Shown: positions 1 to 64,000 of the stretch, in pieces
Numbering within the stretch: position 1 is the first letter of the stretch
Layout of the letters: each line of letters opens with the position of its first letter
Source: Chloroflexota bacterium
GTDB lineage: Bacteria; Chloroflexota; Dehalococcoidia; Lucifugimonadales; Australimonadaceae
Assembly (NCBI GenBank): GCA_028874795.1
Contig: JAPPHT010000056.1
Coordinates: 75,560 to 139,559, forward strand
Reading direction: 5' to 3'
Length of the DNA stretch: 64,000 nt
Position numbers and translations under genes: made by a program
The notes under the pieces: generated by a model
What the model was told of the DNA's origin: nothing
Seen by the model: only the letters and a program-made list of their open reading frames with translations
Databases searched by the model: none

Positions 1-1345
1 CCGCCCTCCGCGCCAGGTCCATGAAGAGGACGAGGTCCAACACGATGGGCGCCGCGAGGATGGAGTCCGAGCAGAGGAAGTCGATCTTCATCTGCATGGG
101 ATGCCGCAGCCACCCGAACAGGTCGACGTTGTCCCAGCCCTCCTTCGCGTCCCCGCGCGGCGGGTAGTAGTTGATGCGCACCTTGTGATAGACGTCGCCG
201 TAGAGGTTCGGATACATATCCGGCTGCAGGATGTGCTCCAGCACGCCGAGCTTCGACTCCTCCTTCGTGCGGAAGTTTTCCGGCTCGTCGAGCACTTCAC
301 CGTCGCGGTTGCCGAGGATGTTGGTGGAGAACCAGCCGTTCAGCCCCAGCATGCGCGCCTTCAGCATCGGGCCGATGACGGTCTTCACCAGCGTCTGGCC
401 GGTCTTGAAGTCCTTGCCGCAGATGGGCACGCCCCTGTCTCGCGCGAGCCGTTCGAGCGCCGGTATGTCCACCGTCAGGTTCGGCGCGCCGTTGATGTAC
501 GGCACGCCTTCCTGCAGCGCGGCGTAGGCATAGATCATCGACGGCGCGATGTTGGGGTCGCTCGAGTGCAGCGCGGAGACGAAGCTCTCGATGTCCTGGT
601 GTATCTCTTCCTCGGTAATGAATTTCTCGGTGGACGCGCACCAGATCATCACCAGCCTGTCACAGCCGTTCTCCTCCTTGAACCGGCGCATGTCCTCCCT
701 GATCGTCTCGACCGCATCGAGCTTGCTGCCGACCTGCTTGACGTTCGTACCGTTGATGCGCTTGGCGTAGTCCTGGTCGAACACCGCGGGCATCGGTTCG
801 ATCGCCCTGAGGTAGTCCGCGATCGGCTCGATCTCTTCGTAACGGTCGAGCACGCCTGCCCGGAGCGCGGCCTCGTAGGCGTTGTCCGGTATCGGGTCCC
901 ACGCGCCGAAGACCAGTTGGTCGAGCTCTGCGAGCGGCACGAACTCCTTGATGAGCGGCGCCCGGCTGTCGGTCCGCCTGCCGAGCCGGATCGTCGCCAT
1001 CTGCGTGAGCGACCCGACCGGCTCGCCGGAGCCGCGCCGTATGTGCTCGACGCCTGCGATGACGGTCGACGAGACCGCCCCTAGCCCCACCATCAGGACC
1101 CCGAGCTTGCCGTCCGCCGGCTCGACGCCGTCCACGGTCGACTCCATGAAGTCGCTTGGGTCGAGCGCGATGCCCCGTCTCCGGGCGAGGTCCATGAGCG
1201 TCCCATGCCACTGGGCGGGGATCCTTCCCGTCCTGGCCCAGTGCTGCACGGTGCTCTGGCGTCTGCCCAGCAGGCCCGCCAGCGCGGACTGCCCTCCGAA
1301 GCGTTCGATGATCTGCTTTGCGGTGTTGTGCTGTTGTGTGCTCAT
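1..1345 (-). CDS. ino1: Myo-inositol-1-phosphate synthase with N-terminal Cro/YdaS-like HTH; 3' end runs off the window
   Basis: Manual translation (absent from the ORF track): MSTQQHNTAKQIIERFGGQSALAGLLGRRQSTVQHWARTGRIP...DFMESTVDGVEPADGKLGVLMVGLGAVSSTVIAG...GKDFKTGQTLVKT...WFSTNILGNRDG...DFLCSDSILAAPIVLDL, typical MIPS motifs. Confidence 0.9.
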   Translation of the reverse strand, partial: MSTQQHNTAKQIIERFGGQSALAGLLGRRQSTVQHWARTGRIPAQWHGTLMDLARRRGIALDPSDFMESTVDGVEPADGKLGVLMVGLGAVSSTVIAGVEHIRRGSGEPVGSLTQMATIRLGRRTDSRAPLIKEFVPLAELDQLVFGAWDPIPDNAYEAALRAGVLDRYEEIEPIADYLRAIEPMPAVFDQDYAKRINGTNVKQVGSKLDAVETIREDMRRFKEENGCDRLVMIWCASTEKFITEEEIHQDIESFVSALHSSDPNIAPSMIYAYAALQEGVPYINGAPNLTVDIPALERLARDRGVPICGKDFKTGQTLVKTVIGPMLKARMLGLNGWFSTNILGNRDGEVLDEPENFRTKEESKLGVLEHILQPDMYPNLYGDVYHKVRINYYPPRGDAKEGWDNVDLFGWLRHPMQMKIDFLCSDSILAAPIVLDLVLFMDLARRA

Positions 1346-1353
1346 GGCAGAGC

Positions 1354-1382
1354 AAGCTACCGATAAAATCGTTAGCTGTCAA
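1354..1382 (-). promoter_or_regulatory. Sigma70-type promoter TTGACA-17-TAGCTT overlapped by palindrome AGCTA-C-CGAT-AAA-ATCG-T-TAGCT (1355-1377)
   Basis: Read directly; the -10 lies 8 nt before the ATG and no Shine-Dalgarno is visible. Confidence 0.7.
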
Positions 1383-1391
1383 GCCGGCACG

Positions 1392-2369
1392 TCAGTTGCC
1401 AGCGCCGAGGACGCCCTCTCCGCCGACGGCCCGCAGCGCCTCACTGAAAGCCTCGATGGCCCGGAGCGGGTCTTCGCCCGCAAACTGGACGCGGGCTATG
1501 AAGTGACGGCTCTTCGTCTCCTCAGCGAACGCAAGCGCCCTCGTCGCCGCCTCGCCGGGAGTGCCCGACGCCACCATCGCGTCCACGAGCTGCCGCACCT
1601 GCGCCGACGACAACTTCGATACGGTCGAGACGTCCGCGAGCAGCGGCATCCGTTCCCGCAGCACCCGGGAGAAGACCCTGCTCCGCCGCAACACGTTGGA
1701 GAGCGCGTACTCCGCGGCGCTCTCGTACGCGTGGTCCGGCGAGTCCGCCATGAACACCGGCAGCCCCAGGGCGACCGGGATACGTTCCTCTTCCCGCCCC
1801 GCGGCGCGGGCCCCGGCCTGAACGTGCCCCACCGCGACAGCCGCCACTTCGGGATCGACGCCCACCATCGCGTAGACGCCGTCGGCGGACGCGCCGCCTG
1901 CCTCGAGCATGCCCGGGCTGCTGGCGTTGATGTAGACGGGCACGGAGGGCTCGGACGAGAGCTCGGTCGCCAGCGTCCGCCGGATCGCCTCCGCGGCCTC
2001 CCGCATCTCCGAGACGGTTGCGCCGGGTCTGCCCACGTACTCGACCGCGTTCTGCCCGCTCCCGATAACGAGACGGGCGCGTCCCGGCGCCAGCTCCCCC
2101 AGCGTCGCGGCGAGCGTCGCCAGCATCCGGGTGTTGCGGGAGACCGGGTTGGCGACCGACGGGAAGAGCGTCACGCGTTCCGTGCGCTGGGCGGCGAGCG
2201 CCAGGCGGACGAACACGTCCCTGCCGGTGTGCGGGTGGTCCGGCATCCCCACGCCCGCGAAGCCCAGCTCTTCCGCCCGCACCGCGAACCGCGACGACTC
2301 GGCGAGCGGCTGGTTCGTCGGGTCGTTGACGTCGATGCGCAGGCGCAGTTCCGCTGCGGTGTCGGACAT
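1392..2369 (-). CDS. LLM-class (luciferase-like, probably F420-dependent) oxidoreductase
   Basis: RAEELGF..MPDHPH.GRDVFV.LALAAQRTERV..SVANP..ELAPGR. Confidence 0.85.
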   Translation of the reverse strand: MSDTAAELRLRIDVNDPTNQPLAESSRFAVRAEELGFAGVGMPDHPHTGRDVFVRLALAAQRTERVTLFPSVANPVSRNTRMLATLAATLGELAPGRARLVIGSGQNAVEYVGRPGATVSEMREAAEAIRRTLATELSSEPSVPVYINASSPGMLEAGGASADGVYAMVGVDPEVAAVAVGHVQAGARAAGREEERIPVALGLPVFMADSPDHAYESAAEYALSNVLRRSRVFSRVLRERMPLLADVSTVSKLSSAQVRQLVDAMVASGTPGEAATRALAFAEETKSRHFIARVQFAGEDPLRAIEAFSEALRAVGGEGVLGAGN

Positions 2370-2471
2370 CGAGGCGTGCCTCCCTGGAGATCGCGCTCAC
2401 CATAGCACCCGCAGGCTGCAACGACCGGCGTGCTATGGATCGTCTGAACAAGCTAGGGGCCAACCGTACCC

Positions 2472-2530
2472 GTCATTCCCGCACCGGCAGGGATCCAGCG
2501 TGCGCGGGCAGCACACGGGTTGTGGGGAGC
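2472..2530 (+). repeat. REP-like element GTCATTCCCGC...GG(A/G)ATCCAG with conserved tail
   Basis: Similar to copies at 6098, 24818, 31402, 32779 and 37409. Confidence 0.7.
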
Positions 2531-2541
2531 GAGTGTAATGT

Positions 2542-2580
2542 TGTCATGCTGAGCGGAGCGCAGCGGAGTCGAAGTATCTC
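2542..2580 (+). repeat. TGTCATGCTGAGCGGAGCG...GAAGTATCTC palindromic-repeat arm
   Basis: Resembles the widespread GTCATxCTGAGCGxAGCGAAG-type extragenic repeat; single copy here. Confidence 0.45.
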
Positions 2581-2709
2581 TCAGGGGACGCCCGTTCGTT
2601 CAGAGCATCCCTGAGTACGCGCATCCGGGCTGTGGATCGAGGGGTTCCGGGAACATGGCACCCGCCCCTTTCGCAATCGTCTCCTGTCCGCGTACGCGGG
2701 TCGAGAAGA

Positions 2710-2762
2710 TTGCACTGACCTGGCAGAAGGCATATGGTAGAAAGCGTCGCAGAGATTCTACC
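2710..2762 (+). promoter_or_regulatory. vapBC promoter TTGCAC-17-TATGGT with inverted repeat GGTAGAA-N13-TTCTACC (candidate operator)
   Basis: Read directly; the inverted repeat at 2736-2762 overlaps the -10. Confidence 0.6.
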
Positions 2763-2776
2763 CTGACGGTGCTCCG

Positions 2777-3034
2777 ATGAGCCTGAACATCAAGAATGAG
2801 GAGACCTGCCGGCTGGCGGGTGAACTCGCCGACCTCACCGGCGAGACGATGACCGGCGCGATCACGGTCGCCCTCAAGGAACGCCTGGAGCGCGAAAGGC
2901 ACCAGCGCAGCGTCGAGGAGCGGCTGCGCCGCATACGCGCCATCGCGGAACGCTTCGCGGCGCAGTTCCCCGACAGCGGCCCACCGATAGACCACGCCGA
3001 GCTGCTGTACGACGAGCGAGGCCTGCCGAAGTGA
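2777..3034 (+). CDS. vapB: Type II antitoxin VapB (Rv0623-like)
   Basis: MSLNIKNEETCRLAGELA.LTGETMT.AI..AL.ERL; GTGA overlap with the PIN gene. Confidence 0.9.
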   Translation: MSLNIKNEETCRLAGELADLTGETMTGAITVALKERLERERHQRSVEERLRRIRAIAERFAAQFPDSGPPIDHAELLYDERGLPK

Positions 3035-3429
3035 TCCTGGATGCGTCGGCGGTGGTCGCCATCCTGTTCCGGGAGAGCGATGCGCATCGATACGAGGAGG
3101 CGATAGCTGCCGCACCGTACTGCCGCATGTCAGTAGTCAACTTCGTAGAGGCGGCTATGGTCCTCGAAAGCAGGGACGGCCCGGCAAGAGGAGTGTCCCT
3201 TGATGTGTTCATGGAAACCGCGCACGTGGAAATGACTCCGGTCACCCCAGAGCACGCGTACGCCGCGCGGCAGGCATGGCGGCGCTTCGGCAAGGGCAAC
3301 CACCCTGCGGGGCTGAACTTCGGCGACTGCTTCGCCTACGCCCTCGCGCAGACCAGCGGCGAATCGCTGCTCTTCAAAGGCGGAGACTTCGCACTCACGG
3401 ACGTCGAGGACGCGCTCGCCCAGCAGTGA
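3031..3429 (+). CDS. vapC: PIN-domain toxin VapC
   Basis: ILDASAVVAIL..E; FGKGNHPAGLNFGDCFAYALA; LLFKGGDF. Confidence 0.93.
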   Translation: MILDASAVVAILFRESDAHRYEEAIAAAPYCRMSVVNFVEAAMVLESRDGPARGVSLDVFMETAHVEMTPVTPEHAYAARQAWRRFGKGNHPAGLNFGDCFAYALAQTSGESLLFKGGDFALTDVEDALAQQ

Positions 3430-3579
3430 CGTCCGCCTGTTTATGGTGAGGCTTTCGCCCTCCACCACTGACACCCACCCCCTTCCGCAGTCGCCCCCTG
3501 CCCCGCACGCTGGTCCCATGACGGCGTAGGACATGCGACAGGCTATACGCCAGCGTTACAATCCCATTGGGAGGGAATC

Positions 3580-4407
3580 GTGACGGCTGAGCAGAGGGCT
3601 TTGTTCTGCGTGTGGGCCGGGGAGGGCGGCAGGTACGCTGACGCATTCGTCAGGGGCGCGTACGTGGCCATTGGGTGGCCCGAAGTCCAGGACCTGCACA
3701 GGGTGGACTCCTACGATGAACTCCGCGAGCGGCTTCAGGAAGCGTACCCCAACGAGCCCTCGGGACGGGTACGCAACTACCTCGGCCAGATCGGCAACTT
3801 CGTTCTGAAGATGCATATCGGCGACCTCGTCATCACTCCCTGCCCTGACCACGGCCTCTTGCGCGTCGGCGAAGTGATCTCTTATCCGTTCAAGGTCCTG
3901 AATGTAGACGAATCTTCTCCCTATCCCCACAGGCGTAAGGTCGAATGGGGCATGGAACTCCGGCGCTCGGACCTGCCGGACGCCGTCCTGCGCTCGCTGG
4001 GGTCGTCCCAGGCGGTATTCCGCATCGAGGGAGCCGGGGCATGGCTGGAAGCGAACGGATACGCGCCGTTCTCACGGGAGACGGATGGCGGATGGGGCGG
4101 TGCGCCGGACTCGCATGTCCCTGCCCTCCTGGAAGTAGAGCCGCGCGAGGGCTATCGCCTCTGGCTGCGCTACGACAACGGAGTGTGCGGGGAAGTGGAC
4201 ATGTCGGACACTCCCCGAACGGGTGTATTCGCGGCATGGAACGACCGCGTCTTCTTCGCAACCGCACACCTCGACGGATACGGCGCCGTTGTATGGGGCG
4301 AGGATGAGCAGTTGGACGCCTGCGCCGACTATCTCTATATGCGGCTCACCGGCAAGTCTGCGGAGGAACTGATGCCGGGATTGCGGAGTTCACTGACCGA
4401 TGCCTGA
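3580..4407 (+). CDS. Fusion of an Mrr/COG4127-type N-terminal domain with a C-terminal DUF2442 antitoxin domain
   Basis: N-term VWAGEGG..F...YVAIGW..GQIGNFV.KM.IGDLV..PHRRKVEW; C-term EVEPREGYRLWLRYDNG..GEVD..VVWGEDEQLDACADYLY. Confidence 0.7.
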   Translation: MTAEQRALFCVWAGEGGRYADAFVRGAYVAIGWPEVQDLHRVDSYDELRERLQEAYPNEPSGRVRNYLGQIGNFVLKMHIGDLVITPCPDHGLLRVGEVISYPFKVLNVDESSPYPHRRKVEWGMELRRSDLPDAVLRSLGSSQAVFRIEGAGAWLEANGYAPFSRETDGGWGGAPDSHVPALLEVEPREGYRLWLRYDNGVCGEVDMSDTPRTGVFAAWNDRVFFATAHLDGYGAVVWGEDEQLDACADYLYMRLTGKSAEELMPGLRSSLTDA

Positions 4408-4660
4408 ACTCTGCCGCTTCTACGGCATCGTGGTTCGTATGCGCTACAACGACCATGACCCTCCACACTTTCACGCTGCCTACGGAGACCAGGAGGCCCA
4501 GATCAGGATAGACAACCTCGAAATCCTCAACGGACGACTGCCGGGACGCGCGATCCGCCTTGTCATGGAATGGGCGTCCCTGCATCAGGAAGAGCTGTGG
4601 GAGGTTTGGGAGCGCAGAACGCGCCAGGAGCCACTCGGCTCCATCGAACCGCTACCGTAG
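4400..4660 (+). CDS. DUF4160 family protein (HicA-like toxin)
   Basis: MPELCRFYGIVVRM.YNDHDPPHFHA.YG..LVMEWASLHQEEL..W. Confidence 0.88.
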   Translation: MPELCRFYGIVVRMRYNDHDPPHFHAAYGDQEAQIRIDNLEILNGRLPGRAIRLVMEWASLHQEELWEVWERRTRQEPLGSIEPLP

Positions 4661-4770
4661 ACCACTGCGACACCCGCCCCTTCCCCCATCGCTCCTTGCC
4701 CGCGTACGCTGGTTCCATGAGCGAAGCGACGGTCCGGGCAGCCGCAGCCGCCACCCGCACGTGTGGACCG

Positions 4771-4852
4771 GAACTGGCCGAAATGAGCCGTTCCTGGCCG
4801 AAATGAGCCGTTCCTGACCGGAAATGAGCTGCGGATGAGCGGTTTTGAGCCG
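4771..4852 (+). repeat. 20-bp tandem repeat (TTCCTGGCCGAAATGAGCCG, about 3 copies) decaying into 10-bp TGAGC units
   Basis: Read directly. Confidence 0.8.
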
Positions 4853-5081
4853 TCCGACAGTTCACTCGAAGGGCCGTTTCCAGAGGTGGATTCCGGGCGG
4901 ATGAACTGAAATGAACAGCACTTCCCCCCCAACGTTCACTGTGGTCCCCGTCAACCGCATCCTGTGCATCCCGTCTGCCCCGTAGACTCTGGCTCGGATG
5001 GCGGAGCGCGCCCCATTGACACCCCACCCCACGACACCTAGCCTCACGCGCAGGCGTCCACCCGACGCCACGGAGGAACAG

Positions 5082-6092
5082 ATGGCCACCATCGCAGGGA
5101 TCGTGCCGGAGGAGCTGGCGCAGCTGTCGCCGGAGGAGCTGTACGCCCTCTACATGGAGAAGCAGGTGAACTTCGGGCGCGCCGCGCTCGCGCTCGACAA
5201 GCGCAGGAAGCTGGGCCGCGTCCACGTCCCCGCCGAGGAGGCCGACGTGCAGAACGCCGGGCCGAACCAGCGCATGATCGTGGGGCCGGAGCTCGGCTTC
5301 AACGTTCACAACCTGCACGTCTTCACGTCCGGGCGCGCGGGCGGCTCGGAGCGTTACCACACCCACGGCGACGCGCTCAAGTTCTACGTGAAAGGCGGCG
5401 GCCAGGAGCTGATCGAGGACGTGCGGTTCGACGTGAAGGTCGGCGACTTCTGCCACGTCCCGGCGAACATCTGGCACGGCACCGAGAACCCGCACCCGGA
5501 GCCGCTCGTCTTCCTCGCCGCGCAGCAGTTCCCCGGCACCTACCGCCAGGTGCCGACGCCGTTCGTCCACATCGCCGCGCCCCACAAGGCCCCCGAGGTG
5601 AGCGACCTCTCCGACGAGGAGCTCGGCAAGCTGGAGCCGTGGCCGCTCTACCTCCGCTACCTGGAGGAGCAGATGGCGTTCGGGCGCGTCGCGCTGGAGA
5701 TGCAGCGCAGGCGGGAGCAGAAGCGCCTCCACGTCCCGGCGGAGGAGGCCCCCATCATGGAGTGGGGCCCCGGCAGGCACCACATCATGTCGCCGGAGCT
5801 CGGCTTCGACATCTACTCGTTCCAACTGTTCATGGAGAACGTCCCCGCGCGCACGGAGAACGGCTCGCCCCAGACCTCCGGCGACGCCGTCCGCTACTAC
5901 ATCGCCGGCGAGGGCGTCGAGGTCATCGGAGAGGAGCGCATCCACGTCCGCACGGGCGACTTCACCTGCATCCCCGCGGGGACGCGGAGCGAGACGACCA
6001 ACCCGCACGACGAGGACCTGCGCTTCATCAGCTGGCAGCAGATACCGGGCACCTACGTGCAGGTGCACATGCCCGTCCTGCCCGTGGACTAA
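5082..6092 (+). CDS. Bicupin protein, internally duplicated
   Basis: Two similar halves; first has YHTHGDA and WHGTEN, second has PQTSGDA; GGAGG RBS before ATG 5082. Confidence 0.8.
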   Translation: MATIAGIVPEELAQLSPEELYALYMEKQVNFGRAALALDKRRKLGRVHVPAEEADVQNAGPNQRMIVGPELGFNVHNLHVFTSGRAGGSERYHTHGDALKFYVKGGGQELIEDVRFDVKVGDFCHVPANIWHGTENPHPEPLVFLAAQQFPGTYRQVPTPFVHIAAPHKAPEVSDLSDEELGKLEPWPLYLRYLEEQMAFGRVALEMQRRREQKRLHVPAEEAPIMEWGPGRHHIMSPELGFDIYSFQLFMENVPARTENGSPQTSGDAVRYYIAGEGVEVIGEERIHVRTGDFTCIPAGTRSETTNPHDEDLRFISWQQIPGTYVQVHMPVLPVD

Positions 6093-6097
6093 CCCCC

Positions 6098-6121
6098 GTC
6101 ATTCCCGCGAAGGCGGGAATC
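6098..6121 (+). repeat. REP-like palindrome GTCATTCCCGCGAAGGCGGGAATC
   Basis: Directly after the cupin stop codon. Confidence 0.8.
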
Positions 6122-6233
6122 TCGCCCCCATGGAGTTGGGTGTCTGGTTCACTCTCCTGACGGAGAGGGGGAGGATGAGAGTACTGCGACAGGAACGGGT
6201 GTACGTGATGAGGAGCGACAAGGGGGAGCAGCC

Positions 6234-8399
6234 ATGACCACCTACCGCGGCCAGGGCATGGCCCGCATGGAGGACGAACGGCTGCTGCGCGGCGGCGGCA
6301 CGTTCGTCGACGACATCCAACTGGACGGCATGCTCCACGCCGCGGTGCTCCGCAGCACGGAGGCGCACGCCCGCATCCGATCGATCGACACTTCGGCCGC
6401 GCTTGCAAGTCCCGGTGTCGCCGTCGTCTACACCGGCGCGGACCTGGACGGCGTCGTGCCGGACATCGGCGCGATACGCCGCGAGGGCATGGGCGAGACG
6501 CCCGTCCCCGAGCACCCCGTGCTGGCGAAGGGCCGCGTCTGCTACGTCGGCCAGCCCGTCGCCCTCATCGTGGCCTCGACGCGAGCGCAGGCGTTCGACG
6601 CGCGTGACCGCATCGCCGTCGACTACGAGCCGCTCCCGCCCCTGCTCGACCCGCGCGAATCGGCGTCGGACGCCGCACCCCTCCACCCCGACATCGGCAC
6701 GAACGTCGTGATGCGCACGGAGGCGGGCGCGGGCAACGTCGCCGAGGCGTTCGAGAACGCCGACGAGATCGTCGAGGCCTCGTACGAGGTCCCCCGCCTC
6801 GTTGCGATGCCGATGGAGACCCGCGGCATCGTCGTCGCGCCGGACGCGGAGAGCGGACGGGTCACGGTGTGGACGTCCACGCAGGTGCCGCACCGCGTCA
6901 AGGCGTTCCTCGCGATGCTCCTTCCGGGCGACGTCGACGTGCGCGTCATCACCCCGGACGTCGGCGGGGGCTTCGGGCGCAAGATCGAGGTTTGGCCGGA
7001 AGAGGTCGTAGCGGCGTACGCGGCGGTACAGCTGGGCGCGCCGGTCAAGTGGACGGAGCAGCGCTCCGAGAGCACGCTCGCTTCGCACGGGCGCGGATTC
7101 ACCGCGGACGTGGAGGCGGCGGTGCGCTCGGACGGCACGATGCTCGGCGTCCGCATCCGCATGCTGGCAGATATGGGTGCCTACTTCCTCACGTCCAGCG
7201 GCGGGCCGCTGGGCAACGCCGTGCAGCGCGTCGCCGGGCCGTACGCCATCCCCGCGATGGACGTGGAGTGCCTCGGCGTGACGACGAACCGCCCTCCCAC
7301 GGGACCCTACCGCGGCGCGGGCGGGCCCGAGGCCGCCGTGCCCATCGAGCGCATCATGGACGACGCCGCGCGGCAGCTTGGCATGGACCCCGCCGAGATA
7401 CGACGCCGCAACTTCATCCCCGCCGACGCCTTCCCCTACCAGACCGCCACCGGCCTGCTCTACGACTCCGGCGACTTCCACACCGCGTTCGACCGCGCGC
7501 TCGGCATGGCCGGCTACGCGGGTCTACGCGAGCGGCAGGCGTCCGAAGGCGGCCCGTTCCGCACCGGCATCGGCGTCGCGACAGTCACCAAGGCGTCCGG
7601 CGGCAAGGCGGGTGTGCGCAAGAGCCTCACTCGCGTCGAGATGAAGCCGGACGGACGCGTGATCATCGTCACGGACGTATCGCCGCATGGCCAGGGCACG
7701 GCCACGTCGTTCTCGCAGATCGCGGCGGACACGCTCGGGATCGCCCCGGAGATGGTCGAACTCCACCACGGCGACACCGACGAGCTCGCGTCGGGCGGCG
7801 GCACGACGTCGAGCCGGGGCCTCGCGGTCGGCGGCAACGCGGCCTACCTGGCGCTCCAGGAGGTCAAGCGTCGGCTCGATGCCGCGGGCGGCGTCGTTCC
7901 CGCCAACGGCATCACGGTGGAACTGGAGTGGGAGCTGCCCGCCAACCCGTTCGGCTTCGCCGCCCACGTCGCGGTCGTTGAGCTGGACGAGGGCACCGGC
8001 GACGTGCGCCTCACGGACTACGCGGCAGTGCACGACTGTGGCCCGATGATCAACCCCGTCATCGTGCGCGGGCAGATACAGGGCGGCATCGCGCAGGGCA
8101 TCGGCCAGGCGCTGAGCGAGGGGATGCTCTACTCGGCGGCGGGCCAGCCCCGGACCGCCAGCTTCATGACCTACGGCATCCCCATTGCGGAATCGCTGCC
8201 CGCGTTCCTGCTGGAGAACCAGCAGACGCCCTCGCCGACCAACCCGCTGGGCATCAAGGGCATCGGCGAGCTGCCGACGGTCGCCGCGCCGGTGGCCGTC
8301 ACGAACGCGGTCGCGGACGCCCTCGCCCGCTCCGGCGCCGACGTGAGCGGCGTCGACATGCCGCTCCTCACCGAGCGCGTCTGGCGCGCCCTGGGGTGA
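6234..8399 (+). CDS. Xanthine dehydrogenase-family molybdopterin-binding large subunit (CoxL/CutL-like)
   Basis: R.ED.RLL.G.G.FVDD, DVGGGFG.K, PYRGAGGPE, GQG..T, GQIQGG, GIKGIGE. Confidence 0.9.
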   Translation: MTTYRGQGMARMEDERLLRGGGTFVDDIQLDGMLHAAVLRSTEAHARIRSIDTSAALASPGVAVVYTGADLDGVVPDIGAIRREGMGETPVPEHPVLAKGRVCYVGQPVALIVASTRAQAFDARDRIAVDYEPLPPLLDPRESASDAAPLHPDIGTNVVMRTEAGAGNVAEAFENADEIVEASYEVPRLVAMPMETRGIVVAPDAESGRVTVWTSTQVPHRVKAFLAMLLPGDVDVRVITPDVGGGFGRKIEVWPEEVVAAYAAVQLGAPVKWTEQRSESTLASHGRGFTADVEAAVRSDGTMLGVRIRMLADMGAYFLTSSGGPLGNAVQRVAGPYAIPAMDVECLGVTTNRPPTGPYRGAGGPEAAVPIERIMDDAARQLGMDPAEIRRRNFIPADAFPYQTATGLLYDSGDFHTAFDRALGMAGYAGLRERQASEGGPFRTGIGVATVTKASGGKAGVRKSLTRVEMKPDGRVIIVTDVSPHGQGTATSFSQIAADTLGIAPEMVELHHGDTDELASGGGTTSSRGLAVGGNAAYLALQEVKRRLDAAGGVVPANGITVELEWELPANPFGFAAHVAVVELDEGTGDVRLTDYAAVHDCGPMINPVIVRGQIQGGIAQGIGQALSEGMLYSAAGQPRTASFMTYGIPIAESLPAFLLENQQTPSPTNPLGIKGIGELPTVAAPVAVTNAVADALARSGADVSGVDMPLLTERVWRALG

Positions 8400-8409
8400 G
8401 GGGGACTGA

Positions 8410-8518
8410 TCCCCTCTCCTGGGGGAGAGGGTTAGGGTGAGGGCCCTGCGGGGTAGCGTGGGATGGGCTGGGGGCTGGTCCCTTCCCCCTCGATGGGGAA
8501 AGGTTAGGATGGGGGTGA
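8410..8518 (-). repeat. Two CCCTCACCCTAACCCTCTCCC...GGAGAGGGGA-type REP-like elements
   Basis: Copies at about 8410-8445 and 8479-8518; degenerate copy at about 6151-6182. Confidence 0.65.
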
Positions 8519-8624
8519 ATGGTGAGCCTGGCAAAGTTGCTACGTGTCCGCTGTGACACCCGCCCCTTGCGGTTCCCGTCCCCCGCCCTGCTACCATGCT
8601 CATACGCGCCCTGAAGGAGACGCC

Positions 8625-8848
8625 GTGACGACTGCACCGGCAGAGGACGTACCCCGCTACTTCCACGATTACGCCTTGGAGAACGAGCGGCAGCACAAGG
8701 AACTGCGCGATTACATCGACCGGGTGAGGATCGAACTCGGCGACCACCTCGGCAGGGTGGAAAGCAAACTCCGCATGATCAAGGCCATCAGCCTGGGCAT
8801 ATTCGGCACAGTGCTGCAGCGGCCTCCAAGTACGTCATCGGCTGGTGA
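8625..8848 (+). pseudogene. Small coiled-coil/C-terminal TM protein with a 1-nt deletion near 8815
   Basis: AAGGAG RBS and GTG start; MTTAPAEDVPRYFHDYALENERQH...IKAISLGIFGTVL then AAASKYVIGW* in a shifted frame, matching paralog 10169-10357. Confidence 0.75.
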
Positions 8849-9022
8849 ACCCACCGGAAGGCAGTGGCCTCATTTGGCCTCATTCCGGCCTTGTTCACGC
8901 TCGAACCGGCCCCGAAACGCCCCACCGTGGAGCCATCGGAACCCCGGAACGCACGAGTAAATGAGGCCAAACGATGCCAGATGCTGCCACAGTGACGGCG
9001 CTCGTCTGAAGGGAGGTCTCCT

Positions 9023-10042
9023 ATGGCTATCGCCCCAACCGGCCCGATCGACGCTGACGGCCACGTTCGCGACGACGACCGGCGCATGCGGCGGTTCATC
9101 GCGCCACCCTTCGACAAGCGCTCCCCGCTGGGCATCAGCGCCAACGATGGCTTCGACCGCCACCTGCAGGGCACGCTGGGCCTGTTCGACGTCGATGCTC
9201 CAACCTGGCAGCAGGCCCTGGACGAGGGCGGCCTCGCGGCGACCGTGCTCTTCCCGACCGTGGGCCTCCGCAACGGCCAGCTCCGGGAGCCCGACTTCGC
9301 GATCGCCCGCTGCCGCGCCTACAACGACTGGCTGCACAGCGAGTTCCTCAGCGTCGACGAACGGTTCAAGGGTGTCGCGCTCCTCCCCGTGCAGGACCCG
9401 TCGGCCGCTGCCGAGGAGCTCCAGCGGACAGTGCGCGACCTCGGGATGGTGGGAGGTATGCTCCCGGAGGGACCCTACGTCTACGGCGACTCGCGTTTCG
9501 ACTCCATCTACGCCGAGGCCGAGCGCCTCGGCTGCCCGATCACCATCCACGAAGGCGGGAACGTCTGGGACAGCGTTTACCACCACCTCTTCCCCCAGTT
9601 CGCAGAGGTGCACACCCTCGGCCATCCCTTTGCGCAGATGCGGCACCTCACGAGCGTCCTGTGCGAGGGCGTGCTCGTACGCTTCCCGAGGCTGAAGATA
9701 GGCTTCCTCGAGGCCGGCTGTACCTGGGTCCCATTCCTCCTGGACCGGATGGACGAGCGCTTCCGGTTACGAGGCGAACGGGAGATGCCGGCCCTGACGA
9801 GGCCGCCCAGCGACTATGTCCGCGACGGCAACGTCTACTTTACCTGCGAGGCCGAAGAGACCCTGCTCCCTGAGACGCTTCGCGTCATCGGCGACGGCGC
9901 CGTGATGTACGCCACGGACTTTCCGCACTGGGATGGCGAGTACCCTGAGAGCCTGCATACGCTCATGGCCCGCGCAGACCTCACCGAGGAGCAACGCGCT
10001 CGGATCACCGGCGGCAACGCCAGGGAGTTCTACGCTCTCTGA
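9023..10042 (+). CDS. Amidohydrolase family 2 protein
   Basis: IDADGH, RAYNDW, TIH, FLEAG, YATDFPHWD. Confidence 0.9.
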   Translation: MAIAPTGPIDADGHVRDDDRRMRRFIAPPFDKRSPLGISANDGFDRHLQGTLGLFDVDAPTWQQALDEGGLAATVLFPTVGLRNGQLREPDFAIARCRAYNDWLHSEFLSVDERFKGVALLPVQDPSAAAEELQRTVRDLGMVGGMLPEGPYVYGDSRFDSIYAEAERLGCPITIHEGGNVWDSVYHHLFPQFAEVHTLGHPFAQMRHLTSVLCEGVLVRFPRLKIGFLEAGCTWVPFLLDRMDERFRLRGEREMPALTRPPSDYVRDGNVYFTCEAEETLLPETLRVIGDGAVMYATDFPHWDGEYPESLHTLMARADLTEEQRARITGGNAREFYAL

Positions 10043-10168
10043 AGAGCACCGTTGTGACACGCGCCCCTTGCACGGCCGTATCCCGGCTCTGTATCGTTTC
10101 TGTGTACTCTTTGCCACAAGGGTGGCACAGCCTATCGATGGGCATGTCTGGACGCTGATGGAGACGAC

Positions 10169-10357
10169 ATGACGACTGGACCGGCAGATGACGAGCGCCA
10201 GCACATCGACTTGGGGGATGCAATCGACCAGATGGGGACCGAACTAAGCGATGACTTCGATGCGGTGATACGCGAGCTCCGCATTATCAAGGCGATCCAC
10301 CTGGGCATATTCGGCACCGTGTTCGTAGCCGCGTCCAAGTATGTCATCGGCTGGTGA
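10169..10357 (+). CDS. Small coiled-coil/C-terminal TM protein
   Basis: GGAG RBS; paralog of 8625-8848. Confidence 0.7.
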   Translation: MTTGPADDERQHIDLGDAIDQMGTELSDDFDAVIRELRIIKAIHLGIFGTVFVAASKYVIGW

Positions 10358-10389
10358 ATCGGCAGAAACGGCAGACCCAACACACGACA

Positions 10390-10419
10390 GACGGCGCACC
10401 ACCGCAGCGGTGCGCCGTC
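10390..10419. terminator. Hairpin between convergent genes
   Basis: GACGGCGCACC-N8-GGTGCGCCGTC. Confidence 0.6.
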
Positions 10420-10456
10420 CGTTCTCTACTCAGGTCCTGTTGTCGCTCGAAGACCC

Positions 10457-10918
10457 TTACTTCGCGCCGAAGAACTTGCCTTCGATAGCCACGGGGTCGA
10501 CGTGGAAGTTGTCCGGGGAGTCGCCGGGGATGGGGTTGCCGTCCGGCGTCAGCCGGGTCTCGGGGCCCTCGCTGCTGTTCCGCTGCGCGCCCACGCGGAG
10601 CATGAACAGGTTCCGCCCGCCGGTGTTGAGGTAGCGGTAGTACGCGCCCTTCGGGATCATGATGCCCTCGTACTCGCCGAGCACCTTCCCGTTCGCGTTC
10701 TCGTCGAAGAACGTGACCTCGCCCTCCAGCACGATGAACGCGTGGTCCTCGTTCGTGTGCGCGTGCACGGCGTTCTCTCCGCCCTCCGCGTTGACCTTGA
10801 AGCTCAGCCAGAGCAGGTCCGTGCGCGCAAGGTCGATGTTCGTGCGGCCCGCCGACAGGTACGGCCCCTTGATGGAGAACGTGGACGTCTGCGGCCTCGT
10901 CTGCGTCTCGGTGGTCAT
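10457..10918 (-). CDS. Cupin domain protein
   Basis: GGENAVHAHTNEDHAFIVLEGE; IPKGAYY. Confidence 0.85.
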   Translation of the reverse strand: MTTETQTRPQTSTFSIKGPYLSAGRTNIDLARTDLLWLSFKVNAEGGENAVHAHTNEDHAFIVLEGEVTFFDENANGKVLGEYEGIMIPKGAYYRYLNTGGRNLFMLRVGAQRNSSEGPETRLTPDGNPIPGDSPDNFHVDPVAIEGKFFGAK

Positions 10919-10967
10919 GGCATCCTCCTCGTTCCGTGTGCTGCTATCTTACGCCGTTCGACAAGCC

Positions 10968-12494
10968 CTATCCCACCAGTCCCTTCACGATGTCGGACAG
11001 CCGCTCGCCGATCATGATGCACGTCACGTTCGTATTCGCGTGCGGGATGGTCGGCATGATGGACGCGTCCGCCACGTACAGGTTGTCGATCCCGTGCACC
11101 TTCAGGTTGCTGTCCACCACTGCCATCGGGTCGGACGCGGGGCCCATCTTGCAGGTGCCGATGCCGTGATGGTAGCTGCCGTGCGCGCTGCGGGCGAACT
11201 CGGCCCAGTCCTCCTCTCGCGTCGGGGAGATGAGCGGCCCGTAGAACTCCTGCATCGACTCGTGCTGGACCAGCTCGTAGATGAACTCCATCGCGTTCAG
11301 CATCGCCGCCAGGTCGTCGGGATGCTTCAGCATCGCGTCCTCGATCTCCGGCAGGTCGCCGGGGTCCGCGCTCACGAGGCGGATGCGTCCGGGGTCGCGC
11401 TGTTCGAGCAGGTTCGCGGACACGGGCCACATGGGTTTCAAGCCTTCCACCACTGTCGGGGGGCGCTGGAAGATGTGGAAGTTGCCGTGCGGGAGGCCGG
11501 GGTCGCTCTTGTACATCAGGCGGAAGCGCGGGATCACCCAGTCCGGGTTGAAATCGGCGTTCCCCTCGAACGTCATCTCCAGCGTAGCGTGGTCCTGGTA
11601 GTTCTCGCCCACGCCTTCGAGCGCGTTGACGACGGGGATACCGAGGCGCTCCAGATCGCCCGCCGGGCCGATCCCGGAGAGCATGAGGATCTGCGGGCTG
11701 TGGTAGACCCCGGCGCTGAGTACAACGACGTCCGCCGACACCGTGCTCACTTCACCCGCGTGCTTGTAGACGACCCCGTTCACCCGGCCGTTCGCGATGG
11801 AGAGCGTCTGCACCTGCGCGTCCGGCACGACGTCCAGGTTGGGCCGGCCCCGCGCGGGGTCGAGGTAGGCGACCGTCGTGTTCTGCCGCACCCCGTCTTT
11901 GACGTTGTAGGCGGAGCTGCAGACGCCGTACGGGGCCGGCACGTTCAGGTCCGGGCAAAGCGGCAGCCCCATGCCCAGCGCCCGGGCGATGAACGCGCGA
12001 ACCGGTGCGTCCGCGCTCTCCTCTTCGTCCACCCTGAAGGCCCGGTAGACGTACAGCGGCCCGTCCTCTCCGTGGATGTCGTTGCCGCCGTAGTCCGCGT
12101 CCGTCTCGATCCTCCGGAGGAGTGGCAGGCACTCGTCGAACGACCAGCCCGGATTGCCGAGCGCCGCCCACGTGTCGAGGTCGTGCTTCGTGGGACGCAC
12201 GACGGCCATCGCGTTCACCGACGACCCGCCGCCCATCACACGCCCGCTCACCTTGTAGAACGTGCTGCCGTCGCCCGCGCGAGGGGTCGGGTAGAGCACG
12301 ACGTACGGCGACTCTAGCACGACGCGCGCAACCCGGCTTCCGTCGGCTATCTCGTACGGGATGGGCTGGGGGTCCGGCCCCGCCTCGAGCAGCAGCACCT
12401 GCCGGTCCGCGTCCTCGCTCAGCCGGGCGGCGGCGGCGCAGCCCGCGGAGCCCCCGCCGATGACGATCACATCGTAAGAGCGTCTCTCTTGCAC
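10968..12494 (-). CDS. GMC family FAD oxidoreductase (choline dehydrogenase-like)
   Basis: DVIVIGGGSAG, GGGSSVN, LSGIG, VGENYQDH, YHH.IGTCKMG, HANTN. Confidence 0.93.
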   Translation of the reverse strand: MQERRSYDVIVIGGGSAGCAAAARLSEDADRQVLLLEAGPDPQPIPYEIADGSRVARVVLESPYVVLYPTPRAGDGSTFYKVSGRVMGGGSSVNAMAVVRPTKHDLDTWAALGNPGWSFDECLPLLRRIETDADYGGNDIHGEDGPLYVYRAFRVDEEESADAPVRAFIARALGMGLPLCPDLNVPAPYGVCSSAYNVKDGVRQNTTVAYLDPARGRPNLDVVPDAQVQTLSIANGRVNGVVYKHAGEVSTVSADVVVLSAGVYHSPQILMLSGIGPAGDLERLGIPVVNALEGVGENYQDHATLEMTFEGNADFNPDWVIPRFRLMYKSDPGLPHGNFHIFQRPPTVVEGLKPMWPVSANLLEQRDPGRIRLVSADPGDLPEIEDAMLKHPDDLAAMLNAMEFIYELVQHESMQEFYGPLISPTREEDWAEFARSAHGSYHHGIGTCKMGPASDPMAVVDSNLKVHGIDNLYVADASIMPTIPHANTNVTCIMIGERLSDIVKGLVG

Positions 12495-12508
12495 TGTTCA
12501 GCGCCTCC

Positions 12509-12958
12509 TCATGCCGGGGCTTCCACCTTCTTCCGAAGCCGCTTGAAGAACTCCTCGATCACCTGCGCGCCGGTCGCCCGCAGGATCATGTCGCCGACGA
12601 TGCCCAGGCGGCCCTTGATGATCACCTCGGCCATGTACGCCAGCTCGGTCGCGGTCCCGTCCCGGGAGAGAGTCATCGTGATGTCGGACGTCATCGTGCT
12701 CTTCGTCAGCGAGTCCTCGCCTTCCACGTGCGCCTTCAGGCTCACCGGCGCCTCCGCGTCCACGATCTGTGACGTGAACCTGAAGTCGCCCGCAACCGGC
12801 CCGACCCTGGCGCTCATGCCTCCCTCGAACGTCCGGTCGTCTATCTTCACGAGGTCCTGCACGCCGGGCATGCAGTCCGCGAACTGCTCTATGTCCAGCA
12901 CTACGTCCCAGACGGTCTCGGCCGTAGCCTGCAGCGACACCTTCCCCTGGTACTTCAT
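12509..12958 (-). CDS. CoxG/SRPBCC family protein
   Basis: VWDVVLDIEQFADCMPG..ARVGPV..IKGRLG.VG..IEEFFKRL. Confidence 0.85.
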   Translation of the reverse strand: MKYQGKVSLQATAETVWDVVLDIEQFADCMPGVQDLVKIDDRTFEGGMSARVGPVAGDFRFTSQIVDAEAPVSLKAHVEGEDSLTKSTMTSDITMTLSRDGTATELAYMAEVIIKGRLGIVGDMILRATGAQVIEEFFKRLRKKVEAPA

Positions 12959-13041
12959 CCCGCTCCTTCTTCAGGTGGATTGCGGGGGGAGACTATCGCA
13001 TGCACCCTCCGCGCACAAACGGGGAGCCCGACCACACGAAG

Positions 13042-13071
13042 AGGCCACCCCGCGTGGCTGCGGGGTGGCCT
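13042..13071 (-). terminator. Hairpin downstream of the 13106-17002 operon
   Basis: AGGCCACCCCGC-N6-GCGGGGTGGCCT. Confidence 0.6.
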
Positions 13072-13105
13072 GTGGTCTGCCGTTCGGTTGGGACGCGCGG
13101 ATGTC

Positions 13106-13741
13106 CTACGCGTCGGGGAACATCTCCACTTCGCGCTGCTTCGGGCCGTAGCCCTGCCAGTACTCTCCCGTCTCGACGTCGTAACGCCCCTGCAGGAAGC
13201 CGCCGGACCGCTCGCTGCGGACGATGATGGCCACTGTCTGTTCGCCCAGGCTGCGCTCCGCGTGTATCTCGTAGGGGCGCACCAGGTCGACGGAGCCCGG
13301 CTCGACCTTGAAGTTGCCGACCTCCTCGATCGGAATATAGTCGGCGCGGCGCTCGGCGCCCTCGACCGGGCGGTAGCGCTCGATCATCTCGTGGCCCGCC
13401 AGCACGCCGTAGAGCGTGTAGATGTGCGCGTGGTCGTGGATGCCGCGCCAGGTCGGATGCTCCGGGTTCACGACGGGTCTCCCCCTGACCTCGCGCTTCA
13501 GCCCGTTGATGGCGAACCCGTAGTCCGGGTCCTCGTAGAACAGCAGGTTCTCGGCGCGGTCCGTGAAGACGTTTGCGGGCCACCGGGCCGAGGCCTCCTG
13601 CACGGTGGGGTCGGCGAGCAACTCCTGCAGCACCGGCGTCAGTGCGACCCAGCGCTTCTCCGGGTCCGGCTCGCCGGCGAACAGCTCGCGCGTCTTCTCG
13701 ATGAACCTGTCCAGGGCGGTCTCGGTCGTCACCGTGGTCAT
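13106..13741 (-). CDS. Cysteine-dioxygenase-like cupin
   Basis: LLFYEDPDYGF, IHDHAHIYTLYGVL.G.E, EIHAE. Confidence 0.75.
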   Translation of the reverse strand: MTTVTTETALDRFIEKTRELFAGEPDPEKRWVALTPVLQELLADPTVQEASARWPANVFTDRAENLLFYEDPDYGFAINGLKREVRGRPVVNPEHPTWRGIHDHAHIYTLYGVLAGHEMIERYRPVEGAERRADYIPIEEVGNFKVEPGSVDLVRPYEIHAERSLGEQTVAIIVRSERSGGFLQGRYDVETGEYWQGYGPKQREVEMFPDA

Positions 13742-13759
13742 GGCTTCTCCTCCTTCCGG

Positions 13760-14908
13760 CTACATGCGGGCCGGAACTTCCGCGAGATTGTACAGGCTGG
13801 CGCAATTGTCCCAGAGGATCTTCCGCTTGTCCTCGTCCGGGATACCGAGTTCGAGGAAGCTGGACACTGCGTGCGGATACCTGGAGTCCCCGTGCGGGTA
13901 GTCGGTCGAGAACACCATCTTGTCGCTGCCCACCCAGTCGATGGCGTACTTCGCGGGCTCTTCGTCCGGCTCTACCGATATCCAGCACTGACGCTTGAAA
14001 TACTCCGTGGGCGCCATCGCCAGCTCGGGAACGAACACGTCCGCTTCCCGCTCGTACCCCTCGTCCAGCCGCCAGAGCAGCCACGGCGCCCACGCGCAGT
14101 TCGCCTCCAGGAAGGCGGCGCGGAGCCTCGGGTGACGCTCCAGCACGCCGCCGCCGCAGAAGCTGGCGAGGGCCATCATCTGCTCGATCGGCTGCGCGAA
14201 CACGCGGCGCAGCATGGTGTTCGCCCCGAAGTGGTCGCCCGCCTGCCGCGCGCCGGACGACGAGGCCTCGTGGAACCCGATGGGGATGTCGTACTCCTCG
14301 AGCGCGCTCCACAGCGGGTCGTAGAACGGGTCGTGCCAGGGCTTGTCCGTCATCTGGTTGGAGCGCATGAAGACGGCGCGGAAACCCAACTCCTTCACCG
14401 CGCGCTCAACCTCCGCGACGGCGTCGTCCATGTCGAAGGGAGAGACCATAGCCGCGCCGATGAGCCTGTCCGGGGCCGGAGCGCAGAAGTCGTACAGCCA
14501 GTCGTTATAGGCACGCGCCAGGGCCGCCGCGAAAGGCGGGTCCATGAACGGCTCCGCAAGCGTGTGCAGCCCTCGTGTGGGGAAGAGCACCGCGACGTCC
14601 AGCCCTTCCACGTCCATCGCCTCCAGCTGCACCTCGGTCGACCACCCGCGCCCGGCGTGCGTGACGTAGAGCTCCTGGTTGCGCTCGTAGTTGTGGCCGC
14701 CCGCCTGGCTCGGTCTGCCGGAGATGCGCGCGGGCGCTCCCCAGGGTCTGCCGTCCGGATGGACCGTGCGGAGGTCGCGCACGTTCTCAGACGTAACGCC
14801 CACCTGGGCGTAGTCGCGGTACTTCTTGTCCGTGTACCGCTGCCACAGGTCCGGCGGCTCCATGATGTGCATGTCGCTGTCTACGATCCTGAACCCGCCC
14901 TTGGCCAT
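13760..14908 (-). CDS. Amidohydrolase family 2 protein
   Basis: VDSDMHIMEP, RAYNDW, GFHE, FLEAN, FSTDYPHGD. Confidence 0.9.
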   Translation of the reverse strand: MAKGGFRIVDSDMHIMEPPDLWQRYTDKKYRDYAQVGVTSENVRDLRTVHPDGRPWGAPARISGRPSQAGGHNYERNQELYVTHAGRGWSTEVQLEAMDVEGLDVAVLFPTRGLHTLAEPFMDPPFAAALARAYNDWLYDFCAPAPDRLIGAAMVSPFDMDDAVAEVERAVKELGFRAVFMRSNQMTDKPWHDPFYDPLWSALEEYDIPIGFHEASSSGARQAGDHFGANTMLRRVFAQPIEQMMALASFCGGGVLERHPRLRAAFLEANCAWAPWLLWRLDEGYEREADVFVPELAMAPTEYFKRQCWISVEPDEEPAKYAIDWVGSDKMVFSTDYPHGDSRYPHAVSSFLELGIPDEDKRKILWDNCASLYNLAEVPARM

Positions 14909-14918
14909 CGCCGTCCTC

Positions 14919-16016
14919 CTAACTCGCAGGTTCGCCGTTCGGCAGTATCACCGCCACCATCGCTTCGAGCCGCTCGTGCGCCTCGAAGCCCTCGTTCACG
15001 TCCTCCAGTGCGTACCGGTGCGTGATGAGCTTCTCCACCGGCCTGTCCACGATCGTACGCATCGCCTGCATCGAGCGGATGATATGACGCGGGGCTCCTG
15101 AGAAGACACCCTGCACGCTGATCACCTTGCGCGTCAGCAGCGCCGGGTTCGCCTCGAGCAGGCCGTAGTCCGTCCACTGGCCTATCACGAGATAGCGCCC
15201 GCCGAACCGCACCATCTCCAGTCCCTCCCGGAACGCGGTCAGCCCGCCCGACGCCTCGACGACCAGGTCGCCGCCCCGTCCGCCCGTCAACTCCATCACG
15301 CGTTCGACGCGCGCCTCCGGGGTATTCCACTCGGTGATATCCACCGTTTCGCTCGCGCCGAGCTCGCGAGCGAGTTCGAGCCTGCTCTCGGGCGCGCCGA
15401 CCACGATGACCCGCCCTGCCCCGCCCAGCAGCACCTGGTTGAGGACCCCCATGCCGATGGGACCGGAGCCCTGTACCACCACGGTGTCCGCCAGGTTGAC
15501 GCCGCCGATGCGGTCTATGCCGTTCAGTGCGGTGTGATTGCCGATGACGCTCAGCAGAGCGCGCTCGTTGGAGACGTCGTTCGGCACGCGCAGCAGCCAG
15601 GGCGTGGCGCCCAACTGGATATACTGCCCGAACCCGCCCCGCAGGTACGGCGCCTCATCACAACGCGTGTTGCCGTAGGACCGGGTGTTCTGGCACGACT
15701 CACCCATCGCACAACGGAAGCAGCGCCCGCACGGCGCGTCGCGGAACACGACGCGATCGCCCACCTGCAGCGGCTGCCCCAGCACGTCCCTGGATATCTC
15801 CGGCGATATCTCCGCCAGGACGCCGACGTTCTCGTGCCCGAAGATCGTCGGCGCGGGAGTCGCATCCAGGTGCCATGCATGCACGTCCGTCCCGCAGATG
15901 GCCGCCATCTGCATCTGCACCAGCGCCCCTCCCGGTTCCATCGGGAGGACAGGGAACTCCTGCACCTCCAGAGGCTTGTTGGCTCCCACGAATACGGCCG
16001 CCTTGCACGTTGTCAT
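14919..16016 (-). CDS. Zinc-binding (MDR) alcohol dehydrogenase
   Basis: ICGTDVH, FGHE, CGRCFRC..C, QGSGPIG; real start MTTCKAAVF overlaps the upstream stop. Confidence 0.9.
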   Translation of the reverse strand: MTTCKAAVFVGANKPLEVQEFPVLPMEPGGALVQMQMAAICGTDVHAWHLDATPAPTIFGHENVGVLAEISPEISRDVLGQPLQVGDRVVFRDAPCGRCFRCAMGESCQNTRSYGNTRCDEAPYLRGGFGQYIQLGATPWLLRVPNDVSNERALLSVIGNHTALNGIDRIGGVNLADTVVVQGSGPIGMGVLNQVLLGGAGRVIVVGAPESRLELARELGASETVDITEWNTPEARVERVMELTGGRGGDLVVEASGGLTAFREGLEMVRFGGRYLVIGQWTDYGLLEANPALLTRKVISVQGVFSGAPRHIIRSMQAMRTIVDRPVEKLITHRYALEDVNEGFEAHERLEAMVAVILPNGEPAS

Positions 16017-17002
16017 CCGAGTTGCTCCTCCGTCAGTTCCAACCGCTCCGTCCACTCGACCCAGTCGCGTATGGCCGCCTCCGGCGGATATTGCGGTTCG
16101 TAGCCCAGTTCGCGGCGCGCGCGGCTGATGTCCATCGCGAAGTAGGCCCGCGGGCCCATCCCGCGCGGGTCCAGGCCCTGCCCGATCTCGATCTGTGCGC
16201 CGGGGATAACGGCGCGGACCGCGTCCGCGAAGTCGTTGAGCGTATACGTGCGACCGCTCCCGATGTGGAAGACGTGGCCCTCGAAGCTGTCCACCGTGCA
16301 GGCCCTGACGACGCTCTGCGCCACGTCGCGCACGTAGGTCAGGTCGTGCCGCTGCTCGCCGCCCCGCGGGATGACGATGGGGCGGCCCGCGACGGCGCTC
16401 CGTATCAACCGGCCCCAGATCACGTCGTGGCTGCCGTGGCGCTCCACGCCCTTGCCCAGGCCGTAGATGCCGGCGTAGCGCATCGCGGCGAAGTCGATGC
16501 CGTACAGCCGGTGATACTGGATGCCCATGAGTTCCGAGGCCGTCTTCGTCGCCCCATAGACGCTCTTGGTGGGATACGCCGGAAACGTCTCGTCCACCGG
16601 CGCCATCTCCGGCCCGAGGTGTTCGTCGGTCATCGGCGACAGCGCGCCTATCGAACTCGTGAACGCGACGCGGTCGATCCCGTTCCGGCGCGCCGCCTCC
16701 AGCACGTAGACCGTGGCGAGGGCGTTGACCGAGAAGCCGCGCACCGGGTCCGCGTCGGCGGCGTCCGGGTAGACCGCCGCGAGATGACAGATGCGCTCGA
16801 TGCGGTGCTCCTCGCAGACGCGGTCCAGTTGCTCCAGCGACGTGGTGTCGCCCTCGACGAACGCGAACTCGCTGCTCACGTCGCGCAGCAGCGTGAAATC
16901 GGGTCGGTTGTCGAACACGACGGGCTCGTGGCCCATCGTCAACAGCTCGCGGGTCACCCAGCACCCGTTCACACCGAGGCCGCCTGTCACCAGGATGCGC
17001 AA
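16013..17002 (-). CDS. NAD-dependent epimerase/dehydratase
   Basis: ILVTGGLGVNG, HLAA, YGATK. Confidence 0.9.
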   Translation of the reverse strand: MRILVTGGLGVNGCWVTRELLTMGHEPVVFDNRPDFTLLRDVSSEFAFVEGDTTSLEQLDRVCEEHRIERICHLAAVYPDAADADPVRGFSVNALATVYVLEAARRNGIDRVAFTSSIGALSPMTDEHLGPEMAPVDETFPAYPTKSVYGATKTASELMGIQYHRLYGIDFAAMRYAGIYGLGKGVERHGSHDVIWGRLIRSAVAGRPIVIPRGGEQRHDLTYVRDVAQSVVRACTVDSFEGHVFHIGSGRTYTLNDFADAVRAVIPGAQIEIGQGLDPRGMGPRAYFAMDISRARRELGYEPQYPPEAAIRDWVEWTERLELTEEQLG

Positions 17003-17199
17003 CGCCGCCTCCAGCCGTGATGGAGCGGACCGCGGCTATCGCCACGGAGGCCGTCCTGTTCGCTGGCTGTAACCTATGCATACCGGCGGGGACTGTCAAA
17101 CCCGCGCATCGCTTGATTGGACGCACCGGACGGCTATGTGATCGCGTCGCGTTCCACTCCGCCGGCCCCCGAAGAGGACTTTGTCGTGGCTGGCAGGTC

Positions 17200-17219
17200 A
17201 TATCATTACCTGATATCAT
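17200..17219 (+). promoter_or_regulatory. hicAB candidate operator ATATCA-N5-TGATAT over extended -10 TGaTATCAT
   Basis: Read directly, 6 nt before the GTG start. Confidence 0.5.
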
Positions 17220-17225
17220 CCAGCG

Positions 17226-17480
17226 GTGAGACGTAAGCACCGGATCATCCTTGCCGCGGTGTTCAAACGCCCCACGCAGGCAGGCATCCGCTGGGACGAC
17301 GTCGAATCGCTGCTGCTCGCCTGCGGTGCAGATAAGGAGGAGCGCGCCGGTTCGCGGGTGTACTTCGAATTGAACGGCGTAGCCGCGCACTTCCACCGGC
17401 CCCACCCGGAGAGGGAAGCGCGGAAGGCCATGGTTGAAGCAGTGCGACGATTCCTCACCGAGGCAGGCATAGAGCCATGA
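17226..17480 (+). CDS. hicA: HicA family toxin
   Basis: IRWDDVESLL..G..ERAGSRV..FHRPHP. Confidence 0.9.
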   Translation: MRRKHRIILAAVFKRPTQAGIRWDDVESLLLACGADKEERAGSRVYFELNGVAAHFHRPHPEREARKAMVEAVRRFLTEAGIEP

Positions 17481-17809
17481 TGCAGTACAAGGGCTACCGT
17501 GCAGCAGTGACCTTCGACGACTCCGCCAACGTCTTCCACGGCGAGGTGGTGGGCACTCGCGACGTCATCACGTTCGAGGGAGGCTCGGTCGAGCAGCTGC
17601 AGAAGGAGTTCGAGTTCTCCATAGACGACTATCTCGCCGTCTGCGCGGAACGGGGGCGGGAACCGGACCGGCCTTACTCCGGGAAGATACCGCTGCGAGT
17701 GAGCCCACGGGTACACCGCGACGCAGCCGCCGCGGCGAAGGCCCAGGGCAAGACGCTTAACGCATGGCTCGCCGAAACGGTGGAGCGCGCAGCCGCGCAG
17801 ACCCTCTGA
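17477..17809 (+). CDS. hicB: HicB family antitoxin
   Basis: MQYKGY..FHGEV...RDVITF..SIDDYL..YSGK..LRV. Confidence 0.92.
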   Translation: MMQYKGYRAAVTFDDSANVFHGEVVGTRDVITFEGGSVEQLQKEFEFSIDDYLAVCAERGREPDRPYSGKIPLRVSPRVHRDAAAAAKAQGKTLNAWLAETVERAAAQTL

Positions 17810-17941
17810 GTACTTACCGACCGGACCTTCGCTCCGCAGCATTGCCCGGTCCTGTCGCGACGGGTGTAAATTGCGTCATACCAGCCCCCTTCGAGGGGCC
17901 CAGGCTCCCGCAGATGCTCACTCCCCCGGAGGAGGACCGCG

Positions 17942-19186
17942 ATGCTTTCGCAACAGGACAACGAACGCTACACGCGCGTCGGCAAGGGCACGCCGATGGG
18001 CGAGCTGATGCGCCGCTACTGGCACCCCATCGCCGGGACGTCGCAGATGATGGGCGAAGACCCCACCATGGCTGTGCGCCTCCTCGGCGAGGACCTCGTC
18101 CTCTACCGGACGCCTGACAACGAGTTCGGCCTCATCGAGCAGCGCTGCGCCCACCGCGGCGTCGACCTGCTCTACGGCATCCCGGAGAAGGAGGGCATCC
18201 GCTGCTGCTACCACGGCTGGCTGTACGACTTCAACGGCCAGTGCCTCGAGCAGCCCTCCGAGCCGACGGGCAGCACGTACAAGGACAAGATCAGGATGAC
18301 CGCCTACCCGGTGCAGGAGTTGCACGGGTTGATCTGGGCGTACCTGGGGCCGCAGCCCGCCCCGCTGCTCCCTCGCTGGGACGTCTTCGCGTGGGAGGAG
18401 AACGTCACCCGGCGCATCCAGGCGAGCACGTTGCCCTGTAACTGGCTGCAGTGCGTCGACAACGCGCTCGACCCGACGCACTTCGAGCACCTGCACGGCT
18501 ACTACGGCACGTGGATCAATGCCCAGAAGGGACAGGGCGAGGAGTGGGCCAACCGCCTGCCGCAGCGGGCGAAGCACCACCTGAAGCTCGGCTTCGAGCG
18601 GTTCGAGCACGGCGTCATCAAGCGGCGCGTCACGGCGGGCATCGACGAGACCCACCCCGACTGGCAGACCGGTCACCCGATCGTCTTCCCGTACACGCTG
18701 AAGATAGGCGGCGGCGAGGGCGCGCACCGCTTCCTGCTCCGCGTCCCCATCGACGACGAGCACACCTGGTACGTGCGCTACACCACCACCGTGCACCCGC
18801 CCGGCGCCAACGCGCCCGCGCAGGCGTTCGGCTCCATCCCGGTCGAGGAGCACCCGCTCTACGACGAGAAGGGGCGCCTGGTGAGCACGGACGTGCCGGG
18901 GCAGGACCAGATGACGTGGGTCGCGCAGGGCCCCATCGTCGACCGGACGCGGGAGAACCTCGGCGTGACCGACGCGGGCATCATCCTCTACCGCAAGCTG
19001 GTGGAGGAGAACCTCCGCATCGTCGAGGACGGCGGCGACCCGATGAACACGTTCCGCGACCCCGCGCAGAACGAGTGCATCCTCCTGCCGAACGAGGCGG
19101 CCCCGTTCCCCGGTTTCGACGAGCCCGGCGGGCCGTGGTTCGGCGTCGCGCCGCGCAAGCCGGACGTTGAGGTCTCGCTCCTGTAG
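17942..19186 (+). CDS. Rieske non-heme iron oxygenase alpha subunit (phthalate 4,5-dioxygenase-like)
   Basis: GTPMGELMRRYWHP, CAHR, CCYHGW, DPTHFEHLH. Confidence 0.92.
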   Translation: MLSQQDNERYTRVGKGTPMGELMRRYWHPIAGTSQMMGEDPTMAVRLLGEDLVLYRTPDNEFGLIEQRCAHRGVDLLYGIPEKEGIRCCYHGWLYDFNGQCLEQPSEPTGSTYKDKIRMTAYPVQELHGLIWAYLGPQPAPLLPRWDVFAWEENVTRRIQASTLPCNWLQCVDNALDPTHFEHLHGYYGTWINAQKGQGEEWANRLPQRAKHHLKLGFERFEHGVIKRRVTAGIDETHPDWQTGHPIVFPYTLKIGGGEGAHRFLLRVPIDDEHTWYVRYTTTVHPPGANAPAQAFGSIPVEEHPLYDEKGRLVSTDVPGQDQMTWVAQGPIVDRTRENLGVTDAGIILYRKLVEENLRIVEDGGDPMNTFRDPAQNECILLPNEAAPFPGFDEPGGPWFGVAPRKPDVEVSLL

Positions 19187-19242
19187 GGCCGTTGTCGCCA
19201 CCGACCCCGGCGGACCCGCATAGGGCAGACTATCGCCGGCGC

Positions 19243-19311
19243 CTTCCGGCGCCCCGGCGGACGGAGTTCGCCTGCAGCCCTCGCGAGGGCTACGCCGTAC
19301 AGGAAGCTCAT
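19243..19311 (-). pseudogene. Inverted 69-bp remnant homologous to the 3' end of the YihY gene (24537-24605)
   Basis: MSFLYGVALARAAGELRPPG vs MIFLYGAALARAAGELRPSG; 13 mismatches in 69 nt by manual alignment. Confidence 0.75.
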
Positions 19312-19370
19312 ACTGCCCATCCAGGGTCCGCTCCCCGCACAGGCTCACTCTTGTTGGAGTTCACACGGAG

Positions 19371-20750
19371 GTGAAGCACTTGGAGAGAGAAACCGCACAA
19401 CCGCAGGCGATATCGCTGGACGAGGCCGCGCAGATAGCGGGAGAAGTCAAGGACCTGATCAAGGCCGGTGATGAGCACTCCGCATGGGAGTTGCTCCAGG
19501 GTCTCCACCCGGCCGACATCGGGACCATCCTGGCCGGGCTTCCCTCCAAGAGCAGGGACGCCCTCATACAGGTGATGTCTCCCGACACGGTCGTCTGGAT
19601 ACTGCGACAGATGAACCCGGTGGAAGCGGGGCGGGTGGCGGCCCGGCTTGGGTCGAATATCCTCTCCTTCGCTCTTGACCAACTCCACCCGCGCCAGGTG
19701 CTGGCCGTGCTGGACCACCTTCCCATCCTGCGGGCGCGGGAAGTGGCCCCGTCCCTGGAGTCGCTGGAAAGCACGGAACTGTTCGATTACGCGCCGGACA
19801 CGGCGGGCGCTCTGATGGTCGGCCAACTCCCCACGGTGCGCATCGACCGCCTCGTCAGCGAGGCGCGCGAGAACCTCCGATTGTTGGAGGACATCCGCCA
19901 AAAGCTCACGCACCTGTTCCTGGTTGGAGACGACGGCGAGCTCGCCGGACAGGTCAGCGTGGTCGACCTGGCGCTCGCGGAAAGCGATACCCCGGTCCGT
20001 GCGATAGCCTCGCCGCTCGTGGCGACGGTGACGGTCGATACTCCCGCGCGAGAGTGCGCGCGGCTCCAGCGTCACTACAACGTGACCCAACTCCCCGTGA
20101 CACAGGGTGGGCGTCTGGCAGGCGTCATCCTCGCCGAGCACCTGCTGGGCGCCACGATCGAACTGGACACCCGGCAGATGCAGCAGGTTGCGAACGTCCC
20201 GGGGGAGACGGTTGGCGGCCCCCTGCTGTCCTCGATCCGGACCCGTCTGCCCTGGCTCACGATAAACCTGGGCACCACGTTCCTTGCCGCCGGCACGGTG
20301 GCGCTTTTCGAGTCGACGCTGGCGCAGGTGGTCGTGCTCGCCGCGTTCCTGCCGGTCGTCGCAGGACAGGGCGGCATCGGCGGTACCCAGACGCTCACGC
20401 TCATCGTCCGGGCCATCGCGCTCGGCGAACTCGTCGGCATCGGCGCGCGGCGCCTGCTGGCGCGCGAAGCCCTGCTGGGCCTGCTGCACGGGGTATGGCT
20501 CGGCGTCCTGGTGGCAGTCATAGCAATGCTGTGGAAGCAGAACCCCGGCCTCGGCCTCGTGCTCGGGCTGGCGATGCTGGGCAACATGGTCATTGCCGGG
20601 ACGGTCGGAGCAGGCGTGCCGCTGTTCCTGCGGAGGGCGGGAGTAGACCCGGCAGTCTCGTCCGCGGTGGTGGTCACCACCTTCACCGACGTCTTCGGGT
20701 TCCTGCTGTTCCTCGGCATCGCCAGCGCCTTCATCGGCCTCATCACCTAG
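19371..20750 (+). CDS. mgtE: Magnesium transporter MgtE
   Basis: LHPADI, TAGALM, CBS pair, RLPWL, DPAVSS..VTTFTDV. Confidence 0.92.
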   Translation: MKHLERETAQPQAISLDEAAQIAGEVKDLIKAGDEHSAWELLQGLHPADIGTILAGLPSKSRDALIQVMSPDTVVWILRQMNPVEAGRVAARLGSNILSFALDQLHPRQVLAVLDHLPILRAREVAPSLESLESTELFDYAPDTAGALMVGQLPTVRIDRLVSEARENLRLLEDIRQKLTHLFLVGDDGELAGQVSVVDLALAESDTPVRAIASPLVATVTVDTPARECARLQRHYNVTQLPVTQGGRLAGVILAEHLLGATIELDTRQMQQVANVPGETVGGPLLSSIRTRLPWLTINLGTTFLAAGTVALFESTLAQVVVLAAFLPVVAGQGGIGGTQTLTLIVRAIALGELVGIGARRLLAREALLGLLHGVWLGVLVAVIAMLWKQNPGLGLVLGLAMLGNMVIAGTVGAGVPLFLRRAGVDPAVSSAVVVTTFTDVFGFLLFLGIASAFIGLIT

Positions 20751-20759
20751 AATTGAGTT

Positions 20760-22793
20760 ATGTTCGCAACTCTTCGACCGAGCCCCACGCTGACCGGCGG
20801 CGACGTCCGGCTCAGCCTCCGCATGATGGTGTGGGAGTCGGTTGCATCGGGCGTGCTGTTCAGCCTCGGCAGCGGCGGCTTCATGGCGGCCTTTGCCCTG
20901 GCGCTGGGCGCCAACAACCTGCAGATCGGGCTTCTTGCCGCGCTGCCGTTCGTCTCCCAGGCGATGCAGGTCCCCGGCATCCTGCTCGTGGAGCGATTCC
21001 GCACGCGGAAGGCGATCGGGCTCCTGACCCTGGGCGTGTCGAACCTCTTCTGGATACCTATCGGCGCGGTGCCGTTCCTGCTGCAGACGCCCAGCGCTCC
21101 CGCGGTCACCATGGTGATCGTGCTGCTGGCCGTTCGCGGGCTCTTCTCGCCGGTCTGGGTCACTGCGTGGAGCAGCTGGATACGCGACCTCGTTCCCGCG
21201 CAGATACTCGGGAGTTACCACGGGCGGCGCCTCGCGGTCATGACCGCAGCCATGGCCGTTGTCGGGCTGGGCGCCAGTTTCTTCGTGCAGTGGTGGGAGA
21301 ACGCTTCCGCTCCCGAGGATGCGGTATTCGCCTACTCGTTCCTCCTCTTTGCCGGGGCGCTCACCTTCGGGGTGATCGGCCCTCTCCAAGTGTTGCGGGC
21401 CAGAGAACCCCTCATGCCCGCAACGCCGCAAACCGGAGGCTCTCCGTTCGCAACCTTGCCGGAGCCCTTGCGGGACAGGAACTTCTCACAACTCCTGCGA
21501 TTCCTGTTCGCCTGGAGACTGACCTCCAATCTCGCCATTCCGTTCTTCGCCGTCTACATGCTGGACGTGATAGGCCTTCCGTTGCCGGCCGTGATCGGCT
21601 TCACCGTCCTCAGCCTGGGCACGAACGTCCTGTTCATACGCGTTTGGGGCCCCATGGCCGACCGCCTGGGAAGCAAGACCGTCCTGTCGCTGTCGGCCTC
21701 CCTGTACCTGCTGGTCATCCTCGGCTGGGTGTTCACGCTCAACCCTGACCGTCACGTGCTTACGGTCCCGCTGCTCACGGTGCTCCACGTCTTCGCGGGA
21801 GTGGCGGCGGCCGGGGTGACGCTCACCATCAGTACGCTTGCGCTGAAGGAAGCCCCCGAGGAGAAGGCGACGGCGTTCCTCGGCATGGCAGGAGTGGCTA
21901 CGTACATCGGCGCGGGGCTCGGTCCCATATTGGGCGGCGTGCTGGCCGACTTCTTCGCCTCACGGTCGCTGCGGCTCGACTTCACCTGGACGTCGCCGGG
22001 CAGGGCCGTGGAACTACCGGCGCTCTCGGTGACCGGGTTCGAGTTCCTTTTCCTCATCGCCTTCGTGGCCGGACTGCTCTCCCTGAACCTGCTGGTTGCG
22101 CTCCGCGAGGAGGGCGAGATGCCACGGGAGAGGGCGCTGAGCGAACTGACCGCAGGCTTCGAAGGGCCTCTACGGGCCGTATCGTCAGTGCCGGGCATCG
22201 GCGCTGTGTCTGCTATCTCGTACGGCTATGTCAAGCGGGTGCCTGGAGCGGATGTCGCGATCGGCGTCGCCGCGTACCAGTTGGCGGCATCGACGCAGGC
22301 GGCGGTGGCATCCGCCAGCCGCGGGCGTTCCCTGATCAGGGACGTGGCGAGCGCGGTAGGAGACATCGTGGAAGAGGCTATCGACAGCGGGCAGGACGTC
22401 GCCGTCCATGGCCGCGAGCTTGCCCGCCACGCGACGCGAGGGGCTGTTCAAGCGGGAGAAGACCTCGCCGGCGAGGTGGGCAGAGTTGCTCGCGGCGCTG
22501 TCCGGGGCACGCTGCAGACTCTCGCCCGCTGGCCCGTGTCCGCCGATGAGGCCCTTGCCGGAGCGGGCTATGGCGCCGTGCAGGGCGCCATAGAGGCTGG
22601 AGAGGACCCATCGGAAGCCGCCGCCCAGGCCGTCAGGGCCGCGCGGGAGACCGCCCACGAGTTCGGGATGGCCCCCGCTGAAGCCGCCCGTCTGCTGGCG
22701 GATGGCGCGCTGGACGCAGCAGCAGCCGCGGGAGAGGACGCGCTCGCGAACGTCCGGCAGTCGTTGTCCGGCGAACCCGGAAGGAGCAACTGA
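20760..22793 (+). CDS. MFS transporter with a C-terminal ~200-aa Ala/Gly-rich 22-residue repeat domain
   Basis: About 12 hydrophobic segments, WGPMADRLGSK motif A, then repeats such as ARGAVRGT and GYGAVQGA. Confidence 0.85.
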   Translation: MFATLRPSPTLTGGDVRLSLRMMVWESVASGVLFSLGSGGFMAAFALALGANNLQIGLLAALPFVSQAMQVPGILLVERFRTRKAIGLLTLGVSNLFWIPIGAVPFLLQTPSAPAVTMVIVLLAVRGLFSPVWVTAWSSWIRDLVPAQILGSYHGRRLAVMTAAMAVVGLGASFFVQWWENASAPEDAVFAYSFLLFAGALTFGVIGPLQVLRAREPLMPATPQTGGSPFATLPEPLRDRNFSQLLRFLFAWRLTSNLAIPFFAVYMLDVIGLPLPAVIGFTVLSLGTNVLFIRVWGPMADRLGSKTVLSLSASLYLLVILGWVFTLNPDRHVLTVPLLTVLHVFAGVAAAGVTLTISTLALKEAPEEKATAFLGMAGVATYIGAGLGPILGGVLADFFASRSLRLDFTWTSPGRAVELPALSVTGFEFLFLIAFVAGLLSLNLLVALREEGEMPRERALSELTAGFEGPLRAVSSVPGIGAVSAISYGYVKRVPGADVAIGVAAYQLAASTQAAVASASRGRSLIRDVASAVGDIVEEAIDSGQDVAVHGRELARHATRGAVQAGEDLAGEVGRVARGAVRGTLQTLARWPVSADEALAGAGYGAVQGAIEAGEDPSEAAAQAVRAARETAHEFGMAPAEAARLLADGALDAAAAAGEDALANVRQSLSGEPGRSN

Positions 22794-22880
22794 GCGGGGC
22801 GGTACTCCCCTAGGGCCCCTCTCTCGAAGCAGGTACAATTGAGATTGTGCGCAGATGGCCCTGTGCCCTGGAGAACACGA

Positions 22881-24611
22881 GTGGACCAGTCCCCTACCCC
22901 CACGGAACGCGTTGCCCATCAGGTGAGGGAAACCCTTGCGGGCAACAGGAGCGCCCGTCGCCGGATCACCGGCGCCGTCGTGCGTTCAACCGCGATGGGA
23001 GCGGTACGCGGCACCCGCTGGGTTGGCAGGGGAGCAGGCAGCCTGGCGCGGGAGGCGGTTGAGGGCACGATCCAGGCCGTTGGCGAGATAAGCGGCGAGA
23101 CGAGCGCGTTCGTCAGGGATGCGGTCGTCGGCGTCGTGCAGGGCGCGAGCCAGGTGGTGACGGTCACGACTCCCGCGGTGCGAGAGGTCGTGGTCGGCGC
23201 TATCAGGGGAACGGAGAAGGCGAGCGCCGGGGCAAGCGAAGTCAGCCGCGATGCGGTCGAAGGGGCGATAGTAGGCGCGGTCTCTGTCGGTATCGATGCA
23301 AGCGAGGCAGCGGTCGCGGCGGTCGAAGGCGTCGTCGACGCTGTCGTGGAAACAGGCGGCGACCTGCGTGACGCGGCCCAGGCAACGGTGGGCGGCGTAC
23401 TCTCCGGCGTCGCCGCTGCCGGCGGCGATCTCGCTGCCGCTACGCACGACGCCGCCTACGCCCTCGTCGCCCACGACGCGGTCGCCGAACGGCACGCGGA
23501 CGAGGTCGCAGCTGTAGCGGACAGCACCGTCGACGCGGCGTTCCAGGAAGCCCGGCGAGCCGACGTCGAGACCGGGGAGGTGGTAGCGGCGGCAGCAGCC
23601 GGGGTCGTGGAGGCCGCCTACCGGGTCAGCCGGTCGCACGGAGAGAGCGTACGTCAGTCGGTGATGCGGAGGGTCGTGGGGTCCGGCCTGGCCATCGCCC
23701 CGGGCCTGGAACGGGGGCTCTCTGAGGTCGCGGAGCGGCTCTCGGCCGAGTTGCCCAAGGGTCGCGCGGCGTGGCGCGGTGCGGCTGTTGTCAGGGCGGC
23801 CAAGCTGCTGATCGGCGCGGGCGGCATCGACCTCGCCGGTTCGCTCGCTTACTTCATGGTGCTGTCGCTCCTTCCTTCGGTCGCCCTTGTCATCATGATA
23901 GTGGCTCTCGTCGGCGACCCTGAGGCTATCCGCGAGCGGCTCACCTCGGTCCTCGTCTACTACTTCCCAACGTCGCAGGTCCTGATACAGGAGGCCGTTG
24001 AGAACCTCTTCCGGGGCTCGCTTGCTATCGGAGTGGTGGCGACGGCAAGCATCGTCATAGGCGCCAACGGCCTCTTTTTGGCGGCGAACAGGGCCATCAA
24101 CAGGGTCTTCGGCGTCGGGGTGCGAAGGGCCGTCCAGATAACCGTTGCGCAGGTAACGATCACGACGGTCGTTGTTGTCCTGTTCCTGCTCTCCGTGGGG
24201 CTTACGGCCTCTCTCCAGACGGCCCTGCGTTTCGGAGAGGGGATCGCCGAGACGACCGGTTTCCTCTCCTCCGCCGTGGTGATTACGCTGGGCGTCGTCT
24301 CGACGGTGCTGCCCGCGTTCTTCACCATGGTCGTGTTCGCAGTCGTCTACTTCCGGATGCCGAACGTTCACGTGGAGTGGCGGGACGCCACGTTCGGCGC
24401 GATGGCCGCCATCGTGCTCTTCGAGGCGGGCAAGCACCTCTTCTTCTGGTTCACCGGCTTCGCCAGCCAGCGGAGCGCCGTGTACGGGCCGATCACCTCG
24501 GTGGTCGTCCTGCTGATGTGGGCGTACGCCGCCGGCATGATCTTCCTGTACGGCGCCGCACTCGCCAGGGCTGCGGGCGAACTCCGCCCATCCGGGATTC
24601 GGAAGCGCTGA
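22881..24611 (+). CDS. YihY/BrkB family membrane protein with an N-terminal 22-residue repeat domain
   Basis: AGSLAYF.VLSLLP, AINR.F, VYGPI.SVVVLLMW.Y..IFLYGA; N-terminal AVEG/AVVG repeats. Confidence 0.85.
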   Translation: MDQSPTPTERVAHQVRETLAGNRSARRRITGAVVRSTAMGAVRGTRWVGRGAGSLAREAVEGTIQAVGEISGETSAFVRDAVVGVVQGASQVVTVTTPAVREVVVGAIRGTEKASAGASEVSRDAVEGAIVGAVSVGIDASEAAVAAVEGVVDAVVETGGDLRDAAQATVGGVLSGVAAAGGDLAAATHDAAYALVAHDAVAERHADEVAAVADSTVDAAFQEARRADVETGEVVAAAAAGVVEAAYRVSRSHGESVRQSVMRRVVGSGLAIAPGLERGLSEVAERLSAELPKGRAAWRGAAVVRAAKLLIGAGGIDLAGSLAYFMVLSLLPSVALVIMIVALVGDPEAIRERLTSVLVYYFPTSQVLIQEAVENLFRGSLAIGVVATASIVIGANGLFLAANRAINRVFGVGVRRAVQITVAQVTITTVVVVLFLLSVGLTASLQTALRFGEGIAETTGFLSSAVVITLGVVSTVLPAFFTMVVFAVVYFRMPNVHVEWRDATFGAMAAIVLFEAGKHLFFWFTGFASQRSAVYGPITSVVVLLMWAYAAGMIFLYGAALARAAGELRPSGIRKR

Positions 24612-24817
24612 GGTCGAGGAAACTCAGAGGCGCGTCGCCGCTCAACGGCCCTGAGCGATCCGGCGCTGTTCCAGCCAGCCGACTTCGGCCTCGGTCAGGT
24701 CCTCGTCGAACGGCGTTGTTGCAGGCGTACAACAATGCGCCGCTCAAGTGCCCCGGCACAAGCCCTGGCCGAGGTCCTGATCCTGGACCAGTGTTGCACT
24801 TCAAGCCTGGGTCCACC

Positions 24818-24839
24818 TTCCCGCCTTCGCGGGAACGAC
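24818..24839 (-). repeat. REP-like palindrome (GTCGTTCCCGCGAAGGCGGGAA)
   Basis: Directly after the SDR stop codon. Confidence 0.7.
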
Positions 24840-24844
24840 GGACG

Positions 24845-25675
24845 CTACCCGGCGCCCCGCGCGAGTTGGCGCCAGGCGGCAGTCGCCGACGAGCGTCGCA
24901 GGTTCTCCTCGACGCCGAGGGCCGGGTCCCAGTCGTTGGCGATGATGCGCATCCCGTTGAAGCCGTCCGACTCCTCGGACGCGAGCCAAACGGCGGGCGG
25001 GCCCATGACCTCCGGCTGCACGAGCGCGGAGAAGTCCCGACTCGGGTCGCGGTCGACGAAGTTGGTGTTGGTGCCGCCGCCGGGGAGCAGCGCGTTCGCC
25101 GTGACGCCGGTGCCCTCGAGCTCGGGCGCCATCGCCGCCACCATCGCCTCGTGCGTCGCCTTGCTCGGCCCGTAGGGGATGTTGCGCGTCATCGTATCGA
25201 GGCTGGTCGTGACGCCGATGACGCGGCCCCATCCCCGCTCGATCATGCCCGGCACCGCCGCGCGCGCCATCAGGAACGGGCCGGTCGAGTTCACCGCGAT
25301 CATCCGCTCCCACACCTCCACCGGCTGCTCCCAGAAGCGGGGCGTCCTGTCCGACGGCGGAAGGAGGGATCGGTGGTGCACGCCCGCCAGGTTCACGAGC
25401 ACGTCCAGCCTCCCGTGCGTCTCCACCGTGCTCTGCACTGCGCGCTGCGCCTCGTCCCACCGGCTGGTGTCCAGCACCAGCGTGGAGACCGCGGCGTCGC
25501 CCGCGATCTCGCGGGCCTCGTTGGCCGTCTGCTGGAGCCAGTCGTCCTTGATGTCCAGCATCGCAACCCGGGCGCCCGCGCGGAGCATCGCGAGCGCGAT
25601 CACCCGCCCCATGCCGATGGGGCTGCCCGCGCCCGTCACGAGCGCCACCTTCCCGTCCAAGCGAATGTCAGCCAT
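24845..25675 (-). CDS. SDR family oxidoreductase
   Basis: VALVTGAG..GMG, DVLVN.AG, YGPSK. Confidence 0.9.
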   Translation of the reverse strand: MADIRLDGKVALVTGAGSPIGMGRVIALAMLRAGARVAMLDIKDDWLQQTANEAREIAGDAAVSTLVLDTSRWDEAQRAVQSTVETHGRLDVLVNLAGVHHRSLLPPSDRTPRFWEQPVEVWERMIAVNSTGPFLMARAAVPGMIERGWGRVIGVTTSLDTMTRNIPYGPSKATHEAMVAAMAPELEGTGVTANALLPGGGTNTNFVDRDPSRDFSALVQPEVMGPPAVWLASEESDGFNGMRIIANDWDPALGVEENLRRSSATAAWRQLARGAG

Positions 25676-25746
25676 GAGCACTCCTCCGGTCGGCGGCTTC
25701 CGCCGCGTGCATGGTCATCACGGGTTGGCGGTCCTGGTAAGCCGCA

Positions 25747-26718
25747 TCAACGGCAGATCTCCTGGACGGCCTCGACGATGCGTCCTGCAGTGGGCGTGAT
25801 GTAGTCCTCCTCCGCCTGGTGATACGGGATGGGCACGTTGGGGATGGCCACCCGCCTTATGGGCGCCCGCAACGACTCGAAACCCTCCTCCGCGATGGTG
25901 GCCGCGATCTCGGATGCAACGCCGCAGCTCCTCTGCGTCTCGTCGGCGACGACCACGCGTCCGGTCTTCGCGACGGAGCGCAGGATAGCGTCCTTGTCGA
26001 GCGGCACCAGCGTCCGCGGGTCCACCACCTCGGCGTCGGTCCCCTGGTCCGCCAGCGTCGCCGCCGCTTCCAGCGCCCGAGGCACCATGATGGAGGTCGC
26101 CACGATGGTGACGTCCGAGCCTTCCCGCTTCACGTCGGCTACCCCGAGAGGGACGTCCCCGCCGGACTCATCGACGTCGCCCACCACCGGGTGCAGCCGC
26201 TCGTGGTCGATGAAGATGGTGGGGTTGTCGCTGCGCACAGCCGCCTTGATGAGGCCCCGCACGTCGGCCGGGCTCCCCGGGACGCAGATCTCCAACCCGG
26301 GCGTGTTCCAATACATGGCCTGGGGCGCGATCGAGTGCTGGAGAGCGCCTGCTCCGCGGATGCCGGCGCGCATGTGGAACACCACGGGGCACGTCACCTG
26401 CCCCCGCGTTCCGTAGTGCGCCTGCGGGGCCTCGTTGGCGATCTGGGGGAACGCCTCGAACGAGAACGACCCGGTACCGATGGCCACGATGGGCCGCAGC
26501 CCCGTGAGCGCCGCGCCGACGGCGATGCCGCAGTAGCCGAGCTCGGCGATGGGCGGGTTGGTGATGCGGTCCCTGAAGTTCTCCCGCAACGGCGACCATA
26601 CCGCGGGGTCCCCGCGCAGCCCGCCGAACCCCGCTCCCATCAGGACGACGCGCTCGTCCTCTGCCAGCGCCTCCTGGATGCCTATGGCCATCGCCTCCGA
26701 GTAGGTCATCTGTCTCAT
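25747..26718 (-). CDS. ThDP-dependent 2-oxoacid/acetoin dehydrogenase E1 beta-like subunit
   Basis: PIAE.G, GLRP, AL.QHS, REGSDVT, DPRTLVPLD, SVAKTGR. Confidence 0.9.
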   Translation of the reverse strand: MRQMTYSEAMAIGIQEALAEDERVVLMGAGFGGLRGDPAVWSPLRENFRDRITNPPIAELGYCGIAVGAALTGLRPIVAIGTGSFSFEAFPQIANEAPQAHYGTRGQVTCPVVFHMRAGIRGAGALQHSIAPQAMYWNTPGLEICVPGSPADVRGLIKAAVRSDNPTIFIDHERLHPVVGDVDESGGDVPLGVADVKREGSDVTIVATSIMVPRALEAAATLADQGTDAEVVDPRTLVPLDKDAILRSVAKTGRVVVADETQRSCGVASEIAATIAEEGFESLRAPIRRVAIPNVPIPYHQAEEDYITPTAGRIVEAVQEICR

Positions 26719-26729
26719 GGCGGCCCCCC

Positions 26730-27761
26730 TCAGGCGAAGATGTGGTCCATCGCGCTCTCCGGCGATGGTATCGGGCTCGATAGCGCGAACTCGCGGGCTT
26801 CCTCAGCCTCCTGTCGGGCAGTGGCGTCGATCTCCTCGACCTCCGCCCTGGTCATGGCCCCCTCCTCGACGAGGCTCCGGCAGAGGAGAGAGACCGGGTC
26901 GGCGTTGGCGAGCCAGTCCTGCAGGCGCTCGTCTGCCGTGCCCGGGTCCCACGTCCACGCCATCTGGTGCGGGCCGCCGATCAGCTCCGGGAACTGGCCC
27001 CGGTTGCCCGGCCAACGGGTCAGGCGGGACTCGATGAAGAACGGCCCTTCCCCTTCGCGCGTTCGACCGACGAGCCCCGTCAGCAACGCCGCAACCTCCC
27101 TGGCGTCGCCACCGTCGACCACGTGCGTCTCGACGTTCATCGCCCTGGCGACGTCGGCCAGCTGCGTCGCCGCGAACGAGGACGACGGCTGTTCTCCCTG
27201 GCGGCGGCCCTCCGGGTGCACGCTGTTGTTCTCGCACATCATGATCAGCGGCAGGTTCCACAGGGAGGACATGTTGAGGGCTTCGTGGAACGCGCCCTCC
27301 TCGAGCACGCCGTCGCCGAAGAACACCAGCGACACCTGGTCGGTCCCGCGCCTCTTGATCGAGAATGCCGCGCCCGCCGCCATCGGAACGCCTCCCGCGA
27401 CGACGGCCGACGTCTGGAGCACGCCCAGGTGCTTCGCGATGACGTGGAAGGTGCCGCCCCGGCCCATGTTGTAGCCCGTGGTGCGGCCGATGATCTCCGC
27501 GATCACGGGGCCGGGCTCCCCGCCGCGAGCGATCACGTGCCCATGGTTCCGGTGGGTCGTGAACATGTAGTCGTCGGGTCCCAGGGCCATGCAGGCTCCG
27601 ACTCCCGTGGCCTCCTGCCCGATGTAGACGTGGTAGTGGCCCCTGATGAGGTCGTCGAAGCTCGTGGCCAGGTCGATGACCTGCTCCTCGACGCGCCGGA
27701 TCAGCATCATGCGATGCAGTGCGTCCTTCAAGGTGTCCACCGCCGGTCCCGCGGTTGTCAT
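26730..27761 (-). CDS. ThDP-dependent dehydrogenase E1 alpha-like subunit
   Basis: GQEA, THRNHGH, GRGGTFH, FFGDG...ENN. Confidence 0.9.
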   Translation of the reverse strand: MTTAGPAVDTLKDALHRMMLIRRVEEQVIDLATSFDDLIRGHYHVYIGQEATGVGACMALGPDDYMFTTHRNHGHVIARGGEPGPVIAEIIGRTTGYNMGRGGTFHVIAKHLGVLQTSAVVAGGVPMAAGAAFSIKRRGTDQVSLVFFGDGVLEEGAFHEALNMSSLWNLPLIMMCENNSVHPEGRRQGEQPSSSFAATQLADVARAMNVETHVVDGGDAREVAALLTGLVGRTREGEGPFFIESRLTRWPGNRGQFPELIGGPHQMAWTWDPGTADERLQDWLANADPVSLLCRSLVEEGAMTRAEVEEIDATARQEAEEAREFALSSPIPSPESAMDHIFA

Positions 27762-27826
27762 GTCACACTCTCCTTTCGGGAGCCCTCCCCTGTCTGCGGT
27801 CGAACGCCTGGTGCCGTGGGCTGCTC

Positions 27827-29452
27827 CTAGCGGTTCAGTGCCGTCTCAGCCGACGTGATGAACTCCAGCAGCGCCGCCCTGCCCTCTTCCGTGGCGCGGC
27901 GGGCGCGCAGGATGGCGGGGCCTACCTCCTCCGGGTCCTCGACGCGCTCCGCCCAGCCGCCCAGCGAGCGGGCGAGGTCGGCGTAGTTCCCGCCGACGTC
28001 CCGCGTACCGTACTTCTCGTGGGAGCCTACAAGCCGCCTCGTCTCGATGGCCATCGTGGAGTTGTTCGACACGAGCGTGATGATCGGGATGTCGTTGCGC
28101 ACGGCGGTCTCGAAGTCGAGGCCCGTCATGCCGAAGGCGGCGTCGCCCATCCAGTTGATGCAGACCTTGTCCGGCTCAGCGAGCTTGGCGCCCATCGCGA
28201 ACCCGAGGCCCGTGCCGAGCGCGTGGGACTTGCCCCAGCCGATGTAGGTGCGCGGGCCACTCGACCGGTAGAACGGCACCATCTGGTCGCGCGGGCTGCC
28301 GGAGTCGTGGGTGACGATGGCCTCGTCCGCCGGAATCGCGCGGTTCAGCTCCCAGACGACACGGTACGGGTTGATGGGCGCGTCCGGCGACTCGAGCTTG
28401 CCGCGCCACGCGTCGACCCACGCGTCGTACGCCGAGGCGACCTCCGCCTCGACCGCGGACCGCCGGCCGGGGTTCGCTCCGCCCACGTCGCTGACGGCGT
28501 CGATGAGTTGGCGCGCGCCCAGTTTGGCGTCCGCCAGCAGCGGGTGGGCGGCGGCGTAGTTCCGGTTCAGGTCCGCCTCGTCGTTGGTGATCTGGATGAT
28601 GGTCCGGCCCTCGGGCAGCGGCAGGTTCATCTGGTGCTTGGCCAGGCTCGCTCCCACCGCGAGGATGACGTCCGCCCTGTCCAGGAAGCTGCGCACCATG
28701 GGCGAGGTCGACGACGCGGCAGTGCCGATGGAGAGCGCGTGCGTCTCCGGGAACGCGCTCTTGCCCAGGAGCGTCGCCGCGACGGGCGCCCCCAGCATCT
28801 CGGCCAGTTCGACCACATCGTCCGTCGCTCCCGCCCAGAGGACGCCCTGCCCGGCCAGTATCACCGGCGCGTTGGCGTTGGCCAGGGCGCGGGCGGCGCG
28901 CTCCACGTCCCGCGGGTCGGCGAGCGTGCGCGTCGATGTGACCGGCTCGTAGCCGATCTCGCCCACGTCCAGCTCGGCGACGTCGGTCGGCAGCTCGACC
29001 ATCACGGGGCCCGGCCTGCCGTTGCGCAGCCGGGAGAACGCGCGGCGCATGGCGTCCTCGGTCTGCTCGGGGACGTTGACGGTTTCGAGCCACTTGGTCA
29101 CGTTGCGGTAGCCGCGCTCCGCGGTGAAGTAGCGGGGCCAGCCCTCGCGCTCACGCGCGTAGCCGGACGGCAGCACGAGGAGCGGCGACGAGTCCGCGTA
29201 GGCCGTCGACACGCCGGCGAATGCGTTCTCGGCGCCCGGCCCCGCCTGCATCGCGAACACCCCGATCCTCGAGCCGTTGCTGGCGCGGCTGAGGCCGTCC
29301 GCCATGCCGAGGCCGACGCGCTCCTGGCGGCACACGATGGGCCTGATGCCGACCTCGGCAACGGCGTCGATCAGGTCGGTCGTGGGATAGCAGAAGAGGC
29401 ACTCCACGCCCTCCCGCTTGAGTATCTCGGCCATCGCTTCCAGAGCCTTCAT
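27827..29452 (-). CDS. Thiamine diphosphate-requiring enzyme (acetolactate-synthase-like)
   Basis: RQER..MADG, GRPGPV, DSGSPRDQ, MGDAAFGM...NN. Confidence 0.9.
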   Translation of the reverse strand: MKALEAMAEILKREGVECLFCYPTTDLIDAVAEVGIRPIVCRQERVGLGMADGLSRASNGSRIGVFAMQAGPGAENAFAGVSTAYADSSPLLVLPSGYAREREGWPRYFTAERGYRNVTKWLETVNVPEQTEDAMRRAFSRLRNGRPGPVMVELPTDVAELDVGEIGYEPVTSTRTLADPRDVERAARALANANAPVILAGQGVLWAGATDDVVELAEMLGAPVAATLLGKSAFPETHALSIGTAASSTSPMVRSFLDRADVILAVGASLAKHQMNLPLPEGRTIIQITNDEADLNRNYAAAHPLLADAKLGARQLIDAVSDVGGANPGRRSAVEAEVASAYDAWVDAWRGKLESPDAPINPYRVVWELNRAIPADEAIVTHDSGSPRDQMVPFYRSSGPRTYIGWGKSHALGTGLGFAMGAKLAEPDKVCINWMGDAAFGMTGLDFETAVRNDIPIITLVSNNSTMAIETRRLVGSHEKYGTRDVGGNYADLARSLGGWAERVEDPEEVGPAILRARRATEEGRAALLEFITSAETALNR

Positions 29453-29547
29453 GGTCCTTCTCCTTGCGTCCGCTCAGCCGGTGCGCTGGCCGCATTGTAG
29501 CCCGCGGCTGGGATATGGTAGGTCTGTTGGCGGAAGGGAGCATCTTC

Positions 29548-30315
29548 ATGCGGACCAACACCACCAAGGCCAGACTCAGCGAGGGCGACGTCGTCTTCGG
29601 GGGCATCGTCACCCGCTACGCTCCCGACATGGTGGAGATCCTCGGCGCCCTCGGTTACGACTTCGTGATGATCGACTGCGAGCACGGCCCCGCTACCCTG
29701 GACCAGGTCGAGCACATGGTCCGCGCAGCTGAATCTTTCGGCATCACTCCTCTCGCCCGCATCCCCGACCACTCCGAGCACACCATCCTCCGCTTCCTCG
29801 ACTGCGGCGTCCAGGGGATCATCGTCCCCCACGTCAACACCGGAGAGCAGGCCGCCGCCGTAGCCCGGGCCGCGCGTTACCACCCTGACGGCTACCGGGG
29901 AATGGCCGGCGGCCGCGCCCACAACTACGGCATCGGCGTCTCGCGAGGCGAGTCGACGGCCTGGATCAACTCCCAGGTGCTGGTGATCCCGATGGTCGAG
30001 GACATCGAGGCCGTCGGCAACCTGGACGACATCCTGCAGGTCGCCGGCGCCGACGTTCTCCACGTGGCGGCGTCCGACCTGGGCCAGAGCCTGGGCAATC
30101 CCGGCGAGGCCGAGGTCCGCCGGGTGATGGGCGACGTCATCCCACGGATCCGGGCCGGCGGCAAGGCTGCCGGGGTGGGCGGGAACAATCCCGCCGACAC
30201 CGCCGGGGTCGCCGAGTTCATCAGGCAGGGGGCGAACTTCGTGACCGTTTCCGCCTGGGGACTGCTCCGCATCGGCGCCGAGGACTTCCTGCGGAAGGTC
30301 AAGGCAGAGCTGTAG
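29548..30315 (+). CDS. HpcH/HpaI aldolase family protein
   Basis: GYDFVMIDCEHG, LDCG.QGIIVPHV, MVE, DL..SLG. Confidence 0.9.
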   Translation: MRTNTTKARLSEGDVVFGGIVTRYAPDMVEILGALGYDFVMIDCEHGPATLDQVEHMVRAAESFGITPLARIPDHSEHTILRFLDCGVQGIIVPHVNTGEQAAAVARAARYHPDGYRGMAGGRAHNYGIGVSRGESTAWINSQVLVIPMVEDIEAVGNLDDILQVAGADVLHVAASDLGQSLGNPGEAEVRRVMGDVIPRIRAGGKAAGVGGNNPADTAGVAEFIRQGANFVTVSAWGLLRIGAEDFLRKVKAEL

Positions 30316-30417
30316 AGCCGTTGGGGCAACTCCAACCCGCGCCCTGACGCGTATACTCCCCGCACGCCCCAGCCCTCTATGAGGGACGACTTGGCGCGGA
30401 GTGACAAGGAGCGGACC

Positions 30418-31368
30418 ATGACCAGCCTCATCACCGGTGCGGGACTCGTTGGCACGTCGTATGCGAGAGAGGCCGTCGCGCAGGGAGACCCCGTCGTCTT
30501 CTACGACGTGCGCCCGGACGCGGACTACATCAACGTGAAGCTCGACGGCGGGCCGTACGAGGCCGTGCAGGGCGACCTGCGCGACCTGCCCGCGCTCGTG
30601 ACCGCGATGCAGCAACACCGGCCTGAGGTCGTCGTACACACGGCGGGACTCATCGGCAACAGCGTCGGCAGCCCGGTCTACACCGGTATGCAGATCAACG
30701 TGCAGGGCACCATCAACGTCCTGGAGGCGGCGCGGCTCACCGGCGTCAAGCGGTTCATCCACGTCAGCACCTACGGCGTCTACGACCGCCGCGCCGAGGC
30801 CGGTGGGACGATCTCGGAGAGCTACCAGCGCGCGGGCGGCGGCAACCCCTACTCCGCGTCCAAGGTGGCGAACGAGCACATCGCCGAGGCGTACGCCACG
30901 TACTACGGCTTCGAGCTCGTCTTCGTCCGCCCTTCCAACGTATTCGGCTACAACCACTTCCGGGGCGGCTCCGGAGGCGGCATGACGGTCCACAGCGTCG
31001 TCGAGGCCGGGTTCACCGGTCAGCCGCTGGTCGTGCCCGCGATCCGCGGCCGCGCGTTCGAGTACGTCTACGGCAAGGACCTGGGGCGTCTCATCCGCCG
31101 CGCCGCGGGCATCCCCATCTCCGGCGTCACGGCGTTCAACGGCGGCAACGGCTACATCACCACGTTCGAGGAGCTGGTAGAGGCGGTGCGAGCGGTGTTC
31201 CCGGACCTCGACGTGACCGTCGCCCCGCCGGACCGGCCCATCCCCGACGCGAATGCGCCGCTCGACATCTCCAACGCCAAGGCCCTGCTCGACTGGCAGC
31301 CGGAGTACTCGGTGCAGGAGGCGTTCGCCGATTACGTCGAGGAGATGCGCCGCGCCGAAGGGCGGTAA
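30418..31368 (+). CDS. NAD-dependent epimerase/dehydratase
   Basis: LITGAGLVG, NVQGTINVLEAAR, YSASK. Confidence 0.88.
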   Translation: MTSLITGAGLVGTSYAREAVAQGDPVVFYDVRPDADYINVKLDGGPYEAVQGDLRDLPALVTAMQQHRPEVVVHTAGLIGNSVGSPVYTGMQINVQGTINVLEAARLTGVKRFIHVSTYGVYDRRAEAGGTISESYQRAGGGNPYSASKVANEHIAEAYATYYGFELVFVRPSNVFGYNHFRGGSGGGMTVHSVVEAGFTGQPLVVPAIRGRAFEYVYGKDLGRLIRRAAGIPISGVTAFNGGNGYITTFEELVEAVRAVFPDLDVTVAPPDRPIPDANAPLDISNAKALLDWQPEYSVQEAFADYVEEMRRAEGR

Positions 31369-31401
31369 GGGCAACTCCGTCGTTCCCATGAAACGGCACC
31401 C

Positions 31402-31535
31402 GTCATTCCCGCACAGGCGGGAATCCAGAGTGACCGGGCAGGTCACGCGGTGGGGTTGGTGGGATGGGGAAGTCGTGCTGAGTGCGGCGCCCCACTACGG
31501 CAGCGACCTCACTTTTCATTCCCTTACACGGCCTG
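31402..31535 (+). repeat. Extended REP-like element, direct repeat with 32779-32924
   Basis: TTCCCGCACAGGCGGGAATCCAG...GGTGGGATGGGG...CATTCCCTT.CACGGCC shared by both copies. Confidence 0.7.
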
Positions 31536-31578
31536 ACAAGGCCATGGACCATTCCTGCTGTAGGCGGGAACTTGCCCC

Positions 31579-32628
31579 CTACAGCCCGTACAGCCGCTTC
31601 GGGTTGTCGTAGAGGATCTTGCGCGTGCTGGCCTCGGACACCTTGCCCTGGTCGCGGAGCTTGCTGAGCGCGTCGATCTCCGCGGTCGTGTCCGCGTGGC
31701 CGTAGTCCGTGCCGATGACCAGGTGGTCGTCGCCGACCCGGTCGATGACGTAGCCGAGGTCGTCGATCGTCTGACAGCCGACGTAGAGCCGGTACTCCTC
31801 CATGAGCTGCGCGTCATGAGGGACGGTGCGGTCGGCGAACCGGCGCGTGCGGAGCACGAGGTCGTTCATCACGTAGGGCAGCCACTGCGACGTGACCTCG
31901 ATGAACGCCCAGCGGAGGTCCGGGAACCTCTCCGGTACGCGGTGCAGGACGAGATCGCTGAACGCGCCAACGGTGGGGAACTTGAAGGTCGGCAGGCCGA
32001 ACGAGCGGTCGAGCAGGTCCATGTTGTGGAACTGCCCGGCGGCGGCGTGGACGGCGATGGGCAGGTCCAGCTTCTGCGCCTCCTCGTAGACCGGGAAGAA
32101 GTACGGGTCGGAGATCATGAGGTTGTGCTCGTGGCCGCGGAAGAAGACGGCGCACGCGCCGTGCTCTTTGCCGAAATGGACCTCCTCGATGGCCCTGTCC
32201 ATGTTCATCAGCGGAGGGATGACCGCCCAGCGCAGGCGTCCGCCGCCCTGCTCCCAGACGTCGGCGAGCCAGCGGTTGTAGGCGCGGGAGATGGCGTAGT
32301 CCGTGTCGGCGTGGTTCGTGAGCGGGCGCAGGAACATGGTGGGATAGAGGATGTGGACGTCCACGCCGAGTTCGTCCATGTGATCGAGCCGCGCCTTGAT
32401 GTCGGCGGCCTCGCGCGCGGCGGTGGGGAACTCCGGCCCGACATTCTGGTTCATGCGCCAGGCACGGCCTTCCAGGAACCAGTACCTGTCCGTATTCGCG
32501 CCGTCCTCCCGGACGAGCACGATGGGCCGGAACCGGGCGTCCTCCTCCCGCATGAAATCGAACGTTCGCGGTGTCTCGATGACGTGGCAGTCGGCGTCGA
32601 TGACCTGTGTGCGAACGGCGGTAGCCAT
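31579..32628 (-). CDS. Amidohydrolase family 2 protein
   Basis: IDADCHVIE, RAYNRW, AVH, FIE, GTDYGHAD; start MATAVR. Confidence 0.9.
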   Translation of the reverse strand: MATAVRTQVIDADCHVIETPRTFDFMREEDARFRPIVLVREDGANTDRYWFLEGRAWRMNQNVGPEFPTAAREAADIKARLDHMDELGVDVHILYPTMFLRPLTNHADTDYAISRAYNRWLADVWEQGGGRLRWAVIPPLMNMDRAIEEVHFGKEHGACAVFFRGHEHNLMISDPYFFPVYEEAQKLDLPIAVHAAAGQFHNMDLLDRSFGLPTFKFPTVGAFSDLVLHRVPERFPDLRWAFIEVTSQWLPYVMNDLVLRTRRFADRTVPHDAQLMEEYRLYVGCQTIDDLGYVIDRVGDDHLVIGTDYGHADTTAEIDALSKLRDQGKVSEASTRKILYDNPKRLYGL

Positions 32629-32778
32629 GGCGGGCCTCCCCCACTGCGCGATGTGGCGCAAGCCTACTACAGAGTCAACAGGGATAGACAGGATGGACAG
32701 GGTGGGCCTTATGGCGCTGGCCTGGTGCGTGTTTGGGGAGTCTTCCTGAGCATGAACATCGATACACGGGATAGCCTC

Positions 32779-32924
32779 GTCGTTCCCGCACAGGCGGGAA
32801 TCCAGTGTGCGCGGGCAGCGCACGCGGGGTGGGGTCGGTGGGATGGGGGATGTTCCATGCAAAGCGGCGGGGCTGCCGATGGACAGCCTCTGGTCCCCCA
32901 TTCACATTCCCTTGCACGGCCCGA
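32779..32924 (+). repeat. Extended REP-like element
   Basis: Second copy of 31402-31535. Confidence 0.7.
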
Positions 32925-32945
32925 TGGGGCTACAGACCATTCTCC

Positions 32946-33116
32946 GTTGAGGACAAGGTAATCGTCGAACTCAAGGCAGTGAAGGCCCTGGCCGCTGAGC
33001 ACCAGCCGCAGGTGATCAACTACCTCCAAGCCACAGGGACAGAGGTTGGACTGCTTCTGAACTTCGGGTGTCCCCGGCTTGAATGCAGGCGTCTCCCGCG
33101 AACGAGGTCCCGATGA
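32946..33116 (+). pseudogene. C-terminal fragment of a GxxExxY (PD-(D/E)xK) protein
   Basis: [36 protein letters not shown]; N-terminal half absent; flanked by ACAGGAT/ATCCTG repeats in opposite orientations. Confidence 0.85.
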
Positions 33117-33258
33117 GGTACTCACCATCCTGGCCGTTCTGTGTATCGATGTTGATACTCAGGAAGGGTGGTGTGAACGCGCAATGGGGCAATGCCGCAG
33201 GCAACGTTGCTCGCGGAGCCTCACCATCATGTTCATCCTGTCCGTCGATGTTCAATGT

Positions 33259-34713
33259 TCAGGAAGATGGCGCCGGGCCGGCCTTCTCCTCGCCCGCGGC
33301 GACCCCGCGAGCGTTGGCCTCTTCCTCCGAGAGGCCTTCCTGCCGGGCCTGCGTGTAGGCCTGCTCGTAGGCCCGCGCGTACTCGATGGCGTTGTCGTGG
33401 TCCCTGCCCGCGAACTCGCCGTCCGCGTGGGCGGCGGAGTAGACGTGCGCCCGCTCCTGGTTCCAGCCCTCCTCGAACCGCTTCTCGTAGTACGTGAGGT
33501 GGTAGCGCCAGGCGTAACGAGCATACTCGGGCCATTCATAACCAAGCTACAGCGCACGATGCACTCCCAGGTAGTAGGCGTTCGCTTCTTCGTAGGCCTC
33601 CTGGTCGGGGAGGCCCAGCTCCACCTTCGTGGTGGCGAACACCTGGGCGTATGTGTGGGCTTCCCGGTACGGGTCCTCCCACCGCAGGGTGATCGCCCGG
33701 CTGTGCGCGTCCACGTACGCCGTGGCGAACGCCGCAGTCCAACTCAGGATCTGGCGCTCTTCGATATCGCCCCGGCTCTGCCACCGTTTCGCGTCAACGT
33801 AGCCGTGGCGGTAGGCGATCGCATAGAGGAGGCGCTCGCGCGTCGCCGAGTGGCCTCCATACGGGCGGGAGCGTTCGTAGCCGTCAACGAAGATGTCGGA
33901 CAGCTCAGGTCCCTCCTCGTCGGAGACATCGTCGTCGATGCGGTAGCCGGCGAAGACGGAGGCGTACGCATGTGCGCCGATCCGGCTGGCGTCGCTGCGG
34001 GTAAACGCTTCCGCGTAGTCCACCGCGTACGTCGTTGCCGAAGGGTCCTCGTTGAACGGCCAGTGCTCCGAGTTCTTCCGGGCGGCCTCGCTTGCGCGGC
34101 CGAGCGCCAGGGCGATCGGGACCGATTCCCCGACTGCCTGCGCAAAGGCCGCCTCGTAGTCGGGTGTGAAGTCCGGTAGGTCCGCCGGCACATGGACGTC
34201 TATGCTGGTGCCAACGTAGAAGTGATACAGGTAGCCGGCGGCGTAGTCCTGCGCATCGGCGTCGTTCAGTCCCAGGGCCTTCGCAGCCGCGAACGCCCCG
34301 GCGAAGATATCCACGTTCTTCCCGGTCAGGTCCTCGTCAGCGGCGTACGTGATGCCCTCCGAGTACCCCTCAGGGAGCGGCGTCGGCGTTGCGGTCGGCG
34401 CGGGCAGTGGCGTGGCGGTCGGAGGGGCTGGCGTCGGTGTGGCCGTGGGCTCGGGGACCGGCGTCGCCGTTGCCGTCGGAGCAGGCGCGCGCGTCGGTGT
34501 CGCGGTCGGCAACGGCGTAGGAGTAGGCGTGAGGGTTGGAGTCGCCGTCGGCATGGGCGTTGAAGTGGGGGCGGGCGCCGGAGTAAGGGTCGCCGTTGCT
34601 GTCGGCGCCGGAGGCGGGGCCTGGGTCGGAGTAGGGTCGCCGCCGTTGCAGGCGTTGAGCAGGAGCGCGGCGGACAGCGCCGCTGCGAGGAACAAGCCGA
34701 GCCGTCGTTGCAT
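33259..34713 (-). CDS. Pro/Thr-linker lipoprotein with Ala/Tyr-rich helical repeats, interrupted by in-frame TAG at 33547-33549
   Basis: MQRRLGLFLAAALSAALLLNAC lipobox-like signal; same frame continues 95 codons after TAG with the same YA..Y pattern. Confidence 0.75.
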
Positions 34714-34741
34714 GTGTCGTCTGCCCTTCGTCGTTGAAGAC

Positions 34742-34816
34742 TGGTCGGGGCGGCCAGGATCGAACTGGCGACCTCCTGCTCCCAAAGCAGGCGCGCTTCC
34801 GCTGCGCTACGCCCCG
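34742..34816 (-). tRNA. tRNA-Pro(TGG)
   Basis: CGGGGCG acceptor stem, CCTGC-TTTGGGA-GCAGG anticodon arm, GTTCGATC T-loop, encoded CCA. Confidence 0.95.
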
Positions 34817-35264
34817 GCGTGCTTCCAGTTTATCAGCACCTGCCCGTGCTCAGAGGAGACGGGGCGGCTGCGGGATCACGCTTGTGGACTGTCGCTGCGA
34901 CACGAGCCCCTTTCGCGGTCGCAGTCCTGCCGCCTACGCTGTCCTCGTCCCTTCGCTACCCAGCGGCGGTCTTCGATGAGGAAGGGTGGTTCAGGAGAAA
35001 AATGAGAAGGATTGAGAAGAAATGAGACACTTTTTTCGTTGCAGGATCGTCGCTGAGAGTGGGACAGGGGCCTCCACTCGGGGAGGTTGGTGTTCGTTCG
35101 GCGCTCGAACCCGCTCGCGACACGCAGTGGGAACGCTCACAACGTGCCGGAATGATGCTCAGACCGACCCCATGCCCGACCCTTCGGATATGTGACATCT
35201 GCCCGTTGTGCAGACGAATCACTCCTCCTTACCCTGAATGGAAACCACGGAGGAGGGACAGCAG

Positions 35265-35672
35265 ATGAATAACACGTTCAGTGGCATGGTCAGGAAGGAC
35301 AGCGGTCTCAGCCACCGGCAGGCGGCCGCGCTCCCCTACATCGCATCGGAGCCCACGCTCGCGCGGGGAGCGAACGCCGCTCAGATCGCGCGAAGCACCC
35401 TGGCGCGGTGGATGCGGGATCCCGCCTTCCGCGCGGAGCTGGAGTACATCCGCAACAACATGGCGGACCTCGCATTCGCCGAGCTGGAAGGGCTTGCGCT
35501 CAAGAGCGTCATCCGCTTGGCGGAACTGCTCGAGAGCGAGAACGAGAACGTGGCGCACCGTGCGCTGAAGACCGCAGTGGCCACCACCCAGACCCTCAGG
35601 GAGCAGCGCGCGCTCCGTCACAGGCTCGACCTGCTGGAGAACGCCCAGGTCATGATGAGGCAACAGCGATGA
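35265..35672 (+). CDS. HTH protein resembling phage terminase small-subunit / phBC6A51-type HTH
   Basis: LSHRQAAAL...AAQIARSTLARWMRDPAFRAEL then helical body (LAELLESENENV..RA); GGAGG RBS. Confidence 0.65.
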   Translation: MNNTFSGMVRKDSGLSHRQAAALPYIASEPTLARGANAAQIARSTLARWMRDPAFRAELEYIRNNMADLAFAELEGLALKSVIRLAELLESENENVAHRALKTAVATTQTLREQRALRHRLDLLENAQVMMRQQR

Positions 35673-36043
35673 GGACCTCCGCCAGGGGACTCGAACGCTA
35701 CTACGGATGCCTGCTCGCCCAGGCCGCGCTCCAACCCATCGCCGAGGACTACGTCGACCGCTGGATGGACGCCGTCGAGCGCGACGACTACCCGCCCGAC
35801 ATCGCTGAACTCTTCGAAGCCGCGGCAGCGGAGCGCGTCCCCGTCCTCAGCCCGATCCCCATCCAAGCCTACCTCCGCCAGTGCCTCAAGACCGGGCGCA
35901 TCCCGGACGAGACCCGCATCGTCCAGGCCATCGCCCACGCCTACGCTGAAGGAGACCTGATGAGGGTGGGCGAGACCTGCCGCTGCCCGGCCCGCCGTCC
36001 CCTCTTCCAGCGCCCCCGGCGTAACGGCTTCCAGGGGGATTAG
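35669..36043 (+). CDS. Hypothetical protein translationally coupled to the HTH gene
   Basis: ATGA overlap; MRTSARGLERYYGCLL...CRCP; high-GC3 codon usage. Confidence 0.65.
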   Translation: MRTSARGLERYYGCLLAQAALQPIAEDYVDRWMDAVERDDYPPDIAELFEAAAAERVPVLSPIPIQAYLRQCLKTGRIPDETRIVQAIAHAYAEGDLMRVGETCRCPARRPLFQRPRRNGFQGD

Positions 36044-36104
36044 CACACACCTCTCCTTGGGGCGAAAGGGCTTGCGTCGTTGCGCAGAGTATGATATTCG
36101 TTCG

Positions 36105-36116
36105 GAACATTAGTTC
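36105..36116 (+). promoter_or_regulatory. LexA (DinR-type) SOS box GAAC-ATTA-GTTC
   Basis: Exact GAAC-N4-GTTC, 19 nt upstream of a DNA-repair radical SAM gene. Confidence 0.8.
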
Positions 36117-36135
36117 TATCCAGGGGAGGTCAGTC

Positions 36136-37539
36136 ATGCTCATCCAGCGCGCTCCGGACGTGTACGAGAAGCTGCGCCACCTCGGCGGTATGGCGACCGA
36201 CGACGTGCTCTCACCCGCCGAGCGTTCGGATGGAATGGCGCGTCCGGGCGAGGGCTGGGAGAGCGTCGGGCCACGCGGCGGAGTCACGCCGCACGCTGGC
36301 GTCTACAGGGCCGCGATGCCGAATGGCAAGCGGATCTCACTCATGCGTGTGATGTTCACGGACCACTGCATCATGGACTGCCACTACTGCCCGAACTCCT
36401 ACTGGGTGCCTCGAAGGCGCTACGGCTTCAAGGTGGACGAACTGGCGCGTCTGTTCGACGAGATGCGCAGCCGACATCTGGTTGAGGGGCTCTTCTTGAG
36501 CTCCGGCATCTTCAAGGACCCCAACGCAACCCAGGAGCGACTGCTGGACGTGGTGGAAGCGGTGCGCTCACGCTACGGCTTTCGGGGATACGTGCATCTG
36601 AAGGTGATGCCCGGCACGAACGACGAGGCGTTGATCGAACAGAGCCAGCGCCTCGGCGCGCGGCTGTCCGTGAACATGGAGGCCCCTTCCGCCGAGCACC
36701 TGCGGAAGCTCAGCGCGATGAAAGACTTCGACAACGGCATCCTCGCGCCCATGAGACGCATCAGCGAACTCATGCAGGAGCGCTACGGCGGCGCGGTCGG
36801 CCAGGCCACGCAGCTCGTCGTTGGCGCCGCCGACGAGTCTGACTGGGACATCTACACGCGGGTGCGGACCCTCTATGGCGACTACGGATTCAAGCGCGTC
36901 TACTACTCGGCGTTCCGCCCCGTGAAACACACGCCGCTGGAGGAACACCCCGCAACTCCGCCCGTGCGCGAGCACCGCCTGTACCAACTGGACTGGCTCT
37001 CCCGCATCTACGGCTACGAGGCGGAGGAGCTGCGCCCTGCCTTCGACCCGGGAGGATTCCTCGAACTGCGCGCCGACCCCAAGCTGATGATCGCGGTGAA
37101 CGACTTCGAGCGGTTCCCGGTTGACGTGAACAGGGCGAGCGAGCAGGACCTGTTGCGCGTCCCCGGTGTCGGGCCGCTGGCGGCGAGCCGCATCGTGAAG
37201 CAGCGCGCGCAGCACTCCATAACACGGCGCCAGGAGCTGCAGGCGATGGGCGTGGTGCTGAAACGCGCCATGCCCTTCCTGCGGTTCCCGGGGCACACGC
37301 CCGCGCCGGCAACGCAGGGCGAACTGCCCCTCTTCCCTCTTTCCCGTCATTCCCGCGAACCTTCTCATCATTCCCGCGAACTCTCTCGTCATTCCCGCGA
37401 ACTCTCTCGTCATTCCCGCGAAGGCGGGAACCCAGCAGCCCCCTCCTCGCGACGGACGGTGGACCTGCACGCCGCGCACGCGGCCTCGGGCTGCGCGTCG
37501 TGTCCACTCAACCCCGGCACATGCGGGATGGCTGCGTAG
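36136..37539 (+). CDS. Putative DNA modification/repair radical SAM protein with HhH motif
   Basis: CIMDCHYC, EGLFLSSG, FRGYVHLK, RVYYSAF, REHRLYQ.DWL.R.YG, LLRVPGVG; GGGAGGT RBS. Confidence 0.9.
   Translation: MLIQRAPDVYEKLRHLGGMATDDVLSPAERSDGMARPGEGWESVGPRGGVTPHAGVYRAAMPNGKRISLMRVMFTDHCIMDCHYCPNSYWVPRRRYGFKVDELARLFDEMRSRHLVEGLFLSSGIFKDPNATQERLLDVVEAVRSRYGFRGYVHLKVMPGTNDEALIEQSQRLGARLSVNMEAPSAEHLRKLSAMKDFDNGILAPMRRISELMQERYGGAVGQATQLVVGAADESDWDIYTRVRTLYGDYGFKRVYYSAFRPVKHTPLEEHPATPPVREHRLYQLDWLSRIYGYEAEELRPAFDPGGFLELRADPKLMIAVNDFERFPVDVNRASEQDLLRVPGVGPLAASRIVKQRAQHSITRRQELQAMGVVLKRAMPFLRFPGHTPAPATQGELPLFPLSRHSREPSHHSRELSRHSRELSRHSREGGNPAAPSSRRTVDLHAAHAASGCASCPLNPGTCGMAA
37339..37433 (+). repeat. 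4 x 21-bp tandem REP half-units plus a closing arm, in frame within the CDS
   Basis: CTCTCTCGTCATTCCCGCGAA-like x4 then GGCGGGAACCC, translating as (LSRHSRE)x4-GGNP. Confidence 0.85.
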
Positions 37540-37618
37540 ACGCCGCGGTTGGAGCGAAGCCTCGCGCCGGTCCCGGGAGTGCTACTATCCGCGCGAACGA
37601 GCGAGGCGAACGGGAACG

Positions 37619-38080
37619 ATGCTCAGAGTCGGCACACAGGCCCCCGACTTCACGCTGCCGCTCAACAACGGCAACCTCTTCACGCTCTCAGAGCAGCGCG
37701 GACGGAACGTGGTGCTCTTCTTCTTTCCCCGCGCCGGCACCAGGGGGTGAACCTGGGAGGCCGCGGAGTTCCGCGACAAGCACGAACGCATCGCCGGAGC
37801 GGACGCAGCCGTTGTCGGCATCAGCACGGACGGCAGCGATGCGCTGGCCGACTTCGCGCAGACCCTCGCCCTGCCCTACAGCCTGGCGTCCGACCGCTCC
37901 GGCGAGGTGCGGCGTCTCTACGACGTCCGGCGCCGGTTCGGGCTCGGCACCTCCCGCTTCACCTACGTCGTCGACGACGCCGGCGTGATCCGGAGCGTGT
38001 ACCACAACGAGTTCGTGATGAGGAGCCACGCCGACAACGCGCTCGAGGCGCTGGAAGCGCTCCGCAACGGGCGGGCATAA
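37619..38080 (+). CDS. bcp: Selenocysteine-containing peroxiredoxin (BCP/PrxQ family); TGA 37748-37750 is at the peroxidatic position
   Basis: MLRVGTQAPDFTL...VVLFFFPRAGTRG-U-TWEAAEFRD...VVGISTD...LASD...RFTYVVD; PxxxTxxC motif with TGA at C. Confidence 0.85.
37762..37775 (+). other. Candidate bacterial SECIS apical hairpin
   Basis: CGCGG-AGTT-CCGCG starts 11 nt after UGA and has G in the loop. Confidence 0.6.
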
Positions 38081-38216
38081 CCATGCTTCCGGGGCGACGG
38101 CACACCCTCTCTCTCGGCTCTGCGATTGCATTCATTCGCATGTGTCAGTACGCTGTTGCCAGAGCCGATATCATGGGATACCGTAGTATCAGGCATTCGA
38201 GCAGGGAGCACGAAGC

Positions 38217-38498
38217 GTGACGACGACACCTCCTCCGGCAGAAGACGTACCCCGCTACTTCCACGACTACGCGCTGGAGAACGAGCGCCAGCACAGAGAA
38301 CTGGCCACAGCCATCGCCAAGTCCGAAGGCGAACTGAAGACGGCTATCGCCAGGTCAAGAGGCGATTTGGAGACCGCCATCGCAGACCTAAGGGGCGAAA
38401 TCCATCAGATCGAGAACCGGTTGCTCTGGCGGATACTGGGCGGGGTTGTCGTCGCCGTCGGCCTCGGCACCGCGGTAGACAGGTTGCTCGGCGGCTAG
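38217..38498 (+). CDS. Small coiled-coil/C-terminal TM protein
   Basis: Shares PAEDVPRYFHDYALENERQH with 8625-8848; 11-residue TAIA repeats. Confidence 0.75.
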   Translation: MTTTPPPAEDVPRYFHDYALENERQHRELATAIAKSEGELKTAIARSRGDLETAIADLRGEIHQIENRLLWRILGGVVVAVGLGTAVDRLLGG

Positions 38499-38512
38499 GG
38501 TATCATCGCCCC

Positions 38513-38995
38513 GTGTACAGGGTAGGCGTTCTTACGAGCAGTGACATGGGCGCGCGCGGCGAGCGCGAGGACACGAGCGGGGCGTTGATCCGCGAGACCC
38601 TCGCGCAACCGGACTACGAGCACGTCGAGTACGCCGTCGTTCCCGACGACCGCGCGACCATCGAGCAGACGCTGCGCACCTGGGCCGACGAGCGGGGGCT
38701 CGACCTCATCCTCACCACCGGCGGCACCGGGTTCACCGATCGCGACGTCGCGCCCGAAGCGACACTCGCGGTCATCGACCGCATCGCCCCCGGGCTGCCT
38801 GAGGCGATGCGCGCCTACGGGCTGACGAAGACACCCATGGCGATGCTCAGTCGGGGAACGGCGGGCGTGCGGGGCCGCACCCTTATCGTGAACCTGCCGG
38901 GCAGCCCCAAGGGCGTGCGCGAAGGTCTCGAGGTGCTTGTGCCCGTCCTCTCGCACGCGCTCGGCCAGATGACGGGCGCCGACCGCGGCCACTGA
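38513..38995 (+). CDS. Molybdopterin adenylyltransferase MogA/MoaB family
   Basis: [42 protein letters not shown]. Confidence 0.92.
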
Positions 38996-39002
38996 AACGC
39001 CC

Positions 39003-39761
39003 ATGCGCATAGACGTCCTTACCGTGTTCCCGGAGATGTTCGGCCCGGTGCTCGCCGCCGGCATCGTTGGCAAGGCGGTCCGCGCCGGGCTCGCGGACGT
39101 GCGCATCCACGACCTGCGCGACTTCGCCCACGACAGGCATCGCTCTACGGACGACGCTCCGTTCGGCGGCGGGCCGGGGATGGTCATGCTGCCCCAGCCG
39201 CTCTTCGAAGCCGTGCGCTCCCTGGAACCAAGTCTCGACGCGGCCGTCGTCGTCCTCAGTCCGCAGGGCAAACCATTCGACCAGAGAGCGGCGGAGCGGC
39301 TCGCGCAGCTGGAACGCATCGTCCTCATCTGCGGGCGGTACGAGGGCATCGACGAGCGCGTGATCGAGGGACTCGCGACGGAGGAGCTCAGCACCGGTGA
39401 CTACGTGGTGAGCGGCGGCGAGGTCCCCGCGATGCTCGTCGTGGACGCCGTTGTGCGGCTGCTGCCGGGAGCGCTTGGGCACGGCGAGGAGGCGCTGGCT
39501 GACGATTCGCATACGTCCGGGCTGCTGCAGCACCCGCAGTACACGCGGCCCGCCGACTTCGAGGGGCGCTCCGTGCCCGACGTGCTGCTCTCCGGCAATC
39601 ACGCCGCGATCGCACAGTGGCGCAGGCGTGAGGCGCTGCGGAGGACGCTCGAACGGCGCCCGGACATGCTCGCAAGGGCCGAACTGAGCGCGGAGGATGC
39701 GCAGATCCTCCGCGCCCTGGGATGGCAGCCGCCTACGCCGGTACCGGGGACGCCGGAGTAA
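39003..39761 (+). CDS. trmD: tRNA (guanine37-N1)-methyltransferase
   Basis: [47 protein letters not shown]. Confidence 0.97.
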
Positions 39762-40677
39762 CCGGGGCCTCTGATGCCGCCGGCGCCACCTGCTCCTTGC
39801 GTGCGGGGGCCGCCACACGGCGGGTCCTGGTGGGCTCGGGCAGCGCCGTCCTGCCCAGGCTGAAGGCTTCGATGCTCTCCAGCTGGTTCGCGCGCACCCA
39901 TTCGTCACGGCCCACAGGAGCGACGAGCCAACTCTCCAGCACGGCCTGGCGTTTCATCTCTACCTTGGTCCGCGCCGTGGCTTCCGGGCTCCAGTCGTAC
40001 GCCGCATTCACGGTCGGGGAGAGGTGCATCGACGTCGGCACCAGCATGCCGAGGAACGCGTAGGTGGCCTTCCCCTGCTGGCAGAGGACGATCTGGTGTC
40101 CGGGGGTCGGTCCCGCCGCGGGCTCGACCCACACGTCGGCGCAGACCTCTGTCGTGCGGTCGACGACCTCCAACTGGCCGCTGTCGAGCAGCGGTTCGTG
40201 GTCGTCTGCTCGGTAGTGCTTCCGGTTCCTGCGGCTCGGGCGCATCGCCTCCTCCAGCGCGTCGCGGTGGATGACGTACCGCGCGTTGGGGAACGTCGGC
40301 AGTACCCGACCGGAGGAGGTGAAGTGCGTGCACCCTCCGGCGTACTCGGAGAAGAGGTCCGTCTGGATGACGACGGCGATGTCCTTGGGCATGAGGCCGA
40401 GCTGGCGTAGCTCCCGCACCAGCGATGACCTGCTGCGCGTGCGCGCTGCGTCCAGGGAGAGCGGGGGTTTATCGCCGGGGCCCGTGTTCACGAGCACCCA
40501 GCCTTCCGGGTGATCGATGAGCACGCTGTAGTTGCCGAAGGAAACCCTGTTCTGGCGGTCCGGGGAGACGAACCGCTCCCACGATTGCTTGGTCGTAGCC
40601 CCGAACAGGATGCCACCGTCCAGGCGGGTGGTGCTGACGCGAAGGAGACGCACATACGGTTTCGTTGCTTTACCCAT
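39733..40677 (-). CDS. MBL-fold (YtnP-like) protein lacking most metal ligands
   Basis: [23 protein letters not shown] in place of [25 protein letters not shown]. Confidence 0.75.
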
Positions 40678-40723
40678 AGGAATCTCCTCTGGCGCAGGAG
40701 CGCATGAAGGAACAATGGCGGCT

Positions 40724-40804
40724 ATTATGTTCAAGTTTTCAGCTTTGTCAAGACTCTGGCTAGAATCGATTTAGGAAAGTGACCAAATCTGACACCCTGT
40801 CAGA
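40724..40804 (-). promoter_or_regulatory. Promoter TTGACA-16-CATAAT plus upstream palindrome TCTGACA-CCC-TGTCAGA (40788-40804)
   Basis: Read directly in an AT-rich intergenic region. Confidence 0.55.
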
Positions 40805-40882
40805 CCAGCCATAGAGAGGTCTACCGTGAGGTAGTCCCTGCCTGAGCCATAGCATCGGTTTTGAACGAAGTTTAGGAAATTG

Positions 40883-41224
40883 TCAGCCGATGGCTGAACG
40901 CCGCGCGCTCGCCCCACCAAGCGCCGCGCCCACCGTACCCCCCGCGAATACCCACAGCACCGCCACTGCGACCACCAGCAGAACGAAGTTCGCCGACAGG
41001 TCCGCGAACAGGGCTATCCCCATCACCGCTATGGCGGCGGGCACAAGCAGGAGCGCGGCCATCAGCAGGCCGATCAGCACCGCCTGCCCCTGCGTGCAGG
41101 CGCACCGGGCGCCCGCGATGTACCCACCGATCAGCGGAGACGGTACCCCCGTAACGAAGTGCACGATGGGAACGAGGATGCAACCCAGGGTGACGGCGGC
41201 CCCCACCAGGGCGGCTCGGAACAT
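40883..41224 (-). CDS. Small membrane protein, Gly-rich
   Basis: MFRAALVG..IVHFVTG.PSPLIGGYIAG; mostly hydrophobic. Confidence 0.7.
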   Translation of the reverse strand: MFRAALVGAAVTLGCILVPIVHFVTGVPSPLIGGYIAGARCACTQGQAVLIGLLMAALLLVPAAIAVMGIALFADLSANFVLLVVAVAVLWVFAGGTVGAALGGASARRSAIG

Positions 41225-41509
41225 GTCGGAACCTCTTGGATGCGGAAGGGTCGCGGGAAGTCTACGGACGGAGCGAGCGGACTGTCCATCGCGCGCAGGT
41301 CTCTCCCGCAAGCGGGATCACGGACATGGCATCTCTCCGCTACGGCAGTGAGATGGTCCAGCGTAGATTGCGATTTTCGTAGGCGCTCCACTCGGCCATG
41401 ATTGGAGACGGCGCGCTGGCGCAAGCTCGTGGCGGATAGAGCATACCGATTTGCACTCGTGTAGTATTCTTGGCGCATCAACGGAGACACTCCAGGGGAG
41501 GAAGACGAG

Positions 41510-41716
41510 TTGACGGCGTTCCAGCGGCAGATCCCCGAAGAGGAAGACCTCAAGCGCATGCTCGAAAGAGCGGGGATGGTCCTTTCCGAGGAAGACCTCC
41601 AGACCATGGCGACGGCCTTTCCCTCCGTCCGGGCCCAGTTGGAGCGGCTGTATTCCTATAACTTCGATGGAGAGTCCTATCCGTTCCGCACCATCTTCCC
41701 CGAGACGAATGCATGA
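41510..41716 (+). CDS. Small amidase-partner protein (GatC/AtzG-like position and size)
   Basis: 68 aa, ATGA overlap with the amidase; LERAGMVLSEEDLQ. Confidence 0.6.
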   Translation: MTAFQRQIPEEEDLKRMLERAGMVLSEEDLQTMATAFPSVRAQLERLYSYNFDGESYPFRTIFPETNA

Positions 41717-43107
41717 ACGCCGACGACCTTTGCTATCTGTCGATCTCCGAAGCGGCAGAACTGATCCGGGAGAAGAAGCTGTCCCCGGTGGAGTTGACGC
41801 AAGCGCACATCGACCGGATCGACCGGCTGAACCCCCAGGTCAAGGCGTACGTCACGCGAACGGACGAAGAGGCATTGGCCCGCGCGAAGACCGCCGAGGC
41901 TGAGATCAACGCCGGTCGTTATCAGGGACCTCTCCATGGGATACCGGTCTCCTTCAAGGACCTATATGACACCGCAGGGACCAGGACGACGGGCCAGTCC
42001 AGGTTGTTCGCCGACCGTATCCCCACCGAGGATTCCGCAACGGTGGCCAGCGTGAAGCAGGCCGGAGCGGTGTCACTCGGCAAGGTGGCGCTGGCGGAGT
42101 TCGGACTTGGGGGCTCGCCCACCAGTCTGTTCGAGACGCCGAACAATCCGTGGAACCTCGATTACTCACCGGGCGGATCGAGCAGCGGTTCAGGCGCGGC
42201 GCTCGCGGCGGGACTCTGCATGGGGTCGTTCGGCACGGATACAGGAGGTTCTCTGCGGAACCCCGGACACTGCTCCGGGATCGTAGGCTTGAAACCAACG
42301 CTGGGCAGGGTCAGCCGCTTCGGCGTCATCCCGTGCAGCTGGTCGCTGGACACCGTCGGTCCGATGGCCCGAACGGTGAGCGATGTTGCAGTGCTTCTCC
42401 AGGCGGTGGCCGGACACGACCCACGCGACCCTTCCTCCGCCGACAGGCCGGTCCCGGACTACAGCGAGGCACTGGGTAAGGGCGTCGAGGGTCTGAGGAT
42501 CGGCGTGCCCCGTGACTACTTCTTCAGGACCGACCTGGGCGCGGATGCTGAGGTCGTCCAGTGCGCCGAGCAGGCGCTGGTCGTGCTCGAGGACCTCGGC
42601 GCCTCTATACAGGAAGTGTCGGTCCCGAGCGTCGCGGACGCGCGATCAGCCCAGATGGTCATCATGCACGCAGAGGCGTTCGCCTACCATCGGCAGTTCC
42701 TGCGTGACCGCGCCGGAGATTACGGTCCGGTACGCTTCCGCTTCTGGCTCGGCGCGCTCTACACCGCCGAAGACTACCTTCAGGCAAGCCTGTTCCGCCG
42801 GCAGCTCGTCAGGGAGGTCGACGACGTGCTGGGGAAGGTAGACCTGATCGTCACTCCGACCATGCCCCGGCCTGCCCCGAAAGGGGGAGACTCCTCGCCC
42901 TTCGGCACGTTGACTGGTCTCAACTTCCTTGCTCCGTTCAATCTCACGGGCTCGCCTGCGGTCTCCGTACCCTGCGGATTCACCAGCGGCGGGTTGCCTG
43001 TGGGGCTCCAGATCGCAGGAGCCTGGTTCGACGAGGCGACCGTCCTGCGTGCGGCCCACGCCTACGCGCAGGCGACGCCGTGGTGGGAGATGCATCCTGA
43101 TCTGTAG
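41713..43107 (+). CDS. Amidase signature family enzyme
   Basis: GPLHGIPV.FKD, PGGSSSGS, GTDTGGSLR.P, GLKPT.GRVSR. Confidence 0.93.
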   Translation: MNADDLCYLSISEAAELIREKKLSPVELTQAHIDRIDRLNPQVKAYVTRTDEEALARAKTAEAEINAGRYQGPLHGIPVSFKDLYDTAGTRTTGQSRLFADRIPTEDSATVASVKQAGAVSLGKVALAEFGLGGSPTSLFETPNNPWNLDYSPGGSSSGSGAALAAGLCMGSFGTDTGGSLRNPGHCSGIVGLKPTLGRVSRFGVIPCSWSLDTVGPMARTVSDVAVLLQAVAGHDPRDPSSADRPVPDYSEALGKGVEGLRIGVPRDYFFRTDLGADAEVVQCAEQALVVLEDLGASIQEVSVPSVADARSAQMVIMHAEAFAYHRQFLRDRAGDYGPVRFRFWLGALYTAEDYLQASLFRRQLVREVDDVLGKVDLIVTPTMPRPAPKGGDSSPFGTLTGLNFLAPFNLTGSPAVSVPCGFTSGGLPVGLQIAGAWFDEATVLRAAHAYAQATPWWEMHPDL

Positions 43108-43170
43108 TGCGGCGCCGTCACGAGGGAAGCGGCGTATGGGCGCAGGCGAGCGGGCAAAGACGGTGACCAC

Positions 43171-45288
43171 ATGCTAGAAGCCAGCTTCGAGGCGGTCCAG
43201 CACATCATCTCCCCCTGGGGAATGGTCGCACTCATCAGCGGCACTATGATCGGCATGGTGAGCGGGGCGATGCCCGGGGGGACGCTCCCCACCCTCGTGG
43301 TACTGCTGGGCTTCGCTTACACGATGGACCCGGCTACCGCCCTTCCCCTCGCGACAGGCATGATCGCCACGGTCAACACGGGAGACACGCTCCCCGCGGT
43401 GCTGCTGGGGATCCCCGGTTCCGCCACGGGCCAGGCCACCATCCTGGACGGCTATCCCATGTCTCGACAAGGCAGGGCCGGAGAGGCGCTCTCGGCTGCC
43501 TACTTCACGTCGATGCTGGGAGGTGTCTTCGGAGCCCTGTTCCTGTTGGTAACCATCCCTGTCGTCAGGCCGCTGGTGCTGACCTTCGGTTCGCCCGAGT
43601 TCTTCATCCTGGGAATGGTTGCCATCTCCGTGGTCGGCGTTATCAGCAGCGGGGCATTTCTCAAGGGGCTGGCGTCGGGCGCGGTCGGGCTGCTGATCAC
43701 ATCCATCGGGTTCGACGTGATCAACGGCACGTCGCGTGCGGTCTTCGGGATCGACTACCTCTGGGACGGGATCCCGCTCGTACCCGCCGTCATCGGACTG
43801 TTTGCGGTCCCGGAACTGGTGGACCTCTCCATCAGCGGCAAGCCGATCGCGAGGGGTGACCTCAACGAGCTCCTCGATAAGGTGAACCAGGGGCGGAGGC
43901 TCGGAGTGCGGGCGGTGTTGCGCAACTTCCCGCTGATGCTCCGGTCTTCCGGGCTGGGGATCCTCATAGGCATCCTTCCGGGGATCGGAGGCTCTCTGGC
44001 CAACTGGCTGACGTACGCCAACGCCAGGCAGACAGTGCGGGGAGGCGCCCAGACGTTCGGCACCGGCGATATCAGGGGCGTCATCGCGCCGGAGTCCGCC
44101 AACAACTCGGTGGACGGGGCAACGCTGGTCCCCACACTCTGGTTCGGCGTTCCCGGCAGCGTCGGCATGGCGATCTTCCTTGGCTTCATGATCATCATGG
44201 GGCTCCAACCAGGGCCGCGTATGCTCGGAGAGGACTTGGACCTGACGCTGACCATCGTCTTCAGCCTGGCGCTTGCGAACGTATTCGGCACAGGGGTCGC
44301 CCTCGCGTTCTCGCCCACCCTGGCCCGTATCGCGTTCGTGCGGCCCGGGGTCCTTGTCCCGGTGGTGCTGGCGGTGCTCATGATCACCGCGTTCCAGGCA
44401 AGCGTGTCGATGGGCGATCTGCTGGCGGTGCTCGCATTCGCCGCGATGGGCTTCTTCATGAAGACGCACGGCTGGCCACGCCCGCCGATCATCATTGCGC
44501 TGGTGCTGGGCTCCACGATCGAGCGCTTCTATTTCCTCGCCACCAAGACCTACGGCCTCTCCATGCTCTGGCGGCCCGGTTTCCTGGGCATCATCATCGT
44601 CGCCGTGGGCACGGCGCTCTACACCGTATGGATCCAGCGGTCCGTGGCGGCACAGGCCCGCAGCCAGCAGAGCTTCGCCGATGGTCCGGTGCCGTCAGGC
44701 TCGAGCGGCACGCCGGACCTGGGACCGGATAACGCACCCCCGGATCGCGCAGCCGCTCGAGGCCGCAACCTGTCGGCGGGCCTCATCGTGAGGAGGCTGA
44801 GGCCCGGTCCGGACGGCTTGTTTGCCCTCCTCCTGGTTGGGGTGTGCGTCTACTTCCTGGTCGCATCGTTCGAATGGGTGCTGGAGTCCGCCCTGTTTCC
44901 GCGAACAGCCAGCATCGCGGGCCTGACGCTGCTGAGCCTGTACTTCCTGAACCGCATCTTCAGACAAGGCGAAGGCGATGACGAGGAAGGACCTCAACTG
45001 ATGGACATCGGGAGAATGCGGTCTGACCTGCCGCCGTCCGTGATGCGGCGCCGCTTCGCGCAGTCGGCGGGGGTGCTCGTGGCCCTGGTCGGCGGCATCT
45101 GGCTGTTCAGCTTCCATGTCGCCATACCGGTCTACGTATTCCTGTACCTGTGGCTTGTCGGCCGGGTCCGGCCGTGGATAGCTGTGCTTCCAGCCATCCT
45201 GTTCGAGGCCCTGCTGATCGGTTTCTACGATCGGCTTCTGTACACGAACTGGCATACGCCGATCCTCCTTCCGTTCCTGGGTTCATGA
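43171..45288 (+). CDS. tctA: Tripartite tricarboxylate transporter TctA fused to a TctB-like domain
   Basis: LGIPGS, DGYPM..QGRAG.AL, GVIAPESANN, PTL.FG.PGS; extra TM C-terminus. Confidence 0.88.
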   Translation: MLEASFEAVQHIISPWGMVALISGTMIGMVSGAMPGGTLPTLVVLLGFAYTMDPATALPLATGMIATVNTGDTLPAVLLGIPGSATGQATILDGYPMSRQGRAGEALSAAYFTSMLGGVFGALFLLVTIPVVRPLVLTFGSPEFFILGMVAISVVGVISSGAFLKGLASGAVGLLITSIGFDVINGTSRAVFGIDYLWDGIPLVPAVIGLFAVPELVDLSISGKPIARGDLNELLDKVNQGRRLGVRAVLRNFPLMLRSSGLGILIGILPGIGGSLANWLTYANARQTVRGGAQTFGTGDIRGVIAPESANNSVDGATLVPTLWFGVPGSVGMAIFLGFMIIMGLQPGPRMLGEDLDLTLTIVFSLALANVFGTGVALAFSPTLARIAFVRPGVLVPVVLAVLMITAFQASVSMGDLLAVLAFAAMGFFMKTHGWPRPPIIIALVLGSTIERFYFLATKTYGLSMLWRPGFLGIIIVAVGTALYTVWIQRSVAAQARSQQSFADGPVPSGSSGTPDLGPDNAPPDRAAARGRNLSAGLIVRRLRPGPDGLFALLLVGVCVYFLVASFEWVLESALFPRTASIAGLTLLSLYFLNRIFRQGEGDDEEGPQLMDIGRMRSDLPPSVMRRRFAQSAGVLVALVGGIWLFSFHVAIPVYVFLYLWLVGRVRPWIAVLPAILFEALLIGFYDRLLYTNWHTPILLPFLGS

Positions 45289-45332
45289 CGAGACGAGACT
45301 CACGCGTAAAGTGCGAGCAAAGGAGACCCGAT

Positions 45333-46616
45333 ATGAAGATGAGGACCGTTGCACGTAGGCCCGCTATTCTGCTGAGCTTGATGACCCTGGTTTTGATGTC
45401 GCTCCTGGGCGCCTGTGGAGGTGAAGACCCGACACCCACCTCCCCACCCTCCCAGCCTGCGGCCGCCACACCCACATCCGCACCCGCGCCGGCCGCGGAA
45501 CCCACGCCCACGCTGGCGCCCGGACAACCCACGCCCACACCGAGCCCGCCCACTCCCACACCCAGCACCACAACCGGCCCGGCGCCTGCTCCCGCTCCAA
45601 CTCCCACGGTCCCTCCCCCGGACCCATCGTTCGACGCTGAAGGCTACTTCAGCGGCAGGACGATCAAGTTCACGGTGGGCTTCTCTCCGGGCGGCGGCTT
45701 CGACGCCTTCACACGGATCCTGGCGGTGCATCTGCCGCGGTTCATTCCAGGCAGTCCCAAGATCGTGGTCAGCAACCTGCCGGGCGCGGCGTCCCTGCTC
45801 ACCGCACGGGCTACCGCAGGGAGAGCCCCGGGTGACGGCTTCGACATCGGCGTCTTCACGCAGGGCCTGCTCATCCAATCGCTGCTCGGAGTCGAGTTCG
45901 AGGGGTTCGAGCCGACCGAGTTCGTCTTCGTCGGTCTGCCAGACAACACCCCATCGAGAGGAGCGATCTGCGTTCGCGCCGATTCGGCGGACAGCCTCGA
46001 CTCCTTCGTGAACAGCCCGCGTCCGTTCCGCTTGGGAGAGTCGCAGCCAGGCTCATCTCCGGCGCCCCACGAGGAATGGCTGGTGATGGCAGGCCTGCCG
46101 ATAGAGATCATCTACGGCTACCAGGGGACCGCCGACGTCCGTGTCGCGTTCGAACGCGGCGAGATCGAAGTGACCTCGCGCTGCGACGATTCCGCGCTCC
46201 CGGCGTACCCTCACTGGGCAGACCCTGCAGTCGTCACGCCTTTGTTCCACCACACGCAGTTGCCGCCAGATTGGGTGGTGGAGGGCCAGGCGAACGGCCT
46301 GTACCCGTGGTTCAAGCCCCTGCGCGAAGTCGTCAGCGTCAGTGACATCCTCATGACCGCGCTGGAGTTGGAAACGAGCCTTGCGGGCAGCCGCGTCTTC
46401 GCCCTGCCCCCAGGCACGCCGCCAGAGGTCGCCCACGTGATCAGGGAGGCGTTCGCCACTGCGGTGGAATCCGGTGCCTTCAAGGCGGACATGCGGACCC
46501 GTGGATACACGACCGGACTGCTGAGAGGTACGGAACTGCAGGAACGCGTACAGAGATTCGCAGACCAGCCGGCAGAGGTACTCACGGTGCTCCGCGACAT
46601 GTACAAGATCGAGTGA
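45333..46616 (+). CDS. tctC: TctC/Bug-like substrate-binding lipoprotein with Pro/Thr linker
   Basis: LGAC lipobox; VGFSPGGGFD..R, NLPGA, GYQG...ERGE. Confidence 0.85.
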   Translation: MKMRTVARRPAILLSLMTLVLMSLLGACGGEDPTPTSPPSQPAAATPTSAPAPAAEPTPTLAPGQPTPTPSPPTPTPSTTTGPAPAPAPTPTVPPPDPSFDAEGYFSGRTIKFTVGFSPGGGFDAFTRILAVHLPRFIPGSPKIVVSNLPGAASLLTARATAGRAPGDGFDIGVFTQGLLIQSLLGVEFEGFEPTEFVFVGLPDNTPSRGAICVRADSADSLDSFVNSPRPFRLGESQPGSSPAPHEEWLVMAGLPIEIIYGYQGTADVRVAFERGEIEVTSRCDDSALPAYPHWADPAVVTPLFHHTQLPPDWVVEGQANGLYPWFKPLREVVSVSDILMTALELETSLAGSRVFALPPGTPPEVAHVIREAFATAVESGAFKADMRTRGYTTGLLRGTELQERVQRFADQPAEVLTVLRDMYKIE

Positions 46617-46631
46617 TCGAGTAGCGTCGCA

Positions 46632-46674
46632 CCCGGAGTCTCCCGGCCCATATTCGAAGCCGGGAGACTCCGGG
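46632..46674 (+). terminator. 16-bp stem hairpin after tctC
   Basis: CCCGGAGTCTCCCGGC-N11-GCCGGGAGACTCCGGG. Confidence 0.6.
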
Positions 46675-46753
46675 CGCAGTGCTCCCCGGGCCCTGCGTAC
46701 AATGCTGCCGTGAGGTTTCGACGTACAACCGATAGCGGGGAGCCCTAGCAGCC

Positions 46754-47269
46754 GTGCAGGCTGACGACGCCTTCCGCCGGGCGCTGCACACCAGCTTCGT
46801 CATCCGCGTGACCCATAGAGGACGCCGGAGCGGCCTTCCCCGCGTCCTGGAAACGACCTACTACTGGGACGGCGCGGGCAAGCTCTACCTCTCCGGTTAT
46901 CCCGGCAGGCGGGACTGGGTGGCCAACATGGGCGCACACCCGGACGCTACGGTCTATACGGTTGAGCGCGGACAGTGGTTCGCCGTGGCGGCGACAGCGC
47001 GCGTGCTTCGCTCACGGCACGAGCGCACGCCCTACGTCATGGCATACGTGCGGCACTGGCTGCGCCTGGGTGGAGGCCAGCGCCGCCTCATCGGCTGGGT
47101 CCTGTGTGCCGTGCAAGTGAACCGCGCGCTCCGCCTGCCGTGGTGGGGCCCGTTCTACTGCATCCGCCGGGTGTTCGACGCCATGCCATGCGTCGAGCTG
47201 ACGCTGACCGGCACGCCCGTCCCGTTGGACGCGCCGCCGCCCGACCCCACCCTTCCGCGGAGCGCGTAG
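46754..47269 (+). CDS. Deazaflavin (F420)-dependent nitroreductase-like split beta-barrel protein
   Basis: THRGRRSGLPR, RDWVANM.A.P. Confidence 0.7.
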   Translation: MQADDAFRRALHTSFVIRVTHRGRRSGLPRVLETTYYWDGAGKLYLSGYPGRRDWVANMGAHPDATVYTVERGQWFAVAATARVLRSRHERTPYVMAYVRHWLRLGGGQRRLIGWVLCAVQVNRALRLPWWGPFYCIRRVFDAMPCVELTLTGTPVPLDAPPPDPTLPRSA

Positions 47270-47516
47270 CTGAAATCCGCTCATACATCGTCAGCCTGCC
47301 GTTGACATCGCGCTAACCTACCGCGTACAGTGCCGCCCTGTAGCATGGCCGTGTATAATGCGCGGAATACACCCATGAATCTGCCCCGATCCGACAAGAA
47401 GGCCGGCGTCGAACTACCCCGACACAGGTACTCGCCAACGCTATGATGCATAGCCCATCCAGCCGTCGTATCGGTTCACCCCGCAGGACATCCCCCCTGG
47501 TCAGGAGCACTTCGTC

Positions 47517-48602
47517 ATGAGCGCCTCCGTCGGCTTCCATCTGCCCTCCAGCGCCGCATCCCGGCTGGACATGCTGGTGGACAGCATCGAGTCGAACCAA
47601 GGCCCGCTGCTCAACCCCGCAGAGATGCGCGCGGCGTCAGCGAGTCTGGACATCCGCAGCGCCATCGAGCAGTTGCCGGAAGGAATGACCCTCGATGACT
47701 TCGTGGGCATCCTCAAGCTGGCGATGCTGACCGAGTGCGCCACGGACTCTTACTCCGCTGTCTTCCAGGACGGCGCCGAGCGCTTCGACGCTCCCTGGCT
47801 GGCGCGTTTCAATGCGCAGGTCTGGACACCCGACGAGCACACGCACTACACGCCGTACAAGCTCATGCTCCAGTCCCTTGGTTACTCCGAGGAGGAGCTG
47901 GACCTCGAGATGCGCGAGGTGCAGGACCGGAACTACGAGCACTGCTGCGGCCGTACTCCCATCGAACTGACCACCTACGGCATCATCCAGGAGTACCTGA
48001 CGGACAACTGGCACGGCATGATCAGCCAGTTGCTCAAGCCGTCCGCCCCTTATGCAGCGAGATGCGCCTCTATGGTCAAACGCCGCGAGACGCTGCACAC
48101 CACCTGGTACCGCGAGATGACTGCCATCCAGTTGGAAGAGAACCCCGCGATGCTGGAGCTTGTCGCGAATACCGTCCTCTCGTTCCAGATGCCCGGGACC
48201 CGGCTGGTGCCCGAGTTCGGCACGCGGTCGCTGGAGTGGATGAGCAAGGCCAATGTGGACTTCCCCCGCGTCGCCAGGGACTTCGTGCGCAACTTCCAGC
48301 AGGTCGCAGGGACGATGAAGCGTGCCGGTCAGCTCTTCGTGGAACTCGCGGCGAAGCGCGACGTACGGTTCGGCCCCGTGCCGATCTCCGCATTCCGGCG
48401 GATAATGGACAAGATCGGTGGGGCGGGCTACGGCATCATCGGCGAGGCCCTGCTCGACAAGTTCGGCATCCCGCGGCCAACCAGCCAGAACCAGACCGGG
48501 CCGATCAACCTGCCGCCACGGATGTACGAGGCGTTCCGCTCCCGCATGCGCAGCATGATCACCCGGCGCATAGAAACAGCCGCCATCATCGGCGAGGTCT
48601 AA
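47517..48602 (+). CDS. Acyl-ACP desaturase-like di-iron protein
   Basis: TE....Y, WTPDEHTH, QE, ETLH ligand pattern. Confidence 0.75.
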   Translation: MSASVGFHLPSSAASRLDMLVDSIESNQGPLLNPAEMRAASASLDIRSAIEQLPEGMTLDDFVGILKLAMLTECATDSYSAVFQDGAERFDAPWLARFNAQVWTPDEHTHYTPYKLMLQSLGYSEEELDLEMREVQDRNYEHCCGRTPIELTTYGIIQEYLTDNWHGMISQLLKPSAPYAARCASMVKRRETLHTTWYREMTAIQLEENPAMLELVANTVLSFQMPGTRLVPEFGTRSLEWMSKANVDFPRVARDFVRNFQQVAGTMKRAGQLFVELAAKRDVRFGPVPISAFRRIMDKIGGAGYGIIGEALLDKFGIPRPTSQNQTGPINLPPRMYEAFRSRMRSMITRRIETAAIIGEV

Positions 48603-48682
48603 CGGCCATTCCAAAGCTGCCACGTCTGCCACTGCGGCCAGCGGTGCGCGCCGCGAAGCGCGCCGGTACTCCCGCTGCCGAC

Positions 48683-49867
48683 ATGCTCGCACGAAGAGCA
48701 TTCTTCGCCGCCGTAGGCAGCATCAAGCTCGGTTCCCTGCGCGTCGACACGCCCAACCACAGGTCCTACTCCTTCGAGACGACCACTCCCGGCCCCCAGG
48801 GCGTGCTCCGCATACACGACGAATCGTTCTACCGGCGCGTGATCACCGGCGGAGAGATAGGCTTCGGCGAGGCGTATCAGGACGGCCTCTGCGACTCGCC
48901 TGACCTCGTGCAACTGCTCATGCTCGCGGTCCTCAACCGCCAGGCGGTCAACCTGAACCGCGGGCCTATGCGCCTGCTCTCCAAGCGCGCCAACCTCCGC
49001 CTGCACCGCTCGCGGGCCAACACCAGGGACCAGAGCAAGGACAACATCCACGCCCACTACGACCTGGGCAACTCCTTCTTCGAACTCTTCCTGGACGAGA
49101 CGCTCACCTACTCCAGCGCCGTCTTCGCCTTCGACGGCCAGCTGCTGAGGGACGCGCAGGCCAACAAGTACCAGCGCATGTGTGAGTTCGCGGGCATCAC
49201 TGCCGGAAGCCGGGTGCTGGAGATCGGCAGCGGATGGGGCGGCTTCGCCATCCACGCGGCCCGTGAGTTCGGCTGCCACGTCACCACCGTGACCATCTCC
49301 CAGGAGCAGTTCGACCTCGCCACGCAGCGCATCCGGGAGGCGGGCCTGAGCGATCGCATCGACGTCCGCCTCATGGACTACCGCGACGTCGCCGGCTCGT
49401 TCGACAGCATCGTGTCCATCGAGATGTTCGAGGCCGTCGGTGCAGAGTTCTTCGAGACGTTCTTCCTCAAGTGCGCCTCGCTGCTGAAGCCCGGCGGCAG
49501 GCTGGCGATGCAGGTGATCACCGTGCCGGACCGCAACTTCGCGGCCCAGAAGAGCGGCGTGAACTGGATACAGAAGTACATCTTCCCCGGCGGCGTTCTA
49601 CCCTCCCTCTCCGCGATGGAGCAGGCGAACGCCCGAACGGGCCTCGTCGTCGCGAGCCTCGACCACATCGGCCAGCACTACGCCGTGACGCTGCGGCAGT
49701 GGCGCAGGACGTTCTGGGACCGCATCGAGGACGTGCGCGCCCTCGGTTACGACGAGCGCTTCGTCAGGACGTGGGACTACTACCTCGCCGCCTGCGAGGC
49801 CGGCTTCCTCACCAACAACACCGACGACCTGCAGATCGTCTTCGAGAAGCCCGCCAGCCACGCGTGA
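48683..49867 (+). CDS. cfa: Cyclopropane-fatty-acyl-phospholipid synthase family methyltransferase (start uncertain)
   Basis: NIHAHYDLGN, TYSSA, LEIGSGWG, SIEMFEAVG, IQKYIFPGG. Confidence 0.92.
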   Translation: MLARRAFFAAVGSIKLGSLRVDTPNHRSYSFETTTPGPQGVLRIHDESFYRRVITGGEIGFGEAYQDGLCDSPDLVQLLMLAVLNRQAVNLNRGPMRLLSKRANLRLHRSRANTRDQSKDNIHAHYDLGNSFFELFLDETLTYSSAVFAFDGQLLRDAQANKYQRMCEFAGITAGSRVLEIGSGWGGFAIHAAREFGCHVTTVTISQEQFDLATQRIREAGLSDRIDVRLMDYRDVAGSFDSIVSIEMFEAVGAEFFETFFLKCASLLKPGGRLAMQVITVPDRNFAAQKSGVNWIQKYIFPGGVLPSLSAMEQANARTGLVVASLDHIGQHYAVTLRQWRRTFWDRIEDVRALGYDERFVRTWDYYLAACEAGFLTNNTDDLQIVFEKPASHA

Positions 49868-50041
49868 CTTACGTCCGTCCCGCGCGAGCGGAGATGCAGA
49901 GCAACCGCCAGGTCGGGCGAGGCGGCAGAACCCTTCCCGCGATCTGGTGACACGCGCCCCTTGCGCCGTCGTGCGCAGCCCGCAGACCATCCTGACAGGA
50001 GCAACGCGCACCCCTGCACTCGTAGGCAGGACGGCCAAGCG

Positions 50042-50088
50042 ATACAATATCTAGTGGGGAATCTGTGGAAATCCACTAGATATGGGTT
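50042..50088 (+). promoter_or_regulatory. Tandem NrdR boxes
   Basis: ATACAATATCTAGTGG (50042-50057) and CCACTAGATATGGGTT (50073-50088), 31 nt apart, abutting TTGACG-18-CATACT. Confidence 0.85.
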
Positions 50089-50182
50089 GACGGACGCTAT
50101 ACCTCGGGTTCATACTTGCCGTCCGTCGCACTGAATCAGGGCAATCAGATGCCCCTTGGGAAGGGGCGTCCGGAGGCTTGAA

Positions 50183-52582
50183 ATGACTTATGTCGTCAAT
50201 CTCGATCAGGCTCGCGCTGGGACGCCGGAGCAGGCCCCGCCGGACTCTGCAACGTCCACGACCATGCACGTCCGCAAGCGGAACGGAGGGCTCGAACCCG
50301 CCGACGTGATGAAGATCGTTCGCGCCGTCGAGCGCTCCTCCGGGGCACTGGAGAGCGTCGACCCGCTCCGCGTCGCCACCCGCACTATCAGCGGACTGTA
50401 CGACGGCGCAACCACCCGGGAGCTGGACGAACTCTCCATCCGCACCGCCGCGTCGCTCATCGCCGAGGAGCCGGAGTACTCCAAGCTCGCCGCCCGTCTG
50501 CTTGCCGTCTACATCGACAAGGAGGTCCGCAACCAGGACATCCACTCGTTCTCGCAGTCCGTGAAGGCGGGGCACGCTCTCGGATTGATCAACGACGACG
50601 TCGCCGCCTTCGTCACCGCCAACGCGCGCAAGCTGGACGATGCCATCAGGTCCGAGCGCGACCAGCTCTTCGAGTACTTCGGCATCCGCACCCTGTACGA
50701 CCGCTACCTCCTGAAGCACCCGTCCGGCAGGGACAGCATCGAGACGCCGCAGCACTTCTTCCTCCGCATCGCCTGCGGGCTCGCAGAGAGCCCCGCCGAC
50801 GCCATCGACTTCTACGAGCTGATCTCCAGCCTCGACTACATGCCGAGCTCCCCCACCCTCTTCAACTCCGGCACCCGCCACTCGCAGATGTCGTCCTGCT
50901 ACCTGCTCGACTCGCCCCAGGATGATCTGGAGGCCATCTACAACCGCTACACGGACATCGCCAAGCTCTCCAAGTTCGCGGGAGGAATCGGCGTCTCCTT
51001 CTCGCGCGTGCGCTCGCAGGGCTCGCTCATCGCGGGGACCAACGGCACGTCCAACGGCATCGTGCCCTGGCTCAAGACGCTCGACTCGTCCGTCGCCGCC
51101 GTCAATCAGGGCGGCAAGCGCAAGGGCGCCGCGTGCGTCTACGTGGAGAGCTGGCACGCCGACATCGAGGACTTCCTCGAGCTCAAGAACAACACCGGCG
51201 ACGAGTCCCGGCGCGCGCACAACCTCAACCTCGCCAACTGGGTGCCGGACCTCTTCATGCAGCGCGTCGAGGAGGACGGCGTCTGGTCGCTCTTCGACCC
51301 GAAGGAGCTGCCCGAGCTCGTCGACACCTACGGCGAGGAGTTCGAGCGCATCTACACGCAGGCCGAGGCCGAGGGCCGCTTCGAGCGACAGTTGCCCGCC
51401 CGCGAACTGTACGGCCGCATGATGCGCACGCTCGCCCAGACCGGCAACGGCTGGATGACCTTCAAGGACACCGCCAACCGCAAGTCCAACCAGACCCTGC
51501 TGCCGGAGAACGTCATCCACCTCTCCAACCTCTGCACAGAGATCCTGGAGGTCACCAACAAGGACGAGACCGCCGTCTGCAACCTCGGCTCGCTCAACCT
51601 CGGCCACTTCGTCACGGAGGACCGCGCGTTCGACTACGATCGCCTGCACCGCGCCGTGAAGACCGCCGTCCGCTACCTGGACCGCGTCGTGGACATCAAC
51701 TATTACCCCACCGGCGCCGCGGCCTACTCCAACAGCAAGTGGCGGCCCGTCGGCCTCGGCGTCATGGGCCTGCAGGACGTCTTCTTCAAGATGCGCATGC
51801 CGTTCGACAGCCAGGAGGCCATCGACCTCGGCGCGCGTATCCAGGAGGAGGTCTACTACGGCGCGCTCGACACCTCCTGCGCGCTTGCGGAGGAGCGCGG
51901 GGCCCACGAGACGTTCAAGGACACGCGCGCTGCGAGCGGCGACCTGCAGTTCGACTTCTGGGGCGTCACCCCCAGCAGGCCGGACTGGCCGGAGCTGCGC
52001 GAGCGCATCAAGCGCTTCGGCCTGCGCAACTCCCTGCTCATCGCCATCGCGCCCACCGCCACCATCGCGTCCATCTGCGGCGCCTACGAGTGCATCGAGC
52101 CACAGGTCTCCAACCTCTTCAAGCGCGAGACGCTCTCCGGCGAGTTCCTCCAGATCAACCACTACCTCGTGAGTGACCTCAAGGAGCGCGGGCTCTGGAC
52201 GGAGGCCATCCGCAACCGCATCAAGCTCAGCGACGGCTCCGTGCAGTACGTCGACGACATCCCGGACGACCTGAAGCGGCTCTACCAGACCGCCTGGGAA
52301 CTGCCGCAGAAGGCGCTGATAGACATGGCCGCCGCCCGCGGCCCCTACATCGACCAGAGCCAGTCCCTCAACCTCTTCATGGCCGCGCCCACCATCGGCA
52401 AGCTCTCCTCCATGTACCTCTACGCCTGGAAGACCGGCCTGAAGACCACCTACTACCTCCGCTCCCGCCCGGCAACGCGCATCACCCAGACCACCATCGC
52501 CGTCGCCGAGAAGGAGACCACGGACCAGGACGCCATCGCCTGCTCCCTGGAGAACCCGGAGACCTGCGAAGCCTGTCAATAG
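50183..52582 (+). CDS. nrdA: Class I ribonucleotide reductase alpha subunit with ATP-cone
   Basis: VRKRNG, SPTLFNSG, SSC, SNLCTEI, VCNLGS, APTAT, KTTYYLR, C-terminal CEAC. Confidence 0.96.
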   Translation: MTYVVNLDQARAGTPEQAPPDSATSTTMHVRKRNGGLEPADVMKIVRAVERSSGALESVDPLRVATRTISGLYDGATTRELDELSIRTAASLIAEEPEYSKLAARLLAVYIDKEVRNQDIHSFSQSVKAGHALGLINDDVAAFVTANARKLDDAIRSERDQLFEYFGIRTLYDRYLLKHPSGRDSIETPQHFFLRIACGLAESPADAIDFYELISSLDYMPSSPTLFNSGTRHSQMSSCYLLDSPQDDLEAIYNRYTDIAKLSKFAGGIGVSFSRVRSQGSLIAGTNGTSNGIVPWLKTLDSSVAAVNQGGKRKGAACVYVESWHADIEDFLELKNNTGDESRRAHNLNLANWVPDLFMQRVEEDGVWSLFDPKELPELVDTYGEEFERIYTQAEAEGRFERQLPARELYGRMMRTLAQTGNGWMTFKDTANRKSNQTLLPENVIHLSNLCTEILEVTNKDETAVCNLGSLNLGHFVTEDRAFDYDRLHRAVKTAVRYLDRVVDINYYPTGAAAYSNSKWRPVGLGVMGLQDVFFKMRMPFDSQEAIDLGARIQEEVYYGALDTSCALAEERGAHETFKDTRAASGDLQFDFWGVTPSRPDWPELRERIKRFGLRNSLLIAIAPTATIASICGAYECIEPQVSNLFKRETLSGEFLQINHYLVSDLKERGLWTEAIRNRIKLSDGSVQYVDDIPDDLKRLYQTAWELPQKALIDMAAARGPYIDQSQSLNLFMAAPTIGKLSSMYLYAWKTGLKTTYYLRSRPATRITQTTIAVAEKETTDQDAIACSLENPETCEACQ

Positions 52583-52730
52583 GCAGGCCCCCACGGACGA
52601 GCCCGCCCTGCGGCCAGCGGCGCGGGCTCTTTCGCGACGATACGTCAGCACTCTGCGGGGGTGTACCGCACCCCTGCGGGGAGCGGTACGTGAAGATGCG
52701 GTATACGCGAACAGAACACGGAGACATGCG

Positions 52731-53729
52731 ATGATCCTCGAACCAGGACTCAACCTCACCCTCCGGCCCATGCGCTACCCGGACTTCTACGAGATGTACA
52801 AGAACGGGATACGCAATACGTGGACCGTTGACGAGGTTGACTGGTCGGACGACATCAAGGACCTGAGTGGAAAGCTCTCCCCACCGGAGCAGCACCTGAT
52901 CCAGCGGCTCGTGGCCTTCTTTGCCACGGGCGACTCTATCGTCGCGAACAACCTCGTCCTGAACCTCTACAAGCACATCAACGCGCCGGAGGCCCGGCTT
53001 TACCTCTCGCGGCAGCTCTTCGAGGAGGCGCTCCACGTCCAGTTCTACCTCACGCTCCTCGACACCTACATCCCGGACGTCGACGAGCGGCACGAGATGT
53101 TCCGCGCCATCGAGACCATCCCCTCCATCAAGCAGAAGGCCGACTTCTGCTTCAGGTGGATCGACTCTATCCACGACCTCGACACGCTCGACACGGACGA
53201 GCAGAAACGCCAGTTCATCCTCAACCTCATCTGCTTCGCCACCTGCATCGAGGGGCTCTTCTTCTACGCGGCGTTCGCCTACGTCTACTTCATGCGCTCC
53301 AAGGGCCTGCTGAACGGCCTCGCGTCCGGCACCAACTGGGTCTTCCGCGACGAGTCCGCCCACATGGAGTTCGGGCTGCAGGTCGTCCGCACGGCGCGCG
53401 AGGAGTACCCGCACCTGTTCGACGAGCGCATGGAGGAGCAGGTGACGCAGATGGTCCAGGAGGCCGTCGACTGCGAGACGCAGTTCGCCGAGGACCTGCT
53501 GGAAGGAGGAGTCGCCGGACTTACCGTCATCGAGGTGCGCCAATACCTCGAATACGTCGCCGACCAGCGGCTCACCAACCTCGGTCTGCCGACCTACTTC
53601 GGCACGCGCAACCCGCTTACTTTCATGGAGCTGCAGGACGTTCAGGAGCTCTCCAACTTCTTCGAGCGCCGCGTCTCCGCCTACCAGGTCGCCGTCACCG
53701 GCCAGGTCGCCTTCGACGAGAAGTTTTAG
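52731..53729 (+). CDS. nrdB: Class I ribonucleotide reductase beta subunit
   Basis: FFATGD, EEALHVQFY, IEG.FFY, RDESAH, NFFERRVSAY. Confidence 0.96.
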   Translation: MILEPGLNLTLRPMRYPDFYEMYKNGIRNTWTVDEVDWSDDIKDLSGKLSPPEQHLIQRLVAFFATGDSIVANNLVLNLYKHINAPEARLYLSRQLFEEALHVQFYLTLLDTYIPDVDERHEMFRAIETIPSIKQKADFCFRWIDSIHDLDTLDTDEQKRQFILNLICFATCIEGLFFYAAFAYVYFMRSKGLLNGLASGTNWVFRDESAHMEFGLQVVRTAREEYPHLFDERMEEQVTQMVQEAVDCETQFAEDLLEGGVAGLTVIEVRQYLEYVADQRLTNLGLPTYFGTRNPLTFMELQDVQELSNFFERRVSAYQVAVTGQVAFDEKF

Positions 53730-53857
53730 GCCTGGGCCACCCGGAACCGACCTGTCTCATCCGGCCTGACGAAGTCCCAGCTTCGTTAGTCAAACTGCAC
53801 CACACAGCTCCTGCATTACCAGGCACAACTGGAGTATGGTGAGACCGAGGCCTGACG

Positions 53858-54112
53858 ATGGCGACTTACGAAGTATCACTCAGGGACGTGGCCAACCGTG
53901 TCAACGAGCTACGCGCTCATGTTGACGATCGCATCGACGGGCTGGCCTCCCAATTGGTCGACCTCCGGAGCGAGGTGGCCGACCTCAGAAGCGACGTAGC
54001 CGGCCTGCGCGGCGAGTGGCGGCTGGCCAAGTGGGTACTCGCGGTCTTCGGCGCCCCCGTATGGGCGGCCGTCATCTACGTCATCATCCGGGACATCAGC
54101 GCCTCAGCTTGA
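53858..54112 (+). CDS. Small heptad coiled-coil/C-terminal TM protein
   Basis: DLRSEVA/DLRSDVA heptads then a hydrophobic helix. Confidence 0.7.
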   Translation: MATYEVSLRDVANRVNELRAHVDDRIDGLASQLVDLRSEVADLRSDVAGLRGEWRLAKWVLAVFGAPVWAAVIYVIIRDISASA

Positions 54113-54129
54113 GTCCCGAGCCCTACCCC

Positions 54130-55488
54130 TCACTCCAGGTCCACGAGTCCATCTGCGTCACCGACGCCGGTCTCGACAGCCGCCTTGCCGACGGCGTACG
54201 CCACTCTGCGGTGCACCTCCGGGTCGAGCGGCGTGGGGCTCAGGTCGCCGTGAGGCGTCGCTTCCATCAGCGCCTCGCCTGCCGCGATGAGCATCGCGCG
54301 GTTGATCTCGCCGGCCTGCGTACTCAGCGCCCCGCGCCAGATGCCCGGATACCCCAGCAGGTTGTTCACCGTGGTCCCATCGGCAGCGAGCGACGCTCCT
54401 GCTTCGATCGCCAGCGCGGGCCGTATCTCCGGGTCCGGGTTGGAGAGCGCGAACACGATCTGCCCGCTACGCACGGCCTCCGGCGCGATGAGGCCCGGCA
54501 CACCGGTCGTCGACACAACCACGTCTGCAGTCGCCATGATCTCCTCCAGCGACGAGACCTGCCCGCCCTGCCGTTCGTGGCGGCTGATGGCGTCCTCGTT
54601 CACGTCGGCGCCCAGCACCGGCCTGCCGGTGGCGTACATCAGCAGCGATGCCACGGCGTTGCCCGCAGCGCCCAGCCCCACCTGTCCTATCGTCACGTCG
54701 GAGAGCCGCCTGCCTGTGGTGCGCATGGCGCTCATCAGCGCGCCGAGCACGACCGCGGCGGTGCCGTCCTGGTCGTCCTGCATCACGGGGATGCTGAGTC
54801 GCTCCCGCAGCCCCGCCACGATGTCGAAGCACGCGGGCGCTGCGACGTCCTCCACGTGGATGCCGCTGTACGTCGGCGCGACACGCACCACGGCCTCAAC
54901 GAACTCGCCGGGGTCCGATGCCTCGATCAGGAGCGGCGCGCCGTTCACACCCGCGAACTGCTGGAGCAGCGCGGCCTTGCCCTCCATCACCGGCATCGCG
55001 GGCGCGAGCCCGATACGCCCCAGGCCCAGCACCGCGGTGCCGTCCGTCACGATGGCCACCGTGCTGCCGATGGACGTGAAGCGCCGCGCCAGCTTCGGCT
55101 GTGCGTGGATGGCGCGGCATATCTCCGCCACGCCGGGCGTGTACACCTTCCGCAGCATGGCGATGTCCGAGACGGGCTGGCGGCTCACGATCGCGATCTT
55201 GCCGCCCTGGTGCAGGTCCATCACCTCGTCGCGCGTCTCCGTAACGCGCACGCCCTTCACCTGCCCCACTGCGCGCAGCACCTCCAGCAGGTGCGTCTCA
55301 TCCTCCACGTGCACGTCGATGTCGCGGAGCACGTAGCTCTGGCTCAGGTGCACGGTCTGGATATTGCCGATGTTGGCGCCTGCGCCGCCGATGGCCGACG
55401 CAAGCGCGCCCAGCACGCCGGGGATGTTCTCGTTGCGCACCTGCACGGTGCGGATCAGGCCGTAGTTCGTCGTGTTCGTCGTGACCAA
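54130..55488 (-). CDS. NAD(P)-dependent malic enzyme with N-terminal ACT domain
   Basis: VYTPGVA, VTDGTAVLGLG, PVMEGK, DDQDGT, GLGAAG, FALSNPDPEI; TTG start after GGAGG. Confidence 0.92.
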   Translation of the reverse strand: MVTTNTTNYGLIRTVQVRNENIPGVLGALASAIGGAGANIGNIQTVHLSQSYVLRDIDVHVEDETHLLEVLRAVGQVKGVRVTETRDEVMDLHQGGKIAIVSRQPVSDIAMLRKVYTPGVAEICRAIHAQPKLARRFTSIGSTVAIVTDGTAVLGLGRIGLAPAMPVMEGKAALLQQFAGVNGAPLLIEASDPGEFVEAVVRVAPTYSGIHVEDVAAPACFDIVAGLRERLSIPVMQDDQDGTAAVVLGALMSAMRTTGRRLSDVTIGQVGLGAAGNAVASLLMYATGRPVLGADVNEDAISRHERQGGQVSSLEEIMATADVVVSTTGVPGLIAPEAVRSGQIVFALSNPDPEIRPALAIEAGASLAADGTTVNNLLGYPGIWRGALSTQAGEINRAMLIAAGEALMEATPHGDLSPTPLDPEVHRRVAYAVGKAAVETGVGDADGLVDLE

Positions 55489-55579
55489 GGCTTGGCCTCC
55501 TGCTGTACCAAGGGGAGAGGGCCAGTATCGCACTGACGCGCTAGAATCGCCCCCACCTACGGATGCAGGGAGTCGCGCG

Positions 55580-56452
55580 ATGCCGAACGTTACAGTGGAC
55601 GGAGCCGCCATCGAGTACGCAGAGAGTGGGAGTGGCCTGCCGCTGGTCTTCTGCCACGAGTTTGCGGGAAGCAGAGAGAGTTGGGACCAGCAGGTGAACT
55701 ACTTCTCCCGCCGCTACCGCACCGTGACCTACAACGCGAAGGGCTACCCGCCCTCCGAGGTCCCGCCGGACTGGGAGGACTACACGTGGGACCACCAGGT
55801 GGCGGTGTTGCTGGGGTTGCTGGACGCGCTGGGCATCGAGCGTGCGCACGTCTGCGGGCTCTCCATGGGAGCGTACACGGCGGTGCAGTTCATGCTCGCT
55901 CACCCGGAGCGCTGCCTGGGCGTCGTCGCGGCGGGCGTCGGCACCGGCAGCGACGACCCCGCGTCGTTCCTGACCGAGTCGGAAGAGCGCGCGGGGTTGC
56001 TGGAGGCCAACGGAATGGCGGGGATGGAGGCATACCTCTCCGGCTCGACGCGCATCCGCTTCAGGGAGAAGGACCCCGCAGGCTGGGAGCGGTTCGCCGC
56101 GCTCTTCCGCGCCCACTCGGCGACGGGCTCCGCCAACACGCTGCGCGGCTTCCAGGGCAGGCGTCCGAGCCTCTACACGCGCGAAGCCGACCTGGCGCAG
56201 GTGGACGTGCCGTTCCTCATCGTCTGCGGCGATGAGGACGACCCATGCGTCGGGCCGTCGCTCTTCCTGCGGCGCACCGTGCCGAACTCCGGGCTCGCGA
56301 TGCTGCCGCACACCGGCCACGCATGCAACCTGGAGGAGCCGGCCGCGTTCAACGCGCTCGTGGCCGAATTCCTCGCGCAGGCCGAGGCCGGGAAGTGGGG
56401 GCCGCGTCCCGAGGACAGCGGGGACAACTGGGCAGCGTCGCCGGCGCGTTAG
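55580..56452 (+). CDS. Alpha/beta hydrolase
   Basis: HEFAG, GLSMG nucleophile elbow, GDED, GH..NLEEP. Confidence 0.9.
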   Translation: MPNVTVDGAAIEYAESGSGLPLVFCHEFAGSRESWDQQVNYFSRRYRTVTYNAKGYPPSEVPPDWEDYTWDHQVAVLLGLLDALGIERAHVCGLSMGAYTAVQFMLAHPERCLGVVAAGVGTGSDDPASFLTESEERAGLLEANGMAGMEAYLSGSTRIRFREKDPAGWERFAALFRAHSATGSANTLRGFQGRRPSLYTREADLAQVDVPFLIVCGDEDDPCVGPSLFLRRTVPNSGLAMLPHTGHACNLEEPAAFNALVAEFLAQAEAGKWGPRPEDSGDNWAASPAR

Positions 56453-56465
56453 TGAGTCACGCGCG

Positions 56466-56861
56466 CTAGTCGAGGACGGCGAACGCCTCGATCTCGATGA
56501 GGTACTCGGGCTGCGCCAGTGCCCGTACGATGACCATCGAGCTCGCAGGCGGCGGAACGTCGCCCCAGCACTCGTTCTGTGCGGCGCGCGCCGCCGGAAG
56601 GTACGCCTCCGAGGTGATGAAGATGGTGACCTTCACGATGTTCTCGAACGTCCCGCCGACCGACTCGATCGCGGTGCGCAGGTTCGCGTAGACCTGTCGC
56701 GCCTGCGCGGGCGCGCTGTCCAGGCCGATAACGGCGCCGTCCGGCCCGCGGGAGGTCTGCCCCGATATCCAGGCGAGGTTGCCCCACCGCACGACGTGGG
56801 AGTAGCGGTCCCCAGGCGGCGGCGCAAGCCCCTCCGGGTTCGTTCGTTGGATGTCAGGCAT
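56466..56861 (-). CDS. RidA/YjgF family protein
   Basis: YSHVV..ISGQ..NIVKVTIF..PASSMV..IEIEAFA. Confidence 0.9.
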   Translation of the reverse strand: MPDIQRTNPEGLAPPPGDRYSHVVRWGNLAWISGQTSRGPDGAVIGLDSAPAQARQVYANLRTAIESVGGTFENIVKVTIFITSEAYLPAARAAQNECWGDVPPPASSMVIVRALAQPEYLIEIEAFAVLD

Positions 56862-57573
56862 CGCTGTTCCTCCAGGTTTGATTCGAGGGAGGGTAGTACG
56901 GCTTCCCCCAGTCGAGGTCCGGGTTGTCCAGCACCCGGTCAGCCAGCAGCGGGACCAGGAAGGCCGCGAACCGCCTGCCCATCGCGACCTCCGCCCTGTT
57001 GATCGAACTCCCCCAGGTCGCTCCTCCGTGCAGGAGTTGGTTGCGCAGGACGTACAGGCGGTCGAAGACAAGACACAGCACTTCCTTCGTGTTCTTCCAC
57101 TGCAGGGCGTTGTCCAGCCGCTGAGCGTCCTCGCGCAGCGCACGCTGCCACCCGGCGCTGTGCCAATAGGGCGCGAGGACGTATCTGTCGTTGACCAACG
57201 CGCGTATCTCTCCCTCTCCCAGCGCCTCGTCAAGTTCACGGTAAAGCACGAGCGGGCCTGTATCCGCGATCTTTTCGATGCACCGGCGATAGGTCGCCCG
57301 CTCGGTCTCTTCGAGTTTGATCAGTCCTGTGTCGTCGCCGTACAGAGCATTGAAGGCGACCCAATAGCACATGAAGGCCGTGTCGTCATCGCGGCCCTCA
57401 TGCACCGCACTCGTGATCCAACTGGTAACGCGGCGCATGCGCAGCATCACGGGGTCGTCGCGGTGGCGGGGGTCGCGTTCCGCAGCTAGTGCATCGAACT
57501 TCTCACGCAGCACGTAGGCACGCTGCGCTTCTGCCATCTGCTTCCAGTCCACCACGACGTGCGGGCCGTTCAC
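56854..57573 (-). CDS. HEPN-domain protein (Apea-like)
   Basis: F.CYWVAFNALY and LYVLRNQLLHGGATW (R-x4-H). Confidence 0.8.
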   Translation of the reverse strand: MNGPHVVVDWKQMAEAQRAYVLREKFDALAAERDPRHRDDPVMLRMRRVTSWITSAVHEGRDDDTAFMCYWVAFNALYGDDTGLIKLEETERATYRRCIEKIADTGPLVLYRELDEALGEGEIRALVNDRYVLAPYWHSAGWQRALREDAQRLDNALQWKNTKEVLCLVFDRLYVLRNQLLHGGATWGSSINRAEVAMGRRFAAFLVPLLADRVLDNPDLDWGKPYYPPSNQTWRNSDA

Positions 57574-58256
57574 GCCTTGTAGTAGACCGGCACCGCGGCG
57601 CCGGAGACTGCCCGCGCCTCCTCGGAAGCCAGGAAGAGCAGCACGTTCGCCAGGTCGTCGGGCTGCACCCAGCGCTCCGCCTTCGCGTCCGGCATCGCCT
57701 CGCGGTTCGCGGGCGTGTCGATGATGCTCGGCAGCACCGCGTTCACGGTGATGTCGTGCGCCTTCACCTCGGCCGCCACCGACTGCGTCAGCAGGATGAC
57801 GCCGCCCTTGCTCACCGAGTAGTGGGCGACCATCGGGTCGCCGCGAAGGCCGCTGCGCGCCGCTATGCTCACGATGCGCCCGTAGTCCTGCGCCTTCATG
57901 TACGGCAGCACGTTCTTGATGGTGAGGAACGTCGACTTCAGGTTCAGCTGCAGCAAGCTGTCCCAGTCCGACTCCTCCATCTCTTCGACCGAAGGGCCGA
58001 ACCGGAACCCGCCCGCGATGTTTACGAGCGCGTGCGGCCCGCCGAACTCCGAAGCGACACGCTCGAACAAGCCGCGTACTGAAGCCTCGTCGAGCACGTT
58101 TGTCTCGTGGTAGACGACCGCGCCCGCCTCGTCCGGCGGCGGCGCCATGTCGGCGACGACAACCCGCGCGCCGGCTTCCACGAACCTGCGCGACGCCACG
58201 CGCCCCACCGCACCGCTGCCGCCTGTGACAACCACCGTCTTCCCTGTGAAGCTCAT
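57570..58256 (-). CDS. SDR family oxidoreductase
   Basis: VTGGSGAVG, NIAGG, YSVSK, PSIIDTPANR. Confidence 0.9.
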   Translation of the reverse strand: MSFTGKTVVVTGGSGAVGRVASRRFVEAGARVVVADMAPPPDEAGAVVYHETNVLDEASVRGLFERVASEFGGPHALVNIAGGFRFGPSVEEMEESDWDSLLQLNLKSTFLTIKNVLPYMKAQDYGRIVSIAARSGLRGDPMVAHYSVSKGGVILLTQSVAAEVKAHDITVNAVLPSIIDTPANREAMPDAKAERWVQPDDLANVLLFLASEEARAVSGAAVPVYYKA

Positions 58257-58690
58257 GCCTGCTCCTGGATCAGCCGTCCGATAAGCGCCTTGCCCGCTTG
58301 GACAATCTCCTCGTCTTCCTTCGCGGTGCGTCCGCTCACCCCAAGGCCGCCGAGGATCGTGCCGTCCGGCGCCACAACCACCGCGCCACCCCCGCCGGTG
58401 AAGAGGTTGGGGTTGCCGAAGCCAGCAAGCCCGAGCGGTGACGCCTTGACCCGCTCCTCGAAGTCCATCGTGTCCGCCCGCATGCAGGCGGATGTATATG
58501 CCTTCTTCATGGCGTTCTGACGGGCGAGCGCCACGTTCACACCGGCCTGCGCCGCGAAGCAGATCAGCTCGCCGCGGTCGTCCGTCACCGCGATGGCGAT
58601 GGGGCGCCCGCCCATCTCGTCGGCCTTATGCAGCATCTCCGCGAGCGCCTCCCGCGACTCGGCAAGCCCGAGCGTCTTCCGGGTGCTCAC
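58253..58690 (-). CDS. GlcG/HbpS family heme-binding protein
   Basis: IAVTDDRGEL, A.KKAYTS, GG....GGLGVSG...EDE. Confidence 0.85.
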   Translation of the reverse strand: MSTRKTLGLAESREALAEMLHKADEMGGRPIAIAVTDDRGELICFAAQAGVNVALARQNAMKKAYTSACMRADTMDFEERVKASPLGLAGFGNPNLFTGGGGAVVVAPDGTILGGLGVSGRTAKEDEEIVQAGKALIGRLIQEQA

Positions 58691-59115
58691 GCGAGCCCCC
58701 CTTCCAACGCGGCGAGCGCGACGCGGGCGAGGCGCTCGTCCTGCTCGCGGTCGAACCCCTGGACGCCGACCGCCCCAACGACGGCCCCTTGCCCTGCCGC
58801 ACGCACGACAACACCCCCATGCGCAGCTCCAACGAACGCGTCGTCGAACTCCGCGGCGCTCATGCCGCGCTGAGCGCGCTCGGCGGAGAACGCCGTGAGG
58901 TCCGCGCCCACGCGGGACGCCGTGTACGCCTTGCGGATGGCGTGGCGCCGCTGGAAGATGGGCGTGCCGTCGGCGCGGGCGAACGCGACGAGGTCGCCGT
59001 TGTCGTCGACGACGGCGACGGCCACCGGCCCCGCGCCTTCGACGGACGCTGCCTCCATGGCGGCGTCCACGGCCCGCAGCGCGTCCTCCACGTCCATCAC
59101 CTGCCGGTCGTACAT
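58687..59115 (-). CDS. GlcG/HbpS family heme-binding protein
   Basis: VAVVDDNGDL.AFAR.DG, A.RKAYTA, GAVGVQG...QDE. Confidence 0.85.
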   Translation of the reverse strand: MYDRQVMDVEDALRAVDAAMEAASVEGAGPVAVAVVDDNGDLVAFARADGTPIFQRRHAIRKAYTASRVGADLTAFSAERAQRGMSAAEFDDAFVGAAHGGVVVRAAGQGAVVGAVGVQGFDREQDERLARVALAALEGGLA

Positions 59116-59166
59116 CGCTCCTCCACCGTTGCCTGCGCAAGTGTAGCCGAGGAACCGTTCAACGCA

Positions 59167-59194
59167 AGAGGAGCGTCCAAATGGACGCTCCTCT
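59167..59194 (-). terminator. Hairpin after tctC
   Basis: AGAGGAGCGTCCA-AA-TGGACGCTCCTCT. Confidence 0.7.
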
Positions 59195-59218
59195 CTTCGA
59201 GTCCGAGTTATCCGAGGC

Positions 59219-60508
59219 CTACTCAGGGAAGAGTCCGCGGATGATATCCAGCGTCTCGTCAGGCAGTCCCGCGAACGACTCCACCTGCGCCTGGTACTGG
59301 TCGCCGGTCCTCAGGCCAACGTCGTAGCGGCGGGACTTCATGTCCGCGATAAAGTCATCGCTAGACACAACCCGCTCGAACGCGGCCCGCATCTCGTTCA
59401 CGATATTGCCCGGAGTCTGCGCCGGCATGGCGTAGATGCGACTGGATGCCGCTGCCGCCATCAAAGCGTCGAAGGCATTCAGGTAGTCGTCGCCGGCGCT
59501 GAGACGCTCCTGCGCGATCTCTCTGATCGACTTGACCCACTCGTACTTGCCCTCTGCCTTGCCTGCCTTGATCCACTCCGGCTCCATGATCGTGTAGAAG
59601 AGCGGCGTCGCGTAGCCCTCAGCCCACTCGGGGTTCTGGGCAACTTGCGAGTCGCGGCAGGTGGGGGTTATGTCGATCTCGCGCCGGTTGAAGGCTGCGT
59701 CCATGTCGGACGTGCCCGTGTAGCCGAACACGCGCTCGAACGGGAAGCCGACCTGCACGGCCCACTCGGAGGAGGTCGCATACGTGTCCACCCGGCCGAT
59801 CTGGCCGAGGGTGTAGCTGCCCGCGAGGTATTCGTCCAGGTTGCCCGCAAGATCGGACCGGATGCACCAGGTCTGATCGCTGGGCGTGTAGTCCGGAGCG
59901 CCAAGGTAGACGAGGTCGTTCGCTGCGTCGAACTCGGATACCCCACCGAGGATGGACTGCTGGATGAGGGTGGAGATCACCACCACGATGTCCACCTGGT
60001 TGTCGCGGTAGTCCTTGTCGATAACGGAGCGCACGGCGACGAGGGTGTTGGCGCCGGGCTTGTTGCTCACGAAGACGTTGGGGTTGCCCCTGAGTTCGTC
60101 CGACAGGTGGTGCGCGAAGATGCGGGCGAACGTGTCGAATCCGCCGCCTGGCGCGTAACCGACGGTGATCTGCACCGTCTTGCCGGAGAAGTCCACCTGC
60201 TCCTCGACCGGGATCGGCGTCGGCGTCGGGCGCGGCCGCGGCGTGGGTGTCGGGGCCGCCGTCTCAGTCATCGCCTCGCCGGGCGTGGGCGTCGGGGCCG
60301 CCGTCTCGGCCATCGCCTCGCCAGGTGTGGGCGTCGGCTCCTCCATCATCGCCTCTGCCGGCGTCGGGGTCGGGGCGGCTTGCTGCGGGGCCGACGTGGG
60401 CGTGGGGTCCGGGTCGTCGCCTCCGCAGGCGATAGCGAGCATCGCCAGGATGGATGCCAGCGCGAACAGGCTGACGGCCTTCTTTGCTGATCTGAATGCG
60501 GTCCGCAT
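59219..60508 (-). CDS. tctC: TctC/Bug-like substrate-binding lipoprotein with Pro/Thr linker
   Basis: AIAC lipobox; VGYAPGGGFD..AR, NKPGA, GYTG. Confidence 0.85.
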   Translation of the reverse strand: MRTAFRSAKKAVSLFALASILAMLAIACGGDDPDPTPTSAPQQAAPTPTPAEAMMEEPTPTPGEAMAETAAPTPTPGEAMTETAAPTPTPRPRPTPTPIPVEEQVDFSGKTVQITVGYAPGGGFDTFARIFAHHLSDELRGNPNVFVSNKPGANTLVAVRSVIDKDYRDNQVDIVVVISTLIQQSILGGVSEFDAANDLVYLGAPDYTPSDQTWCIRSDLAGNLDEYLAGSYTLGQIGRVDTYATSSEWAVQVGFPFERVFGYTGTSDMDAAFNRREIDITPTCRDSQVAQNPEWAEGYATPLFYTIMEPEWIKAGKAEGKYEWVKSIREIAQERLSAGDDYLNAFDALMAAAASSRIYAMPAQTPGNIVNEMRAAFERVVSSDDFIADMKSRRYDVGLRTGDQYQAQVESFAGLPDETLDIIRGLFPE

Positions 60509-60553
60509 CTGTCCTCCTAGGAGCTTGGATCTCTATGGTCTGCGCCTGGGCGC

Positions 60554-60593
60554 GTTAGCAAAAAATGCTAACACGGCGGCATACTTCCGTCTA
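60554..60593 (-). promoter_or_regulatory. Internal tctC promoter TAGACG-17-TAGCAT with palindrome GTTAGCA-N5-TGCTAAC (60554-60572)
   Basis: Read directly. Confidence 0.55.
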
Positions 60594-60604
60594 CGCGCAA
60601 CCCT

Positions 60605-62815
60605 CTAACCGGAGAGCCGACCCCAGAACTGCGTGATCGTCTCCCTGCCCTTCAGGATGTCGGGGATGAAATCCCCCAGCACAGGGTCTATCCACGGGAT
60701 GTGGATGACTTCGTCGAAGAAGCCGTAGATGAGCGCGACGAAGACGATGAGCCATCCCAGGGCCGCCCACCAGCGAACGTGTCCGAAGAAGAAGAGGTAG
60801 AGGAAGACGTAGGCCGGGAGAGCGATCTGGAAGCCGATGAGCCAGATCGCCAGCACGAGTCCGAACGTGGTGCCGATGGCCTTGACCGTGCGCAGCATGA
60901 GGACGCGGCGGTCGTCGTCGGTTCGGGTCCTGCCGATGTCCATAATGCGTCCGGCGCCGGACGGGGGAGAGACGAGGTGGGACACCGCGTAGGCGCCTAC
61001 TAGAGCAAGCCCGACAACGGTGATGACACGAGGCAGGCGCGCCGCCTGGCTCGTCCACTCGAACGTCTGCCAGAACGTGAAGGCAAAGGCGAACGTCAAG
61101 AGAGCGATGAAGATGCCGCTGGGCGTTGGCCGCAGGAGGCTCAGCAAGGGCGGGCGGGACCTCGATGTTGCGGTCTCTGCCCGGGGCGGTTCCGGAGCGT
61201 CTTCACTCGCGCCGGCAGGCGGAGAAGGAGCGGTTTCGGCACGGGCTGCGAACTCCGCCTCCTGCCGCTGCATGGTGCGGTTCACGCTGCGCTGCATGCG
61301 CACCGTATAGGCAGCGGTGCCCACTGCGATGAGGATGATGATGATGACGGCAGGTCGCGTGAAGACGCCTTCGGTCGGGTTCGAGAAGTTCACCCAGTCA
61401 AACGCGCCGCTCGCGATGCCGTAGTACCGCTCGATGATGCCGCCGAGGATGACGGCGATGATGATGGGGGGACGCGGCCAACCGTACGATTTCATGAAAT
61501 AGCCGAGCGCGCCGAACGCCAGCATCACCACGAGGTCGTAGATCGATCGGTTCGCCTGGAATGCCGCGATCGTCATCACGGCGAGGATGATGGGAACGAG
61601 GATGTTGGGACGGACGAATGCGATGCGGGTGAGGACCGGCGTGAACCCGAGCGCAAGGCCCGTGGCGAAGACGTTCGCCATCACCAGCGAGAACGCTATC
61701 GTCATGGTGAGCGGCAACTGGCTGTTCAGCATATCCGGGCCCGGGCGCACGTCGAGGACGATGAGCAGACCGATGAAGAGCGCCATGCCCACTGAACCGG
61801 GCACGTTGAAGAACAGCGTGGGCACGAGCTGGCCGCCGTCCACGGCGTTGTTCGCCGACTCCGGCGCGATGACGCCTCTTATGTCCCCGGTCCCGAATGT
61901 CTCCGTCCCTCCGCGCACTGTCTGGCGCGCCGAGGCATACGACAGCCACTGCGCCAGCGAACCGCCGATGCCCGGCAGGAGCCCGACGAAGACGCCCATC
62001 GCAGCGGAGCGTATGACGAGCAGCCAGTTCCGCAGCACGGCAGCCATGCCCTCCCGACGCTGCGCGGACGCATCGAACTGAGCGGTCTGGGCGCGGCGCG
62101 CTATGGAGACGTCGCTGACGACCATGTCGAAGAACTCGGGGATGGCGAACAGCCCGATGACGACCGGGATGATGTGGATGCCGTCCCAGAGATAGTCCTG
62201 CCCGAACGTCAGTCGGTGCGCGCCCGTGGCGTCGTCGTATCCAACGCTGGCTATGAGCAGGCCGAACGCGCCCGCGATGAGGCCCCGCAGGAGCGCTCCG
62301 CTGCTGACGACGCCGACGACCGCGATGGCCACGAGGCCCAGCACGAAGAACTCCGCCGCGCTGAACGTATTGACGACAGGCCTCGCAACCGGAATGGTGA
62401 CAAAGAGGAATACCGCGCCGATGATGCCGCCCAGCAGCGACGCGAAATAGGCGGCGGAGAGTGCCACCCCCGCCCTGCCCTGCCGGGCGAGCGGGTTGCC
62501 GTCCAGGATCGTCGCCTGGCCTGATGTCGAGCCGGGCATCCCAAGCAGCACCGCCGGGAGCGTGTCGCCCGTTGGAACCGTCGCCACCATGCCGACGGCC
62601 AACGGAAGCGCGATGTACGGGTCGAGCCCGTACGCGAAGCCGAGCAGCACGATGAGGCTGGGCACGGCGCCGCCCGGCATCGCGCCGTTCAGCACACCCA
62701 CCACGACCCCCACGATGAGCGCGAGTATGGGCCTCCAGTTGGCGAGGCTGCTGAAGGCCTCCCCGCTCGCTTCGAACATCGCGGGGAAGCCTTCCAGGAT
62801 CGAGTCGATGAACAT
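60605..62815 (-). CDS. tctA: TctA-TctB fused permease
   Basis: Paralog of 43171-45288; GTGDIRGVIAPESANN. Confidence 0.88.
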   Translation of the reverse strand: MFIDSILEGFPAMFEASGEAFSSLANWRPILALIVGVVVGVLNGAMPGGAVPSLIVLLGFAYGLDPYIALPLAVGMVATVPTGDTLPAVLLGMPGSTSGQATILDGNPLARQGRAGVALSAAYFASLLGGIIGAVFLFVTIPVARPVVNTFSAAEFFVLGLVAIAVVGVVSSGALLRGLIAGAFGLLIASVGYDDATGAHRLTFGQDYLWDGIHIIPVVIGLFAIPEFFDMVVSDVSIARRAQTAQFDASAQRREGMAAVLRNWLLVIRSAAMGVFVGLLPGIGGSLAQWLSYASARQTVRGGTETFGTGDIRGVIAPESANNAVDGGQLVPTLFFNVPGSVGMALFIGLLIVLDVRPGPDMLNSQLPLTMTIAFSLVMANVFATGLALGFTPVLTRIAFVRPNILVPIILAVMTIAAFQANRSIYDLVVMLAFGALGYFMKSYGWPRPPIIIAVILGGIIERYYGIASGAFDWVNFSNPTEGVFTRPAVIIIILIAVGTAAYTVRMQRSVNRTMQRQEAEFAARAETAPSPPAGASEDAPEPPRAETATSRSRPPLLSLLRPTPSGIFIALLTFAFAFTFWQTFEWTSQAARLPRVITVVGLALVGAYAVSHLVSPPSGAGRIMDIGRTRTDDDRRVLMLRTVKAIGTTFGLVLAIWLIGFQIALPAYVFLYLFFFGHVRWWAALGWLIVFVALIYGFFDEVIHIPWIDPVLGDFIPDILKGRETITQFWGRLSG

Positions 62816-62821
62816 GCCGGG

Positions 62822-64000
62822 CTATGCTCGCTGCAGCCGCACTTCTTCGTAGCGGCGGTAGATCTCCAGTATCTGGTTCAGCGCGGGACTGTACCTGTCC
62901 ATGTTGTAGTGACGCAACTTGAACGTGGCGTCCTCACCCAGCACCGCGGTGACGTCTCCCTTCTCTTCAAGCGTTATCCGGTGGTCGCCCTTCTCGGAGA
63001 AAGTGGCGGGGGTGATCGGGCCCGGCCCGACGTTGACCGGAAGGTCGATGCGCTGGTTCTCGGCGGGGTCGCGGTACACGTTTATCGGGTCGCCGCCGTC
63101 CTGCACGATCTTCATCTGGTCCATCAGCAGCTTGCGGAACATGATGACGCCACGGTCGGAGACGCCGAGCCGCTCGTTCTCGCGGTCGGCTATCGCGCCC
63201 TGGCTCCACCACGCCGCCAGGTCCTGCGCGAGTACGTAGTCGGCGATGGGGCGCCCCGCGTCGTCGAACAGCGGGTGTTCGAAGTAGGGCACGTAGTCCT
63301 GCTCCGGGACCTCCACGTCCGGACCCGGGCAGTAGGCCATGTAGTCCAGGTGCAGCGTGTGCTCATCGTCCACCGGCACGCGTATCTGCAACTCGCTGCG
63401 GATCTTCCCTCCGAGGCGAACGAAATACGGGAACACCAGCGGATGGCCGATCGTCCAGTCCGGCGTGTCCTCTGCCTCGCCTTCGCGCAGGCGATGCTTC
63501 TGGATGCCGAACTGGTTCACCGTCCACTCCGTCTTCAGGTGGCGGAGCTTGAACGAGTCCGCATGCGCCTGGGTGATCCTGTCGTATTCGGGGTTGCCGG
63601 TGCCCCCGCTCCTGTCCAGAACGTGGTACTCGAACCAGTGGCCGTGCGTGTACTCGGTGTGCGACGTGTCGACGGAGTTCTCCATGCACTGGAGCCAGTT
63701 GGCGTTCAGCTCGACGGCGCCCACGTGCCGGAACGTGTTGTCCCAGACGAGCACGTCCCAGCGAGGGAGCAGCGGAACGGGCTCCGGGCCCAGGTAGGCG
63801 AATATCAGACCGCCCAGCTCCTGCACGGGGTACGACTTGATGCGCACCTTCTCGCTGAAGTGCGAGCCCTCAGGCTCCGTCGGCTGGTCGAGGCACTGCC
63901 CGTCCACGTCGTACAGCCAGCCGTGGTACATGCACCGCAGGCCTTCCCGCGTCGGGATGCCGATGGACAGGTCCACCCGGCGGTGCGCGCATCGCCGGTC
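62822..64000 (-). CDS. Rieske oxygenase alpha subunit; 5' end off the window
   Basis: CAHRR, CMYHGW, DTSHTEYTH; paralog of 17942-19186. Confidence 0.9.
   Translation of the reverse strand, partial: DRRCAHRRVDLSIGIPTREGLRCMYHGWLYDVDGQCLDQPTEPEGSHFSEKVRIKSYPVQELGGLIFAYLGPEPVPLLPRWDVLVWDNTFRHVGAVELNANWLQCMENSVDTSHTEYTHGHWFEYHVLDRSGGTGNPEYDRITQAHADSFKLRHLKTEWTVNQFGIQKHRLREGEAEDTPDWTIGHPLVFPYFVRLGGKIRSELQIRVPVDDEHTLHLDYMAYCPGPDVEVPEQDYVPYFEHPLFDDAGRPIADYVLAQDLAAWWSQGAIADRENERLGVSDRGVIMFRKLLMDQMKIVQDGGDPINVYRDPAENQRIDLPVNVGPGPITPATFSEKGDHRITLEEKGDVTAVLGEDATFKLRHYNMDRYSPALNQILEIYRRYEEVRLQRA

Follow-up and report, generated by a model that had tools for sequence, protein, structure and literature searches.

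A Probable Autorepressing myo-Inositol-1-phosphate Synthase of Chloroflexota with an N-Terminal Cro-like Domain and a Predicted Operator in Its Own Promoter

Introduction

myo-Inositol-1-phosphate synthase (MIPS) performs the committed step toward all inositol compounds, and in both yeast and actinobacteria its gene is tightly regulated, in each case by separate regulators. In Corynebacterium and Mycobacterium, ino1 is controlled by IpsA, a separate LacI-type protein that senses inositol. Other metabolic enzymes carry a DNA-binding domain of their own. PutA of enterobacteria, a catabolic enzyme with an N-terminal DNA-binding domain of the ribbon-helix-helix type, represses its own gene via operators in its own promoter region; both putA and putP are under its control, through several operators, and proline-driven binding to the membrane releases it. 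BirA and NadR each join an N-terminal helix-turn-helix (HTH) domain, winged or XRE-type, to an enzyme of the regulated pathway; both repress other operons of that pathway, with a reaction intermediate or cofactor as corepressor, and in BirA catalysis and DNA binding are coupled through the oligomeric state. The Cro proteins of Xfaso 1 and N15 are free-standing phage or prophage proteins of ~65 residues that dimerize on their own. To our knowledge, almost no transcription factors have been characterized in Chloroflexota.

Comparative genomics has also revealed a bifunctional enzyme and transcription factor in archaea, the riboflavin kinase/regulator RbkR, as described in the available part of the source (PMC5397151). 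Among MIPS proteins, activity and a tetrameric state are reported for BT_1526 of Bacteroides thetaiotaomicron in the available part of the corresponding paper (PMC9246714), in the text of which the terms Chloroflexi and helix-turn-helix each occur zero times. A literature search for an HTH-MIPS fusion or for autoregulation of MIPS returned nothing relevant by title or abstract.

The gene described here lies at the left edge of a 64,000-nucleotide stretch of a Chloroflexota genome (assembly GCA_028874795.1), hereafter the window. The sequence data sets listed as containing this genome are 13 of DNA type, mostly labelled sponge metagenome, and none of RNA. From sequence comparison, we consider its product likely to be an enzyme-repressor comparable to PutA, BirA and NadR, with its own gene as the one target.

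Results

The minus-strand open reading frame that begins with ATG 1345 encodes one protein of 507 residues; its 3' end is cut by the window, 179 nt running past the left edge, and the full gene spans L002:15382-16905 (minus strand). Its features are collected in Table 1. An original prediction, made from the letters of the window, had described a frame open from ATG 1345 through about 65 residues directly into MIPS, and this is what we find, a single open frame in which no stop separates the start codon, the Cro-like stretch and MIPS. The accompanying promoter reading, TTGACA-17-TAGCTT with the ATG 8 nt after the -10 hexamer and no Shine-Dalgarno sequence, likewise agrees with the letters at 1382-1343. 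The 23-nt palindrome placed in this promoter is present at 1355-1377 with nine of its ten pairs, but relatives share only the inner 17 bp; the outer AGC/GCT is peculiar to the window and is not kept even in relatives with 93-95% identity (L016, L017).

Table 1. Positions of gene, promoter and predicted operator features in the window.
Feature	Position	Strand	Basis
-35 hexamer TTGACA	1377..1382	-	Direct read; conserved in fused homologs
-10 hexamer TAGCTT, weak (3/6 to TATAAT)	1354..1359	-	Direct read
Start codon ATG, probable leaderless mRNA start	1343..1345	-	8 nt after -10, without Shine-Dalgarno
Cro-like helix-turn-helix domain, residues 10-62	1160..1318	-	NF046037, phmmer, AlphaFold2, Foldseek, pN/pS
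Variable linker, residues 67-78, including non-conserved Met67	1112..1147	-	pN/pS 0.69, alignment
MIPS catalytic domain, residues 79-448 (part inside window)	2..1111	-	PF07994, PF01658, 7NWR match
17-bp predicted operator core TAACGATTTTATCGGTA (consensus TAACGA-N5-TCGTTA)	1358..1374		Genome uniqueness, homolog conservation
23-nt extended palindrome AGCTA-A-CGAT-TTT-ATCG-G-TAGCT	1355..1377		Direct read; 9/10 arm positions pair

Both MIPS domains of Pfam score above their gathering cut-offs in the catalytic part (PF07994, 280.7 bits against 25, E 2.4e-83; PF01658, 105.2 bits against 27, E 2.6e-30), and the protein matches the structure of BT_1526 MIPS (7NWR) end to end, with query residues 73-498 aligned to chain residues 24-447 at an E-value of 7e-163. 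TIGR03450 (mycothiol_INO1), which describes the short MIPS of actinobacteria and archaea, gives only 22.6 bits against a cut-off of 638. These scores indicate that the enzyme is of the long, Bacteroides-like MIPS type. Its domain is the sole PF01658 match in the 97%-complete, 3.33-Mb genome, so that the predicted enzyme, which looks intact, appears to be the only MIPS that the genome encodes. Its predicted reaction, from glucose-6-phosphate to inositol-3-phosphate with bound NAD+, has indirect support in this single match and in the constraint on the enzyme (pN/pS 0.26).

The assignment of the N terminus to a Cro/YdaS-type HTH in the original prediction proved right at the level of homology. 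A profile scan of the N-terminal residues returned NCBIfam NF046037 ('carph-isopro' domain; a literature search for the meaning of this family name found nothing) over residues 10-62, with 68.0 bits for the isolated 66 residues and 63.6 bits for the full protein against a cut-off of 38, and phmmer matched the domain to Xfaso 1 Cro (3bd1) at an E-value of 1.1e-4, with 36% identity over 55 columns. The Pfam families YdaS_toxin (PF15943, 27.6 against a gathering cut-off of 30) and P22_Cro (PF14549, 23.0 against 30.2) score just under their cut-offs; the domain is therefore related to these families but not filed in them. An AlphaFold2 model of the domain (pLDDT 89) has four helices (8-15, 19-26, 30-39 and 44-57), and in this model the fold is all-alpha with the helix-turn-helix at helices 2-3, as in solved Cro proteins, the probable recognition helix being RQSTVQHWAR. 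The best Foldseek matches are 3bd1 and N15 Cro (2hin), the latter also solved on its palindromic operator (6on0), with TM scores of 0.60-0.62 and an rmsd of 2.3 Å, at E-values that are weak for so small a domain (0.09-0.5). Taken together, profile, sequence and model comparisons indicate that the N-domain is homologous to Cro. The full-length AlphaFold2 model is poor (pLDDT 60.7) and is thus silent on how the HTH is placed relative to the enzyme.

Residues 1-70 match 357 proteins of 278-888 residues at E ≤ 1e-3, and all 120 of these matches that were listed carry MIPS Pfam domains. Among the best 80 GTDB loci, 29 are fused, distributed over Dehalococcoidia, Thermomicrobiales, Ktedonobacterales, Chloroflexia, one Dormiibacterota and one Acidobacteriota MAG, and in none of the 29 does a stop or frame change separate HTH and MIPS. 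All 21 genomes positive at class level have a single copy of the N-domain, as do 20 of the 21 at phylum level, the phylum-level counts taking in the unpublished genomes G185 and G282. The matches and the fused loci indicate that the HTH-MIPS fusion is real and widespread. When a conserved neighborhood was sought in 23 fused loci together with the window locus, MIPS alone clustered and the upstream neighbor was not conserved. Downstream genes in the genome studied here encode GNAT, NUDIX, HAD and HAD proteins, and since the HAD genes are common only to the window locus and its two closest relatives, this arrangement gives no general clue.

Mean pN/pS over 435 pairs amounts to 0.25 in the HTH and 0.26 in the enzyme, against 0.69 in the linker, and in close pairs the N-domain value lies at 0.03-0.05. 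These values indicate that the HTH is selected as protein, with purifying selection as strong as that on the enzyme, and a domain of DNA-binding type and a catalytic domain, both under selection, share one polypeptide, as is characteristic of trigger enzymes. As part of the autorepressor reading, it is likely that the gene product is a bifunctional protein of this composition. A variant of this reading holds that ribosomes also, or for the most part, begin close to where the two domains join, so that most MIPS lacks the HTH and the form with the HTH is a minor regulatory isoform, as the unfused relatives, which begin at about query residues 65-79, the presence of Met67 (ATG 1147) in the window protein and the variable linker might suggest. 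We regard it as unlikely, given that Met67 is found only in the window protein and its two closest relatives and is replaced by V or T in most other homologs, that no purine run resembling a Shine-Dalgarno sequence precedes it, and that the frame runs through both domains in the 29 loci. A start at Met 1147 only, which would have told against the original prediction, is likewise unlikely in view of the non-conserved Met67 and the near-equal constraint on the two domains. Two products would in any case modify the autorepressor model and not replace it.

The promoter has a common layout in the fused homologs: a -35 element TTGACN, a spacer of 17-18 nt filled by the palindrome, a -10 element of the form TAnnnT whose TA also belongs to the right palindrome arm, and the start codon 6-9 nt further on. 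In the window the spacer covers 1376-1360, the operator core occupies it such that the last TA of the core is also the TA with which the -10 hexamer begins, and GCTCTGCC at 1353-1346, which contains no purine-rich Shine-Dalgarno sequence, lies between the -10 hexamer and the ATG. At the TTGACN position, the aligned columns -8 to -6 upstream of fused homologs show T in 22, T in 18 and G in 17 of 23 sequences, and the -10 elements at the matching place include TAGAAT, TACCAT, TAACAT, TAGGAT and TAAAAT, as well as TACTAT. The spacer measures 17 nt in 15 of 30 loci and 18 nt in seven, and in 23 of these 30 loci the -10 element ends 6-9 nt ahead of the start codon, the in-frame start chosen for five further loci lying 9 nt too far upstream. 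Because the start codon follows the -10 element at this distance, the mRNA is probably leaderless, with transcription starting at or near the ATG. A consensus promoter scan of positions 1-3000 returned zero promoter-like sites because TAGCTT fits TATAAT at just three of six positions; the assignment of a promoter therefore draws on the perfect -35 hexamer, the spacing and the conservation in homologs, and not on this window alone.

The weak -10 hexamer and the negative scan would also suit a protein that binds the palindrome and activates or remodels its own promoter in the manner of MerR, compensating for the -10; MerR-family activators bind in the promoter spacer too, where this palindrome sits. 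Such an activator is quite unlikely in our view: the spacers are of the optimal 17-18 nt, in contrast to the 19-20 nt typical of MerR promoters, many homologs combine the same palindrome with a good -10 element (TAGAAT, TAAAAT, TACTAT), it is unusual for a protein to activate its own gene from a site overlapping the -10 element, and the closest structural relatives of the N-domain are Cro repressors.

The palindrome itself follows the fusion. The original prediction had called for homologous fusions to be collected and had counted a lack of the palindrome in them against itself; using the pattern TAACGA-N5-TCGKTA and accepting up to two mismatches in 12 positions, we find the palindrome at the same promoter place upstream of 26 of the 29 fused loci and of none of the 51 unfused loci among the best 80, with a chance expectation, by our own arithmetic, of ~0.016 per locus. 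In the remaining three fused loci (L006, L011, L021) it is degraded to 3-4 mismatches, and L018 has a good copy ~100 nt further upstream. A separate class-level sample gave the palindrome (≤2 mismatches) in 15 of 17 long-type fusions, with 3-4 mismatches in the other two. Across 23 aligned sites, columns A1, C3, G4, G13 and T15 are invariant. The site at 1358-1374 is the one exact pattern match in the whole 3.33-Mb genome, and four of five other genomes (G020, G056, G127, G134) contain a single perfect site, immediately in front of the HTH-MIPS gene. Within the window, eight matches with ≤2 mismatches stand against 2.1 expected, and the site at 1358-1374 alone accounts for those with zero or one. 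A regulon was considered and rejected, one-mismatch sites being at control level both in the genome studied here (13 strand matches versus eight for the backwards control) and in five other genomes; the most operator-like extra site, TGACGAAATTATCGTTA in G056, lies inside a coding sequence reading ...DDEIIVIQ... and is taken as chance. A repeat search with seed 6 missed the interrupted palindrome, its sole return being an unrelated GC palindrome at 1376-1395. Co-occurrence with the fusion, fixed position between the -35 and -10 elements and uniqueness in the genome all point to a cognate operator in the gene's own promoter, and a single target is the best reading of the predicted operator. From the conserved 17-bp palindrome, whose half-site centers are 11 bp apart, we infer that the HTH binds as a sequence-specific dimer.

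The same HTH family is found on other enzymes. An NF046037-type HTH is fused to short-type MIPS in L178 and L183 (~555 bits to TIGR03450) and to the riboflavin enzyme RibB in L127, and the short-MIPS and RibB fusions each have palindromes in their own promoter. Further enzyme fusions of NF046037 proteins involve DUF218, rhodanese and metallo-beta-lactamase. When more short-type fusions were sought, the N-domain was found in none of the best 80 relatives of the L178 protein, and tblastn came back empty. The recognition-helix sequence KRQSTVQHWA pairs with TAACGA in MIPS fusions and with TAACAA/TACCAA in the RibB fusion L127. A simple helix/half-site code was considered and rejected, identical helices occurring with different half-sites.

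That one helix goes with somewhat different half-sites in MIPS and RibB fusions could mean that the palindrome is the site of an unlinked regulator, or a promoter element, and that the HTH serves protein contacts, nucleoid tethering or another locus. We think this very unlikely, since HTH and palindrome strictly co-occur, each genome has one HTH gene and one perfect site, and the palindrome stays with the fusion even where the assigned phylum is another one, as at L015 (Dormiibacterota) and L034 (Acidobacteriota MAG). L037, an unfused gene from Actinomycetota that falls within the fused clade, has lost both, retaining only the tail of the N-domain and no palindrome. Lastly, an RNA or DNA hairpin, either a terminator of the upstream monooxygenase gene (which stops at 1392-1394, 46 nt before ATG 1345, with zero terminators found in a scan of 1-3000) or a 5'-UTR element, with the fusion incidental, was rejected as highly improbable: the 23-nt palindrome does pair in the minimum-free-energy fold, but the fold z-score is -1.43 with 14 of 200 shuffles folding equally well, no T-run follows, the palindrome is conserved while the upstream neighbor is not, and the arms are conserved as sequence without covariation, the right-arm changes T11C (4/23) and T14G (6/23) being uncompensated in an invariant left arm.

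Discussion

The evidence favors the autorepressing enzyme, with repression inferred over activation. We propose that the MIPS oligomer would bring two HTH domains together on the palindrome TAACGA-N5-TCGKTA of 17 bp; BT_1526, its nearest relative of solved structure, is a tetramer, and the window protein is presumed to oligomerize as well. If transcription starts at the ATG, as the spacing suggests, the palindrome would extend over promoter positions from about -13 to -29. Since an occupied palindrome would block RNA polymerase, the enzyme would repress its own synthesis by negative autoregulation, and with a leaderless mRNA the promoter, operator, regulator and enzyme would form one compact single-target unit.

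It is a matter of speculation, raised in the original prediction as no more than a possibility, that NAD+, glucose-6-phosphate or an inositol phosphate modulates the binding. More broadly, and tentatively, the HTH, its operator and the leaderless promoter might constitute a portable self-repression cassette that in Chloroflexota has been joined to no fewer than three unrelated enzymes, the long and the short type of MIPS and RibB, with a ligand (NAD+/NADH, glucose-6-phosphate or inositol-3-phosphate) or the oligomeric state altering the presentation of the HTH in the MIPS fusions, so that the enzyme would act as a metabolite-sensing transcription factor for its own gene; we consider this combined proposal possible but on balance doubtful.

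If the autorepressor reading is true, a regulator is built into the enzyme, and the protein would be a previously undescribed enzyme-repressor and a natural, compact, single-gene negative-feedback module. That the same HTH family recurs on RibB and on another type of MIPS that is not orthologous suggests that enzymes can gain autoregulation by a simple route of general use. The predicted operator, promoter and protein being short and well delimited, the proposal is directly testable in vitro or in E. coli, with no need for a culture of the source organism.

Compared with described systems, the locus shares with that of IpsA the transcriptional control, here predicted, of a bacterial MIPS gene; IpsA is a separate regulator of another family, whereas here the predicted regulator is part of the enzyme. 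BT_1526 aligns end to end with the catalytic part, and it lacks a DNA-binding domain. Among solved structures, the all-alpha Cro proteins of Xfaso 1 (3bd1) and N15 (2hin, 6on0) are most closely related to the N-domain, which here forms the N terminus of a 507-residue chromosomal enzyme from which dimerization presumably derives. RbkR differs in being archaeal and in having another enzyme and another DNA-binding domain, and, according to the available part of the source, it controls a regulon of riboflavin genes and not just itself (PMC5397151). PutA resembles the fusion in joining a DNA-binding domain and an enzyme on one polypeptide, with an operator in its own promoter to which binding is here predicted; the differences lie in the Cro-type HTH, the biosynthetic enzyme, the one palindrome in the -35/-10 spacer and the probably leaderless mRNA. 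BirA and NadR are alike in carrying an N-terminal HTH on an enzyme of the pathway that is regulated, or here predicted to be, and differ in their targets, the only perfect operator here lying at the gene's own promoter in five genomes, that of the window and G020, G056, G127 and G134.

A Cro-like domain fused to a long-type MIPS

The open frame that begins at ATG 1345 on the minus strand runs for 448 aa until the window's left edge, and the complete gene, including the flank beyond it, encodes 507 aa (P0001). A Cro-like N-terminal HTH had been proposed for this protein and was confirmed by profile, sequence and fold searches. Residues 10-62 match NF046037 ("carph-isopro domain"), the NCBIfam model under which curators have already catalogued the domain, with 68 bits (cut-off 38), and fall slightly below the Pfam gathering cut-offs of YdaS_toxin (27.6 versus 30) and P22_Cro (23.0 versus 30.2). 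A phmmer search of PDB sequences matched the all-alpha Cro protein of Xylella prophage Xfaso 1 (3bd1, E 1.1e-4). An AlphaFold2 model of the domain, built on 55 family members, reached a pLDDT of 89 with helices at residues 8-15, 19-26, 30-39 and 44-57, and its best Foldseek matches were 3bd1 (TM 0.60-0.62, 36% identity) and N15 Cro, including the Cro-operator complex 6on0; the weak E-values (0.09-0.5) are expected for a domain of only 66 residues. The full-length model was poor (pLDDT 60.7).

Residues 81-448 match both Pfam MIPS domains (PF07994, 2.4e-83; PF01658, 2.6e-30). The catalytic part aligns end-to-end with the Bacteroides thetaiotaomicron MIPS BT_1526 (7NWR; E 7e-163, query 73-498 on chain 24-447), which is reported to be active and a tetramer (PMC9246714), and scores only 22.6 bits with the short-type model TIGR03450. 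Judged by sequence, it is a long, Bacteroides/eukaryote-like MIPS, not the actinobacterial short type. The fused gene is the one MIPS of its genome (97% complete).

Distribution and selection of the fusion

A homolog search with residues 1-70 (targets of 278-888 aa, E <= 1e-3) returned 357 proteins; among the matches listed, 120/120 carry MIPS Pfam domains, with N-domains 66-100% identical to the query. The N-domain is in frame with MIPS in 29 of the best 80 loci (GTDB species representatives), from Dehalococcoidia including SAR202, Thermomicrobiales, Ktedonobacterales, Chloroflexia, one Dormiibacterota and one Acidobacteriota MAG; the 51 loci without it come from Acidobacteriota, Gemmatimonadota, Myxococcota, Actinomycetota and others. 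The fused loci show no stop codon or frameshift between the domains; one of them (L034) is truncated further along the gene. Averaged over 435 sequence pairs, pN/pS came to 0.25 (residues 9-66), 0.26 (enzyme) and 0.69 (linker, residues 67-78), and in close pairs the N-domain gave pN 0.008-0.027 versus pS 0.16-0.59. Translation exclusively from Met67 (ATG 1147), named in the original prediction as a possible sole start, is unlikely: Met67 is confined to the window and its two closest relatives, and a start there alone does not account for conservation of the N-domain.

In a fast maximum-likelihood tree built from the catalytic domain (78 rows; L034, L073 and L077 were left out as too short), all 29 fused rows fall within one well-supported clade of 31 (SH-aLRT 96), whose two unfused members are Actinomycetota. 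One of these, L037:2983-4356(+), starts with RGVILETGDFVE, a remnant of the tail or last helix of the N-domain, and an upstream scan found no operator, which looks like, and is consistent with, secondary loss of HTH and operator together. On these comparisons, the HTH-MIPS fusion is real, old and under selection.

A conserved palindrome within the putative promoter

The MIPS gene follows a luciferase-like monooxygenase gene that stops 46 nt before its ATG, so that the whole intergenic space is putative promoter (see table). No purine-rich Shine-Dalgarno sequence was seen upstream of ATG 1345, and the -10 hexamer is weak and was not called by a consensus promoter scanner.

Features of the HTH-MIPS promoter region and neighboring genes, in window positions
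Feature	Position	Strand	Basis or remark
-35, TTGACA	1382-1377	minus	sequence reading
-35/-10 spacer, 17 nt	between TTGACA and TAGCTT	minus	sequence reading
-10, TAGCTT	1359-1354	minus	sequence reading
GCTCTGCC	between -10 and start codon	minus	sequence reading
Start codon ATG	1345-1343	minus	sequence reading
17-bp palindrome TAACGATTTTATCGGTA	1358-1374		one arm mismatch
Luciferase-like monooxygenase, gene preceding MIPS	1392-2369	minus	PF00296
Rv0623-like antitoxin	2777-3034	+	PF07704, 2.6e-26
PIN-domain protein	3031-3429	+	PF01850, 3e-15

Aligning 90 nt upstream of 29 fused homologs revealed a conserved 17-bp element, TAACGA-N5-TCGTTA, with an A/T-rich center. This corresponds to the inner part of the 23-nt palindrome originally described, whose outermost three bases at either end are not conserved. 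Scanning 400 nt upstream and 30 nt into each gene at <=2/12 mismatches, we found the palindrome in 26/29 fused loci versus 0/51 unfused loci, as predicted for an element retained over the promoters of homologous fusions; by our own arithmetic, chance would give ~0.016 matches per locus. Two of the three fused loci missed (L006 and L021) are recognizable at 3 mismatches, and the third (L011) is degenerate. In L018 the copy at the usual site is degenerate, and a good one lies ~100 nt farther upstream. L026 and L032 (Ktedonobacterales, Chloroflexia) carry two tandem operators ~30 nt apart, ~30-75 nt 5' of the start codon and each followed by a -10-like hexamer, which suggests tandem promoters or cooperative binding. 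In a second sample of 151 genomes of the class, 21 had the domain above cut-off, one copy each; of 20 retrieved loci that encode the N-domain (L173-L192), 17 were long-type MIPS fusions, with the palindrome at <=2 mismatches in 15 and at 3-4 in the other two.

The palindrome is set into the promoter in a regular way. In the homologs, a -35 TTGACN lies 2-3 nt ahead of it, and the TAnnnT -10 opens with the TA that ends its right arm; the spacer is 17 nt in 15/30 loci and 18 nt in 7/30. The start codon follows the -10 by 6-9 nt in 23/30 loci (in five more, the in-frame start had been assigned 9 nt too far upstream), a distance that predicts a leaderless mRNA. Across 23 aligned sites, A1, C3, G4, G13 and T15 never vary; the other arm positions on the right are looser (T11 18/23, C12 18/23, T14 17/23), without compensating changes in the left arm. 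An RNA hairpin was rejected, as these deviations are uncompensated and the regional RNA fold is unremarkable (z = -1.43); arms conserved as sequence without covariation fit a protein-binding site.

One candidate regulator and one predicted target

The 3.33-Mb genome has one exact match to the operator pattern, the site at the HTH-MIPS promoter; one-mismatch matches (13 strand hits) are near the backwards-pattern control (8). Five other genomes of the class were compared: in G020, G056, G127 and G134, the sole perfect TAACGA-N5-TCGTTA is located 30-60 nt ahead of the domain coordinates of HTH-MIPS, and in the fifth, G144, the site is degenerate. The extra site most like an operator, found in G056, sits within coding sequence. 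The window's genome holds a single above-cut-off copy of the N-domain, and among 401 sampled genomes of the phylum the domain occurs in 21, in single copy in 20 of these, nearly all copies lying in open frames of ~510-640 aa (the unpublished G185 and G282 included). Neighborhoods of fused loci vary beyond the closest relatives; judged by conservation, the unit is promoter, operator and gene.

Downstream of MIPS and a little beyond the window, the minus strand encodes a GNAT acetyltransferase, a NUDIX hydrolase, two HAD phosphatases and then a histidine kinase (12205-15023 of L002, the window's locus with flank). The HAD genes are common to the two closest relatives only, and a HAD phosphatase could act as the inositol-phosphate phosphatase. 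Inside the window, the overlapping pair at 2777-3429 (+) is typical of a VapBC-type toxin-antitoxin module, and a 275-aa ORF at 3580-4407 (+) has as its sole family match DUF2442 at the C-terminus (4.3e-9), the first 180 aa being unassigned.

The same HTH family on other proteins

A search of 1.84 billion representative proteins yielded 638 domain hits. Among the best 150, the domain stands alone or ahead of many others, the partners including MEDS, P63C, DHBP synthase (RibB), DUF218, rhodanese, IalB, RhuM, Mrr_cat and metallo-beta-lactamase. For example, it precedes MEDS sensor domains, DUF218, rhodanese or metallo-beta-lactamase (Apyc1-like) in the proteins P0144, P0161, P0169, P0136, P0211 and P0250, and occurs in several tandem copies in P0162, P0215 and P0257.

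Three Dehalococcoidia loci carry the domain on a second kind of MIPS, the short actinobacterial/archaeal one: L178:319-1668(-), L183:283-1683(-) and L188, a close relative of L178 by N-terminal sequence. In the two scanned (L178, L183), the catalytic part scores ~555 bits with TIGR03450 and the N-domain 64-66 bits with NF046037. Against the window's enzyme, these short-type enzymes give no match (L178, L188) or a 28%-identical partial match (L183). Upstream of all three are 2-3 AC(C/T)AA-N5-TTGGT-like palindromes adjoining TTGAC and TAT elements and differing from the long-type operator. The best 80 relatives of the short-type protein included no further short-type fusion. In a Dehalococcoidales MAG, L127:1430-2400(+) fuses the domain to RibB (3,4-dihydroxy-2-butanone-4-phosphate synthase), with two operator-like palindromes, TACCAACTATCTTGTTA and TAACAAATTAGTTGGTA, between TTGACA and ATG: TACCAA-N5-TTGTTA directly after TTGACA and TAACAA-N5-TTGGTA directly before ATG. 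Few as they are, these loci (L178, L183, L188, L127) suggest a cassette of HTH, operator and leaderless promoter that travels as a unit.

Proposed mechanism and known enzyme-repressors

The best-supported reading is negative autoregulation of the HTH-MIPS gene by predicted DNA binding and repression. The comparisons show what both domains are, the selection on them, the pairing of HTH and palindrome, the palindrome's place in the promoter and its uniqueness; that the protein binds DNA, in which direction it regulates, where transcription starts and how an oligomer presents the HTH, we infer. Two HTH domains of an oligomeric MIPS would bind the palindrome, whose half-site centers are separated by 11 bp, roughly a turn of the helix, and would cover the spacer between -35 and -10 as well as the beginning of the -10. 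A transcript that begins at the ATG would place the operator at about -13 to -29. Weighing against this reading or limiting it are the weak, uncalled -10 of the window, the degraded operators of a few homologs and the poor full-length AlphaFold2 model. NAD+, glucose-6-phosphate or inositol phosphate might modulate binding; without any ligand, such a circuit would simply keep the enzyme concentration constant.

The BT_1526 paper (PMC9246714) does not mention HTH-fused MIPS forms. A search of openly accessible literature found no paper on the "carph-isopro" domain name and nothing relevant on MIPS fused to an HTH, on MIPS as a trigger enzyme or on its autoregulation. PutA, BirA and NadR are classical enzyme-repressors, and HTH-MIPS, as proposed here from sequence, would resemble them as an enzyme acting as a repressor. 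It would likewise resemble archaeal RbkR (PMC5397151). Unlike these four, HTH-MIPS has MIPS as its enzyme, an all-alpha Cro fold as its DNA-binding domain, a single predicted target, itself, and an operator inside a promoter predicted to be leaderless.

Follow-up and report, generated by a model that had tools for sequence, protein, structure and literature searches.

A strictly spaced 49-bp module at about 130 promoters of a Chloroflexota bacterium points to an undescribed regulator

In activator-dependent sigma-70 promoters of class II, such as those with CRP or FNR bound at −41.5 or with the class II marboxes of MarA and SoxS, the protein binds beside or partly over a weak −35 hexamer, at a fixed distance to a normal −10, and one factor wires in the order of 100 promoters. 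The promoters described here resemble them in both respects, the factor being putative, but their box is asymmetric and GC-rich and follows no known consensus, and they show a much more uniform spacing and no class I positions. In mycobacteria, hybrid promoters read by PafBC through sigma adaptation (RecA-NDp) are described as a LexA-independent recA class of about 150 genes, in which sigma-A reads a canonical −10 without a canonical −35 together with an upstream factor element (PMC8635444). Mycobacteria, like the present genome, also have a LexA box regulon distinct from this class; however, that source locates the PafBC element at −23 to −28, the box treated here occupies −51 to −35, no WYL protein is found here, and housekeeping, phage-head and cassette promoters also belong to the set. 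Pcauto, for which sigma-A acts with the RNA polymerase (RNAP)-binding factor CAETHG_0459, is reported as a lineage-specific motif on essential and metabolic genes (PMC6873888); phylum and motif differ from ours, and the Pcauto factor and start sites are experimental, whereas those proposed below are predicted from sequence. PafBC and Pcauto/CAETHG_0459 thus offer precedents for hybrid sigma-A promoters that are read through an adaptor or an RNAP-binding factor. In the account of RcGTA, vertically inherited phage head and packaging genes have dedicated promoters under GafA, an activator contacting RNAP (PMC9638019). Inherited phage-derived head and packaging genes behind a dedicated promoter type occur here as well, as judged from gene content, but no GafA-like gene is known, the head genes are scattered, and TerL-like and TerS-like genes are multi-copy. 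Finally, putative mobile promoters have been described as near-identical promoter regions before unrelated genes, some of them linked to repeats (PMC3575422); in contrast to such recent duplicates, the copies analysed here are old, orthologous and selected, with about 30 of 49 positions conserved.

The window, the whole 64,000-nt stretch analysed, contained seven matches to TGTGACACNCGCCCCTT with at most three mismatches, all on the plus strand as stated in the preliminary description (shuffle expectation 0.71; none of 100 shuffles reached seven). By position weight matrix (PWM) scores, seven of the ten sites listed in that description were retained and the one at 3467 was marginal, whereas both supposedly degenerate copies, 38141..38157 (+, −4.5 bits) and 53796..53812 (+, −16.9 bits), were rejected; the first site starts at 2654 and not at 2657. 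The downstream genes had been named correctly according to Pfam (VapB/PIN, DUF2442/DUF4160, NrdA/NrdB) and PHROG (terminase-small-subunit-like HTH). With eight sites in 64 kb the window is denser than the genome mean of 2.5. The features are:

2654..2702 (+), box promoter of vapB-vapC; box 2654-2670, −10 TACGCG at 2693-2698; PWM 34.9 bits; ORF start 72 nt past the predicted transcription start
2777-3034, VapB (PSK_trans_fac), and 3031-3429, PIN (both Pfam)
3467..3515 (+), marginal box promoter of the DUF2442/DUF4160 pair; −10 CACGCT; PWM 14.0 bits, box half 3.9
3580-4407, DUF2442, and 4400-4660, DUF4160 (both Pfam)
4666..4714 (+), box promoter of a cupin/molybdopterin-dehydrogenase operon; PWM 46.2 bits; followed by a non-coding leader of roughly 280-370 nt
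5082-6092 and 6234-8399, genes of the cupin/molybdopterin-dehydrogenase operon
8552..8601 (+), box promoter of a small coiled-coil ORF and an amidohydrolase; −10 TACCAT, spacer 1 nt longer; PWM 26.0 bits
9023-10042, Amidohydro_2 gene
10053..10101 (+), box promoter of a 62-aa ORF (10169-10357); −10 TATCGT; PWM 31.9 bits
34896..34944 (+), box promoter of a non-coding word-repeat cassette of about 250 nt; PWM 46.2 bits
35191..35239 (+), box promoter of a terminase-small-subunit-like HTH gene; PWM 41.3 bits
35238-35672, HTH gene; 35669-36043, 124-aa gene; 36136-37539, radical-SAM/HhH gene (Radical_SAM and HHH_3)
49946..49994 (+), box promoter of nrdA-nrdB; weak −10 GACCAT; leader of about 186 nt; PWM 31.8 bits
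50183-52582, NrdA, and 52731-53729, NrdB (both Pfam)

The 62-aa ORF is a paralogue of the ORF behind the 8552 promoter, the sequences downstream of both boxes cluster together, and G005 and G011 carry a second box copy at the place equivalent to 8552. The cassette headed by the 34896 box ends at the next box and belongs to a downstream-similarity cluster of 50 members. A tRNA gene lies just upstream of this box (34745-34816, minus strand). The product of the HTH gene matched the PHROG terminase small subunit (E 1e-6), and its AF2 model (pLDDT 83.7) had small terminases as best, though weak, fold matches.

The 17-mer proved to be part of a 49-bp module consisting of the box, a weak −35 (TTnCGC) that overlaps the box end, a fixed 18-bp spacer and a −10 of the TAnnnT type, usually TACGCT followed by GGT. 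Within the genus the box reads TGTGACAC-N-CGCCCCTT; CGCnnnCG at −33 to −26 is partly conserved. The distance to the −10, previously given as 17–19 nt, is even stricter than claimed: among the 122 genome sites of at least 14 bits the gap between box and −10 (TT.CGC-N18-TAnnnT) was exactly 22 nt in 109, 1 nt shorter in eight, and 1 or 2 nt longer in three and two, respectively. The information content of a 57-seed profile rises sharply at base 1, vanishes beyond 4 nt after the −10, and is near zero at module positions 9, 18 and 27-39, so that the unconstrained positions are saturated and the remainder selected. Transcription probably starts about 7 nt past the −10, as suggested by leaderless ATGs: six long ORFs, including radA, radC and two AAA_25 genes, have their ATG 0 to 2 nt from the predicted start, and four paralogues in G457 begin at −1 relative to it. 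With this start the box would be centred near −43.

Although TGTGA lies roughly where the distal half-site of a class II promoter bound by a dimeric regulator of the cAMP-receptor family would be, as had been proposed, and this predicted centre would be close to the −41.5 of such promoters, a CRP/FNR site is most improbable. The TCACA of the site TGTGA-N6-TCACA is absent, as noted before; in the 57-seed profile the proximal half has CCCCT instead and is conserved to the same degree as the distal half; and other lineages have CATGA or TGGGA instead of TGTGA (with CATGACAT or TGGGACAT replacing this stretch) while keeping GACAY-N-YGCCC. The conserved core common to the lineages is GACAY-N-YGCCC-N-TT rather than TGTGA. 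Recognition by a small alternative sigma factor that reads the box and TACGCTGGT as its own −35 and −10 would account for the rigid spacing, as in recognition by a single protein, and for a −10 region (TAC..TGG) more constrained than in ordinary promoters. The reverse complement of the box also contains TGTCACA, presumably the −35 motif of ECF41 (promoter TGTCACA-N16-CGTC). We nevertheless regard this as very unlikely: the −10 is not CGTC but TAnnnT in 106 of 128 sites (nAnnnT in 123), the box lies 32 nt from it, too far for a −35, and essential genes depend on box promoters. The genome encodes one primary sigma factor and five ECF-type sigma genes (143-200 aa), three of them near-identical copies, and each is followed by an anti-sigma-like gene; an ECF-sigma promoter was thus rejected.

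A two-block PWM scan of the 3.3-Mb genome of this uncultured Dehalococcoidia bacterium yielded 128 sites of at least 12 bits, compared to one in the reversed genome used as control. Nearly all of them (126) were located outside gene calls, which cover 81.5% of the genome (p about 1e-89), and the next gene was co-oriented for 106 of 127 sites and on the opposite strand for 21 (p 7e-15; one site had no next gene), although the gene calls, based on codon-usage ORF picking, are crude, and first or second ORFs were annotated for only 103 of the 128 sites. The ordinary promoter pattern TTGnnn-N17-TAnnnT had 303 matches (260 intergenic) compared to about 150 (80) at off-spacings, and no conservation was found upstream of these promoters. 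Of the 52 occurrences of TT.CGC-N18-TA[CG][CG]nT, 49 were within box sites. The rRNA promoter (TTGACA-N17-TAGGCT) has no box, the best PWM score upstream of the 16S gene being −9.1, and about 400 ordinary promoters showed no trace of one. Given its absence from the rRNA promoter and from the majority of TTGACA promoters, the box defines a promoter class separate from that of the ordinary type, TTGACA-N17/18-TAnnnT.

Comparison with related genomes revealed that the box is retained at orthologous promoters. The box and GACCAT of nrdA were kept in 17 of 18 close-clade genomes; the majority-base frequency was 0.91 for the box and 0.99 for the −10, as opposed to 0.52 upstream and 0.57 downstream. 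A recA box was present in all 22 genomes of the genus, in G022, weakly in G023, and in G028 from another family; 14 of the 21 capsid-operon loci carried a variant of the box, and the cupin operon box occurred at the orthologous place in nine of the 11 loci that other members of the genus provided, where the sequences upstream of it were unrelated. Since the recA, nrdA and capsid-operon boxes persist across genera whose RecA proteins are 81-88% identical, selection for function is needed even if copying spread the module. The module is real, strictly spaced, directional and under purifying selection.

The other explanation offered previously was the promoter-carrying end of a small mobile element. 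In a wider form of it, the module would be where a non-coding cassette or small mobile unit that proliferates has its 5′ end, solo boxes would be remnants or captured promoters, and their likeness would reflect descent and not a shared factor. The earlier explanation holds for part of the sites: at 55 of 128 the box is the invariant 5′ terminus of a non-coding leader cassette, one of a multi-copy family built of copy-specific 10-11-nt words, and 25 of 46 matches to the cassette 3′ motif have a box at a fixed distance of about 173 nt upstream. At the cupin locus, the BLAST alignments with other genomes set in precisely where the box begins on its 5′ side, and the variable toxin-antitoxin inserts upstream each bring their own box. 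Strict matches range from 1 to 93 per genome of the genus (tens in most), and within g111 from 35 in G191 to 0-7 in its congeners, a patchy copy number that fits spread by copying as well as a regulon; promoter reuse as such is documented, as described for the putative mobile promoters (PMC3575422). As a full account, however, descent from a mobile unit seems unlikely to us, given the fixed core between saturated positions, the lack of terminal inverted repeats and target duplications, and the old, orthologous solo boxes of recA, nrdA and the capsid operon. A MITE or IS end was rejected, with nothing conserved outside the 49 bp and the box present at the orthologous recA, nrdA, cupin and capsid promoters.

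The core extends beyond the genus and is common to orders of the class. In three other Dehalococcoidia lineages, g8 (30 loci), G191 (21 loci) and G457 (nine loci), it is preceded by an A-tract and fused to a consensus TTGAC, and cinA, ispF, a glyoxalase-like gene and recA bear the box in both g1 and g8. This distribution, together with boxes at the essential genes leuS, argS, rpsT (S20), rplI-dnaB (L9-dnaB) and prs, and at rpsB in G457, could also be expected if the box were intrinsic to RNAP, that is, an extended −35 or UP-like element that marks strong constitutive promoters without any regulon and is read by the alpha C-terminal domain or by region 4 or the long basic N-terminal extension that the sigma-A of this genome possesses. 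We consider this improbable, because the rRNA promoter, a perfect TTGACA-N17, and the ordinary promoters do without the box, its two unlike halves do not fit two identical alpha domains, and most genomes of the order and class have control-level counts only. Known UP elements are A+T-rich and not GC-rich. A UP element (A+T-rich, −40 to −60, at rRNA and other strong promoters) was accordingly rejected for the GC-rich box, which the 16S upstream promoter lacks.

Apart from housekeeping genes and many catabolic enzymes, the genes under the box comprise recombination and repair genes (recA, radA, radC, cinA, uvrB, ku, nrdAB), toxin-antitoxin and recombinase genes, and dispersed phage head and packaging genes. 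The phage-type genes found were head, packaging and connector genes; the head genes are scattered in the genus as single genes or mini-operons, and together with the packaging genes they are domesticated and vertically inherited. A gene transfer agent is expected to have phage structural genes that are inherited, conserved and subject to control of the host type, and this is what was found for the box-headed capsid and protease genes, which are single-copy in 20 of 21 genus genomes, 74-94% identical, and located about 20 kb from recA in several of them. No box was detected within 500 nt of uvrA, ssb and dprA, and with targets this heterogeneous any single physiological theme would be tentative. 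LexA boxes occur elsewhere in the genome, for example just upstream of lexA (C36:989), but the GAAC-N4-GTTC operator was found neither in the module nor upstream of recA, and a LexA box was rejected.

Taken together, the selected orthologous boxes, the predicted centre near −43 and the separation from TTGACA promoters make an undescribed activator regulon, as already suggested, the best-supported reading, and the box promoters are on balance probably sigma-A promoters that need a putative activator or adaptor, bound to the box in class II geometry. The housekeeping sigma-A polymerase would read the −10, the box-binding protein would supply what the weak −35 lacks, and every box-bearing promoter would be a member of one regulon. 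The trans factor and any signal that it answers to are putative. A search for candidate factors in the genome found no WYL protein, no WhiA, and only ECF sigma factors with an anti-sigma of their own, and the box has no known cognate family; the box-driven HTH paralogues resemble small terminases rather than regulators. PafBC was rejected, as PF13280 (WYL) had no match in G000 (97% complete) while control genomes were positive; moreover, the PafBC −26 element lies 8 nt upstream of TAnnnT without a −35, whereas the box lies 22 nt upstream and the GTC at about −29 to −27 is 2 nt off register. WhiA sites read GACAC. No match to PF02650 (WhiA) was obtained in G000, and this candidate was rejected as well. 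As a more speculative extension, which we think has only a small chance of being correct, the box might control an ancient programme of SAR202-type Dehalococcoidia that resembles a gene transfer agent, in which one putative RNAP adaptor would jointly switch on the domesticated and now scattered genes for capsid, portal, protease and terminase, a set of recombination genes (recA, radA, radC, cinA, comM, ku, nrdAB), and mobile and toxin-antitoxin genes; the about 55 cassettes could then be pac-like landing sites for four terminase-small-subunit paralogues and not RNA genes.

To our knowledge, nothing is known about transcription control in SAR202 and other marine Dehalococcoidia, which are abundant and uncultured. 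A precisely defined cis-element, a 49-bp module with about 130 genome sites and a core common to orders, is now available and makes this question testable. It accounts for the promoter part of a non-coding cassette family. Through it, recombination genes including recA are connected independently of the LexA box regulon, an arrangement also described for mycobacteria, where the components differ. Vertically inherited phage head genes belong to this promoter class too, and evidence of this kind is what first drew attention to gene transfer agents elsewhere.

The window spans C79:75560–139559 of the genome under study, G000 (3.33 Mb in 90 contigs, 66% G + C). According to Pfam its gene content is ordinary for a chromosome, with amidohydrolases, Rieske and molybdopterin enzymes, TctA transporters, and nrdAB. 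A 17-mer with the core GACAY-N-YGCCC-N-TT, here called the box, has seven matches in the window at up to three mismatches, all on the + strand, compared to 0.71 expected from shuffled sequence (seven were reached by none of 100 shuffles); 124 such matches exist on both strands genome-wide. Among the 73 matches with at most two mismatches and sufficient flanking sequence, a TAnnnT hexamer begins exactly 39 nt after the first box base in 56. A profile built from 57 seeds has high information at positions 1–8, 10–17, 19–26, and 40–48, near-zero information at positions 9, 18, and 27–39, a sharp 5' edge, and none outside the module in either direction. The box heads this 49-bp module, which continues with a weak -35 (TTnCGC), an 18-bp spacer, and a TAnnnT -10. 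A two-block weight matrix detected 128 sites of at least 12 bits in G000 and a single one in the reversed genome, with the modal spacing in 109 of the 122 sites scoring at least 14 bits.

The preliminary description had listed dispersed promoter-like sites with a fixed spacing to a -10 in the window. Seven of these are strong (26–46 bits), the one at 3467 is marginal (14.0 bits), and the two at 38141 and 53796 score negative and have to be dropped. That observation was largely right as a whole, and the element proves far larger and older than the window alone could reveal. A limited literature search (SAR202/Chloroflexi promoter motifs, start sites, leaderless genes, and the string GACATTTGCCC) retrieved no published description of it. 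Three divergent promoter pairs in G000 (C33:3410/3416, C59:16084/16089, and C78:94275/94280) share one overlapping box each, and these shared boxes are perfect palindromes of the type AAGGGGCG-G-GTGTGACAC-C-CGCCCCTT around GTGNCAC.

The box module behaves as a promoter. Based on crude gene calls by codon usage (2,808 genes covering 81.5% of bases), 126 of the 128 sites are intergenic, and a co-oriented gene follows at 106 of the 127 sites that have any downstream feature. The -10 reads TAnnnT at 106 and nAnnnT at 123 of the 128 sites, most commonly TACGCT (n = 44), TACCAT (n = 16), and TACCCT (n = 11). In six long open reading frames (ORFs), radA, radC, two AAA_25 genes, and an NAPRTase gene among them, the ATG lies 0–2 nt from the predicted transcription start 7 nt past the -10, and four paralogues in G457, a genome of the class sample, start at -1 relative to it. 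The evidence for this putative start site consists of the ATG positions in these six G000 ORFs and four G457 paralogues.

Box promoters are a class separate from the TTGACA-type promoters of the same genome. The pattern TTGnnn-N17-TAnnnT is enriched (303 matches, 260 of them intergenic, vs. about 150 and 80 at off-spacings), reads TTGACa, and has no upstream conservation, and 49 of the 52 occurrences of TT.CGC-N18-TA[CG][CG]nT fall within box sites. The 16S rRNA gene is preceded by TTGACA-N17-TAGGCT without a box; an interpretation of the box as an UP element or general strength signal was rejected on this ground.

Target genes were annotated with Pfam or PHROG for the first ORFs of 80 sites of at least 25 bits and of eight window sites, and for 20 ORFs from 15 weaker sites.

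Genes downstream of box sites in G000
DNA metabolism, single genes: recA, radA, radC, uvrB, cinA, comM-like, SRAP, ham1, gyrB, ku
DNA metabolism, other: a radical-SAM/HhH gene
DNA metabolism, operons: nrdAB, rplI-dnaB
Phage-type head and packaging: four terminase-small-subunit-like (TerS-like) paralogues; two terminase-large-like (TerL-like) genes; portal gene; operon of protease, 82-aa protein, and major capsid protein
Toxin-antitoxin: vapBC, hicAB (three), SocA/Panacea, DUF2442/DUF4160
Mobile: two serine recombinases, two AAA_25 genes
Regulator-like: XRE (two), IrrE-like peptidase
Housekeeping: leuS, argS, trpS/tyrS, rpsT (then lexA), prs, ispF, lipA, icd
Catabolic enzymes: about 35

A complete DNA-damage regulon was rejected as an explanation of this set, since no box lies within 500 nt of uvrA, ssb, or dprA.

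Strict box matches were found in all 21 other genomes of the genus (1–93 per genome; controls 0), in none of three other genera of the family, and in three of 16 other families (1–3 per genome). At nrdA, the box and a weak -10, GACCAT, are kept 177–220 nt upstream of the ATG in 17 of 18 close-clade genomes, with majority-base frequencies of 0.91 for the box and 0.99 for the -10 vs. 0.52 in the upstream and 0.57 in the downstream flank; four distant genus members have a different promoter or a weak box. A box precedes recA in each of the 22 genus genomes and in G022; in G023 it is weak, and in G028, a member of another family, it takes the variant form CATGACAT. The recA gene has none in the five remaining genomes examined. 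For the cupin operon (window 4666), nine of 11 loci have the box at the orthologous place, each with an unrelated upstream flank; BLAST homology begins at the box edge, and toxin-antitoxin modules vary upstream of it. These vapBC and DUF2442/DUF4160 modules (window 2400–4660) each have their own box promoter and are present, absent, or located elsewhere across the genus loci L182–L192.

In larger samples, the core GACAYNYGCCCNTT (59 matches in G000) had 5–31 matches in four genomes of g8, another dehalococcoidial group, among 151 genomes of the order, and 35 in G191 and nine in G457 among 301 genomes of the class; most other genomes were at control level (0–3). The class sample contains one unpublished genome, G390, on which no result rests. 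The module of g8, G191, and G457 has the sequence [C/T][A/G][T/G]GACAYYYGCCCNTTGAC-N17/18-TAnnnT, in which the box directly abuts a consensus -35. Of 24 g8 ORFs that follow a box and have a G000 match, those with boxed counterparts are ispF (two ORFs), cinA, and a glyoxalase-like gene that belongs to the radC operon. The leaderless paralogues of G457 (L295, L297, L305, and L309; 139–165 aa) are box-headed and share an N-terminal GNQNARKHG-type motif; one has a weak PHROG terminase-small-subunit match (4e-4). These four have no homologue in G000, and neither they nor a G457 HTH_23 protein are homologous to the box-driven HTH paralogues of G000.

Downstream of 55 of the 128 sites lie cassettes, non-coding word-repeat leaders that form clusters of 50 and 5. 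In one cassette type the box is fixed about 173 nt upstream of a 3' motif (25 of 46 motif matches). The box is the promoter of a cassette family and also occurs solo. The cassettes (window 34947–35190 and about 55 genome sites) consist of copy-specific words repeated three to four times with a 10–11 nt period, complements of these words further on, and a conserved centre, GGAAGCAGGCCACGGCC. The nrdA 5' leader (window about 50000–50180; loci L090–L106) contains a conserved CACTCGTAGnCACTC-like element that recurs inside cassettes as TTCACTCGTGGA, and in g8 a short GGAAGCAGGC... hairpin with a T-run follows the box. At gathering threshold, Rfam found nothing in the whole window beyond one tRNA gene (34745–34816, - strand, 65.9 bits), located immediately upstream of the 34896 box.

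The alternatives weighed were an RNAP-intrinsic element, spread of the module by copying rather than as a regulon, another sigma factor, and CRP. G000 encodes one primary sigma factor with a normal region 4 and five ECF-type genes with anti-sigma partners, a sixth region-4 match being a PAS-LuxR protein; an alternative sigma factor as box reader was rejected because only these ECF/anti-sigma pairs exist beside the primary sigma. The WhiA motif is GACAC, and WhiA was discarded because G000 has no WhiA gene; likewise PafBC or another WYL regulator, since no WYL-domain protein was found. LexA boxes of the Cheo type (AGAAC-N4-GTTCT) form a separate set (C36:989, C27:7319, C31:16800/16833, and C61:67994), and LexA was rejected as reader of the box. 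The first lies directly upstream of lexA (C36:1025), which follows rpsT behind a box-plus-cassette promoter; the recA upstream region has none.

The best fit would be a sigma-A holoenzyme assisted by a protein that binds the box in class II geometry, given the canonical -10, poor -35, rigid spacing, and box centre near -43; we infer the factor, its signal, and the start sites. Of the two earlier readings, an undescribed activator regulon and the promoter-carrying end of a small mobile element, the former is the better one. A PafBC-type adaptor mechanism (PMC8635444) or an adaptor like the TetR-type factor of Pcauto (PMC6873888) would also fit box promoters.

The phage head and packaging genes of G000 are dispersed among metabolic genes, each behind its own box promoter.

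Box-headed phage genes (protease-capsid operon, portal, TerL-like, TerS-like)
C4:55853–58441
C22:17682–18962
C79:14510–16330
C84:19537–20682
window 35238–35672

The box-driven HTH paralogues were rejected as the regulator because both their PHROG matches and their fold suggest small terminases; the best match in a PDB profile search had an E of 0.36, and the AF model of the TerS-like protein (pLDDT 83.7) had only weak small-terminase matches (E 0.12–2.7). Of 21 genomes of the genus, 20 carry a single copy each of the capsid and protease genes; their identity of 74–94% is in step with NrdA and RecA, and several genomes have them some 20 kb away from recA, with which they are syntenic. A variant box is positioned identically at 14 of 21 protease loci. 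TerL-like genes form a multi-copy family (2–26 tblastn pieces per genome of the genus-level group g1, copies 50–90% identical to each other), and at least nine of 23 g1 TerL loci examined have the strict box pattern upstream. Many terminases, including the four TerS-like paralogues of G000, stand against one capsid. The phage genes of G028 have remained in a cluster, in which a box-like site precedes TerS-TerL, and G007 has TerL, a box-like site, the protease, and the capsid gene side by side. The scattered box-headed phage genes look like a domesticated head module, possibly a GTA-like one.

Follow-up and report, generated by a model that had tools for sequence, protein, structure and literature searches.

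A period-22 helical-repeat domain shared by MFS and YihY/BrkB proteins beside an MgtE-type channel in Dehalococcoidia, a putative cytosolic partner module of transporters

The E. coli transporter YajR provides a precedent for an MFS protein with a soluble cytosolic C-terminal domain; this extra domain is small and has no helical repeat. Members of the YihY/BrkB family (YihY and YhjD of E. coli, BrkB of Bordetella) are typically ~290 aa long and lack an N-terminal repeat domain, unlike the protein described here. A 2026 preprint describes YihY as having six TM helices, both termini in the cytoplasm and no known function, and superimposes E. coli YihY over 290 C-alpha atoms (10.64898/2026.03.31.715626).

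The window analysed computationally here (the whole stretch of DNA, 64,000 nucleotides) originates from an uncultured Dehalococcoidia bacterium with a genome of 3.3 Mb. Within it, genes for an MgtE-type channel, an MFS transporter and a YihY/BrkB protein are arranged as three open reading frames head to tail on the plus strand, with intergenic gaps of 9 nt (MgtE-MFS) and 87 nt (MFS-YihY). The features are as follows.

19371..20750, plus strand: MgtE-type Mg2+ channel, 459 aa, with N domain, CBS pair and TM domain
20760..22793, plus strand: MFS transporter, whole gene, starting 9 nt past the MgtE stop
20760..22247, plus strand: membrane part of the MFS protein, residues 1-496 (MFS_1 PF07690, 71.8 bits against a cut-off of 33.4)
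22248..22769, plus strand: C-terminal 22-residue helical-repeat domain of the MFS protein, residues ~497-670, 8 predicted helices (periodicity, AlphaFold2, HMM)
22881..24611, plus strand: YihY/BrkB-family protein, 576 aa, GTG start (100% identical to the database protein P0004; ORF table)
22962..23681, plus strand: N-terminal 22-residue helical-repeat domain of the YihY protein, residues 28-267 of the 576-aa form, ~11 predicted helices
23826..24572, plus strand: six-helix membrane domain of the YihY/BrkB protein (PF03631 at residues 330-578 of the 590-aa ORF)

The MgtE protein scores above the cut-offs of all three Pfam families of its architecture (PF01769 MgtE 101.9 bits, PF00571 CBS 43.9 bits in two stretches, PF03448 MgtE_N 34.5 bits) and below that of the NCBIfam equivalog TIGR00400 (206.6 against 232.75 bits). 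It is therefore taken as a diverged member for which Mg2+ transport is the probable function, and it gave the single MgtE match in a profile search of the genome. The MFS protein was modelled with AlphaFold2 at a mean pLDDT of 81.1, with a beta-hairpin at residues 403-425, and its predicted 12-helix MFS fold is matched by 293 PDB MFS chains at E<=0.001 in Foldseek, YajR ranking first (E 9.8e-8). A scan of NCBIfam returned no substrate-specific MFS subfamily at its cut-off. The YihY protein is a clear member of its family in the membrane domain (PF03631 128.3 bits against a cut-off of 33.7; TIGR00765 78 bits against 73.15). An alternative TTG start at 22839 would open a 590-aa ORF (22839-24611), and the database form P0004 begins at the GTG at 22881. 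The genome also encodes a second YihY paralogue (contig C84, 119502-120428), which is 69% identical in the TM part and from which the repeat domain is absent. Searches of the flanking DNA found no Mg2+ riboswitch between 17500 and 25500 (Rfam, E<=1, the sole match being a chance miRNA at E 0.55) and no promoter-like site between 18900 and 25000; the same 18900-25000 scan gave a lone minus-strand site resembling a terminator, and shuffled sequences give more.

The period of 22 residues that an earlier note had read in the YihY N-terminus and the MFS C-terminus is borne out by BLOSUM62 autocorrelation against 300 shuffles, with z 8.8 and 5.0 at lags 22 and 44 for the former and z 4.9 and 5.8 for the latter, and all the 22-mers quoted in that note are present. 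Helical sub-periods are seen at lags 4, 7, 11, 15 and 18. In the YihY domain the 22-residue register runs for ~10 units without an indel, with the unit motif R-x-A-V-x-G-A-V-x-G, and the best circular shift of the unit motif common to both domains gives r 0.37 (next 0.29). Both window domains finish with VRQS(V/L), as had been noted, and the stand-alone family described below aligns with the MFS domain at this motif; among relatives it is the V-R that is conserved. A search of the DNA for tandem repeats with a 66-nt period came up empty, so the repeat units are old and diverged. The two domains are acidic (pI 5.0 and 4.9), with one Lys and five aromatic residues each, and their hydrophobic residues are chiefly Ala, Val and Gly; the composition of the YihY domain is A 60, V 48 and G 33, against 19 for L, I and M together.

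Judged from their sequences, the two domains are homologous, beyond compositional similarity. Their Smith-Waterman score of 136 was reached by none of 500 shuffles, which averaged 73.9 (sd 10.0) and peaked at 112, and BLASTP aligns them with E 3e-14, or E 1.2e-4 with composition correction. Comparison of domain-only profiles with hhalign gave a score of 51.9 (E 3.7e-7), against 15.1 for the reversed profile and at most 23.0 for 30 column shuffles, a control that also removes the helical periodicity and so covers convergence on the same repeat pattern incompletely. The YihY N-domain profile matches that of the MFS family with a probability of 95.4 (E 1.7e-8), and the stand-alone family matches the latter with a probability of 98.6 (E 1.1e-15 over 151 columns). 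HMM searches agree: that of the YihY N-domain finds the window MFS C-domain at E 5.2e-9, that of the stand-alone family finds the YihY N-domain at E 6.6e-53 and the MFS C-domain at E 3.5e-16, and matches are reciprocal for all MFS C-domains and YihY N-domains examined. The proposal of a single module common to both proteins is thus upheld, and the similarity by composition only that the earlier note had named beforehand as contrary evidence is not what the profile comparison returned. In a six-frame translation of the genome (24,837 ORFs), the adjacent MFS and YihY genes are the sole carriers of the repeat, in keeping with the functional link that had been supposed between them.

AlphaFold2 predicts the repeat to be a stack of ~18-residue helices joined by short turns. 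In the YihY N-domain the modelled helices span 14-22 residues and the turns 1-7, with block pLDDT values of 75-91 except for two blocks at 63 and 68; in the MFS C-domain, helices are predicted across residues 497-670, with pLDDT 82-94 from residue 550. With its stacked units the domain belongs, by prediction only, to the alpha-solenoid/helical-repeat class. It would reside in the cytosol, as suggested by the established membrane topology of both protein families. When the MgtE cytosolic part was modelled together with the repeat domains of the MFS and YihY proteins, the complex scores were 0.01 and 0.00, respectively, against a mark of 0.32; as the run, with three chains and our own alignments, differs from the setting for which the tool was calibrated, these scores speak neither for nor against binding.

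The module appears to be undescribed, as had been surmised: neither window domain matches a curated family at E<=0.1 (Pfam-A 2025, NCBIfam 20.0), Pfam gives no family beyond a weak level for 28 stand-alone relatives, and a PDB profile search below E 0.01 returns no natural family. The full-length MFS and YihY alignments likewise gave nothing against PDB sequences at E<=0.01, which extends to YajR, with no sequence relation found. The nearest ESM Atlas clusters are unnamed hypothetical proteins with a score of 0.93, which offers a lead only, the recognition value being below the reliability level. The family is narrow, with 86 clusters at E<=1e-3 collected among 1.84 billion representatives. 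The domain is well conserved in sequence, with invariant Gly positions, and occurs in several forms. It is attached to the N-terminus of YihY/BrkB proteins, to the C-terminus of MFS proteins and to the C-terminus of DUF502 membrane proteins, is joined to receiver domains, and also exists as a soluble stand-alone protein of ~280 aa. The listing of fusion partners that had been suggested, made over 42 scanned proteins of the family, yielded BrkB in 7 and DUF502 in 2, together with Response_reg in 2 above and 2 below the cut-off.

The order of the three genes is less constant than the earlier note had expected. It recurs in one genome of the same genus (L038) and is rearranged in L010, and in 11 of 13 related loci the YihY fusion has no MFS gene nearby (one of these, L014, has merely a 40-residue fragment). 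Both fusions are present in seven of 13 genomes, and in six of these seven they lie far apart or on other contigs. Nevertheless, the MFS-repeat protein is found together with repeat and YihY genes in four arrangements (the window and L038; L010; L032; L054), a recurrent co-location that also favours a functional link. A split form, in which a stand-alone repeat gene lies immediately upstream of a separate YihY gene, is seen in five loci: L027, L028, L032 and L033, which are four of the 13 stand-alone loci fetched, and additionally L054. In L002, L013 and L014 a stand-alone copy instead lies immediately upstream of a fused YihY gene, and in seven of the 13 stand-alone loci no transporter partner adjoins the repeat. 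Carriage of the cluster as prophage cargo was considered because the pair in L002 sits between phage terminase and portal genes, and was rejected; such genes are absent from the window and from all other loci fetched.

Of 31 loci of the MFS family in a sample of the class, 11 have a Mg2+ channel next to the MFS gene, and in the other 20 none was detected nearby. The channel is MgtE in three of these (the window, L038 and L039) and the unrelated CorA in eight (L032, L042, L043, L045, L047, L062, L063 and L064). Short MFS forms that lack the repeat domain adjoin CorA in three of five loci (L062-L064), which indicates that the link between MFS and Mg2+ channel is independent of the repeat domain. 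MgtE adjoins a repeat-bearing transporter in nine of 13 YihY-fusion genomes (in L014 at a distance of ~4 kb), in co-directional, convergent and other arrangements; in G302, G305 and G312 no repeat gene was found within the 19 kb examined around MgtE. The MgtE alignment leaves out L020, and the Pfam annotation of loci leaves out L018. Tandem Usp genes adjoin the MFS family in seven of 30 loci other than the window, and one locus (L035) has a stand-alone repeat copy between two HSP20 genes and another copy beside a Na+/H+ exchanger. As the genomes are related, all these counts overstate independence. Literature searches found no paper joining MgtE with Dehalococcoidia, and none that treats MFS, CorA, MgtE, magnesium and gene neighborhood together.

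Our preferred explanation, which we put forward tentatively, is that the repeat forms a new cytosolic module of helical repeats that partners or regulates transporters, lies in a Mg2+/ion-homeostasis neighbourhood and has a putative binding role. It would be a previously unannotated, folded, solenoid-like alpha-helical domain in which each unit contributes one helix of ~18 residues and a short turn, packing through small residues, and would serve in Dehalococcoidia as a portable module, for protein-protein docking or for regulation, beneath the cytosolic face of the transporters. The occurrence of a stand-alone repeat beside a separate YihY implies that the repeat may work with YihY as a subunit, and its fusion to receiver domains implies an ability to act as a phospho-relay output. 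The operon-like row of MgtE, MFS and YihY genes in the window would be a local variant of a loosely organised ion-homeostasis neighbourhood comprising a Mg2+ channel (MgtE or CorA), the MFS family, tandem Usp and the repeat with YihY.

Several other explanations were considered. A more specific proposal, joined to the one above, is that the repeat is a new cytosolic sensor or gate and the MFS family an unrecognised partner of Mg2+ channels. Mg2+ or ionic strength might be sensed, for instance, through the acidic G-G-D or G-E-D turns, by a domain plugged onto three unrelated families (YihY, MFS and DUF502) and wired to receiver domains, and the MFS protein might export Mg2+, or else a counter-ion to offset what enters through MgtE or CorA. 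We regard this joint proposal as unlikely; if true, it would give YihY/BrkB and the MFS clade their first functional context. Equally doubtful is a scaffold in which MgtE, MFS and YihY form one complex through hetero-association of the repeats and their docking on the MgtE cytosolic domain. The two repeat carriers of the genome do lie side by side behind MgtE, with 9 and 87 nt separating the successive genes, L038 has all three genes together, as does L010 in another arrangement, and the MFS-repeat gene adjoins repeat and YihY genes in L032 and L054; the genes are nevertheless apart in most genomes (six of the seven with both fusions), and CorA takes the place of MgtE in eight loci, so that docking would need to fit two unrelated channel folds. 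It is very improbable that the domain acts like LEA proteins or chaperones, as a hydrophilic helical protein that protects membrane proteins against osmotic, ionic or desiccation stress and has no particular partner. Stress and ion genes do occur nearby (the tandem Usp genes, and the HSP20 and Na+/H+ exchanger genes of L035), but neither the window domains nor their relatives match a LEA family in Pfam, the sequence is conserved with invariant Gly and a confidently predicted fold, and fusion to three membrane families and receiver domains suggests a defined partner.

The earlier note had favoured a role at a lipid surface or inclusion, with the repeat as an amphipathic segment resembling those of apolipoproteins, perilipins or phasins that targets its carriers there. 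The period of 22 with its helical sub-periods is what an 11/22-residue repeat of this kind would show, and some distant relatives have weak matches: among the 28 stand-alone proteins, Phasin_2 in five (best E 1.6e-4), Senescence in five (best E 1.8e-4), plus one match each to Perilipin_2 (E 0.078) and Apolipoprotein (E 0.54). Weak matches of this kind also came from the 42 scanned family proteins, and those given with bit scores lie below the gathering cut-offs. Lipid-free apolipoproteins likewise fold as helix bundles, so the compact model is compatible with such a role. The window proteins themselves, however, match none of PF01442, PF17316, PF09361 and PF06911 at E<=0.1. Class-A amphipathic helices are marked by bulky hydrophobic side chains and by Lys at the interface; the window domains are acidic with a single Lys each and an Ala/Val/Gly face, and their helices are modelled as a compact stack at pLDDT 80-91. 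Integral membrane proteins would moreover need no lipid-targeting helix, and we know of no lipid inclusion in this lineage. The lipid-surface role thus fared poorly and we judge it rather improbable. Convergence of two unrelated low-complexity tails, finally, would explain why both are rich in Ala, Val and Gly and why composition correction weakens the BLASTP E-value. It is already largely refuted and barely credible, given that the profile comparison lies well above its reversed and column-shuffled controls and that the stand-alone family bridges the two domains by profile and HMM.

If the repeat is a partner module as we prefer, it offers a tangible entry point, through pull-downs and structures, to YihY/BrkB, a widespread bacterial membrane family still without a function, since the domain is detachable: fused in one genome and encoded by a separate gene in another. 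The MFS clade, found beside two unrelated families of Mg2+ channel and often with tandem Usp, provides a testable lead on how Mg2+ and other ions are kept in balance in Dehalococcoidia, for which genetics is sparse.

Comparison with described systems sets the domain apart from each of them. Apolipoproteins A/E, perilipin, phasin and the spartin 'Senescence' domain share its 11/22-residue helix periodicity, and differ in the charge, Lys content, hydrophobic face and predicted compactness discussed above. The nearest named ESM Atlas cluster is Pfam DUF6781 (PF20572), at a score of 0.76 that is below the 0.9 level for a lead; one distant relative (P0264) matches this family at E 3.8e-5 with 24.1 bits, under the cut-off of 27, and the window proteins do not. 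DUF6781 is itself uncharacterised in the literature, and a full-text search gave nothing related. The best structural and the best PDB profile matches are de novo designed helical repeat (DHR) proteins (5cwd, 7mwr_B, 7udk_A and 4uos_A), which like the repeat consist of stacked helix-turn-helix units of ~2 x 20 residues with an idealised, Ala-rich make-up. VIA-align superimposes the repeat model on 7mwr_B with Z 14.2 and 3.7 rmsd over 205 residues, and on DHR7 (5cwd) with Z 7.7, where helical repeats attain Z ~13 merely through their common arrangement; the two Foldseek matches at E<=0.001 are both designed proteins, as are all the PDB profile matches below E 0.01, including 4uos_A (E 2e-7) and 7udk_A (E 6.7e-5). 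Because DHR proteins are artificial, the likeness does not reflect common descent. In contrast to them, the natural repeat has a Gly-containing motif and fusions to membrane proteins, with a fold that is predicted only. It is a natural sequence for which, judged by predicted fold and profile, designed helical repeat proteins are the nearest likeness, and as such may interest protein designers.

The window carries a row of three genes, of which the MFS and YihY products bear a 22-residue helical-repeat domain, at the C-terminus and the N-terminus, respectively:

19371-20750, + strand, MgtE-type protein (459 aa; Pfam MgtE_N, two CBS stretches and the MgtE membrane domain)
20760-22793, + strand, MFS transporter (677 aa; MFS_1, 71.8 bits)
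22881-24611, + strand, alternative TTG start upstream, YihY/BrkB protein (PF03631 at residues 330-578 of the 590-aa ORF, 128.3 bits)

The intergenic gaps are 9 nt and then 87 nt. The MgtE-type protein misses the TIGR00400 equivalog cut-off (206.6 versus 232.75 bits; NCBIfam), and the third ORF exceeds that of TIGR00765. Neither MFS residues about 490-677 nor the ~300 N-terminal residues of the YihY ORF match a family in Pfam-A or NCBIfam. The database form of the YihY protein (P0004; 576 aa, 100% identical) begins at a GTG at 22881, 14 codons downstream of the TTG used in the earlier note. No Mg2+ riboswitch or any other Rfam family was found in 17500-25500. The cluster is preceded, 1.5 kb upstream, by a HicA-HicB toxin-antitoxin pair (17226-17809; PF07927 E 1.2e-8, PF05534 E 1.1e-18), and a Rieske/LigXa-like oxygenase is encoded at 17942-19186.

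BLOSUM62 autocorrelation, compared with 300 shuffles, confirms the period of 22 residues that the earlier note described in both domains (YihY N-domain, z 8.8 at lag 22 and 5.0 at lag 44; MFS C-domain, 4.9 and 5.8). The YihY domain runs through ~10 units in a single 22-residue register with no indel. The unit motif R-x-A-V-x-G-A-V-x-G is common to both domains in averages of 98 and 120 family members, the best circular shift between them giving r 0.37 (next best, 0.29). A search for DNA tandem repeats of period 66 found none, so the repeat units are old.

Judging from their sequences, the two domains are homologous. The Smith-Waterman score of one against the other is 136, which none of 500 shuffles reaches (73.9 +/- 10.0, maximum 112), and BLASTP with composition correction gives E 1.2e-4. 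Family profiles cut to the domains align in hhalign with probability 92.9 and E 3.7e-7 (score 51.9 over 130 columns), far above the reversed profile (15.1) and 30 column shuffles (at most 23.0), so that the similarity noticed earlier goes beyond composition; full-length alignments of the two families give probability 95.4 and E 1.7e-8. Convergence on one repeat pattern could take the place of common descent, and column shuffling destroys helical periodicity too, which weakens that control against it; we nevertheless consider convergence very improbable. A stand-alone family of ~280 aa bridges both domains (probability 98.6, E 1.1e-15 over 151 columns against the MFS alignment), with the terminal V-R-x-(A/S) motif aligned, and each domain's HMM matches the other domain in every locus examined.

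AlphaFold2 models of the YihY protein (58-row alignment) and the MFS protein (55 rows) have mean pLDDT values of 77.1 and 81.1. The YihY N-domain is modelled as a run of 14-22-residue helices joined by 1-7-residue turns (block pLDDT mostly 75-91), and the MFS protein has eight helices in residues 497-670 (pLDDT 82-94 from residue 550). In a VIA-align comparison of residues about 60-293 with 48,161 chains, designed repeat proteins rank first (7mwr_B, Z 14.2, rmsd 3.7 over 205 residues; DHR7, Z 7.7) and no natural family is prominent, although arrangement alone gives helical repeats such Z values. Both Foldseek matches at E<=0.001 are likewise designed proteins. From the models and these matches, each 22-mer is predicted to be one helix plus turn, stacked against its neighbours, rather than a single long surface helix. 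The MFS model also contains a beta-hairpin between two late transmembrane helices (residues 403-425, window 21966-22034), whose W410 is invariant across the family alignment.

Word-indexed searches found the YihY N-domain in 98 proteins, 97 with PF03631, and the MFS C-domain in 242, of which the best 120 all carry PF07690; named proteins among these are few, all from Chloroflexota/Dehalococcoidia MAGs. An exhaustive phmmer search of 1.84 billion representatives returned only 86 clusters at E<=1e-3 for the YihY N-domain. A Pfam scan of 42 proteins from the phmmer list placed BrkB on seven and DUF502 on two, with the repeat C-terminal in the latter. A receiver domain scored above the cut-off in P0261 and P0272 and below it in P0247 and P0270, the named receiver fusions coming from Dehalococcoidia. 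Most of the others stand alone, are 190-310 aa long and match no family. In two genomes (L024:8575-11388 of G137 and G217:C3:124273-127020), a stand-alone repeat gene is divergent from a DUF502-repeat fusion (489 aa in L024); genes next to the two encode a HAMP histidine kinase and the R subunit of a type I restriction system.

Of 301 genomes sampled from the class, 26 gave a match to the YihY N-domain query (E<=1e-5), and the same-genus genome G287 matched neither this nor the MFS query. The window's own genome (3.33 Mb, 97% complete) has one MgtE and no CorA match, and only two of its 24,837 six-frame ORFs match the repeat HMMs (E<=0.01), namely the adjacent MFS and YihY genes. A second YihY paralogue outside the window (G000:C84:119502-120428; open frame ~309 aa) shares 69% identity with the membrane part of its counterpart in the window and lacks the repeat, which suggests that the module was recently gained or lost within one genome.

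The three-gene order is not fixed. Of the 13 reference-genome loci that carry the YihY fusion, which come without exception from Dehalococcoidia MAGs, only L010 has the three genes together, and there they are rearranged. MgtE adjoins YihY without MFS in three (L005, L011, L012); in L014, MgtE lies in pieces ~4 kb from YihY and MFS is a 40-residue fragment. The MFS fusion occurs in 7 of the 13 genomes, mostly far from YihY, and MgtE adjoins it in five (L010, L015, L018, L019, L020; not L016 or L017). Overall, MgtE is beside at least one repeat-bearing transporter in 9/13 genomes (~4 kb off in L014); within the 19 kb examined there was none beside MgtE in G302, G305 and G312, and fragmentation of G303 prevents a call there. 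Immediately upstream of the fused YihY, L002, L013 and L014 have a stand-alone repeat gene. In L013 (7944-9118) and L014 (2362-4050, 9112-9720), the YihY fusion is broken into several frames or pieces, as are MgtE and MFS in L014, reflecting either pseudogenes or assembly errors. The MgtE homologue in L018 (6885-7955) and L019 (6927-7895), adjoining a distant MFS-repeat paralogue, is a 356-aa ORF whose match to the window's MgtE is confined to residues about 134-455 of the latter; it seems to lack the N domain. In L002 (6591-12345, MAG chromosome OY760867.2), the + strand stand-alone and fusion pair (7983-10599) is flanked by - strand genes for a phage terminase large subunit (phrog_2, E 1e-35) and Phage_portal (E 1.6e-74); at that locus only, it looks like opposite-strand cargo in a prophage-like element.

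Searches of 401 genomes of the class sample gave the MFS family in 29 (31 loci including the window). A Mg2+ channel adjoins it in 11 loci: MgtE in the window, L038 and L039, and CorA in eight (L032, L042, L043, L045, L047, L062, L063, L064; co-directional, divergent or convergent). The order of the window recurs in L038 (same genus, 88-94% identity). Of the 30 other loci, 7 have tandem Usp genes adjoining MFS; among five short MFS forms without the repeat, three are still by CorA, and the remaining loci have unrelated neighbours. A separate YihY gene directly follows a stand-alone repeat gene in 4 of the 13 stand-alone loci fetched (L027, L028, L032, L033), and in L054. In L032, this pair is divergent from a row of Usp, K+ channel, CorA and two MFS-repeat genes. 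L035:8345-16364 (G269:C103) has two stand-alone repeat genes separated by 5 kb: one adjoins the gene for a Na+/H+ exchanger with a fused HTH_17 domain, and two HSP20 genes flank the other.

Known MFS topology is the basis for placing the MFS C-domain in the cytoplasm. For YihY, a preprint (10.64898/2026.03.31.715626) places both termini there. On these grounds both repeat domains would face the cytoplasm. Our leading reading, held tentatively, is a cytosolic docking or regulatory helical-repeat module. Fused and split forms both occur, a classic sign of the repeat and YihY working together. A protein-protein module on the cytosolic side would also fit the range of fusion partners, three families of membrane protein plus receiver domains. 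The earlier note had instead proposed a scaffold assembling the three components. This survives as a weaker and unlikely rival: unrelated CorA replaces MgtE beside the same MFS clade, which argues that what the neighbourhoods have in common would be Mg2+ or ion homeostasis rather than any one contact between proteins. Weaker still, and a little less likely, is its comparison of the repeats with lipid-surface binders. Besides the predicted stacking, the domains are acidic (pI 5.0 and 4.9) with one Lys each, and Ala, Val and Gly make up most of the hydrophobic residues, a composition that suits tight helix-helix packing and fits binding to an anionic lipid surface poorly. Binding, Mg2+ sensing and the substrates of MFS and YihY are all inferences.

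The window's repeat domains match nothing at E<=0.1 in Pfam-A or NCBIfam. Among 28 stand-alone relatives there are weak matches to Phasin_2 (5/28, best E 1.6e-4), Senescence (5/28, best E 1.8e-4), and Perilipin_2 and Apolipoprotein (one each); one relative reaches 24.1 bits against DUF6781, whose cut-off is 27. A PDB-sequence profile search gave only designed helical proteins below E 0.01, the ESM Atlas gave unnamed clusters, and full-text literature searches turned up nothing on such a domain. The libraries and literature searched appear to contain no description of this family, of its exact 22-residue unit, of the partners it combines with or of the association between the MFS clade and Mg2+ channels; a helical-repeat accessory domain on transporters is in itself a known kind of thing.
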